This document shows, piece by piece, positions 1 through 42,513 of a stretch of DNA of 42,513 bases (positions are counted from its first letter, which is position 1; each line of letters opens with the position of its first letter). The stretch is taken from assembly GCA_003971905.1 (NCBI GenBank), contig RSEE01000058.1, forward strand, positions 372,001 through 414,513. Direction: 5' to 3'. The translations under genes were made by a program, and so were the position numbers. The stretch comes from Moniliella sp. 'wahieum'. Lineage: Eukaryota. The notes under the pieces were generated by a model. That model searched no databases and was not told the origin of the DNA. It saw only the letters and a list, made by a program, of their open reading frames with translations.

Positions 1-568
1 TTACATCGGGTGTGCTCTATCTCTGCTGCGCTCGGACGGTACGGTATACGTGTGGTGGAGCAAAATGGTAACGTGGTTAAGCGAGAGACGTCCTATTTCA
101 CTTTCATCAGTGGAACACGTATGCCGAGGAGACTGCGAGAGCTGCGCCCACAGCAATCTCATATGTGGTCAGAGCCTGTATCGGGCTTACACGGCTTACG
201 CCCAGTACGCACTCTTTGCTGTCAAAAACGCACTTCCGATATCCTCAGCAGGAACGATGAGTCCGATGAGTGTGTATCTGCAAAAAGGTTGGTCGATATA
301 TAATCACCATAGGGGGATGCTGATCAGACGGGGTTTACACGTATGTGTTCACTACAAAGGTTCACACTGATACAGACACCATTGTGGTGTCAACGAAGCT
401 TCCCATACTTAGTACATATGGCTTTCCCACACTACGGAATTCAGTTTGAATATATTCACCCCGAATATATGGAAGACAAGAAGTTGGGTATAGAAAAGGT
501 ATGTTTCGTCATAGCGGCAAAACATCAATTTAACAGGTCTTTGCTGTGTGGTTGGAGGTCGTCTCAAG

Positions 569-664
569 GATTGCGTGGTGAAAAGGTATCACGACAGATT
601 GTGGTTACACAGTCGTAAAGCTCCACGAGCTCTGTTATTCTCAGTTCGATTCTGGGCGCAGTCA
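569..664 (+). tRNA. tRNA-His(GTG) with 25-nt intron (605-629)
   Basis: Folded by hand: acceptor GATTGCG/CGCAGTC, D-arm GTGGTGAAAAGGTATCAC, anticodon stem ACAGA/TCTGT with loop TT-GTG-G[intron]C, T-arm CTCAG-TTCGATT-CTGGG, discriminator A664; T6 Pol III terminator at 666-671. Confidence 0.92.
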
Positions 665-2066
665 CTTTTTTGCGCGGCAAGTCCCTCATTAACTTTTGTT
701 CAAATGCCCGGCCTTCAATCAGTGGCCAGTAGCGAAGAAGAGTAATAACGAGGAGACTACCGGGCCTACGGCCCGGTCTGCTGAGGCTTCGCGCCAGCCT
801 GTCCTTGCACTGATGGCGACGGTTCTCATGCCATCATTCCCCCTTCGTCTCCATCATTATCATTCCATTGACCCCCTTTTCCCCACTGTGGTCTACCGTT
901 CCAAAGGCCCCTTTCCCACCGTCAGCGCTGTCCACCGTTCCATCATCCTCAGAGACCTTCACTCCCGTGTGCAGCAGATAGGTTAACGTTCCAGCATATT
1001 CATCGTGTGGCATAGTATACCGTTCTGTAGTCAGTAGGATCAGCAGACCGTGTTCTCTTTTTAATAGCATAGAGATGAGATTTGGAAGCGAGTGAGGGGA
1101 ACCACGAAAGGCCCTGGTTTGCGTTTGCTGGCGATTCTACCGGCCGCTTGATTGAGTTGGAACGAGACATACTATCTGTCCCAAACTTCACAGGATGCGT
1201 TATTAACACTAAGGTAGAGGTGATGTGTATATATGTGTGTGCATGGTATATCGGGATGGACAGAACCAAACAACATTGCCATCAAGTCTGATCCCCATAT
1301 GATGCTTGACCTGGTCCGCTCATCGACTCATCCCATCTCCAAGGTTCGTTTGTTGCATCGTACTTCGTCATTATCCATCACTTGATGAATTATGATCTTC
1401 TTTGTAGTGTTCCACATACTGTGACCATGACTTGAACACCTCGCGGCAGTGAGGGCAGTAATACGACAATGAAGGGCCCGCCATATCGAAATCGAAGTTG
1501 AGAGCTGTGGATCAAGAAGTGAGTGAGTATACTGTCACAGCCAGGACTCGGCTCCAAACAAAACTTGCTGAGGCTCTGCTTTGGTTCTTGGATCAGAGAA
1601 AGAGAGGAACACATACCTGCCAGTGCCTGCAACGCAGTGGTGCTGGGAAAGGTCCGATACGAGAGTGATATCGGGGGGATAATTGGTGGAAGTATAGAGA
1701 GAAACGGGAAAATTATATACGCAGGAGAGAGAAGTGCAAAATTTTCGCACTGCGTTCACAGATCTCTCTCGGTTACTTTCGTATCCCTGTTGGGGGTGTC
1801 CGGTCCATGTTTCCTCGTGATAATGACGGGAGAGTGCCGGGCTATGCCCCAGTATCGCATAGAAGACATACGTCCTACTCTAGCACTCCACTTGTGCTTT
1901 CTCATCGTACACGGTCGGATTATGTGCACGGACGATGGACATGATAGGCCCAACAGCTGTTGGATCGCGTTCAACGCGCCGCGCAACTACTACCTAAAAG
2001 CGCTGGAATTACTTTCGAATGGACCCATAGTAATGGCGGAAGTTACAATACTGTGACGCTAACAAA

Positions 2067-2146
2067 GGACGGCTGGCGCAATGGTAGCGCGTCTGACTAC
2101 GACAGGTTGTAATCAGGAGTTGCAGGTTCGACCCCTGCGTCGTTCG
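2067..2146 (+). tRNA. tRNA-Arg(ACG) with ~9-nt intron (2103-2111)
   Basis: Acceptor GGACGGC/GTCGTTC, D-arm GCGC-AATGGTA-GCGC, anticodon stem TCTGA/TCAGG with CT-ACG-A, T-arm GCAGG-TTCGACC-CCTGC; T-runs follow at ~2163-2183. Confidence 0.92.
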
Positions 2147-2477
2147 AGCCGACAAGGCGTCCTTTATTTTTTGTACCTTTTTTCCCGTTTGCTTCAGCTT
2201 CACCAGCTTTTGACCTTCTCACAGACCACGAGGCAGTTGCACGCCCAGGTTAGCTGTCAGTCGCGCTGAATACCCAAGTTTTAGCTTTACCCCCTCTGTT
2301 GCTGCTGTGGCCTAAGCGTCGCATGTTACAGGGAATGCATCTAAACTATGCAGTTCATGCGTGGGGACAATTGCCGTATATTAGATCGGCTGTAACATGA
2401 TGAGGAAGAAAAATGCACACGTTGTGCGAGAAGTATAGATCGTCGCATCGCCCGCGCGCTCATCAACCACCAGCCTC

Positions 2478-4943
2478 TCACCTTCGCACCGAGCCCAGGT
2501 TGATGACCGTCTGACCCTTCTTGTTCTTTCCCTTCTTGTTATCCCTCGGTGCACTGGACGAAGATGGGGTACTGCTCGACCCACCGGGCGTAGGGGCCCA
2601 AGCCGACGGCCCCCCTTGCCCGAAACCTTCTCTCTGGCCGAGCGTAGCTTCTGGTCCCACTTATCCGTCTGCGCTGACTTCTGCGGAAGACCAGGGAAGG
2701 CAGCTGCGGGCAGGGCCTTGTTCTTCCCGCTGGTAGGAGCAGAATAAACCACGGTCTGGACAGCGGGCTGGTGGGTAGGCCGAGGAGCAGGCGCGGGAGG
2801 CGGCGCCCAGGATGCCGAGGGCGCAGTGGGCACAACACGGTGACGTGCTGCATTCGCCGCGGAGCCAGGGACATGCGCGCTGCTCGCGCTCAAACTGGCA
2901 GATGCAGCCGGCCTGGCAACAGGTGGCCGGGGTGCAGTTGCACCCCAATTGCCTGGTGGACGTGGGGAGGCCGGGGAACGCGCCGAAGGAACCAAGGCTG
3001 GGAAAAAGTCGTTTGCTGCGGCCGAACGGCTGATACCCCCCATGGCCCGACGGGCCGTCGCCATCGTTCCGGCAGTGGAGGCGTACCCTGCTCTTGGAGC
3101 ACGGGAAGTCGTGCCGCCGAGGGTAGGAAAGGAGTTGCGTGTGGCAGCAAGGGCAGTCCAAGCCCGAAGCAGTTCCGTTGCTTTCTCCTCGGCATGAGGA
3201 TAGTTCTCCCCCGTGGAGATTAGGAGGTCGGCCAATCCTCGAATCAGGCTTGCCCCGTTCTGGATCTTCGCATCGGGATGAACTTCCGTCAGTCCTGCGG
3301 GGGTGGAATCTACCACGCTCCAGACGGTGGCGGCAAGATCATCCGCGGCGGCTTCCCCCGCACGGTAGGAAGTCAACCCGGTGCGGAGGGAGGCTAGTTT
3401 GGATGAGCTGAATGACCCGCCCAACACGGCAGTGGCTAAGCCAATAAAGGCTTGCTGGGCCGCAGTTTCAGAATCTTGTGAAGACCTGCTGAGGGAGGAA
3501 GATGAAGGGGCTTCTGTCAGACGGCCCCCAAATCCATCTCGTCGATTGGGACGTGTGTGGCCCCCTCGCGCGGAGCGACTTTGGCTACTGCTCCGGCACT
3601 GCTACTACCCTCACCAAAAGCCGTATCAACCCGGGCCGCATCGCGCTTTTGCTTGGTGCTCATCATGGAAGCATGCTCTTTGAGGCAATGCGAGTTGTAG
3701 TCCATCTCGTTCTACCAGTTGCAGTTGCTGTTAGTTCAAAGAGCCCAAGCTTGGGAAACAGATGCAAAACGTACCCCAAACACAACGTATTGCTGCTCCC
3801 GACAGCCTGGATTCTGGCACAAAAAGTGCTTCTTGTCAAAATGGAGTTCCAAGTCAAAGTAGTCGCGGTACCATGTTTGTGCCTCAGCCGCAGCCACGGC
3901 GGCATGATTGGCAGCTGCTTCGGCGGCACGACGACGGTGGCGAGTGTCATGGTCGTCGGTATCCTCTCCAGGCGCAACAGGCGGTGCCGCATCAGGCGTG
4001 GCAAAGACAGCGCACATTTGGCACTGGAAGTGTTTCTCACGTAGATGCTTGTACAGTTCATCCGGACCATAGAAAAACTGGTTGCAAAACTCGCACTTGC
4101 GATGCTCGGTCGCATGGTGGGACACGAGTTGGCGCTGCGTGTACAGCGGGTGTTCGTATGTGAAGATTTTCTTGTGCTGGATGCAGAGGTCGCACAGACT
4201 GCGCTGGTGAGCCGCACTAACATGCTCCTTTAGACCGGTCCAGCCTTGGAGGGCACCGTTGGGCCCTGCGCCGCGTGGCCTGAGACCGGGGCACACCTGC
4301 CATGACGGAGGCCGAGGCAGGGAGCGTACGGTCACACTCGAGATGCGAGCAATGAAAGAGAAGCAGCTCGAGCGCATCTTCCTTCTCCCTCTTGGAAGCG
4401 AAATGCAGACCTAGTTTTTCGTCTCGCCACGACGTTTCGTCGGGGGAAAAGGACTCAAACTGCCGTCCTGGCTGGGAGGTAAAGACGACTGTCTTGGCAT
4501 CCGACTTGCAGTACACGCACGACGTTTGCTTGTACAGCGCACGCAGACGCAGCGCGCATCGCCCGCATGTGGTGTGGTTGCATGGATACACGCAGTGCAT
4601 GGCCATCGGATCCGCAGATAAAGCATGCGTCCACACTGGCGTCGTCGTTGAGGGCCGAGTTGGCGATGATGGTAACGTCGGTGGGGGACATGGTGGAGAA
4701 TGCGGGCGGGAGGAGGAGAGGGATGGGCATTGGACTTGGACTTGGATTTGGACTTGGCCTTGGACTTGGTGTGGGCTGCGGTGCTGTCCGTGGGGCAGGG
4801 GGCGGCGTCGGAGGCGGTGCTGGGGGCGGTGCTGGGGCGGTGCTGGGGGCGGTGCTGGGGGCGATGCTGCTGGCGTCGGACACGAGGTCGTCGGGGCCGG
4901 TGGTGAGGGCGGCGCGGAAGGCGGCGCGGCGTCGTGGCGGCAT
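2478..4943 (-). CDS. HEL2: E3 ubiquitin ligase Hel2/ZNF598 (RING + C2H2 zinc fingers; ribosome quality control); several frameshifts, intron ~3712-3774
   Basis: Joined frames give RING CFIC(A)DPMAMHCVYPCNHTTCGRCALRLRALYKQTSCVYCK, then zinc fingers LCDLCIQHKKIFTYEHPLYT, HRKCEFCNQFFYGPDELYKHLREKHFQCQMC and HFDKKHFLCQNPGC, and a basic C-terminus KKGKNKKGQTVINLGSVRR. Intron GTACGT...CTAAC...TAG. Confidence 0.88.
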
Positions 4944-5230
4944 GGCGGTTAGGGCGTGGGAGATGGTGAGTGCAGCGGGTGGATGCAGTTTGGGTTGCAA
5001 AAAAAGCGCCGCGTTGGGTTTGTTCTTCTTTGCGGTGCCGTTTGAAATGTAAATTGGTATGCACACGTGACCTGCCCCCCCGGCGGAACGCAGGCGCCCG
5101 GAAGCAAGCAGCGCCCCCCACCGCCGGAAGCAAAGCCCAGAAGAACTTACGTCAGCCGCGAAGTGTCCCCCCGAAGAAGAAGACAAGACGCTGCGCCGTT
5201 CTTGCTGCCTCCGCAACCGCTCTCCCCCCG

Positions 5231-6730
5231 ATGGCCCTCTCGTGTGCTGCCGCTGGTGCGCGTGTGCGTGTGCGGGCAGCCCCCCTCAGCGTCCGTGCCG
5301 GCGCCCGTCCGCACGCCGCCCTCGCCCCGCCCGCGCTTGTGCGTGCGCTCCACGCCAGCGCGCCGCCCGCTGCTGGCCGTCGGGTCGTGCTGCCGTCCAT
5401 GCCCGACATGACCTCGCTCGTCGCGCTCAACCAGCAGCCCGTCGCCTTCGGAGGCGCTCCCGCCGGTGCCCTCCCCGCCGTCGGCCGCAAAGACCCGCGC
5501 TCTACACCCAGCTCCTCCCCCCGCCCACGTCGGCGCTCGTCGCCGTCGCGGCTCGCGTGGGCCTTCTGCCGCCCGGCACGCCCCGCGAGGAGCGCGAGCG
5601 CATCTGCGCGCTCGTCCTCCAGGCCTGCACACACCCTTCCTACCACCGTGTGCTCGACCAGGCCGTCGACCTGTACCACCGGCTCTTCCCCCCTTTCGAA
5701 GCGCGACCCGGCGCCGCAGCGGCAGGAACTCGACTCGGACAAGAAGCTGCTCCGCTTCCTCGAGACGACCAAGCTCAACCTCCAGACGAACTCTTCGCTC
5801 TCGACGGTAGGCCATGAGATCCTGGGCATGCTCTCGGCCGAGTATGTGCATCTCAAGTACCCCCACCTGAGCAGCGATGCGCTCAAGTCGGCCACCCAGC
5901 GTACTCAAGCACCAACACGTGTGCCATCGTCGCACCCTCGTTTGGCCTCCCTCAGAGCAAGCTCCTCCGCCACCTGCACGAAGAGGACACGGCTGTCCCC
6001 CACTACCGCGAGCGCCCACAAGCAAGCCACCTTGATCGACCGGTTCCTCGATGCCGACGACTACTTCCTCGCTCGCACCCGTCCCCCCGTGTCGAAGCGC
6101 GGCCAAGACGCTCTCACCGACCGGGATGCGAATGCGATTGCGATGCGGTCCCTGATTGGTCTTGTGTACCAAGAGAAGGTACGTGCCTCTACTCCCTGAT
6201 CTGCTACACATTCAACCCTCTGTTCCTAACCCTCCTACTTCTTTTCTTTTTCTTTCCCGCAGGGCTTTGAGGCAGCCAAGGCGTTTGTCAACGAATACTT
6301 CCTGTCGCGCGTGGTGGACGTGTCCAAGCTGCTCCAATTCCAAAGCCCAAGGCGGTTGCTGAAGGACACGTGCGACAAGTACGGACGGGAGCGTCCGATT
6401 GCACGTCTGGTGGCCGAATCGGGGAGGCATGGTGGCAACTCGATGTATGTTGTGGCTTGGTACTCGGGCCGCCTCAAGCTGGGCGAAGGATTCGGCATGT
6501 CGATTGCCATGGCCGAGTTCCGCGCGGCAACGGATGCATTGCGTCGTCTCTACCTGGCCCAAGTTCCCTTTGTCCCGACCAACGCGCCGAGCGTCACCTT
6601 TAACCCTTCGGCCGTGGCCGGCCCGGGGGAGACGAGCGAACTCAAGACGTACTACCCGCCACGGATTGGTACCTCGGAGGCCCTCCATGGCATCAAGCGC
6701 ATGGAAGAGACGTGGAGGTGGAGGAAGTAG
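5231..6730 (+). CDS. MRPL3: Mitochondrial large-subunit ribosomal protein mL44 (RNase III-like + dsRBD); intron 6179-6262
   Basis: Arg/Ala-rich presequence-like N-terminus; LSTVGHEILGMLSAEYVHLKYPHL; RSLIGLVYQEK|GFEAAKAFVNEYFLSR; SPRRLLKDTCDKYGRERPIARLVAESGR...YVVAWYSGRLKLGEGFGMSIAMAEFRAATDAL matches the fungal mL44 pattern. Intron GTACGT...CTAAC...CAG. Confidence 0.9.
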
Positions 6731-6982
6731 ATGGACTGCAGCTTGCATGTCCTATGCAATCCGTGCTGATGTACGGTCCTAGTGTGCAGCATTGCCAAAA
6801 GGGAGAAAAAAAGCTTGCCACAGCAATCGGGATGGACTGCTGGTCTTGGTTGGGGCCATGGTACCCTGCTCTACGGCTCACGCCCTCAAGACTTGGTATC
6901 TGCACAGCAGCGCCCGCTTCTAATCCATGCATCTTTTCTACGGAGTCAGACAATTGACATGATAGCAAACAATAGGTTAACA

Positions 6983-8317
6983 TTAATGGCCAAGCCCAGC
7001 CAGGAGCGGCGGCAGACCTCGGGGGAGAGGATGATGGCCTCGTTTGGTGTGCTGAGAAGGCGAAGGGTGATGATGGCACTTTTTCCCTGCAGGCGCAGAT
7101 GAGACGCTCGAAGTGGATGTGCTTGCAGAAGTGTGCGAGGTATGATGACTCTGAACAGGGTGCACCAAAGACAATGACTCCCTCGACGTTGAAGCCACGT
7201 GGACATTCTGGATAGAAGATGGTGTAGAAGTAGAGGACGAGGTTGAAGTTGAGGCAGATTGCTTCGACGTGGATGAGGTGAGTCGACGAATGGTGGTCGA
7301 CGAATGGGTGGTCGACGAATGGGTAGTCGACGAATGGGTAGTCGACGAATGGTAGTCGACGAATGAGAGCTTGAACGGTGAGTGCTCGAAGCGCGGGTGC
7401 GCGAAGTGCTCCTACTGGAGGATGATTTGGAAGCGGAGGATCCTCCCGATCCAGCACTGGACGCAACCACCGTATCGGGGACGACGGCGGGACGAGTACC
7501 AGTGGTGAGCCGGTACGCAGGGCAGGTACTTGGCGGAACCTGCGAATCGTACGACAAGAGCCCAAATTTATCGTCACCAGGAAGTGGTGGGTTGGAGGGA
7601 CAGCAACCGGCTTGTCCTAGACTAGGTTCCGACCCAAGAGCCCCACTTTCGCCCCACCCGGCCCACTGCTCACACGAGACAAACTCATACGTTGCGTTCC
7701 AGGTACCGTAGTCGTGCTTGTAATTGGGGAACCAGTTGTTGGGGATATCTTTGCTGCTGCTCCCAGGCGGTGCGGGCCAGGCCAGGTCAAAGTGGATGAA
7801 AGATCCCCACGCATTGGGAGCAGAAGATGTAGCGTTACAGGGAGACCCCGGAACCTTCCACGGACACTGGTCCGTCACCTTGACCACGATCGAAGGCGCC
7901 GACCCATTGTGGGGACCAAAGTTGTACCCCGTGCCCTGGGGAGGCGGCGGGTCGTTAACCGTAGAGACAAGGGTGATGCGGGCACAGCTCCCACAGAGGC
8001 TCCGAACGAGTTGTCTGTTCCAAGGGAAAGGGAGTTGAGCGCTGCTATGGGGTAATGCGAAGAAGCGGCTGTGCAGCCACAGGAACCGAGAAAGTTAAGT
8101 GGATAGTCGTAGTGGGTGAGAGTCTTTGGGATGTGGAGTTAGAGAATGAGTTGACAAGAGAAAAGAACAGAGAACGTACCGCCCATCCCGAGGACGGAAA
8201 TGACCAAGCCTGGTCTTTGGGTTCGGCCCCATCGATGGTAGAGTACTTTGAGGAAGCAGAGACGACCAGTGCACTCGAAGTGCTCAACCAGAACAAGAAG
8301 GAGCGTAAACGAGCCAT
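6983..8317 (-). CDS. Secreted GH45/expansin-like (RlpA-like double-psi beta-barrel) protein with Ser/Thr/His-rich tail; intron 8124-8179
   Basis: Signal-peptide-like MARLRSFLFWLSTSSALVVSA; spliced WA|TLTHYDYPLNFLGSCGC...YPIAALN...CGSCARITL...IVVKVTDQCP...HFDLAWP (TDxCP and HFDL motifs); low-complexity C-terminus. Confidence 0.78.
7282..7365 (-). repeat. 15-bp coding tandem repeat (6 copies of core GTCGACGAATG), encoding HSSTT units
   Basis: Units gtcgacgaatg(g)gt(a/g) read directly; two 14-nt units lack one G of the GGG run. Confidence 0.9.
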
Positions 8318-9696
8318 GCCTCTAAGAAGGGTCGAACGGCCAAAAGCTGGTGGGACGAAACTAAGAAAGGATGCCCAACTACAGTCATGATAGGTGATAG
8401 AGGAAAGCCACTGCAGGTACGGTTAGTGAGGTGCCAGCTGGATGGTACTTGTTCCAACTACTATACATGGCCATGCCTGACAAGGCAATGGTTATTCTGA
8501 GGCCCTCAGTTCCCGCAACCTAACCACGGAGACCATCAACTGATGTGAACACTCGTCACCTGAGGCCTGCGGCCTGATGAACGCGACGAGTGCTGAGCAG
8601 ACCATCACCTGCAACACCAAAACAAGCCATCCCGACGCTGAGGTTCCAGTTTCCAACCTAGCGCCGGACGCTGGCCATGGCAGCAGCAGCAAGGGTGGTG
8701 GAGGGCTGTGACATGTCACATGTCATGTGCGAGCGAGACTGGTTGAGGTAGATTCGCATTTGGACCAAGGAAAGCCCAGACAATTTGTTGCAACTCAGCC
8801 CCAGCGCTTGCCTCAGTTGAAAAAAAACTAATAAGCGCCAAGCCTCTCGCCATCCCACACAGTAAGCACGGATATGAACGTTTCAACGGGTGCGTTATGT
8901 TCCCCTGGGTTCAGATCTCAGATTGCAGAATGTCAGGTCTTCACGCTTCAGATCGATCCGATTGCAGTGGCTCTGCTGCTCCTCTGCACCAACCGACGTG
9001 GGCTCAAACGGCTGAGTCGCTGTCTGGATGCCGGCCAGTACTCTGTGCCAGCAGTCCTTGGTCTTATAGAACGGCAAAGGCCATGGCATATCTGCCTTCC
9101 CCGTCATTTACCCCCGCTCGCAATCGCTCTGAAAAGTATACGGTGCCTGGCCCACTTGGCCAAGTAGCCCCCTCCTCCTAGGGAGTAGCCACGATAATCG
9201 AATCAGAAGGGCACAATAAGGGACTATGTGTGACAACTACAGCCTACCGCGACAACCACTCCGAGGTCAAATTGGAGCCATACGATGAGAGAATCACAGG
9301 GAGCATCCCTCTTGAGCCTACAAAGGGAGACGGTTGGTGCAGTGATTTGTGAAGATGATGAATCTTCTGCCTTCAGCTTCAGCGCCGAGGCATGAAGAGA
9401 AGAGTGATTGCAGAAATCAAAAAATACAGCACGTGTTGAGGGCGGGGCCCTAGGACAACGGGGAACAGGGGAACACAGCACGGTGAGCCAGCCCATAGAA
9501 ACTAGCTTCGGTACCCCCTGTGGCCAGATGGGGGGTATCCAAAATGGCCACTGACGCCAGTTTACTGAGGGATCAGGGAATAGAGAGATGGTGTCCAGTT
9601 CAAATGAGGCTCTGGCATGCCACATGTCATGTGAAACTCCAAGCAAGCGGGTAAAAGGGGAGAGGAAGTGCACCATTACCGGTTACCAGCTACCGG

Positions 9697-10198
9697 TTAC
9701 CGTCGACGCAGTAAGCTGGCCATGAGGACTCCCCCGATGGCCGCAGCACCAGCCGTGATGGCCATACCAATGTACCCCTCTAACATAACGTCAGTATGTG
9801 ACCACACACAAAGCGATCCCGACATTACCCTTTGCGACATCTCGGTCAATCAAGGCCCCAAGGCTCTGCGCTTGTTGGTTATTAGGTTCGCGGGAAAGTA
9901 GGAGCGAGTTGAACTTGCGCGCCTCGTCAAAGTTGCCTAGCTTGTAGTGCCCCAGGGCAAGGTAGTAAACGCATTCTCTCTCCGTCGGCTCTTTTCTTGG
10001 CGGTAAATGTCGGCAAAGAGACTGACTCCTTGGACCATATCTTGGCGCTGAGGCGACTTGACCAGGCCCCAGGCGTAGTTGAACGTAGTCTGCCCGACAC
10101 GTGACCTTGCGAAGCTTCCTTCTCATATTGGTTGCGCAGAACGGCAAGCTCGGCGGAGAGAGCGCCTCGGCGACGTCGGCGGCATACGGAAGCGACAT
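9697..10198 (-). CDS. FIS1: Mitochondrial fission protein Fis1 (TPR + C-terminal tail anchor); intron 9780-9828
   Basis: [13 protein letters not shown]...[12 protein letters not shown]...[10 protein letters not shown]...[77 protein letters not shown]; intron GTAATG...CTGAC...TAG. Confidence 0.93.
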
Positions 10199-12071
10199 GG
10201 GCGCAGGTGGAGGTGAAAAGAGGACCGAGCGGCGGGCGGTGGCAACGCGGGGATGCGGCGGGGCGGAGCAGCGCGCAGAGGCTCCCGCCAAGAGCATCCC
10301 ACACCGGAAACAGATCGAGGCTAGATATGAAATTTCAGGGGTGCCTGCCGACATGACGTCAGCCTCGGGCTACCCGCCTTCTCCAGCAACGAAAGGTAGT
10401 CAACTATAGGCAGCGATTACAGACGAAGCCTGCATAGGAGACGGGTGTTCCTCCACCTCGCCGATGCTGCTCTGCGTGAGCATCACGCGTACAGCGAAAC
10501 TTCCTTCCTGGATTGACCATCATCCACACTGCCACAGCCTCCTCCTCAACGAGGACCCACGGAGAGAGTACGGAGATGCCACTGCAGCTCGTTCAATTGG
10601 GCTTTGGCGGGAGAAACACACCAATATATGTGGCAGCACCGGCGACGTCATTCTCTTTCAATGGACCGTCTGCGCTCTCAGCCTCTGCACCTCACACGAG
10701 AAACGCTCAACAGGACACTATGCCCAACCAATGGCATCACGTGGGCCACACAAACTCAGAGTAGTTGGCACGTTCCACACGACTAGGTACACCATGCCGC
10801 TCTGCGTTTCGAACGGCTTGAGGTGACTGCCGGGAACACGGCGCATAAACGTATGTGGGTACCAGGAACTCATCCGCTCCCCCCACAGTTGGGACAGTAC
10901 CAGTAACTGCGAATGTATTCTTCTTCAGTTGCTAAACCCGGTCCCAGGCGGGAGAAAGACGAAGGGTGTGGGCGCTGCGCTTCCAGTGTGCCAACCGACT
11001 TCGGCAGCCTTGTTCGTTGTGGGATGGTTTCTGTCGTGATGCGTGCTAGCCAAGAGAGAGGTCGGAAAGCCGTCAGCCACCGAGCCGCACCCCATGATGT
11101 TGTAAGAAGAAGCATACGGTGAAAAGGAGACGAGACACGTTGGAGTCATGTTCAATGGCGGTGATAGAGCGCAGAGAGAGGGTGGATGAAATGCTCGAAT
11201 GCGGAGGTGGATGAAACGCTGCACTACATGCAGAATCTTGCTTTCTTTATACAACCGCTTAGCCTGGCATCGTTCAACCCCATATTGTCTCCATCAGAGG
11301 CCTGGACCCTATCGCCGCATAGTAATTTACGGTCGGTGAGTCCGCACAGCTTGTGGACATGACAATGAGGCGTTGTGGATGGTGATACGGACTCTCCGTC
11401 TGTGCCGTCAAGGCGGCCGGTGCTCCGTCCAGACGCCATTATTGCAAAAGCTGCCATTATGTTGGAAAGGGGGACCGATTCGTACCGTTGAGTAGTAGCT
11501 CGATTAGCAGTGGCGATATAAGGCGCAGTCAGACTCTTTACTATGTGGGCACTCCTCAGCTGCGGTTGATAACGGAACGCATCAGGCCCCAACAACCCCA
11601 AGAGCCCCGCCAGCCCTGTATATCCTTCAATTCGTTGACTTGGTAATGCACAACGGTCGATCTATCAATATATCGTCAACCAACAGGACATCATCCAGCG
11701 TGATGCACACTCTTTTCTCTGCCCAACATGATCTAAGGTAGGTCGGGCGTACCTCTGGCGCCTTTTCTTTCTGCAGGTGTGGGCGACACTTCCAAACCAA
11801 GTACGGGGTGGCGCTGGGGCTAGAGTACAAGTAGCGTAGCCCGTAGCCCGCAGCCCGCAGCCCGCAGCCTGCAGCGCTGTGGTATCTTTTGTTTGCGCAA
11901 CGCGACGTTTTCGGGTCCAGGTCTCAAGCAGACGTTGACCCAGATACATGACTGGCGTTTGCCGTCATGACCTCGACCTTGGAAAGGAGGTGCAGAGCTG
12001 ATATCTTGGATGCATAGACCACCACCATGGTAGTAGAAAATAGGGAAAGGGGGAAAGGAAGGGTAAGAGGC

Positions 12072-12097
12072 GGGGGGGGGGGGGGGGGGGGGGGGGG
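12072..12097 (+). repeat. Poly-G homopolymer (26 G) within a purine-rich tract
   Basis: Direct count; flanked by further G-runs (GGGGGGCAAGGGGGAG). Confidence 0.9.
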
Positions 12098-12500
12098 CAA
12101 GGGGGGCAAGGGGGAGAAGTATGAATGAGGATCTAGAGCCCGAAGGATACATGGGATACATGGTATCCTGCGGGGGTTCGGGGATGAAGTGAAAGCATAA
12201 CCAAACAGGTGCGCAACTGGAATCAGGCGAATAGAATCCGGACGTTGGGTGGGGTGAGGGGGGAGGAGAGGGAACACTCGAGCTGAAGCTGTTGAAGTTG
12301 GTGAAGGTGGGGAAGCGGAAGGAATAAGGAGAGGAGGGGAGGGGAGGGAGGGGGGAGACGTGCAAGTGGCAAGGTGGGCGCAGCGTCAAAAAAAACAAGG
12401 AACTGATCATGAATAGCATAGCAACGAGGTGTTCAAACGCCACAAAAATAAGAACAAGAACAAAAACAAAACCAAAACCAAAAACATGGACATCTGAGCA

Positions 12501-14085
12501 TCATACGTCGTGCGTGTCCACCACGATCTGCGGGCCAGCACGCATGGTGGCGAAGGCGGTGGATTGGGTGGGGCGGTGCGAAGCCTTAGTGGGTGACGGA
12601 GCCATGACCCTGTCCATCACCATATCACCGTCGTCGAGCGTGCAGTCGATCAAGGGGGAGAGGACGGTACAAGGTGTGTAGGGTCCTAGGTCCTCTTCGT
12701 CCGTACCGACCGTTCCCGCCGTTTGGGGAGTAGGCCAACGTCCCAGGAGAGGGGAGATGGGGTGTGTCGGATTCCATGCGGCGACCGCGGGCGGGCGGGG
12801 TGGCGACCAAAGTAGGAGGCGAGGCGAGTGCAGGGCTGCGTTCAACAAGGCCAACGAAGTATGGTGATGCACTTTGCGGAACGCGTTTTGCACAGCAACA
12901 TGGGCCGCAGGGAACAGCTGGCTTACCAAACTCGACACATCGTCGTTCCGCAACGCATTGTGCAGGATCAGCACCGCTTCACATGCCGACGGCTCTAGCT
13001 CATCGTACGCCCGACTCATCGCGGACGATACAGGCCCAGAGGGGGACAACAGCACATCGCCAACCAGAGTGCAGCCGTCGTGACCGAACTCGGGGGGCAA
13101 CGGCACGAGCTCCCGCTGATACAAGCTTACATACAATGTCAGTCGGGCCACCGTGACCACCCCAGCCGGGTTGGGATCATTCAGCAACATGGGTTCGGTA
13201 GCGAGATAGATGCGCAACCAAGCCTCGTGCGACGGACGTCCCAGGACGTAGCGCAAGGTGGAAAGAATGTGCGCCTCCATTTGGTAAAACGCAGACTGTT
13301 CCAGCGAATTGCAAACACATGGCCACTAGCTCGGCGGGGGTAGGAATCGAATCCTTCTCGTCCTCGTACTTGGCTGCAATCCACATGCGGCCGTGCCGGC
13401 CAGCTGATAGTGCCGCTTCAGTACCACCCGTTTGCTTAGGTACCGGTCCAACACACCCACTGCCACATAGAGCGTCTCGGGACGAAACTCAAACGTGGCG
13501 TGCATCTCAATCATGAAATCCAGGACGTAGGGCCGCAGCTGCCAGGTGACTTCGGGCTGGGAGTCCATCATGCCCAAAGCGGGACGGGTCGATTCCTGCA
13601 GGGCGACACCGGAAGAAATGAGGTCAACATGTCAGTCCCTGCACCAATGCAAAGAGAGTACAGGAGAGAGAAGGGGGGGGAATCGCACCTCCATCTGAGC
13701 ATGTGGGCCACAACCTCGCTCTGGTACTCGATGTCCAAGAAAGCATCTGCCTCGGACGAGTAGGATGCGCGCGTCTGTCGAACAGAAGGGTGATTATGGA
13801 GGACGGGGGACAAACGACGAAGGCGAAAAGTGGGGGTGATGAAGGGAGGTGGGTACACGAGGTAAGGCGACCGACGGCGGGTGCGAGGGATGAGCGGGAA
13901 CAAAGATGGGGGCGGATTGGTGTGCATTATGGAACGCTGGACAGAGACGCTGCGGCGCACTTGAGAGAGCAGGGCGGATTGACGCTGGGATGCGGCCTTG
14001 ACGCTGCGGGCGAGTGGAGTGGGCGGTGGTGCTGGAGATGGTGTGGGTGCGCGCCAGGCGGGAGTCGGTGTGCTGATGGCATCAT
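12501..14085 (-). CDS. G1/S-type cyclin (Cln1/Puc1-like); intron 13596-13688; start uncertain
   Basis: Cyclin box across frames: EYQSEVVAHMLRME|ESTRPALGMMDSQPEVTWQLRPYVLDFMIEMHATFEFRPETLYVAVGVLDRYLSKRVVLKRHYQLAGTAA-MWIAAKYEDEKDSIPT...MEAHILSTLRYVLGRPSHEAWL; Pro/Ser/Thr-rich tail. Confidence 0.87.
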
Positions 14086-15104
14086 GGTGAGTGGGGTGGT
14101 GAAGGAGTGTGTGAATAACGAACGGGGGGGGGGGCGGCAGCGCGCAGAGAGGGAGGTGGCCCTCTCAGCCAGTCAAGAGACACAGAGAAACGGAGAAGGG
14201 GGAATGGTGGTGGTGGGTGGTGGGGAGGGGGGGGGATGGGGAGGATGGGTAAAGGAGGAAGGACGCACAAGAGATCCAAAGGCGAGTAGGCTGGCTGGCC
14301 TACACAGGCGAGGTGCGGGGGGCTGTGTCTGGCGGGAGGGCGGCACCAGAGGACAGGAGGCCGAGGCACAACCCTATCGGCCCCACCTAGCGCCAGGGGG
14401 AGGGGCGAGAGGCCCCAGTGCAGCGAGGATGGAGAGTGGCGCTGGGGGGGGTCCCCTGTGTCGAGCGAGCAAGGGGTTAGTGCAGGCAGTGGAGCAGTGT
14501 GGGCAGGGGGGCGGCATGGTGCAGGATGCATGAATGGTGCCGCTTGTCCGGCGCCTGCGGCCTCGCCCCAGACTGCGGCCGTAGCGCGCCTCGCGCCCGC
14601 ACCCTCCGATCGCAGTGCCGACTCCCGATTGCTGCGCTCGGCGCTGCACCCACGCTGCACTCGGCGTTGCACTTCAACTTGCTGATAGGCGAGTGCATGG
14701 GCGATGGAAGATGGACATCGTAACGCCCCGCCACACCGGCAACGCACTGCTGCGGACGTCCGCATCAGCATCCCCTCCCAGGATCCACACCATGCACCCT
14801 GCCCCATCCCATCCCTCCATCGACCATCCCCCGTCGGGCTTGCGGCGGCCTCCCCGCAGCCCAAGCGCTGCATCCCAGCCACAGGAGCGCTTGGACTGAA
14901 CGTACTGAACGTTCAAGTTGAACACGTTGAACGTTCAACGTAGCAAACATTCAATTCAATGTCAACCGCGCGCTTATCCTGCCCACACTGCCCTGCACCA
15001 AACGTACTTCCCTTGCGTTCTTCTGGCGCGCGTTCCGATCCGATCTCAGATCAGCCCCCCTTCACCTCAGGACCCCACTCCACTCCGCCCCGCCACGCCC
15101 CACC

Positions 15105-15690
15105 ATGGCCCCACGTCGCTCCGGTCCAGGCCGATGGACCTGGTCTACGTGTGCTTCTTGCGATGCACCTCGTGGCCACACTGCTGATCGACGGACAGGA
15201 CGTGTACCCAGCACTGGTGCCGGCGTGGCTGCGCCAGGTGCGGGAGGAGTATGGGCTCAGTCGGGCGATTCCCGTGCTGCCCCACGCGTTTACGCCGGCC
15301 TTTGCCTGGTTCACCTCACTCATCTGGATCGAGGGTTGTTCCAAGTACCTGTATTTGTCCTCGGCATCCTTGCCCTCGTACGCGGTACGTCCCACCCCGG
15401 CTCCCTGCGTTGCATTGCCGACCACCATAAGTACTGATCCCCTCCCTCACGGACAGACGACAAGCGCATCTACCCGCTTCTCATTGCGTATGGCACAGAA
15501 GGTGCGTATCCACCCTGCAGTGCGTATGGATGGTCCTGTTTGGTCCGGAGCATAGCAGCCTCTCCGCCCAGCAGATCGCCATGCTCCTTCGTCCTACCTG
15601 CCCTTCTGCCTCCTCCCAGGCTGGCTGGCGATCGATTGGGCCTGCGCACCAGTCGTCTGCTGGACGGCTAGCAACCCCAACAAAGGGTAG
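15105..15690 (+). CDS. TMEM97/sigma-2 receptor-like EXPERA-domain membrane protein; intron 15385-15456; end approximate
   Basis: RSRPMDLVYVCFLAMHLVATLLIDGQDVYP...AWFTSLIWIE(G)LFQVPVFVLGILALVR|DDKRIYPLLIAYG...YLPF: hydrophobic segments and conserved D/E residues typical of the EXPERA family. Confidence 0.75.
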
Positions 15691-16625
15691 ACAAAGCTTC
15701 GGGCGCGCCGCCCCCAGATGAAGGAAAAGTCCTCCTAAGTCCGCCTTGGCATTGCATCTTCCCGTGTCCAATGGGACGTGGGCGGCCAAGTTCGACACGC
15801 TGCAGCTGAGGAAGGATCGATGGAGGGCCAAGCCGGGCGGGGCAGGAGGTACCCGCCTGCGTGGCGAGAGATTGGAGTGCCAGTCGGGCAAGCAATGATA
15901 ACTCAGTACGGAGTACGGGAAGAGCTGGCCCACCCAACCTAGGTGGCAGCTTGGCAGTTCGAGGCCCAGGCCCAGACCCAGGCCCAGGCAACCTAGTTAA
16001 CCTAGTTGCCACTGTCTTACCATCCGAGTGATTTGCCCCGGCCGATCCGTCTCGGCCTGGGAACGACGATAGAGAACAGGCACCGCTTCCGCTGTGTCGC
16101 CGACGATCGGATCTGAGTCGAGGCGAGGGCGGCGGCGGCGAGGGCGGAAGGGAAGCGGTGCGGTCCTGGCTTGCTTGGTAGATCCGAGTTGAGGCACTCA
16201 GACGAGCGGATGGAACCCCTGGGGCGAAACGGATACCTTCCTGGTACCCTGAGGGCCGAATAAGCTGTGCCTCGCTTTTTTTCTGTCCCCATGCGCCAAC
16301 GCCCGACTTGAGGTGGACTCGCTCACCCAGCTCGCAGTTCTCAGATCTCTATGCGCCAACACTCAACACTCAACACTTGACGTTTAAGATTTAACGCTCA
16401 GATGTGACGTGTGACATGTGACTCCAGTACAAAAACGGGAGGAAGGTAGAAGACTATGAAAGTACATCGATACAAGGCAACACGGCTGGGCAGCAAGCCA
16501 GCCAACAATCAAACAAAATGTCAAAAGGCGACTCGGGCCCCGTCTGCCCACGTCCATCGTGCGGTGCGAAACTGCACACGCTCTCAGTCCAAGTCGGCGT
16601 GTCGTCCGGACAGGGGGAGAGGTAG

Positions 16626-19600
16626 TTAGGGCGGGCGGAGAGGAGGGGAGAGGGGGAGGGAGTGCGGGTGCGAGTGCGAGTGCGAATGCGAGTGCGAGTG
16701 CGAGTGCGGGTGGAAGGGCGCATGTGGGTGTACTTGTGCATGAGCATGAGCACGAGCATGGGGAGAGGGAGGGGTGGAGCGGAGCGAGAGAAGAAGGGTG
16801 AGCAAGCGCATGGGAAAGGGTTGTGGTGCAGCGTGGTGGGCAAATGGGGTCGACGTGGCCCGGAAAGCGGGCGGGGGCAACCGTCTTGTTCGTTGGCCCG
16901 GGCAGCAGCGGGGGGCGGGACGAGGCCAAAGGCGTACCGCACTTGCACCTGTACTTGCGCCTGTACTGGCCCCTGCACCAGCACCTGCGGCTACACCCGA
17001 CGTTGGCATGCTGGTACGGGGAGCAACTGGGCGAGCGAGGCTAAGGTGCCGTGCGCTCGAAAGAGAACTCCCACTGGCTGTGCCACGTGAGTGCGCAGGA
17101 GAAGGGGGCAAAAGGGTATGCGCTTGCGTTGGTCTGTCCCCCCGTCGCCGAGGGGAGGGGCAGGGTGCCTGTCGCGACAGCCGAAGCGGCCGTGTGCAAC
17201 TTGCCATTGGGATTGGTGCGGGACAAAGACCCGGGTCCGGTCCAAGTAGGCAGCGAGGGAGGGGCGAGGTGTCGGCTGTCGTTCCCGTGTGGGTGGTGCG
17301 GAAACAAGGGTTTCGAAGCAGAGCTCCACCCGGTAGCCACGGTCGAATTGGATGTAGAACGCGTACGCGAGTCTGCCTTGGCTCCTCGCGGTGTCGTGGG
17401 AGGGGCACGAGTTCGCCCGAGGGGTGGCTGAAGCCTAACCCGGCCGAGGGGGGCATCCGCCCCGCCCGAGCCGCATGGGACGAGGCGGGGGTGTGGATGG
17501 GTGAGCCAAGTGGGACTGGCCCGCTGCGGGAGTCCGATGGGCCCGTCGCTTGGCGGCCATCGTGGCCGGTTTCGCGCCCTGGAGCAGGACCGAGCGTAAT
17601 GCCCGAATGGCTTTTGGGGGTTGCATCGGCCGTGAGCAGGGAGGAGCAGAGACCAATCATCTGCAGCAGCCGTGCTCGGCCTCAGCAGCAGGATCTTCGG
17701 GGCAAGAAGGTGCGGAAGCATGCGGCACGGATGAGTTGGCGCTTCGCCTGAGCCTACCGGCCCAGAGGCCATAGCCACCGCAGCACCCGAGGACGACTCG
17801 CGCATGTAGGCAAACAGGTACATTAGCTGCTCTGCCCGCGGCAAACACCACTCGTCGGAATGCTGGAGGCACAAATGCCGCACATTCAACTGGTGTGGGC
17901 GGGACCCCACTGGCAAGGGTCAAGGAGGAAGGGGCATGCGACGAGCTACCTGCGCCCATATCCTCCTGTGAGCATGTTCGGTAAGAACGTCGGTGGCCCC
18001 ATGCTCCCGCAGCACTTGGCTCTGTTGTGGCCATGAGACGGGCAAATGCGGGTTCCGAGTACAAGGGAACAAAGACAGCCTCGACGTACGGCACCACTTG
18101 TTGCCAGAACTCTGTCCATACTTGGGCCATGGTGGTTACGAGCGCCAAGCCCTGCAGTGCGGTTAGGCGGGGCATTCAACATCCCCACGCCCTCGATCAC
18201 CAAGGCCATCACTTCGGCTGTAAACGTTTCCAGCGCGCGCGCCGGTCTTCGTTCAGCCAGGTGACGAAAATGAAGGCAGGCTGACTGTTCACCTCGTCCA
18301 AGCACCATCCGCGTCCATTGCCGGCGAACAGCGGGAGCACTTTCGAACACAGCCCTCCAGCTGTTGGAGGCATACCAACTCGAGGAAGGGGTCCCAAGAG
18401 AGGGAAGGGGCGTCGAACCAGCGCCCGCTGGCTCAGGAGAGGGGAAGTAAGACTAGGTAAAGAAGGATTCATCCCTCGGGAGAAAGAGCCGTAGATGAGT
18501 GAGGGGGAGGCGATGCGAGATGGCGTATCTGTACTGAAGCTGATGAAACGGCCGCCATAGCTGCTGCTTAGGGCGTCCCCACCAAGCACACTGCCATCTC
18601 CTGCAACAGAGGAAGCATCTCCCAATTCACGCGCGAGAAAGCGCACGTCATACGCATTGCTCCCCCCCGTGCCGTAGCCGTCTGTCCCAGTCCCAGTCCC
18701 AGTGGAGACACCTGGAAGGGAGGGGAGCGAAGGGAGGGCAGTGCTGGGTCGAGAGCGGGAGGGGAAGGATGGGACGCCATTGTAGCCCAACGAAAGCGAA
18801 CTGGAGTCGGTCGAGTCGGTGTGGCCCGCGGAAGAAGGGGGCTGGGGAAGCCCACCACCCAAGATGGTGGTAAGCGGATGGTCGCCCATGTGGGGCAAGT
18901 TCAACCCGGCGAGATGGTCGGTATTGTTCTTCTCGAGCACGCGGACAAAGATGTACCGCCCAGCAGAGGGGGTGGCCATGTCGGACCGGCCAGGGACAAG
19001 CCTTGGGCCTGCATCTGGGCGGTTTGGGCCGTGGCAGCGGCCATGTCAAGCGCCGCCTCGGGCGAAGGGCGGGGGGGATCACACCGGGCGTCATGCGCGC
19101 CGGCACAGCAATTTCAACCCGGGCCCAGCCGGTATGGTTGAGGGCGGTCTGGACGTAATTTAAGCGAGGATCGGGCCAGGGCGAGGCCATGCCGGGCGGG
19201 GCAGCGTCATGGAGGCTGAGCAAGACGCGCATCAGCTCTGCCAGGGCAATGCCATGAGAAACAATCACAATGTGGACCACGTCGCGAGGGATCTGCCGCC
19301 CCGAAAGGCCTGTGCGCCGGCATAGTGAGCCGAAGGCGCTTCGTTCCGCAGCGCCTCGACTCGGGGCAAAATGTACCGCCGCACGGCGGTGGCCATGCGT
19401 GCGTGACCTCCTCCAGCGACTCGCCGTGGGGAACTTGGCGAGGCGGTGGGCAGGAGCGGGGGGGTGGCCGTGTCGATGCGCGGGGGGGGTGTCGTGGTGG
19501 GACCAGGCCTTGCCCTCGGCAGCGCCAAAGTTCTGCTCGCGCAGGGTGGCGGTGAGGACAGTGGGCACAGGCGTGGTGGGGCGGCAGTGATGGCGTCGAC

Positions 19601-19837
19601 GACCTGGGCGGCACGGGCGAGGTCGGAGGAGTAGATGGCAGCAATGGGGGTGGCGGCAAAGTAGGAGGCGAGCGCGGCGGTCTGGGCCTTGCCGTCGGGG
19701 GCAAGGGGGGCGTCGGTGACGCCGGTCCAGGTGGTGGGGTCGGGGATGGCGGCCTGGGCATTGCGGACGAGGGTGACGAGGAGGGAGCGTAATGGGTGGA
19801 AGGGCAGGGGGGCGGCGGGCGGCGCGTCGAGGGGCAT
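16626..19837 (-). CDS. Putative fusion: N-terminal degenerate histidine phosphatase (PGM/TIGAR-like) + HbrB-like (Bit61/PRR5/Protor) domain; C-terminal end approximate
   Basis: Phosphatase motifs LVTLVRNAQ, DAPLAPDGKAQ, IYSSDLARA, LREQNFGAAEG, GESLEEV, IVIVSHGIAL, NHTGW, VLEKNNTDHL. HbrB-like motifs W..VCSKVLPLFAG, AQVWTEFWQQVVPYVEAVFVPL, LNVRHLCL, ARLLQMIGLCSS. The two are joined by the stop-free ORF 18209-18979. Confidence 0.68.
16662..16709 (+). repeat. (GTGCGA)n hexamer microsatellite, ~8 units
   Basis: gtgcgggtgcgagtgcgagtgcgaatgcgagtgcgagtgcgagtgcgg read directly. Confidence 0.85.
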
Positions 19838-20997
19838 GCTGCCAGCCAGCGGCGCTGGGGCGCGGATGGAGGCGTGGCGGGGGCGGGGGGGGGCGTCGGC
19901 GGAGGCCGGGATGGGGCGCTCGCTGGGCCACAATGCATAACCGGCAACCCAGTCCCCACTCAGCCTGCGGCGGAGCAAGCCACGCCGCTTATGTCAGCCG
20001 TTGTCTGCTTGCTTCGCTTGGCTTAATTGGATCGTCGGAGGGTTAGCTTTAAGCGGTCTTCTGCACGGCGGAGGTCTAGCGCTCGCCGCGCCCAATGTTC
20101 AACGTTCAACGTTCAAACTGAACGTTCAACACGCTCAACTGCTCCACAGAGGGCAGCGCAGATCATATCCCCCTCGCCTAACATGCTCCCTCAGATGACG
20201 CTCCGGCGCACTCCCACCCAGCTCATCAAGTACTCCACCGCTCTCATCTGGAATGTAGTCTTGCATGCCCCCCCTTTCTCTTGCAAAACGAAATGGAGTA
20301 ACAATTGTAAAAAAATACTAAACTTGGAGAGCCGTTTACACTTGTTCTTCATCTGCAATATATACACCAACATGGAGTTCAGGTTTCCCAGTATAGCGGT
20401 AAGTGACTACTCACAAAGGTATGACATGGTCGAACCATCGGCCCGTTGGGGTCCATCATTTCCTGCACCATCAGTCTCTTCCCACTTTCCCCATGGACAT
20501 GGCTGGAAGGATCGCACTCCCCCACAGAGGCCCCCCTCATTCATATCCCTCTGTCAAAAACGGGATGGGGCCTCTTCTCTTCGTCGGAAGTATTATACAC
20601 TCCCCCCTGGTATCACTCACTATATACCCGCACCGTATACCCTCCTGAAGTCCTGAATTGGCATCCGTCTGCGTCATTAGAAAGGCCAAAAAAGGCAGCA
20701 TCTCTTCATCTTCACGCTTCAAAGCTCTCCCAGGCTGCACACCGGCTCAAATCCTTATCATTTACAGATAGTAGTGACAATGGGGAGCGATTCCTGTGAC
20801 AAGAATATAAAAGTAAGGTAGCCACGTAAGGAATGCCTGTTTACTACCACAAACGTTTTCCTCAACAAAAGTAACTATAGTCCGCGACCACACAGAGTAT
20901 GTTGAACAATGGTCCATGAACGTCATGAACGTTGGCACATTGACGCATTGACGCAGCCCCCCAACGGGCCCAAAAACCTGCCCCAACGGTGCAGCAA

Positions 20998-21020
20998 TAA
21001 CCGGTAACCGGTAACCGGTA
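20998..21020. repeat. Palindromic heptamer array (ACCGGT+A)3
   Basis: taaccggtaaccggtaaccggta read directly. Confidence 0.9.
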
Positions 21021-21949
21021 CCCCAAGACGGATGAGTACTGATAGTGACTGTACTTTGAGATCTGACGGATGGTTACCGATTACGCGATATGTTACAGAA
21101 GAGGTGGGTCTGCCAGTGATGGTGATGGTGATGATGATGGTGATGATGGTGGTGGGGTGCCTGGTGCCTGATGACGCTGACGGTAAAGCTCCTCAAACAC
21201 TTGTACTCCTTACACTTTTCTATACGAGAGTAAAGAGGTGAAGCTTGTCGCTTGAAGACTAAGGCCTAAGTGCCTCAGGCCTCAGGGGCCAAAGGCCTAC
21301 TGTTGAGGCAGTATATCACGTGTCACAAATCTGGCGAAAACAGGCAACCGAAATGTAACTGGCATTCCCCTGTGACATGGTGACATGTGAGAGATCGTGA
21401 GATCCTGAGAGATCTGATAGGCCAAGAGGCACTAAACCTAAGGGATCTAAGGCCTAAGGGGCCTGAGGTTCTGAACCTTGAAGGCCAGCCTGAAAGGATG
21501 GGGGGATACGAGAGAAGCACTACGCTGAGCGATCAATGGGCGAGCGCGATGATCGGCCACTTAAGGATAGCCCAGAACCGCGGTTGTCCGTTAACGTTTA
21601 ACTGAGAAGTATAGCTGCGCTATCAAGCTAAGGACGTTGCATGTACAGGTGGAAACAGTCAGAGATAGCTTCTCGTAAGCCCCTGAGATGTGACACCTGA
21701 GGCCTGACGCTAGTCCGACCTTGAAGCTTGAAGCTTGAACGCAACATGGAGAAGAGGGAAAAGGAGGGGAACGAGGTGTGACATGTGACGGTATGTAACC
21801 AAGTAACCAATCCGCAGCGCCCACAGGTCTCGACAAACTGTTGAACCAGTTCCCGTTGCCAGCCATATGTGGCTGTGATCAAGCCATCACGCCAAACAGT
21901 GATGTCACATGCCACCCACTCCAACATAGCACGGGTCAGGCCCTGGGTC

Positions 21950-22003
21950 GTCTCAGTCAGTCTCGGCAGTCTCGGTCAGTCTCGGTCAGTCGGTCAGTCT
22001 CGG
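21950..22003 (+). repeat. Imperfect decamer tandem repeat (CAGTCTCGGT)n
   Basis: About 5 degenerate units read directly. Confidence 0.75.
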
Positions 22004-23041
22004 TGGCTATGCCCACAGGATGTGGGGAGGGGGTTAACGGTTTGGACAGGCTTGAAGCTGGACGCTGATGATGCATGAACTCATACGACGGGTCTTGATG
22101 CCAAACGCGAAACCGAAATCAAGCTTCAAGAGCAAAAGAAGGTAAATGACGGATAGGGGGTTTTGGTGGCGCTGTGGTGAGTCAAAATAGACAGTGCTAG
22201 TACCGAGAGAGAGGAGGGGGAAGCGGAAGGGAGTGGGATCTGAGAAGAGAGGAAGACGAAGCCATGAACGCCGAGACTTGTAGAAGGAGGCACGTCAGCA
22301 CGTCAGCTTCCAGACTTGCGCCCAGACGGAACCAGAGGTGCTGGGTGGACAGCACTCCTGGAAACGAAAGAGTCCGGATATGCTCTTATTGGCACCGTGA
22401 CATGGTGACACCTGCCCTTGTGTTCCTGAGAGCCGCACTACGCCCACAAGGAAGAGAGAGGGACAGCAAATTGCACCAGGTACCCGTCACGGCGTCACGA
22501 TGTCACGACGTCAGAGGACATGGCGCGCACGCCGGTGGATGGATGTGGGTATGGAGATTTGTTTTGGTGATGCACGGATGCACTGATGGCACTTGCTGTG
22601 GTCACCAGCAGAGTGACCTCTCGTAGCGGGATTGCCACTTGGCCGTTTCCGACATGGCGGCAACATGCCCCAGTACCGGGTAAACGGGGCCCGGGTGGCC
22701 GGTCGTGCTCAGGGATTGAATATTGATGCAGGAGGGCATGGGAGCAGGGAGTGGGTAGTGAGTACCGAGTAGTGAGTAGATGTCACATGTGCGGGTGATG
22801 TGACAGGTGACCAACATGTGATATGTGATCATGCATCATGCATCAAATTCAACACCACCGTGCGACACAAGAGATGCGCTGAGCTGCCGAGCTTTTCAGC
22901 CTCGGAGATCCCAGACTCTCCGACTCGCATGCGCTCCTGGCGTGTTACATGTTACTTGTGACGTTGAGTGTGCAGGTATACGTCCCGAGTATTGATGTGA
23001 GATTCAGATCGGGGGGAGGGGTGGCAAGTGGATTGGGCAGT

Positions 23042-23228
23042 GTTGAACGTTGAACGTTGAACGTTGAAGCTTGAAGCTAAGCTTGAAGGGTGGTTGCAGG
23101 TAGCTGCTCGGCTGTGCTATTCGGCTGCGGGGAAGCTGCAACTTGCGGGCCAGCTGGCAACAGCGTGCAACTGCCCATTCGGCATCAAGCTTCAAGCTTC
23201 AAGCTTCAAGCTAGTCAAGCTTCAAGCT
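23042..23228. repeat. Palindromic heptamer arrays: (AACGTT+G)3 then AAGCTT+G at 23042-23088; (AAGCTT+C)n at 23185-23228
   Basis: gttgaacgttgaacgttgaacgttgaagcttgaagct and tcaagcttcaagcttcaagcttcaagct read directly. Confidence 0.9.
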
Positions 23229-23885
23229 ACGCTTCATTAATCAGTACTCGATGCCAGCCTCTCTCCAGCCTCACCCTCCCACGCACCAGCCACGGCGGCT
23301 GTGCGCGGAGCCATCCGCCATCTGTCCCCGCCACGTCTCAGATCTCTCTCAGCTCTCACCTCTTACCCGCGCAGCGCTTGCTCACCGCCCGCGCCGCCCC
23401 CCGCTCGCCCGCTTTTTGCCCGCCGCTTTCATCTGGCACCCGCCTCGCTGGCACCCGCCCAGCCATCCTCAGCCTCGGCCTCTGCCACGCCGCTGGGGAT
23501 ACACTCCCTCTTTCAGTTTCTTGCACGCCTCAAGATAGCCGCGCCACGCGCCACGCACACGCCTCACGCCTCACGCCTCAGTCTCCACGTTGATTCCACC
23601 TTCAACGTACCTGCAAGCTTCAACCCTCAACGTTTCCATAAACCTAAACCTGCCCCTCCTTTTAGTGCCTGCTGCCCACGCCGTTGAGCGCAACGTACAA
23701 ACTCAGTACCCAACCACCGTCCCCTCTCTGCTCCCGCTCCGCCACTTGCAACGCCCGCTGCTGTCTCGTAATCCGTCCGCTCTTCGGTCCCGCGCCCCGT
23801 CCAATCAAATAACATCGACCACAAGTCCACAACATTCAACCCCCCACTTGCTCGGCCGCAGCTGCCCACCACGATACGCCCAGCC

Positions 23886-25592
23886 ATGTCCACCCATCCT
23901 CCTGATCCTGTGCGCCCCGCTGGAACCACAGCTTCTCCTTGGAAACCCTAGCCGATAACAAGAGGCTCCGGTCCGTGTCGCCACTTGCGCCTAGTCCAGC
24001 AACCCCCCTCCGTCCATCCCTTTGCCGCCCCCATTCTGCCCGGCCCCCAATCCTCAGACCTGCATCGGGTCCTCCTGCAGAGTTGGACCCATCTGAACCA
24101 CCTGTACGCGGCCGTCTGCCCTCGCTCGCTCAAGGCTTTGGCTTTGCAAACCCCCCGTTTCCCCCTGTATTCGCCCCTTTCCGTCTCACGAACCCTCTCA
24201 GGTACTCCTTCAGGTACCCCCTCTATGGCCCCCCGCCCCTCCATCCCGTCTCTTACCTCTTCCTTCACCCGGGCGGATCTGAGCGGTCCCTCAGTCCGCG
24301 CTCCAGCTTCTCAGCTACCCCTGGCTCTGGCTTGGATCCATCTCGCTTGCCCCCTTGTCTTCGCGTCTTCGCGACGGAAAAGTTGGTACGGCGAGGTGCC
24401 ATCCTGTCGATCCAGGCTCTCATTCGCCAGCGTACCGCGCCCGGGTCCCTTAGCTCCCATCCACCCTCCCTTGGCAGAGGAGAGGGAAGAACGGTACACT
24501 GAAGGCCGATGGAGCTGGTTTTCGTCCCAGACGGCGCCACAGCGACGCAGGACCCACGCAGCCCTCTCCCCTTCGTTCGGGCATCGCATCGCCCATGGTG
24601 GCCCTTATGCCCGCCCCAGCCTCGAGGGAGAGGGTGGCGTAGGCCTAGAACAGGGTCGGGAATGGCCTACCCCACACCCTTCCCACCCGCACCGCTCCCT
24701 CCCGGCTTCCCCTGTACCGAGCCGCCATCGATCACCACCTCCTCCCTCAACCCCCCCGCACTGGCACCCCGCCCGTTCGGACCTCAACCCGTTTCTTCGT
24801 CGGCACAGTCGAGCCAGTACCGCCAGGGGACCGAGCACGAAGGCCCCCTCCTCTTCTCTGTGGGTTTCCGATCCTTCGTTCAAGGAACGGGGCGCGGCCT
24901 GCTTCCCCCCAAGGGGATGGGTGAGCACTTACCCGCCTGCCGTACTCGCGGAGGGTAACGAACCCTCTGCCGCCTCGCCCTATGTTCCAGTACATTCTCA
25001 ACGTTTGTACGCGCCGTTTCCGGCCATGCGACAAGAGAGGACACCACGGCCGTTCCAGTGCACGTCGTGTGGCGCGGCCTTTGCGCGCAACCACGATTTG
25101 CGCCGTCACGCTCGTATTCATCTCCAGACCAAACCGTTCGCCTGTCCTTCGTGCAACAAACCCTTTTCGCGCAAAGATGCTCTGAACCGTCACGTGCTTG
25201 TCAAGGTACGTCCCTTGCCTTGCCCCTCCTTTTAGCTCCTTTGCCACGTCCTCTCCTTCTCCTCTTTCTCTTCTCCTTCTCCCCCACACTCGTCACCTCT
25301 TTCCCACGGGTGGTGAAAACGGCTGCATCTTATGGACTGTCTACTGACTTGAACTTTCGCTTGCTGGCTTGTTCACTTGGTCACTTGGTTGTTGGTCGTT
25401 TGGGCTAGGAGGAAACGCTGCCTGTGCGCGTCGTCGACGTCGAAACCGACATGCTCCCCTTCCCGCGTGGCCAGTACGCAAGATGGTAACGCGGTAGGAA
25501 ACGCGCAGCTCCCTCGGCCAGTCCTCCAGCGAGCGCGGCGAATGCACAGCCACGGTCGCCCGTCTGCATTCTCCGCGCCTGGCGAGGCGTAG
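23886..25592 (+). CDS. C2H2 zinc-finger transcription factor (two fingers near the C-terminus); donor at 25206; both ends approximate
   Basis: RPFQCTSCGAAFARNHDLRRHARIHLQTKPFACPSCNKPFSRKDALNRHVLVK followed by GTACGT donor; Pro/Ser-rich N-terminal region. Confidence 0.82.
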
Positions 25593-26265
25593 TAGCCACG
25601 CGCGCCAGACGGCTTGGATTTCGGCTGCGCCCGATCCGCAGTAACGACAACTCACGTTTTTTATTCATTTACCTCAATCCGTCCGACAGATGTTGGTTAG
25701 AAGGAAAGCACGTGGCTACTACCATCTAAGATCTAAGATCTGAGGCCCGCCTGTGCCCTTGGCGTACTAGCCCTTGTTTTGTCTTCCCTTCCATCGCTTG
25801 GGCACACCGGTGTAGACGTTGGGCGGTGGGGGTGGTTCGACCGGTGGAGTTAGATTGTGGACCTGGGCCTTGGATTGAGGCTGCAACGAGGGAGGATAGG
25901 TACCAAGGAAACCAGAGGTGCACAGAACGAATCCCCTCCCACGAGCCAACCGGGCCCTCTCCCGTCAATATCAATATAACAGCCGCTTTCCTGTGGGATG
26001 CGCGACGGCGGAGCGGGCAACGGGGCGGGCAGCACGGCGGGAGTCATGCCGCGCTGGAATAGTCAGCCTTAAGTTACTCCCTATATACCACGTCAAATCA
26101 GCGCCTGGGTCAATTGGATTAGCTCGATCATCAGCGAGGGGCAATTCCAAAGCCTATCTAGTCTCCTAGCTATTACAGCTTGATCCGCACAGACGAGTTA
26201 TCCACCCACCACCACCCACCACCGCTCCCACCACCACCACGCCCCACATCCCACCCACGTTGCCC

Positions 26266-27513
26266 ATGCTCAAGACAGTCTACCTCTGCTGCAGCGGCCA
26301 TGCCGAACATGTACGTGATTGATCGCCCGTGCACCCTTACTACTTTCTTGTATCGTTTTAAACCCGCCCCCCTCCCGTCGGAGGTTGGGGATCCCCTTCA
26401 CATCTCTTCTAACCAATCTGGATGTACCTGTCCAGAATGCGCTCGGTGTCCGGCCCATCTCCGACCCTCCCCTCACCGCGCTCGGACAGGAACAGTGCGC
26501 TCGGGTGGCCACCGATCCCAATGCCCAGGAGGTGGGCGAGCGCGTGGAGCTCATTGCCAGCAGTGCACTCAAGGGCGCCCTTGAAAGCACCCGCCTCTGT
26601 TGGCCTCAGTCGATTGCTCGTCTGGGCTGCGTCCATGTGCTCCCGTTACAGGAATGTGGGTCCGGTCCGTGCGCGAGTGGGTCCCGGCCTAACCTCAGCT
26701 CGGACCCGGCCTTTGCTGCACTGGGTAGTGCGGTGGGCTTGAAGCACGGGTGGAACGAAAAGACAGACATGTACGCTTCGACACGCGAAGCGTTGCAGAT
26801 TCGTGCGGCCTGGGTACGCGCATGGATCAAGTCCCGTCCTGAACGCACCTTGCTCCTCGTTAGCCACCTCCACTTTCTTCGTCTTCTTACCCAAACTACC
26901 ACCACCACAAACCGAATGGGTTCCTACCGAAGTGCAACAGTGGTTTCTCGATCCTACTTCGCCCCTCGCCGCTCCACCGCTCACATTTGGTGCGACCATA
27001 ACAAAAGGCGGATCGGGTGCGGCTACGTTGTGGGACCTTAATCCTGGCCTGGTGGGCTCCTACGCGGCTCCCGGTGCCCGCGTCAATCCCACAGTCGGCT
27101 CTCTGGCCCCAATTTCCTTGGGTGCACAGGATTCGACCGACCTGCTCCCGCCTCTCGACTCGCTCGGCTTCAATATCGATCTCGACCTCGATTCGGCGGC
27201 GGAGCGGTCGGTGGCAGAAGTGGAAGGGGAAGTGCAGGCTCGCCTGACGGGACTCGAAGCCCAGGAACAGGAACTGCATGACCTCGAATCCCGTTTGGCT
27301 GAAATGGAAGCTCGGACGAAAAAGGTACGTTGTTGAAAACTATACTTGCTCGGATTGGTTTCGTTTGTTGCGGCCTCCTTTGGAGCGGACGCACTTGGAC
27401 AGAGCCACGTCAGCTGACCTCACCGCTTCGCTCGGTCGCGTTGCTTGCTTATACTTTCCTGATTGCTTGCCTTTGGCTTGGGTTCGGGACAGTTGGAAGC
27501 GGCGGGTTTGTAG
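26266..27513 (+). CDS. Histidine phosphatase (phosphoglycerate mutase-like) family protein, catalytically degenerate, with C-terminal coiled coil; introns 26311-26435 and probably 27325-27492
   Basis: Spliced MLKTVYLCCSGHAEH|NALGVRPISDPPLTALGQEQC...ELIASSALKGALEST...LQECGSGPCASGS...RAAWVRAWIKSRPERTLLLVSHLHFLRLLT...EVEGEVQARLTGLEAQEQELHDLESRLAEMEARTKK|LEAAGL*. Confidence 0.78.
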
Positions 27514-28712
27514 GCTTCTCCTATCCTCTTCCTCCCCCCTTGGCCGCCACTGATGGGGACATTTGTATTTCCCTGTCCCCTGCGATGGCTAGAATGTGGT
27601 TTTACAGTTGATGAATTCCCCAGTGCACTCTTTCGACGTGCAATGCACTTCCCCCCAGCTCATGTTCCCACTTCAAGCTTCGAAGACATACTAGCCTGTG
27701 AGCTCGCTGTGGCTCGTCTCGTCTCGTACAGAGTATGAAAGCTGACGTTCATTGTGTCGATATAAGGCCTGTCCGTCGTTCCAGTACAAAACGGCCCATA
27801 GGGTGGTGGACGAAGCATTGAGTGTAATATAATAGCCAAAGCAGGAAGGATACTCAGGATTTGGTAAATGGGGGGAGATGACGAACACCCCTTACAAGCG
27901 TATGTGTGTGCATGCATCAGCACCACAAGTCTCATCATTGAAGACCCGCACTGTTACCCATTCAATAGGCCGCCCCTCCAAAGCGTACCTTTGCCGGATC
28001 CCGGTGTGGATGCCCACGGGAGCAGTCCCAGCGACGGGCCTCTCAGTCTCTCGCATTCTGGATTAAAAGAGGGCAAAAGGAAGTGGGCCCTGAATGTCTG
28101 TATCTTCAGCGTTGCCCACAGAAGCATTATATTAGCCCAAGAAGTCCAAGGGGGGATTTCTTGATTATAGCCCTCAATTGCCACAGCACTCATTCTGACC
28201 ATGCGTAGTATGGGTAAGTACTAGTGTAGACTTAAGAACTTGAAACTCACGAGAGGAGGGGATGAATGTGAAAGAATTCATTAATTAACCCTTGACTGCA
28301 GTGGCAGTCTTTGGCGAGAGTCAGTTCACACAGGTCCGAGCGCCTCAACTCAACATGCTACTACTAAAGTCCAGCTCAGCGCCGTGAGGCCTGTGGCTCA
28401 GCGCGCTTTACGTTGCTTTACTTCGAACTAAGCACACAGCACTCAAGATCTGGGATGTCCAAAGCGCTAAGGCTTGATGTAAGCACGGCGCTCTATATGC
28501 CAACACCACCCTGCTCGCCCTCCACACTGCCTCAATCCGTCAGGGCTGCCTCATGGTGGAGGCCTCGGACCCTTCACAGCCAGCGTTGGGCGCTGAGCCT
28601 TTTAGCAGCCTTCAAGCATCGTCGACGGCAAGACTGTACCAGATCCCTCTGGCCCTCGACACTTCCTATCACTGATCAGCACACCCGAGGAAGGATGCCA
28701 CGCTGGACTCAC

Positions 28713-28746
28713 ATTATCGATTATCGATTATCGATGATCGATTATC
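28713..28746. repeat. Palindromic heptamer array (ATCGAT+N)4
   Basis: attatcgattatcgattatcgatgatcgattatc: four in-register ATCGAT with spacers T,T,G,T. Confidence 0.9.
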
Positions 28747-30962
28747 CCACACTTGCCACACTTCCCACATCCACCGTGATTCATTGATGCATCCCTGGGT
28801 CACATGTCACCCTGTCACAGGCGCGCCAGAGGATGCGGCCAAAAAGTTGACAGATATGTAGTTACCGAAGATTATATCCAGTACCGGGTTACCGGGTTAC
28901 CAAGTTACCGGGTTACCAGGCTACTCCCATCCTGCATCCTCCCCGACCGGCGACCGTTCTTCCTCCTCAATGTGCTTTTGAACTTCGATGCGGATGGTCT
29001 CACCAGGTCTGAGATCTGATTTCTAAAGTCTGTACCCCGTCGCCCGTGGAATTGGTTGTGGTCATCGCGGTTCAGACGTTCAGTCCCAATGTTCAGTATA
29101 TTCATCTTCCCGCTTCAAGCTTCAAGCTTCAAGCCCAGGCCTCATTGCCTGATGTACTTACATATGGGACCCGCCATCACCTCTATATAGTCCACTAGCC
29201 TCCCTGCGAACAAATGCATCATAGTCACTAGCAAGTCACTTGTCACTATAGTGTCACTATGACGGCGTCACTAGGTCCTCGTCACTAGCCTCACTAGCTC
29301 CATCAACTATGGCAGTCACTCTAGCCACACCGGCCACCGCAGACCCCCATTTCATGTTCTGCTTACTACTATTGAAGAACTGAGTCCTACGAGGACCGAG
29401 GACCGAGGATGTCCCTGGACCGAGTCCGGGGGGACTCACAAAACTCACTACTCACTGGGCGTTCTTCACTCTCCTTCTCAGGGCGCCAGGTTGATATATC
29501 TTGATCGGTTCGGAGCGGCACGGATTCATCCAGGTCCTCTTTTTGATTTGGGGATAACAAAGTGAGAACGCACCGTAAGCCAGTCAGAAGCCGAACGCCT
29601 ACTCTGAGAAGCTGTACAAAGACCTATTGAACTGAAAGCGGACCACCCCCTCGCTCTTTTGTTTTTTGTACCAAAGCACGATGATCGAATCGAGATGGTC
29701 GACGACTGGAAAAGCAGCGCAGACAACGGTGATCATAACCATTGGACGGATTCAACGGATTGGATCAATGCGATCAATGTTGCAATGAGTTCAACTTGTC
29801 TGTTGCCGCACAGGTCGGGGCTGAGGTCGATGATCGCGACAGAGGGCTAGGAAAGCATCCCTTCTGGGCGCTACAACTCCCGAGAATCGGCGCTTAGCTT
29901 GAATTTCGGAAGGGCTGAAGCTTGAGGCTTGAAGTTCTGAGTCGTGTGGTAGCCTAGCGCGTCGTGGGGTCATGCGAACGATCTCAATCATTGATGGATA
30001 GGATGGCAGAGCAGCGACACTCGGATGGTGCGGCACAGCGGCCGGGACCGAGACGGAGGAAGGCGCGCCAAAAAGGGACAAAACAAGGCATGAAACGGAT
30101 CAAGCTTCAAACGCAAAGCTTTATAAAGGGAACAGGATAAAGGATAAAGGACACTAAAGGGTAAATGATAAGCAACTGTCGGAGGCACATATGGAAGGAG
30201 CGGATGGAACTTGGAAGGAACGCGGGGGGGGATAGGGGAAGTCATAGATGCGGGGGCGATCGGGATGTGGAGGGCAAAGAGAGTCGGACTGACCATCGAT
30301 CTTATGGAATCGAGATAGTTGATAGGATCGGAGATGGAATTGAATTGAATCACAATCATAGGTCCGGCATCATCATTCGCACCTCATCGCATCGTATCGA
30401 ATCGCATCGCATCGAATCGAGTCAGTCAAGCCGAGTCGAACATTGCGTCGAATGGGACCAATGAATTATACAACCACATGCATCCATGAAAGGGCGTCAA
30501 CGCGTCTACGTGTCAACGTTCAATGGGATCCGCGTACTTCCGTACTTCCTTCAACATTACAAAAACAAAATAATCACCATAACGGGCTAGCGTATAACGT
30601 TCACCGTTACTCCTCGACCAATCCTCCTTGCTTCATCCGTCCCACCAGTCACAGGTGTCTAAGTTTGTACATTCCCTGTGGATGAGGCCATTCGCTTGAC
30701 AGCGGGTCGAGGGCCAGAAGGTACAGGAAGTACAGCAAGTACAGGAGAGATGGAGAAAAACGAAACATGGGCAGCGCCAGAACGGTGGCGATCCAAGAAA
30801 ACGATAGCGGTGACAGGGAGAGGGGGGAGGGGGGTGCCAGAACGGTGGCTCGACAGGGGTGCCTTGTATCATACTGAACCAGGTCGGGGCAGTTAAATCC
30901 AGATGATCAGACGGGCGGGTGGGCGAGTGGAGGAGGGGAGAGGGGGAGAGGGGGAAAAGCCC

Positions 30963-32359
30963 TTACAGTTGTTGGGACTGAAAGAGATCAGGGCGAAAAA
31001 TGGGACTATTACTTGATCTGCCAGGTTGCTCGGAGTACGCGTGCCAGAAAGTGGCGGAGAGAAAAGGAGTAGATGCAGGTCGCGGAAGGAATAGGCGGGA
31101 AAGGAGGTGGAGAAGTAGTGGCAGAAGCAAGAGACGGAGGGGAACGTTCAACTTCGCTTTCATGGGGCGCGTGGGGCTCGCGTAGCTGCAGCAAGGGGCG
31201 CGGCTTGCTCCGAACCTGGCCCTTCCATTGAAGGGGGAGTACCTGTTTCGGACGCGTGGGACGCTTTGCCCGATGTAAGTTGATGGCCCGACAAACGTTT
31301 GCGATGCACGGATGATTGGCACGTCGCACCGATCCCTAAGCGTACGCACCGTCCACACGGCCGTGCATCGTCACAGCCCTTGGAGGAGCGTTGACAGGCC
31401 AAACGCGTTGCGCACTTGCTTTCGTTTCTTGCGTGTTGGCGGTGGCACCGAGCTCGTTTCGCCCACTACCGGCACGGAAGGGGAGGAAGTCGTCGTGTCG
31501 GCCGGATCGGCGGTGGGATGTGCAAGGGGCACGTTGGCAGGTGGTGACAACAACTGTCCTCGCCTCTCCCTTTCTCCCGGACGGGCAGGATCGACATTCC
31601 CTCGCTCTTCTTGCTCATGCGCATACGCGCTTGCGTCCAACGACGATTCCGTTGACCAGCGCAGCATGTCGGGGTGTTGGATCAATCGTACTGACCCTGT
31701 TTTGGCCCGGGAGCCCGATCCTTGTTGTTTTTGCCACAGATAGGGGGGAGGCGAATCGAGCGCCACTGAGTCAGAAGGTACCGACGCACTCGACGGTCGA
31801 CCCCCGGCTCCGACCCACCAGTGCGCCAGGGAGCGAGGCACGCGTAGCATCGCAGGGTGCCCGTGGTGTTCCCTGTTTCTGGTGTGGACGTCAACCCTGG
31901 CAAGGCCGGCGGATCCGGGCCAATGGGTTTCCCAGGGCGTACGTGTCCCCACGGAGCTGATCGGCGCGCATAGGCCGGTGCTAAAGAAAGGCGGCGGCGG
32001 GGGACGGACCCAAGGGCGAAGAGGGCTGGGTGGAGCTGGCGGAGTGGGAGAAGGGCAGGGGAAGGGCGGGGGGGGTGGGTGCGGAGGCGCAGAGGCGGAG
32101 GAAGGGATGGGTTGGAGTGGGGGGAGCTGTGCTGGTCGCTGGTGCTGGGTGCAGACGGTAGCGCTGGACACTGAGCTCCCATGCCGGATCGAGCGAGCTG
32201 CGGTTCTGCAGAAACGGGCGGACAATGCGCAGACGGGGGTAGGGATAGGAGGATGAACTGGATGGGGGGGGCTTGCCGATCGGTCGCACGCCGCTGGGAT
32301 GGCATGCACGAGGCCGGGTGCCCGGGGTGCACCAGAGCCTCCTGCGTGCCAAGAGACAT
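30963..32359 (-). CDS. Zn(II)2Cys6 binuclear-cluster transcription factor; boundaries approximate
   Basis: RKKRKQVRNA(C)LACQRSSKGCDDARPCGRCVRLGIGATC at ~31320-31435. The first Cys needs a 2-nt restoration (gcg t[gt] ttg). Candidate ATG at 32359, followed by Pro/Ser-rich sequence. Confidence 0.72.
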
Positions 32360-32380
32360 GGGGGTGGGATGGTAGTGAGG

Positions 32381-32453
32381 GGAGGAGGAGGAGGAGGAGG
32401 AGGAGGAGGAGGAGGAGGAGAGGGAGGAGGAAGAGGCGGAGGAGGAGGAGGAG
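32381..32453 (+). repeat. (GGA)n trinucleotide microsatellite
   Basis: Long ggaggagga run with two interruptions, just upstream of the candidate Zn2Cys6 start codon. Confidence 0.9.
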
Positions 32454-34101
32454 GGGCAGGGGCAGGACAGCGTGTGTGGCTGGCGAGCAGCAGCAGCTGG
32501 CTGTGCTGTACGGGAGGGCGCTCTGTTGTCGAGCGGGGCGGTTTCCTCTTCGGCCGAACGAAGGCATCTGGCAAGGCAGGGCAAGGCAGGCTCAAGACCC
32601 AACAAGGCGCACCCAGCAGCACCATCGGCACAGGAGCCCCGCCACACGGCCCCCGTGCCAGGCGCACTCCATGCATGCGTGTTACAGTCTGCGACAGCTG
32701 CTGTGCGGGCTGCTGCGGGCTGCTGCGAGCGGCTGCGTCGTGTCTGGCCGGGCACGTACCACACACAGTGCCCGTGGCGGACGACAGAATGCAGAATGCT
32801 CGCCGCCGCATGTGCGCCCTGGGGCCTCCCCGCCTCTGGCCGCCTCCCCGCCGCAGCCGCAGCCCGGCGGGCGCGTCGGCCAGGCACAGCGCCAGCCTGG
32901 CGCTGCTGTCTGCCAGCTCCGCCGCGGCTGCCGTGTCCGATCTGAGATTCGAGAGATCTGAGATGGCAGCAGACACGATACATACCACCCACCGCGGGGA
33001 AGGGGCAGGCACAGGGTGTGTGTGCCGGAATAGGACGGTCCCTACCCTACCTAAGTGTGGCCTGCTGTGGCCTTCGGCCTTAATCTGCAACACGCCTGAC
33101 ACACCCGACACGCCCCCAGGCCCACGGCCTAAGACACCGGTAACCGTACCCCCCTCCCGGCTTCTCCTGTCTCCTCCCGCCTCACCTCCGCCGGCTGGTC
33201 CGATGCTAGCCAAAACGCGTGCCAAAGCAGGCCAACGCGGGCGGCAAGCCTGTGTATCATGTACCATGTAATCTCTCTCGTCTTTCGAGAATCCCCCTTT
33301 CTCTCCATCCGCACCGTGGGCCATCGGCCATCGACCGTCGACCAGCATCGACCAACTCTCGCCCTCTCGCGAACATTCACGCACAAGAGTGTTTATGTCC
33401 TCGCTGATATCAGAGAAGAATTAATCGATAGATCCCGTGTTCATGCGTTCACGGGTAAATCATCGGTATCCTTGGTTTGAGAAGAGCGCGGTTAATGATC
33501 ATCGATCATCGATCATCATTTAACGTTTAACCTTTAAGGCCCAAGCCCACCGCGTAATGCATAACGTCAAACGTCAAAACCGAGGTTCAGCCTCGTCTCG
33601 GGCGAGGGCGCATGGCCGATGAGTTCGATGAATGAATCTTTTTACCGAGTGTACCGGGTGTACTCTAGTGTACCACATGCTTAGACACTCTCACAAGCAA
33701 CAATGTAACAATGGTACATGCCACAGGTCACATGTGCACGTCACAAGCGTGGCACAGCAGGGCATGGCCTGGCTTGGCACGGCTGTATGTGCCGGATTGT
33801 ACGTACGTCGCGCGCAGACCCGGGCAGACTCTCTTGGGTTGGAGAAAATGTCATGTCGGCGTGCTCCTGGCTACTCCTGGCTGCTTCCTCCTGGCTGCTC
33901 TCCTCCTGGCTACTCTCTGTGGAGGGCTGGCCGCTGGCGTCTACCAGCCTGTACGCTGTTGTATACCCGTCCGGCCCGAACGTCGGATCGGGCGAAGGAG
34001 CAGACCCTTCGCCTCCCTTCGCCTTCTCTGGGCCTGATCCACTGTTCGGTCATCCGGTCATCGATCCCTGATCAGACCGATCATCGATCATCTCCGGTTT
34101 C

Positions 34102-34134
<33 letters not shown>

Positions 34135-34245
34135 GCAGATCGATCAGATCTCAGATTGATCGGTGATTCGATGATATTGGATCTTAGGTCTCAGATCGTC
34201 TCAGATCCCGTGCATCATCGATCCGACGTCACGCGTCACGCGTCA
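34102..34245. repeat. Cluster of heptamer arrays: (CCACTAG)4, GATC/AGATCT-rich stretch, (ACGCGT+C)2
   Basis: ccactagccactagccactagccactag; cagatcgatcagatctcagattgatc; cgtcacgcgtcacgcgtca read directly. Confidence 0.85.
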
Positions 34246-37200
34246 AAGGCGCAGGAGACAGTCTCCTGGGCGGCTCGGGACATCACCGCCACCACCTAGG
34301 ATGCAGGATGCTCGATGCAGCCCCCGCACGGCGACACTGGAGCACGTGATGGCATGCCGCATGGCGTGTCGTGTGATGCATGTGATTGATGTGGGACATG
34401 GGACTTGGGACGCTAGCCACAGTCATTAATCACATGTCGCACTAATTGTACATCACAGGTATCACGCCCATCATGCATCACACTGGTCATGCACCGCTGC
34501 ATTGCTGATCCATTCGCGGCTCAAACGGCGGAGTCGCGACTGCGGTTGCGGCGCACGCGCCCGTCGGCGGGGCTTGAGTTTGTGGGTGTGGAGCCGTCGC
34601 TAGATGATCGATGAGGGATCGATCAGGACCGGCGCGCGTAGTGCGTAACGCGTAACGTCCAGTGCCATATGAAGTGCTCCGGAATCTGCGGTCCATCATA
34701 CTAATGGGATCTGAGACTCAGAAACTGAGAGGACAGTACAGCAGCGTGATAATTTGCCAAGTCTGCCTGATTGTTTTCGCATTGTATGGCCACAGAAGAT
34801 GCCCCGCTCATGCATCAGCCAGCGTCGGCTAGCGTCTAGTACCGACCGACCTGCACCCACACATGTTCGAGGCAACCCCGACTACCTTCTATATTTCACT
34901 CTCTGTACTCAGTACTCAGTACTCATTCATCATGCACTATGCGCAGCCAAATGACTCCGTCAATTCTAACATTAGCAATTAATGGTAACGCGGTAACGCG
35001 AGTAACTAGTAGTAATCTCATTAATCAGGCCCAAGGCAATAAGTGAGGCACATGTGAGGATTGGTGGGTGGCCCGGTCAAGCACTCGGCACCAGGATGCG
35101 CACAGGGTTGGTCAGCCGTGAAATTCCTCTCCGATTCACACGGCTGAGCGAAGAGAGGATGGAGAGATATCGATAATAATAGGACCCCACAAAACGCCAA
35201 TGTAATGGACCACAGGCAGAGCTTGCCATCCCCCAATCCGACCCAAGGCATTTGTACTACGTACAAGCATAGCCTCCCGTTCCAAATGCAGTTTTATTAG
35301 TAACCCGTTGCCGCAGTGGCATGTCACATGTCACGTCAATTCAATGTCATCTCAGATCTTAGATCTTACCCCGATCACCGGCTCATCGACTCATCCCCCT
35401 CATCCGGTTCCACTGGTACTGAGCGCCTGAACCTCGCGCAACCTCTCCACCAATGTCCACGGAAATAACGGGCGGTAACCAGTAACCGGGAACCTCTCTG
35501 CAACTTCGGGATGGTGGTGTGACACGCGTGGTGATAACTCCAGGTTACTTACAGCCATCTGTACGGTGTAGGTGACTTGAGCGCCTTAAGAGCTTAGCGC
35601 TTGCCGGTTACCAGTCATGCGAATGGGCAGTAGGAGGCAGTGGGCAACAGACTCGATGATATAGCTGCTATAGCAGACTACATGTACATACGATGTAAGA
35701 TCTAATCGATCTAAGATCTAACACTTCTCCAACTTATTAGCGCGCGATGTATGTGACATTCAACTTGGACATCTCCTGGGTGACTTGCGCGTTACGGCCG
35801 AGTTGTGCTAGTTCATTCATCGCGCCCATGTGCTCCCCGGCAAGTGTATTAGTATTGGCAACTGTTGGTACAAAAGAGGATAGCAGCAGAAATGCTTTGT
35901 CAGTGGCTTGGCATGTAGTAATTAGGGTGGATCCCAAACGCGCAGTCCTGCTTGACATATAACACTACCAAGAACATCGATCTCATGGATCTCAGATCTC
36001 ATGGATCTCATGCATTATTGCTGGCCTGTGGGGGAGGGTTACCGCTTAGGTAGATCCATTTTTTCGATGTTCTCGGATCATAGCGTGTGTGTGAGCTGTA
36101 TACCATTACATGTTACAGGCTCTACTCAAACAGGTGTGTCCCCCGTCTGTGGATTCAACGAGAGGACCACCGGTGGGCCTATCCGTCCAGATTCCGGCCC
36201 CCGATGTGCGCATCCCCTGATATGGTGTGATATCTTTACACCGGCCTGCATTGAATAAGTCTGGGGCGTCGCCTCAGCCTGTCTCCCCGTGTGGAGACAG
36301 CGACGGGCACTCCATCTTCCCACCACCGTGCACCGTTCTATAGTATACCGTTCCATAGAAGTAGCAGGGAAGCACGGATGGAATGTGCGACGGGCGAACG
36401 CTGGCAGACGGGCCAGGGAGCTCGTATTCTTCCCCAAGTCCCAAAGGGGCGAGCATTGGCCGGCGAGCCAACAGCTCCTCTACCCCCTCCGTTTCCCTAC
36501 TCACAAGAGTGGGTCACCCAACAGAGGATCCGGTGGCCGGCATGCGGCGCACCCTGTGGGAGTGCATTTCGACATGTTATAGAAAGAGAGAGGGCGAATG
36601 GGAGGTGACCAGTCTGGAAGAATACGCTCAATTCCAAAGCAGACGGAGAGTTGGGAACGTACAGGACCGCTGCTTACGGAAATAGAGTGCGAGACCCATG
36701 GAGTCCACTTGCCACCCACTTGCCAGAGGTATGTCGAACCCTTATTGTACGGCAATGACATGCAATTATAAGAAAGGCATGCTTAGGAAGGCATGCTGCA
36801 GAACGTCAAGATATGGCAAGGCGAACACAGAGCGAGGGGTCCATCTCTCTGGCCGCCTTGAATAGCGAATCGAAGTCGGTTCGAATCACCTCTTTCCCGT
36901 GCCAGGTTGGACAAGCGTGAATGAGGCGGAACAGAACGCATCCTCCCATGTATATGGAGACAAAAAGCGGTCCCGTGGGTGGGTCCAATGCGGCGATGAC
37001 AAGCCTCACTTCGATTCGGGAGGAACGTACCCACCGAGTAGGAGTATTGGCCCGAGGGTATGAAGAAAGCAACAATTGAGATGGCGACGGGCAGACTGAA
37101 AGGGAATAGCAGAAAGATGAAGGGATCAGCAGGGTAAGGTTACGGGGGTGAGAAGCGTCGGAAAGTACGGCTGAAACGGGATAGAAGATAGTTGGCTGGG

Positions 37201-38512
37201 GCCGATGGGGACGATCGATGGTCCACCGCTCCACAACCCACCCACAAGGTAGGTCATGACATGGGCTAGGTGATGCAGGGAGGGTGGGTGGTGGGTGCGA
37301 AAAGGACCCTGCACAGAGTGGCAGCAAAGAAGACGTTGAGCAACACCCTCGATGCCGACATGGCCACCGCTGTTCACACGCCCCGCTGTGCCACACGCCC
37401 AGCGAACCTCTTGGCAAACTTTTGACTCCGACGCCGATGGCAATGGTCTGGTCCAGTTCGTCGGCCGCGATGACACTGGCATACGCCCACATTGACCAGA
37501 AGAACAGGTTCGGACGCAATCCAAGCCCTCCAACGCCCTCCCACCCGATCGTCCGACGAGCATCTCGCGTTTCCCGGGCAATGGATGCTGACGAGTTCCC
37601 GTCGGCATAGTCGTTGAAGGTGAGGAACAATGCGGATCCCCGGAGCGAAAGCGGGGCGCCGTCCCCACCCAAAGGGTGGGCCATTGTAGAATTTTTTGAT
37701 GGCTTTCTACACCGGAGAGGCAGGTCAAGACGGCGACTCCGGCTACCACAATTCCAGATAGAACCGCGACTTTTGACAGTCGCGACTGAGTTGTGATCAG
37801 TCGGGGGCGCCATGGCGGATAGCAAGCGAGTGGGAGCAGAATCATTAATCATCACTCCTACTGCTCAGTGCACCGAGCGCGACACAGTTGTGTTGCCAAG
37901 GAGACATGTGCGCGCCCACGGCGCTTCAACGTTGGTATAGCCAGGATAATGGCGGTGGAAGGGGTGCCAGGGATGAGGGGGCGCGATGGTAAAAACCCAC
38001 GTATGGCCATCCTATGGGGTCAAGGGACGCACGTCAAAGTACATTTCCCTCCCGCCATTTTGAGAGAGCCCGGTACCCATACCAGCCAGACAAACAGACG
38101 ACAAAACGCGGACATGCGCCCACCTTCGCCCACGAGCCAACAAAAAGCAACGCGCCCAACCAGTCCATCGATGCGGCGATCGGCCGGGCGGGCTAACATG
38201 CCGGTACCAACGATGCGGCCGGCGACGAGGGCAAGAGCGGATACAGGCCAAGCGTCTCGGTGGGTATTGAGTGTTGAGCAAGGGCCCGGGCGGCCTGGTC
38301 TGCAGCGGATCCTCGTTGGGTGAAGTCGTCGAGGGGGGATAGGGAAGGAGGGAGGTAGCGTGGGCGGAGGGATGGTGTGGGCTTATGGGTTGAGGATAGA
38401 GGAGGACACGTGCGGGGCGAACAGACCCAAGAGGTTAGCATTAATCGAGGCGTGCTTCCGACCGTCAATGGAGCTGAGCCGGTGTACATGTGAAAGCGGA
38501 GCAAAAAAGTAA

Positions 38513-38606
38513 GGACGACGCCAGAATCGAACTGAGAATAACAGAGCTCGTGGAGCTGTACGATCGTGAAGCCACAATCTGTCGTGATACCTTTTCACAC
38601 GTAATC
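38513..38606 (-). tRNA. Second tRNA-His(GTG) with 25-nt intron (variant copy)
   Basis: Reverse complement GATTACG-TGTGAAAAGGTATCACG-ACAGA-TTGTGG[cttcacgatcgtacagctccacgag]C-TCTGT-TATT-CTCAG-TTCGATT-CTGG-CGTCGTC-C, then T6; near-identical to 569-664 but with two single-G losses. Confidence 0.85.
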
Positions 38607-39232
38607 GACGCTGGGAAACGGCAGAGGACCCACAGGAGTGGCAATTGGCCCTTGGACCCTGCTGTCGATCGGCTTTCCCGACGCAGAGGGCGGCATGCGA
38701 TGCGATCGCCAGGTGCGGATGGCGCAGAGGGCGGCGATCCGTCCAAGGCAGGTGAAGGGCAGGCCGAGGGACGGTGAGGGAGGGTGGAGGAAAGACGGAG
38801 GGAGGACAGACGGAGGGGAAGGCGGGGGGGGTACCACAGACTGGCGGGGAGCAAGCGCCGTGGCGGGAACGCCAGTGGTTGATGTTTACTCAGGTAAAAT
38901 TAACCGTGGCTGGGCGCTGGCTGCCGCGCGCGTGGGGATCACCTCATCACCGGTTGGGGATCACCGATGAGAGCGCTAACCCCCAGGCGTCGAGGCGCGC
39001 CAACACGGGCGCCGTGCGAGGCGCCGCGGGTGGGGAGGTGCGGGGCGCGGGGGCTGTGTGGCTGCGACGGCTGCTGTGTCTGGCTTGCTGGGGCGAGCCA
39101 GCCGCACCAGGCCGCAGTGGCCCGCCGCAGGCACACGCAGGCACACGTAGGCAGCACACACAGGAAGGAGGGCCTGGGAGGGGCCTTTGGCTGTCCCGTG
39201 TCTGCGCCTCCGCCACCGCGGCCCCACCGCTT

Positions 39233-39283
39233 CCACCACCACCACCACCCCACCCGCCGCCGCCGCCACCACCACCACCACCA
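39233..39283 (+). repeat. (CCA)n/(CCG)n compound microsatellite
   Basis: ccaccaccaccaccacc...ccgccgccgccg-ccaccaccaccaccacc read directly. Confidence 0.85.
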
Positions 39284-39456
39284 CCCGCCCCCCCTCCCCC
39301 CCATCCCCACACAGCATGCGGCGCCGGGTGGATGGCGTGCACACCATCGGACCCCGCGCCGGTGCAGCCCCCCGCCCCGCCCCGCCTCCGCATGCGTGAC
39401 GACCCCGACATTGGCAGCGACGCCGCAGCCGCCCCCCCCCCCCCGCCCGCACGGCC

Positions 39457-42400
39457 ATGGCCGTCGCCATCGCCCCATCGCCCTCCCAGTCCCTCGCCCC
39501 CGCCTCCGACTCCGACACGAGCGACAGCGACCTGTCCGACTTGGATCCCGCCGACGCCGTGCGCGCGACCCGCGCCCGCCTCGCCGCCCTGACCCGCCGC
39601 ACCGGCTCCGAAACCCACCACGCCGGCTGCTCGGCCAGGGACTGCTTGCCCAGCAGCAGCCCTCACCCAGCTCCTCGCCCAGCTCGACAACCCTCCCGCC
39701 GGGCTCGGCCCCGAGCAGCTCGCTGAGCTTGCCCGGCACGCCGACCTGGAGCTTGCGAGCACGACAACCGCATCACCCAGCTGTATACTTCGCTGGTTCA
39801 GGCCCACACGGGCGCCACCGATCCGCTGCCTCCTCTGTCGCCCAGCCCCAGCATCCGCACCGCCGCAGACCGCTCCTCTCTCTTTTCACTCCTCCTGACG
39901 ATGGTGGGCAGCAAAGGGGGGGACGAGCCACATCCGAGCCAGCACCGATGGCCATGCCTTGGGGCTGGACCAACAATTCAATGACCAACACCTCCGACTT
40001 GACCCGCCAACTGCGCCATGCCCAGCACCACATCCGTCAGCTGGAAGACAACATCGCCTCATCCACCCGCAAGCACGAGACGGATGCCAGCCATCTACTC
40101 CGGGAACTACAGGATCTCGCTGCCGAGAGAGATGACTGGCAGAACCAATTTAAGCGGCTCCTCACTGAGCATGGTACGTTATGCGCCCCTCCCTCCCTCC
40201 TTCCCTCCCTCCGCATCCAGACCAACTCAAGCTAACCTGGTCTTCCTTCAGAGGTTCTCAAGGAGGAGACGAGAGACGGAGGGCCAACGTCAACGCGCGC
40301 TCGACGAGTCAGACAGCTTACGATCTTGATCTGGCACGCTTGACAAGCGAGATGAATCGGCTACGAAGTGACCTGGGTCAACCCAAAGTAAAGCCGATGC
40401 CGAACAAACAGCCCGCGAAGCGCTCGAAGAGCACCTCTCTTCTTTCCAAGCCAGTCGAGACAAGATGGTACAGGACCTGCGTCGCGCCAATGCCGGACTA
40501 AAACGCGACCTGGTCGCTGCTCAGACTTTGGCGGACGAAGCTAATGATCGAGCTGAAGCACAGGCCCGCAAGGCGCAGATTGTACCCCGCTCCCACACCC
40601 CTCCTCCCACCTCCCCCGAACAGGAGGGCGACATCAGCGCCACTTCATTTACTCCGGTCAGTGTCGTACGCTCGAGGTCTCCCCCCGTCGCAACACCGGC
40701 CTTGGTGGACGAGCCTGTGTCCTCTTCCGTCAGCAGGGGGAGTACAGCCACCGCCTTGCCCGTGCTCGTCGCCGTTGGCCCGCGAGGCAGCGATGCGACG
40801 CACACTCGAGATGCAGCGTGCAGCGCATGGGTGTACAACCGGTAACATTCGACCAGGAAAGTGAGGGATCGGAGCCTGATGAGCAGGACAAGCACCTCCG
40901 TGACGACCACTAAGGGGAGGATGCAGTCCCCTCGACGGACCAGAACCCAGACGACATGGATGCGCCATATGAATTTTCAGAGGGATGGCGTTCCACGAGA
41001 TGGAGCCGGATCTTGGTATGACCGCCGTCGGAGCACCGCCAGTCAGTTGTCCTTTACTCCTGCCGTTGGGAGACGAGCTGCAAACAGGATGGCCGGGTGG
41101 GCGAACTAGAAGCGGAGTTGGAGCGCGTCCAAGCCGCTCTTGAGCAAGTCCAGCATGATCTGGCTGCTTCCACGGCGCAGGCGCAGCTGGAGAAAGTTGA
41201 GCCCAATTGGTTCAGGAGCAAATGGTGGGGAGCAAGAGGCGGCGCATGCTGTTCTTTGGCTCAGGCCAAGAAACCCATTTGGCTTCCAGCCGGGATCTAG
41301 AGAAACAGCACACACGCCTTGGCCAAGGTGGAGGAGCAACTCAAACAACAACAGACACTGCTTGACCAAGCTCGTGCCCAAGGTACGACCACGACAGACC
41401 AACTCGCTTCTCTTCAAGGACGGTGCGACGACCTGACGCGGCAGGTCGATGTTCTACGGTCGAGCGCGACGCCGCCACAACCCGGGCTCGTGACACCGCG
41501 GCGCTCTTGGCTCAAGCCAAGGAGCACGAGGAACGTCTCTCTCTGCGGCTCGGGAGGCCCAAACCCAATTGAGGCTGACCTGGCGCGCATCGGGCTGAAC
41601 ATGATCAAGCGCTCTTGGTGGCTCACGCACACGAAGCAAAGCTCTGCAGAGGCACATGAAGCTCACGACTCGGCCCTTCAGACTCTCACCACCAGCTACG
41701 AGAGCAAGTTGGCTGCTACTGTATCGGACAAGAAGGATGTCGAAACCGCTTGGCCACGTTGCAGACCGAGCTAGACTCGCTCCAAGCCAAGCACAACGAG
41801 GTCCAAACCTCCCTTTCCGCGATGCAGGCCGAGCTGGCAGATGCACAAGCAGCCCGTACCGCCTACGCACAAGAGATGGAAGGATTGCAAGGCGACCTGG
41901 CCCAGGCGCGGCAGCCCAAACGTCGCTCAATCTCACCTGGACAAGACGTTAAGTGAGCTGTCCCAGAGCCAAGCCAACATGAAGCAAGCGCAAGAAGACC
42001 ACAGTTGGCCCTGCAAGCCATGGAGGAGCAAGCGGGTCAAGTCGAGGTGGTGCACAAAGCCCAGAAAGAGAAGAACGAGCAGCAGCTGGCCGAGTTGAAG
42101 CTTGCTATGGAGAAGGCTCAGGCTCAAGCTGCCTCTGAGAAACAAGAGTTGGAACGGGCCATTGCCGTGTCCGAGCAACAGCAGGTGCGTCTTCAATCGG
42201 AGCACGAGGCCATCACCGTCGCCTCGCCCTCGCAGAGAAGGCGGCGGCGAATGCGGATGCGGCGTGCGGGAGGCGCGCAGGGTGGGGCTGGGCTGCAGCA
42301 GGCAATGGAAGAACGCGATGCGGCGCACAAGGCCCAAGGCCCATGTCGAGACGCTCGAGCATGAAGCGGATCAGCTGCGCCTCCGCTTAACCCACACCGT

Positions 42401-42513
42401 TACTGCCCACCTCGAACAGGAGCGGGAGCAGAAGCATGCACTGCAGACCGCCCTTTTGGAACTGAAGGAGGCACACACTGGAGATCTGGAGGCGCGCGCG
42501 CTAGCCCCACCAG
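39457..42513 (+). CDS. Long coiled-coil protein of unknown function, truncated by window end; intron 40174-40251; start uncertain
   Basis: Successive heptad-rich E/Q/L/A segments in shifting frames (DLTRQLRHAQHHIRQLEDNI, ELEAELERVQAALEQVQHDL, TLQTELDSLQAKHNEVQTSLSAMQAELADAQ, EQQLAELKLAMEKAQAQAASEKQELERA); intron GTACGT...CTAAC...CAG. Confidence 0.7.

What the first reader, a model, noticed from the sequence alone, without database searches (positions are those of the whole stretch)
8707..36010. Window-wide family of period-7 micro-arrays built from many palindromic hexamers, all obeying an A-N4-T+N rule
Seen: intergenic DNA carries short tandem arrays whose unit is a 6-bp palindrome plus one spacer. 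Examples: ACATGT (8707-8725, ~35320), ACCGGT (9676-9702, 20998-21020), AACGTT (14897-14941, 20093-20130, 23042-23066), AGGCCT (~21260-21300), AAGCTT (21720-21739, 23185-23228, 29112-29134), ATGCAT (22828-22845), AGATCT (25724-25744, ~35350, ~35700), ATCGAT (28713-28746, 33497-33517), ACGCGT (34227-34245), AGTACT (34905-34925). All ten hexamers start with A and end with T, so every junction is an odd palindrome centred on T-N-A. I saw no array built on G..C, C..G or T..A hexamers. Several non-palindromic heptamers (AACACT+C ~16360, ACGCCT+C ~23560, ACCAGT+A ~35475) and 8-mer variants (ACCGGGT+T 28883-28919, ACGCGGT+A ~34984) keep the T-N-A junction. Inference: ordinary slippage would not give this many sequences sharing one geometry. 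It suggests a structure-driven generator, such as fold-back or template-switch synthesis at T-N-A mini-hairpins or templated insertion during break repair, or selection for a structure-reading protein. Three units also place TGA/TAA in all three frames on one strand, which would exclude them from exons.
Basis: partly seen in the sequence, partly recalled or inferred. Interest (0 to 1): 0.78.

Follow-up and report, generated by a model that had tools for sequence, protein, structure and literature searches.

The report
Transposon excision scars forming heptamer repeats
The odd 7-base palindromic repeats between this fungus's genes are real, and are best read as repair scars left each time a jumping gene that duplicates 7 bases around T-any-A landed and cut itself out again, often enough to create a whole class of short repeats.

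Summary
Confirmed: 22 of 22 palindromic period-7 arrays in the window are A..T (0.33 expected); the pattern is genome-wide (about 1 per kb). Comparing the window's contig with its haplotype partner shows births: TNAxy becomes TNAxy+y'x'+TNAxy, a 5-base duplication plus 2 inverted bases (23 of 58 clean 7-nt indels, 12 not explicable as slippage). Variants stop at a 7-base duplication, which predicted an element with a 7-bp nn-TNA-nn target duplication. Such elements exist: 14 ends at 9 loci, 4 of 5 paired copies with a perfect 7-bp duplication, subterminal repeats and an EnSpm/CACTA-type transposase remnant. Best reading: flank hairpins opened 2 nt off the tip and end-joined; each scar recreates targets, so repeats grow. 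No purifying selection on scars. Weak points: no element in the window, few copies for tens of thousands of scars, narrower target taste than the scars, chemistry inferred, no reads. The scan noted this pattern and these elements before in other windows of this genome; those notes gave me the element's terminal motif.

The parts
8711..8725 (.). Single scar TCA-CATG-TCA, templated from the left flank (5+2 class)
   Evidence: identical in C60
9676..9702 (.). Scar TTA-CCGG-TTA at 9676-9685 inside a decayed run
14895..14941 (.). Cluster of 9-base units: full 7-base duplication + 2 inverted bases (14895-14910, 14917-14932); two 7-nt indels against C60
16357..16377 (.).
20097..20116 (.). Two-unit array, AACGTT+C
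20915..20930 (+). 7+2 scar
20998..21800 (.). Dense scar cluster (ACCGGT, AGTACT, AGATCT, AGGCCT, ACATGT, AACGTT, AAGCTT units); 21591-21600 is a one-unit gain relative to C60; 21720-21739 has two units more than C60
22069..22954 (.). Scar cluster incl. ATGCAT array 22828-22845; 22945-22954 is a one-unit gain relative to C60
23042..23078 (.). Compound array: AACGTT units left and AAGCTT units right of one shared TGA, as predicted when the two flanks of one site each template their own unit; lies in a 200-base segment missing from C60
23185..23243 (.). AAGCTT+C array (4 copies) and two further scars
23558..23580 (.).
25724..25741 (.). AGATCT+A array; one unit fewer in C60
28713..28746 (.). ATCGAT+T array
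28888..28917 (+).
29112..29134 (.). AAGCTT+C array
33497..33578 (.). ATCGAT array, AACGTT and ATGCAT scars, and a 7+0 duplication at 33565; C60 carries extra units here
34048..35027 (.). Dense scar cluster incl.
35320..35395 (.). ACATGT and AGATCT scars and a 6+2 unit at 35382
35696..35721 (.). Two AGATCT+A scars; one 7-nt unit missing in C60
35975..36012 (.). AGATCT+C scar (35992-36001) interleaved with a 7+2 unit (35997-36012, minus strand)
36106..36115 (.).

Best explanation
The arrays are accumulated excision footprints of cut-and-paste DNA transposons that insert at ab-TNA-xy and duplicate those 7 bases. Shown: such elements exist in this genome, and the scars have a fixed, flank-templated geometry whose longest duplication is 7 bases. 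Inferred: on excision each flank is sealed flush as a hairpin (as RAG/Transib do), a host nuclease opens each hairpin about 2 nt past the tip, giving two non-complementary 4-nt 3' overhangs (xyy'x' on the left, b'a'ab on the right); end joining keeps one overhang and loses the other, leaving TNA + 4-base palindrome + TNA, a net gain of 7 bases. Slightly different trimming gives the 6-, 8- and 9-base variants and plain 7-base duplications. Each scar holds two new TNA targets, so later visits add the same unit (or, one time in four, the other flank's unit, giving compound arrays); slippage may add copies but is not needed. Scars survive outside exons and appear neutral.
For: Births: 23 of 58 clean 7-nt indels between C58 and C60 fit TNA-anchored 5+2, none with ANT, CNG or GNC anchors; 12 of them are not tandem copy changes. 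Lone sites are templated from one side: 116 left, 93 right, 46 both, against 18.8, 18.6 and 3.5 with shuffled flanks; plain 7-base duplications 19 against 1.3, among 671 sites. With 2 inverted bases, duplications of 5, 6 and 7 bases occur at 143, 16 and 14 per 10,000 TNA sites (five control anchors at most 1.8, 1.3, 2.0), 8 and 9 bases at background (0.5, 0.7); 4 of 19 clean 9-nt indels are 7+2 at TNA. I wrote the 7-bp target prediction down before seeing earlier notes. Elements: 14 ends at 9 loci; 4 of 5 paired copies have a perfect 7-bp duplication; 13 of 14 ends abut nn-TNA-nn in register; 7 of 8 loci without the one found by a TNA-conditioned query, P 6e-10 at a background of 0.036. The C23 copy (4,968 bp) has ~80-bp inverted ends, 11-base subterminal repeats and a remnant hit by a profile of 9 transposase relatives (iE 2e-10; 7 of the 9 carry PF02992). 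Two-unit homogeneous runs 41 against 15 compound, near the 3:1 that re-targeting predicts. Dominant +2 hairpin opening with 4-nt 3' overhangs is documented for Artemis (PMC2175297, passages); P-nucleotide footprints for Ac/Ds in fungi (PMC5873905, passages).
Against: No such element lies in the window, in either whole contig C58 or C60, or in 140 kb of other stretches; 9 loci face about 1 scar per kb (410 on C58), some 67,000 if extrapolated to the assembly. No intact transposase was found in the one full copy read (direct Pfam scans of 7 of its frames gave nothing), though this assembly has many 1-nt errors. Surviving copies have a narrower taste: 17 of 18 flank dinucleotides start with A or T against 52% in scars, and 9 of 9 sites are TGA/TCA while 6 of the 12 births are TAA/TTA, so this family alone does not explain all scars. 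The C11 copy has unlike flanks and the C8 end is off register by 2. No filled-versus-scarred pair of the same site was seen. No outgroup: some 'births' could be later deletions. The family was reached through earlier notes that were drawn to it by its TNA duplication; of the five other loci not needed for that lead (C8, C20, C23 second end, C29, C149) 4 of 5 are in register. Hairpin chemistry is inferred from scars only.
Confidence: 0.76

Rival explanations
1. A transposase-derived nuclease makes the scars without an element residing at each site: abortive insertion and release, or action of the two EnSpm-like genes without inverted ends on C17 (partner on C62) and C34, kept by the host.
For: Very few elements for very many scars; two PF02992 genes with long frames, no recognisable inverted ends and host-like neighbours; scars are broader in sequence than the surviving family's targets.
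Against: The 7-base duplication needs a staggered strand transfer and fill-in, which the resident elements show directly; catalytic integrity, expression and selection of the two genes were not tested; a few elements hopping over long times can leave many scars (my estimate: at least about one birth per 1,000 substitutions).
Confidence: 0.11
2. A host process unrelated to transposons: a nick or staggered break next to TNA, fold-back synthesis of two bases and gap filling.
For: Can yield 5+2 on paper without microhomology; needs no mobile element, none being present in about 0.96 Mb examined.
Against: Does not explain why duplications run up to exactly 7 bases and stop, why arm lengths 1 and 3 are not enriched, or why a transposon family has precisely the predicted 7-bp TNA-centred duplication. 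Top2-type de novo duplications are 2-4 bp with no inverted filler mentioned in the passages read (10.1101/2020.05.03.075358).
Confidence: 0.08
3. The units are kept by selection as binding sites or DNA structures in promoters.
For: Strong clustering in non-coding DNA: 45% of C58 scars lie in 25 of 415 1-kb bins; 0 of 67 in the tested reading frames.
Against: Substitution rate 95 of 2,115 inside and 2,256 of 50,221 outside scars, both 0.0449; mixed pairs such as TCA..TAA and inverted pairs TCA..TGA at 7 bases are barely enriched overall (1.05, 1.09); the palindrome copies whatever flank is present.
Confidence: 0.03
4. Base-calling or assembly artefact.
For: The assembly has many 1-nt indels (1,579 clean ones between the contigs) and frameshifted host genes; reads could not be checked.
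Against: Many arrays are identical in both haplotype contigs and others differ by whole units; scars avoid reading frames; they match real target duplications elsewhere.
Confidence: 0.02

Closest known systems
P nucleotides at V(D)J coding joints (RAG hairpin, Artemis opening) and Transib excision (PMC2175297 and PMC5499845, passages read)
   Same: Even palindrome centred on the flank end; dominant 2 inverted bases, as from opening 2 nt past the tip with 4-nt 3' overhangs; minor trimming variants.
   Different: Here far more uniform, usually retained, set inside a 7-bp target duplication, and spread through a fungal genome at about 1 per kb; the paper notes that most coding joints do not keep P nucleotides.
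Ac/Ds (hAT) excision footprints in Candida albicans, yeast and plants (PMC5873905, passages read)
   Same: Hairpin-derived palindromic insertions at empty donor sites in a fungus; short arms in C. albicans.
   Different: Ac/Ds palindromes are centred on the complement of the base next to the element (odd centre); here the centre is even and a 1-base loop is not enriched (48 against 33). No hAT dimerisation domain was found (weak test).
EnSpm/CACTA elements of fungi: CNIRT6 and CNEST of Cryptococcus neoformans (PMC12810828, passages); CMCT clade (PMC12730594, abstract and section 3.1)
   Same: Tnp2-type transposase remnant, subterminal tandem repeats, CACTG near the end (CNIRT6 ends begin CACTG).
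   Different: Ends begin with two extra bases (CT-CACTG); target duplication is 7 bp at nn-TNA-nn, whereas CNIRT6 makes 3 bp, CNEST 2 bp and the clade is described as 2-5 bp.
hAT7 of rust fungi (PMC12730594, section 3.1.2 read)
   Same: Fungal DNA transposons with 7-bp target duplications.
   Different: hAT transposase; no TNA preference or footprints mentioned in the section read.
Microsatellites born by slippage (general knowledge, recalled)
   Same: Short tandem arrays with copy-number differences between haplotypes (16 of 58 clean 7-nt indels are tandem).
   Different: The first unit arises without a prior repeat and contains inverted bases; many sequences share one geometry.

Membership tests
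Hairpin-type (P-nucleotide) excision footprints | Filler is the reverse complement of the flank end | tested here: met
   17 of 42 non-tandem 7-nt indels fit 5+2 with reverse-complement filler against 3 and 3 for two null fillers; flank-templated 255 of 671 lone sites against 41 shuffled
Hairpin-type (P-nucleotide) excision footprints | An element whose target duplication matches the scar | tested here: met
   4 of 5 paired copies with a perfect 7-bp nn-TNA-nn duplication; scar duplications end at 7
Hairpin-type (P-nucleotide) excision footprints | Same site seen filled in one copy and scarred in another | tested here: inconclusive
   No element on C58 or C60, so no pair could be seen; partners of the 9 loci were not fetched
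Hairpin-type (P-nucleotide) excision footprints | Hairpin intermediate on flanking DNA | not testable with these tools
   needs biochemistry
EnSpm/CACTA (CMC/CMCT) | Tnp2-type DDE transposase | tested here: met
   Remnant only: profile of 9 relatives hits L112 at iE 2e-10 and 2e-4, no decoy hit; 7 of 9 relatives carry PF02992; direct Pfam scan of 7 L112 frames negative
EnSpm/CACTA (CMC/CMCT) | Termini 5'-CA..TG-3' (CACTA/CACTG) | tested here: not met
   Ends begin CT-CACTG at all 14 ends (the query itself began with this motif)
EnSpm/CACTA (CMC/CMCT) | Target duplication of 2-5 bp | tested here: not met
   7 bp in 4 of 5 paired copies; range from PMC12730594 section 3.1.6
EnSpm/CACTA (CMC/CMCT) | Subterminal tandem repeats (feature recalled) | tested here: met
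   11-base repeats at C11, C23, C20 and C8
EnSpm/CACTA (CMC/CMCT) | Intact DDE triad with C(2)C and H(3-4)H motifs | tested here: inconclusive
   Frames broken; a histidine motif aligns with the relatives; triad not located
hAT (incl. hAT7) | hAT dimerisation domain in the genome | tested here: inconclusive
   No PF05699 match, but no control genome rang either
hAT (incl. hAT7) | Footprint palindrome with an odd centre | tested here: not met
   Arm 2 with no loop 726 against 87; with a 1-base loop 48 against 33
Slippage-born microsatellites | New units are tandem copies of adjacent sequence | tested here: not met
   12 TNA-anchored 7-nt gains are not tandem copies; later growth by slippage is not excluded
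Top2-initiated de novo duplications | Plain 2-4 bp duplications | tested here: not met
   Mode is +7 with inverted filler; definition from passages of 10.1101/2020.05.03.075358
Protein-binding or structural cis-elements | Lower substitution rate than neighbouring DNA | tested here: not met
   0.0449 against 0.0449

The most novel reading that the evidence does not exclude
A new lineage of EnSpm-like transposases with a 7-bp TNA-centred target and RAG-like flush hairpins has been partly captured by the host (the end-less genes on C17 and C34) and now acts as a standing, self-renewing mutator of regulatory DNA, writing tens of thousands of stereotyped P-nucleotide joints with few or no mobile copies: a fungal parallel to RAG domestication.
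Probability: 0.1. Interest if true: 0.9.

Novelty: new variant of a known kind. Interest (0 to 1): 0.62.

Why it matters
If right, a whole class of short tandem repeats is born from transposon excision rather than slippage, by a loop in which each scar makes new targets. The scars are a genome-wide fossil record of past insertions and of hairpin-opening geometry, and point to flush, RAG-like flank hairpins for an EnSpm/CACTA-type enzyme, a step for which my searches listed no direct study. The element extends the target-duplication range given for the CMCT clade (2-5 bp) to 7 bp. About one scar per kb, clustered in non-coding DNA, makes this a major source of length change next to genes. Searches listed no paper describing this pattern or an EnSpm family with a 7-bp duplication; the library is partial and supplements were not read.

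Tried and rejected
Sequencing runs: none was listed, so no read check. Homologue look-ups for a host protein gave three unnamed relatives; the organism is fungal by gene content, 'smut-related' comes from earlier notes and was not tested. Own-genome searches for PF05699 (hAT), PF13358 (Tc1-like), PF13359 (Harbinger-like) and PF18759 (Plavaka) found nothing (weak tests). Scans of C58, C60 and 140 kb for inverted-end elements with 7-base duplications found none; large haplotype indels there were mostly LTR-type with 5-base duplications or unclassified. The short query gave 412 matches against 238 control, only 100 listed, mostly scars; of 5 places inspected only the C11 pair were element ends. 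Three of 17 rows (C31, C53, C113; three mismatches, terminal motif altered) were dropped as chance. Four metagenome matches to the end motif were chance. A longer-relative search with a transposase fragment found none. A 3-bp target duplication model was rejected because it cannot place xy after the first TNA; a 4+3 reading without T was rejected (T before the unit in 576 of 685 cases with A); a 5-bp model was rejected because 6- and 7-base duplications are enriched. The count of scars changed between haplotypes (160 of 379) was not used, since substitutions and errors alone could give it. No wider sequence logo around lone scars was seen (127 sites).
Full report
Setting. The window is G000:C58:372001-414513 in a 69.5-Mb, 223-contig assembly. 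Pfam hits on 9 of 21 frames tested (ZNF598-type, dsRNA-binding, expansin-like, cyclin, HbrB, C2H2, histidine phosphatase) mark it as fungal; genes are split over frames, so the assembly has many 1-nt errors. Contig C60 is a collinear partner: 381,486 bases aligned, 13,404 substitutions. I read both contigs whole and 14 other 10-kb stretches.

Observation. Confirmed. 45 perfect period-7 runs against 3.6 expected; 22 of 45 have a palindrome + 1 unit (0.33 expected) and all 22 are A..T. Elsewhere 32 of 33 and 107 of 115. The minimal unit is TNA, a 4-base palindrome, the same TNA: TCA..TCA 300 against 8.1 expected, TAA..TAA 63 against 1.0, TGA..TCA 44 and TCA..TGA 24 against 8.1; ANT, CNG and GNC junctions show little or nothing (382.5 kb, both strands). 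The window has 67 units in 53 runs, none in 13 tested reading frames. Density is about 1 per kb, strongly clustered (410 on C58; 270 of 415 bins empty).

How a unit is born. Indels between the contigs peak at 7 nt (58 clean cases, against 33 at 6 and 20 at 8). 16 of 58 are tandem copy changes. Of the other 42, 17 fit a 5-base duplication with 2 reverse-complement bases between the copies (3 and 3 with null fillers); 12 of the 17 start at TNA. Anchored at TNA, 23 of 58 fit, and none with three control anchors. So ab-TNA-xy becomes ab-TNA-xy-y'x'-TNA-xy, or the mirror event on the other strand. Among 671 lone TNA-N4-TNA sites the middle copies the right or left flank in 116 + 93 + 46 cases against 41 with shuffled flanks; 205 are unrelated and 60 are palindromes whose flanks do not match. 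Arm length is fixed at 2 with no loop. There is no outgroup, so direction is inferred.

The 7-base limit. With two inverted bases, duplications of 5, 6 and 7 bases are enriched at TNA (143, 16, 14 per 10,000 sites; controls at most 1.8, 1.3, 2.0), 8 and 9 are not. Plain TNA-centred 7-base duplications are 19 against 1.3. Among clean indels, 4 of 19 9-nt cases are 7+2 and 7 of 33 6-nt cases are 4+2 or 5+1 at TNA. From the geometry I noted a 7-bp target duplication with hairpin excision as a candidate.

The element. Earlier notes of this scan reported the same pattern in many windows and 5-kb elements with 7-bp duplications, one with a stated terminal motif. I tested this. The motif led to inverted ends on C11; a query with 20 bases of that end and unconstrained flanks gave 17 rows, 14 true ends at 9 loci and 3 dropped as chance. 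Paired copies: C23 4,968 bp, duplication GATCATG; C34 4,945 bp, GTTGATG; C35 4,856 bp, CATCAAC; C20 378 bp (a miniature copy), GATGATG; C11 4,849 bp with unlike flanks, both nn-TNA-nn. Single ends at C29, C149 and C23 also abut nn-TNA-nn; the C8 end is off by two bases. Without C11, 7 of 8 loci are in register (background 0.036, P 6e-10). The C23 copy has inverted ends of about 80 bases at 88%, 11-base subterminal repeats and four scars inside itself. Its broken frames have no direct Pfam hit but match a profile of 9 relatives of the C34 EnSpm-like protein (iE 2e-10), 7 of which carry PF02992. It works like an EnSpm/CACTA element but fails two membership features (termini, duplication length), so I file it as EnSpm-like, not as a member.

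Mechanism. Shown: target, duplication length, scar geometry. Inferred: flush flank hairpins, as described for Transib and RAG (PMC5499845, passages), opened 2 nt past the tip to give 4-nt 3' overhangs, the dominant Artemis product (PMC2175297, passages). The two overhangs, xyy'x' and b'a'ab, are equal in length; joining that keeps one gives exactly the +7 scar in either orientation. Ac/Ds footprints in Candida show the same principle with an odd centre (PMC5873905, passages). A second visit to a scar gives the same unit three times in four (my derivation); observed 41 two-unit homogeneous runs and 15 compound junctions, then 9, 2 and 1 longer runs beside 362 singles, which fits repeated visits at roughly 0.07 per site (hand estimate) without slippage, though slippage is not excluded. 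The C8 and second C23 ends sit in the second TGA of an older scar, direct sign of re-targeting. Scars show no purifying selection (0.0449 against 0.0449).

What does not fit. No element lies in about 0.96 Mb read. Nine loci face some 67,000 scars by extrapolation; births run at least about one per 1,000 substitutions, feasible for a few long-lived mobile copies but not shown. The surviving family's targets are narrower: 17 of 18 flank dinucleotides start with A or T against 52% in scars (about 1e-4, hand calculation), and all 9 centres are TGA/TCA while 6 of 12 births are TAA/TTA; the scars do lean the same way (AG, TC, TG, AC make 47%). Sister families, now lost or not matched by my query, are probably needed. 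No filled/scarred pair was seen. Two EnSpm-like genes without inverted ends (C17 with partner C62; C34) keep open a host-captured nuclease. Reads were not available.

Literature. Searches were seen as listings; six papers were opened as stated (passages, and for PMC12730594 the abstract and section 3.1). None described this pattern. PMC12730594 gives 2-5 bp for the CMCT clade and 7 bp only for hAT7; its supplementary tables, not read, may bear on this. CNIRT6 (CACTG ends, 3 bp) is the nearest named fungal element (PMC12810828).

Verdict. Real, explained with fair confidence (0.76) as transposon excision scars; a new variant of a known kind, notable for an EnSpm-like element with a 7-bp TNA target, the uniformity and density of its scars, and a self-renewing route to new tandem repeats. 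Interest 0.62.

Noticed in passing
L105:4098-6700 (G000:C17:~556100-558700; partner C62) and L106:3259-6872 (G000:C34:513259-516872): Two EnSpm-like (PF02992) genes with long frames, no recognisable inverted ends and scar-rich flanks; the C34 gene lies 8 kb from a full 7-bp-duplication element and its C-terminal frame matched nowhere else in the genome.
   Followed up: partly
L114:1-90 (G000:C8:478682): Two extra bases lie between the TNA-centred 7-mer and the element end; they equal the predicted inverted pair but also a repeat of the element's first two bases. Only one end was found.
   Followed up: partly
G000:C11:228241-233089 (L107, L108): Element copy whose two flanks are both nn-TNA-nn but differ, suggesting recombination between copies or an adjacent rearrangement.
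   Followed up: no
L113:62-439 (G000:C20:546811-547188): 378-bp miniature copy with a perfect 7-bp duplication; its end variant is shared with the C8 and second C23 ends.
   Followed up: partly
window 23042-23241: A 200-base scar-rich segment absent from C60, bounded by a 4-base direct repeat.
   Followed up: no
window 35873-35880; L106:2880-2968: C60 has a ~300-base insertion here with an 8-base duplication; an ~85-base part of the same repeat has dozens of 93-99% identical copies genome-wide. SINE-like; no tRNA call.
   Followed up: no
window 748-801; G000:C58:120084-120325: A short repeat also found inside the C23 element; the 242-base haplotype-specific copy on C58 has no target duplication and a hairpin near its 3' end, recalling a Helitron (features recalled, not tested).
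   Followed up: no
window 37321-38606 and 565-673: A 1.3-kb stretch with a 73% identical paralogue at C58:296189-297553; its last ~107 bases recur inverted at window 565-673. No Rfam match at gathering score.
   Followed up: no
window 2067-2146: tRNA gene (Rfam RF00005).
   Followed up: no
whole window; C58 against C60: Two haplotype-like contigs about 3.5% apart, with 1,579 clean 1-nt indels and frameshifted host genes: a hybrid or two-nucleus genome in an unpolished assembly, so 'decayed' transposase frames may be partly sequencing error.
   Followed up: partly

What the first reader, a model, noticed from the sequence alone, without database searches (positions are those of the whole stretch)
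16626..19837. Apparent pseudo-phosphatase (PGM/TIGAR-like) fused to an HbrB/Bit61-Protor domain: candidate sugar-phosphate-sensing TORC2 subunit
Seen: a complete histidine-phosphatase motif series (19837 to ~18900) ends in VLEKNNTDHL and continues with no stop codon and no obvious intergenic gap through a Ser/Gly-rich linker (ORF 18209-18979) into HbrB-like sequence (SKVLPLFAG...VWTEFWQQVVPYVEAVFVPL...LNVRHL...ARLLQM). The phospho-accepting His of RHG reads Asn (R-N-A-Q; AAT at 19760-19762), while the other pocket residues (SDLxR, LREQNFG, SHG) are kept. Established: HbrB-domain proteins Bit61/Bit2 and PRR5/Protor are TORC2-associated, and the RHG His is essential for catalysis. Inference: a dead enzyme domain that still binds phosphorylated metabolites could couple glycolytic state to TORC2. 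Caveats: indels are common here, at least one frame change lies near the HbrB start, and H>N is a single-base difference.
Basis: partly seen in the sequence, partly recalled or inferred. Interest (0 to 1): 0.72.

Follow-up and report, generated by a model that had tools for sequence, protein, structure and literature searches.

The report
Phosphatase domain fused to TORC2 subunit
In smut fungi and their relatives, a poorly understood accessory subunit of the growth-control kinase complex TORC2 carries an attached sugar-phosphate-type phosphatase domain, which looks active in most species but has lost its catalytic residue in this fungus while still being conserved, a possible link between metabolism and TORC2.

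Summary
The fusion is real. The window gene is one of six copies (three paralogs, two haplotypes each); all place a TIGAR-like histidine-phosphatase domain before HbrB with no stop, and the junction evolves as coding sequence in one frame. Intact one-chain homologs occur across Ustilaginomycotina (Ustilago maydis UMAG_02755, Tilletiaria, Exobasidium, Meira, Ceraceosorus and others); 0 of 11 named HbrB proteins from other fungi carry the domain. The His-to-Asn change is real too (AAT or AAC in four copies; the third paralog reads R-A), but it is local: 56 of 58 scoreable homologs keep the His. The His-less domain remains under purifying selection (dN/dS about 0.05-0.2). The sensor idea is not supported further: the whole nucleophile loop has changed, pocket residues are kept no better than background, and the third paralog lost more. 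Best reading: this is the Bit61/Protor subunit of these fungi, ancestrally tethering an active phosphatase to TORC2, here turned into a conserved non-catalytic module. The architecture sits in databases under automatic names; ten literature searches found no description. No RNA evidence, binding test or enzyme assay exists for it here.

The parts
18907..19837 (-). N-terminal histidine phosphatase (branch 1, TIGAR-like) domain, catalytic His replaced
   Evidence: Pfam His_Phos_1 E 1.4e-11; 42% identity over 76 aa to Tilletiaria P0001; closest solved relatives of intact homologs are TIGAR 3e9c/3dcy by sequence and fold
19754..19765 (-). R-N-A-Q in place of R-H-G-E; Asn codon 19762-19760
   Evidence: AAT in C58 and C60, AAC in C63 and C52; R-A-P in C4, C16 and in independent protein P0011
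18847..18906 (-). Junction peptide directly after the last phosphatase strand, ending in the LGG motif; resembles the C-terminal tail of the stand-alone sister phosphatases
   Evidence: Substitutions C58 vs C63 by codon position 1/0/11, no stop in any of four copies in this frame; L[AS]?GG pattern somewhere in 22 of 23 homologs (a weak pattern); likeness to the stand-alone tail is by eye
18376..18846 (-). Ser/Gly-rich linker, predicted disordered, with one conserved short helix motif (YDxxxLAREL, 18652-18623)
   Evidence: dN/dS about 0.13 over 124 codons; motif in 15 of 23 homologs by strict pattern; pLDDT under 50 except helix 445-455 in the Tilletiaria model; frame break near 18437
17590..18375 (-). 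HbrB (Bit61/Protor-type) helical domain; ends approximate
   Evidence: Pfam HbrB E 1.1e-8 here, 2.5e-20 to 3.7e-25 in paralogs; family profile hits yeast Bit61 of the TORC2 structure 9rsq_E, E 4e-16 and 7.4e-18
16584..17589 (-). Low-complexity C-terminal tail ending in a His-Ser repeat; stop at 16628-16626 or about 16586-16584
   Evidence: Alignable among C58, C60, C63, C52; no Pfam hit; the RRGW..KHG motif of 18 of 23 homologs was not found in any of the six copies

Best explanation
The gene encodes this fungus's Bit61/Protor-type TORC2 accessory subunit. An ancestor of the Ustilaginomycotina fused a stand-alone TIGAR-like phosphatase to the front of it (shown: one chain, one clade). The HbrB domain docks on the Avo3/Rictor HEAT-like domain at the membrane-facing rim of TORC2 (inferred from orthology to yeast Bit61), and the flexible linker holds the phosphatase domain nearby without a fixed contact (model-based). 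In most of these fungi the domain keeps the full catalytic set and most likely hydrolyses a small sugar- or glycerate-phosphate near TORC2 (inferred; substrate unknown). In this lineage phospho-His catalysis was lost, the gene was triplicated, and the fold is still maintained by selection (shown), most likely as a protein-binding or scaffolding module rather than an enzyme or metabolite sensor (inferred).
For: Six of six HbrB matches in the genome have the phosphatase unit upstream, 0 stops in each. Third-position bias through junction and linker. 32 of 37 hits and 23 of 37 carry both Pfam domains in one chain; 0 of 11 named non-Ustilaginomycotina HbrB proteins carry His_Phos_1. Fused phosphatase domains form one clade apart from stand-alone ones (100/100); a stand-alone query finds only the fusion loci in this genome. 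Profile match to yeast Bit61; Bit61 binds only Avo3 HD (bioRxiv 10.1101/2025.07.02.662585, passages). TOR, Rictor, Sin1 present. dN/dS 0.05-0.20 in four phosphatase blocks, 0.05 in HbrB, between paralogs that share Asn. Losses cluster in the nucleophile loop: 6 of 9 vs 16 of 72 elsewhere, Fisher p 0.01. His loss recurs independently in Jaminaea. TIGAR has phosphatase-independent protein-binding roles (PMC11109194, passages).
Against: No transcript, binding or activity data. At 18437 three of four close copies (C58, C60, C52) lack a base that only C63 has, so the frame there rests on C63, C16 and the homologs. This genome's HbrB domains are on long branches, keep 9-11 of 15 near-invariant columns and lack the C-terminal motif of homologs, so some paralogs may have left TORC2; three Bit61 genes face one Rictor gene. 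R75, R125, E153, H243, G244 are all kept in the window-type copies, which still fits ligand binding. Motif loss does not always abolish activity (PMC13216928, passages). Tilletia and Malassezia did not appear among named hits, so the range may be patchy.
Confidence: 0.55

Rival explanations
1. Sensor pseudoenzyme: the His-less domain still binds a phosphorylated metabolite and passes glycolytic state to TORC2.
For: R75, R125, E153, H243, G244 kept in C58, C60, C63, C52; domain under purifying selection after His loss; convergent His loss in Jaminaea.
Against: Keeping those five has probability 0.21 at background conservation; 5 of 8 pocket positions is not above 73%. N82, R279, R281, N284 changed. 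C4/C16 and P0011 lost R125 and G244; Jaminaea lost R75. The model shows two separate domains with a 140-residue disordered linker, pTM 0.39, so no direct allosteric path.
Confidence: 0.18
2. The window-type domain is still a weak or re-routed enzyme (water as nucleophile, or a new substrate), with Asn, Glu and the second His doing the chemistry.
For: General acid Glu and second His kept; some pseudophosphatases keep activity (PMC13216928).
Against: The phospho-accepting His defines this fold's mechanism; yeast Pfk26 with His-to-Ser is inactive; six residues of the loop changed.
Confidence: 0.1
3. The fusion is a passenger: the two domains share one transcript and location but the phosphatase domain acts independently of TORC2 (or the protein works largely off the complex).
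For: Long disordered linker, no predicted packing; Bit61/Bit2 are non-essential with no reported phenotype; most fungi keep the genes separate.
Against: The fusion is retained in every named Ustilaginomycotina hit, with conserved linker motifs, even where catalysis is lost.
Confidence: 0.14
4. Two adjacent genes or an assembly artefact; Asn is a base-calling error.
For: Assembly has 0.8-2.5 frame breaks per 100 codons; shared gap at 18437.
Against: Same arrangement at six loci; synonymous variation in the Asn codon; coding signature through the linker; no AATAAA, no CTRAY branch site, no AT-rich gap between domains; dozens of intact one-chain homologs.
Confidence: 0.03

Closest known systems
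Yeast Bit61/Bit2, S. pombe Bit61, mammalian Protor1/2 (PRR5/PRR5L); Pfam HbrB PF08539
   Same: HbrB domain after a long disordered N-terminal stretch; profile match to Bit61 in PDB 9rsq/9rss/9rst; only HbrB type detected in the genome.
   Different: Carries an N-terminal histidine-phosphatase domain and a long C-terminal tail; three paralogs against one Rictor gene; Avo3 binding untested.
TIGAR (human 3dcy, zebrafish 3e9c) and PhoE/CobC-type branch-1 histidine phosphatases
   Same: Best sequence and fold matches of intact homologs; His11/Glu102/His198 triad (PMC11109194) corresponds to H76/E153/H243.
   Different: Only 20-27% identity, so substrate cannot be transferred; fused to HbrB; nucleophile His lost in this genome.
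Ustilaginomycotina orthologs: U. maydis UMAG_02755, T. anomala K437DRAFT_239542, P. hubeiensis record named 'TORC2 subunit BIT61'
   Same: Same two-domain order, linker motif and junction.
   Different: They keep RHG; each is annotated by one domain only; this genome's copies are His-less, triplicated and lack the C-terminal RRGW..KHG motif.
Yeast Pfk26 and YLR345W (dead histidine-phosphatase domains fused to another domain)
   Same: His of the RH motif replaced in a retained fused domain (PMC13216928, passages).
   Different: Partner there is a 6-phosphofructo-2-kinase; here a TORC2 subunit.

Membership tests
HbrB / Bit61-Protor TORC2 subunits | HbrB domain over the Pfam cut-off | tested here: met
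   35.7 bits vs 22.7 on the window piece; 73.6-89.3 in paralogs
HbrB / Bit61-Protor TORC2 subunits | Homology to Bit61 as solved in TORC2 | tested here: met
   Profiles A1 and A2 hit 9rsq_E at E 4e-16 and 7.4e-18
HbrB / Bit61-Protor TORC2 subunits | Fold match to the solved Bit61 chain | tested here: inconclusive
   C16 HbrB piece folds (pLDDT 83); Bit61 was not listed; best rows cullin repeat 1, Z 13.3, rmsd 3.3, 132 aligned
HbrB / Bit61-Protor TORC2 subunits | TORC2 core present in the genome | tested here: met
   RICTOR_N on C6/C83, CRIM on C165, FRB on C67/C57
HbrB / Bit61-Protor TORC2 subunits | Binds the Avo3/Rictor HEAT-like domain | not tested
Histidine phosphatase branch 1 (fold family) | His_Phos_1 domain over cut-off | tested here: met
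   44.9 bits vs 21.7; the C4/C16 paralog does not pass Pfam but aligns to P0001 at 36%, E 3e-41
Active histidine phosphatases (TIGAR-like) | RHG phospho-accepting His | tested here: not met
   0 of 6 copies in this genome; met in 56 of 58 scoreable fused homologs
Active histidine phosphatases (TIGAR-like) | Second Arg, Glu and second His of the pocket | tested here: met
   R125, E153, H243 kept in 4 of 6 copies including the window; C4/C16 lack R125
TIGAR orthologs | Fru-2,6-P2 / 2,3-BPG phosphatase activity | not testable with these tools
   Needs an assay; identity to TIGAR only 20-27%
Ligand-sensing pseudophosphatase | Pocket kept selectively after loss of the nucleophile | tested here: inconclusive
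   5 of 8 pocket positions vs 59 of 81 background; P(5 or fewer) 0.38

The most novel reading that the evidence does not exclude
Smut-lineage TORC2 carries its own metabolite-handling arm: the Bit61-tethered TIGAR-like domain hydrolyses (most species) or merely binds (this fungus, Jaminaea) a glycolytic phospho-metabolite at the plasma membrane and so tunes TORC2 output to carbon flux. The fusion would then be a Rosetta-stone pointer to what Bit61/Protor do in all eukaryotes, recruiting a TIGAR-like enzyme in trans, and the three His-less paralogs here would be alternative TORC2 adaptors.
Probability: 0.2. Interest if true: 0.85.

Novelty: new variant of a known kind. Interest (0 to 1): 0.6.

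Why it matters
Bit61/Protor is the least understood TORC2 subunit: the 2025 structure paper calls it mysterious and reports no phenotype for the double mutant. A subphylum-wide fusion with an enzyme domain gives a concrete, testable hypothesis for what the subunit brings to the complex, in a tractable model (U. maydis UMAG_02755, or the yeast Moesziomyces). It would be a TOR-complex subunit with a metabolic phosphatase domain, which I did not find described. The natural series of active, partly degenerate and fully degenerate forms is also a clean case of enzyme-to-pseudoenzyme change with the fold kept under selection.

Tried and rejected
RNA evidence: no RNA holder was listed; no evidence either way. 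Word-indexed search for longer proteins with the C63 HbrB piece found none among 1192 candidates, a sensitivity failure since later searches found many. Metagenome scans: 0 of 53 stretches with the C63 query; 1 of 90 with the alignment, a short RHA-intact relative with introns. ESM Atlas: HbrB clusters at 0.86-0.90 for the C16 piece, no usable hit for a full fusion. Fold search of the HbrB model did not list Bit61; this absence is not informative. Complex prediction (phosphatase domain against HbrB) was not available; no result. Earlier scan notes were not open. Flank DNA searches scored only 38 of 291 and 38 of 360 candidates, so they do not measure synteny fully. Intron or poly(A) site between domains: none of the simple signals found. 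Literature: searches returned 0 papers; some searches returned papers whose listings did not mention the fusion; passages read in six papers did not either. Supplements were searched for two papers only (no hits); omics tables that list UMAG_02755, bioRxiv supplements and subscription journals were not visible and may mention it. Rejected: H-to-N as an error; RN as a lineage-wide trait; a decaying pseudogene domain (dN/dS well under 1).

Full report
Observation. Pfam gives His_Phos_1 (E 1.4e-11) on 19265-19837 and HbrB (E 1.1e-8) on 17660-18175; 2 of 9 frames scanned passed the cut-offs. The assembly is indel-rich: a frame-aware alignment to a profile of 21 homologs needs 13 one-base breaks in 677 codons for the window copy and meets no stop.

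Copies in the genome. The window is G000:C58. HbrB matches six places (10 of 10 candidates scored): C58/C60 (92% DNA identity), C63/C52 (72% to the window) and the distant C4/C16. Rictor occurs as two copies 95.5% identical, so the pairs are haplotypes and there are three paralogs. All six have the phosphatase unit upstream of HbrB with 0 stops. C58 and C63 share two further neighbouring genes, with the fusion gene inverted, which points to block duplication. A search with the intact Tilletiaria protein found only these six loci (17 of 17 candidates scored), so no His-intact copy was detected; the assembly may be incomplete.

Is it one gene? Between C58 and C63, substitutions by codon position are 3/1/8 in the last phosphatase strand, 1/0/11 in the 20 codons right after it and 12/6/39 in the distal linker, all in one frame. 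dN/dS is about 0.06 for domain end plus junction and 0.13 for the linker (rough Nei-Gojobori counts on 21-124 codons). No AATAAA, no CTRAY branch site and no AT-rich gap lie between the domains. Against this, at 18437 three of four close copies lack a base that only C63 has; but C58 and C60 share 6 such frameshifting gaps along the gene, including inside the phosphatase domain, and C63 and C16 each read openly from linker into HbrB. No RNA run was listed.

Homologs. An exhaustive HMMER search with a C63 phosphatase frame gave 45 hits; of 30 scanned, 16 had both Pfam domains. Further searches gave 32 of 37 and 23 of 37 with both. Named members: Tilletiaria anomala, Ceraceosorus, Violaceomyces, Thecaphora frezii, Testicularia, Ustilago (including U. 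maydis UMAG_02755), Sporisorium, Pseudozyma, Moesziomyces, Kalmanozyma, Melanopsichium, Exobasidium, Meira, Parajaminaea, Sympodiomycopsis, Jaminaea. Of 11 named HbrB proteins from other fungi (Botryobasidium, Mortierellaceae, Saitoella, Phenoliferia) none carries His_Phos_1; stand-alone sister phosphatases occur in Mixia and Rhodosporidiobolus. In a 42-row tree the 31 fused-type phosphatase domains are one clade against 11 stand-alone ones (100/100, midpoint root). A stand-alone query finds only fusion loci in this genome (2 matches, 11 candidates). This fits one ancestral fusion in Ustilaginomycotina. Tilletia and Malassezia were not among named hits; their state is unknown. On the HbrB tree this genome's six copies group together (99) next to Tilletiaria (97; SH-aLRT only).

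The catalytic site. Asn is real: AAT in C58/C60, AAC in C63/C52. C4/C16 read R-A-P, as does P0011 from another organism; these seven rows form a clade (100/99, long branches). But His loss is local. Of 125 proteins held, 73 had both domains; 15 were dropped because the predicted protein starts after the motif; of the other 58, 56 keep RH[GA] and 2, both of the Jaminaea cluster, do not (many rows are close relatives). Jaminaea sits in another clade, so the loss happened at least twice. The window copy keeps 59 of 81 columns that are near-invariant in 19 intact fusions; the losses cluster in the nucleophile loop (H76N, G77A, S79, D81, N82, A88: 6 of 9 vs 16 of 72, p 0.01) and include R279, R281, N284 (the loop column list was read). 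R75, R125, E153, H243 and G244 are kept, which background conservation would give with probability 0.21. C4/C16 keep only 35-37 of 81. Yet between C58 and C63, which share Asn, dN/dS in four phosphatase blocks is about 0.20, 0.18, 0.10 and 0.05, against 0.05 in HbrB: the domain is maintained, not decaying.

Structure. AlphaFold2 on the Tilletiaria protein (20-row alignment) gives two confident domains, a disordered linker with one short helix at the conserved YD..LARE motif, and pTM 0.39, so no fixed arrangement. The first domain matches TIGAR best (E 7.6e-13; sequence E 1.2e-16), at only 20-27% identity. Family profiles match yeast Bit61 in the TORC2 structure. The C16 HbrB piece folds well (pLDDT 83) and resembles cullin repeat 1 (Z 13.3, rmsd 3.3, 132 aligned); Bit61 was not listed in the fold libraries' output.

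Mechanism. Shown: one chain, lineage-wide, His intact in most, lost here, domain under selection, TORC2 core genes present. From the literature: Bit61 binds only the Avo3 HEAT-like domain at the rim of TORC2, is part of the charged membrane-facing surface, and has no reported mutant phenotype (bioRxiv 10.1101/2025.07.02.662585, passages; PMC9555796, passages, which also doubts the Protor orthology); the HP-fold His is transiently phosphorylated and Pfk26 with His-to-Ser is inactive, though motif loss does not always abolish activity (PMC13216928, passages); TIGAR has catalysis-independent binding roles (PMC11109194, passages). Inferred: HbrB docks the protein on Avo3; the tethered domain is an active small-molecule phosphatase in most smuts; here it serves as a non-catalytic interaction module (0.55 overall). 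Rivals: metabolite sensor 0.18, passenger 0.14, residual enzyme 0.10, artefact 0.03. My separate odds: fusion real 0.96, TORC2-bound 0.8, canonical catalysis lost in the window copy 0.87.

Novelty. The architecture is in public databases under single-domain automatic names, one of them 'TORC2 subunit BIT61'. Ten searches of the open library and passages of six papers (also PMC11541241, and PMC4612450) showed no description; subscription papers and most supplements were not visible. I rate it a new variant of a known kind. The stronger result is not the dead enzyme in this genome but the apparently active TIGAR-like domain on Bit61 across smut fungi, testable in U. maydis or Moesziomyces. Interest 0.6.

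Noticed in passing
window 26250-27041 (+): A second His_Phos_1 gene (E 6.5e-5) about 6.5 kb from the fusion; its N-terminal motif region reads CSGHAEH rather than RHG in the frame seen, frameshifts not resolved. A 66% identical copy lies 9 kb from the C63 paralog.
   Followed up: partly
window 2381-5000 (-) and 9791-10369 (-): ZNF598/Hel2-like and Fis1 genes have about 70% identical copies that are also neighbours on C5 and C27; with the C58/C63 block this suggests old large-scale duplication, while Rictor stayed single.
   Followed up: partly
L008:3567-5732 and L009:3511-5690 (C4, C16): Third paralog: phosphatase domain too degenerate for Pfam (R-A-P, R125 lost) yet retained, with a relative P0011 in another organism.
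   Followed up: yes
P0016/P0051 (Jaminaea rosea): Independent loss of the RHG motif and of the FGxAEG segment in the same fusion, while HbrB keeps 15 of 15 near-invariant columns.
   Followed up: partly
L009:5073-5618 model: The HbrB fold resembles the first cullin repeat (Z 13.3, rmsd 3.3, 132 aligned); borderline for a helical bundle.
   Followed up: no
window 18652-18623 (-) and tail 17589-16626: A short linker helix motif is conserved across the fusions, while the C-terminal RRGW..KHG motif of homologs is missing from all six copies here.
   Followed up: partly
window 565-676, 2060-2184, 21490-21930, 38500-38607: Short elements repeated at dozens of places in the genome at 70-98% identity; not identified.
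   Followed up: no
window 6946-8094 (-) and 23952-25235 (+): Expansin-like (EXPB1_D1) gene and C2H2 zinc-finger gene.
   Followed up: no
P0104 (Phenoliferia): A partial gene model joins HbrB with PF00230; single record, probably a gene-model join.
   Followed up: no
G000:C79:290309-290500 and C3:535393-535539: Weak extra FRB-domain matches besides the TOR pair on C67/C57; possibly a divergent second TOR gene.
   Followed up: no
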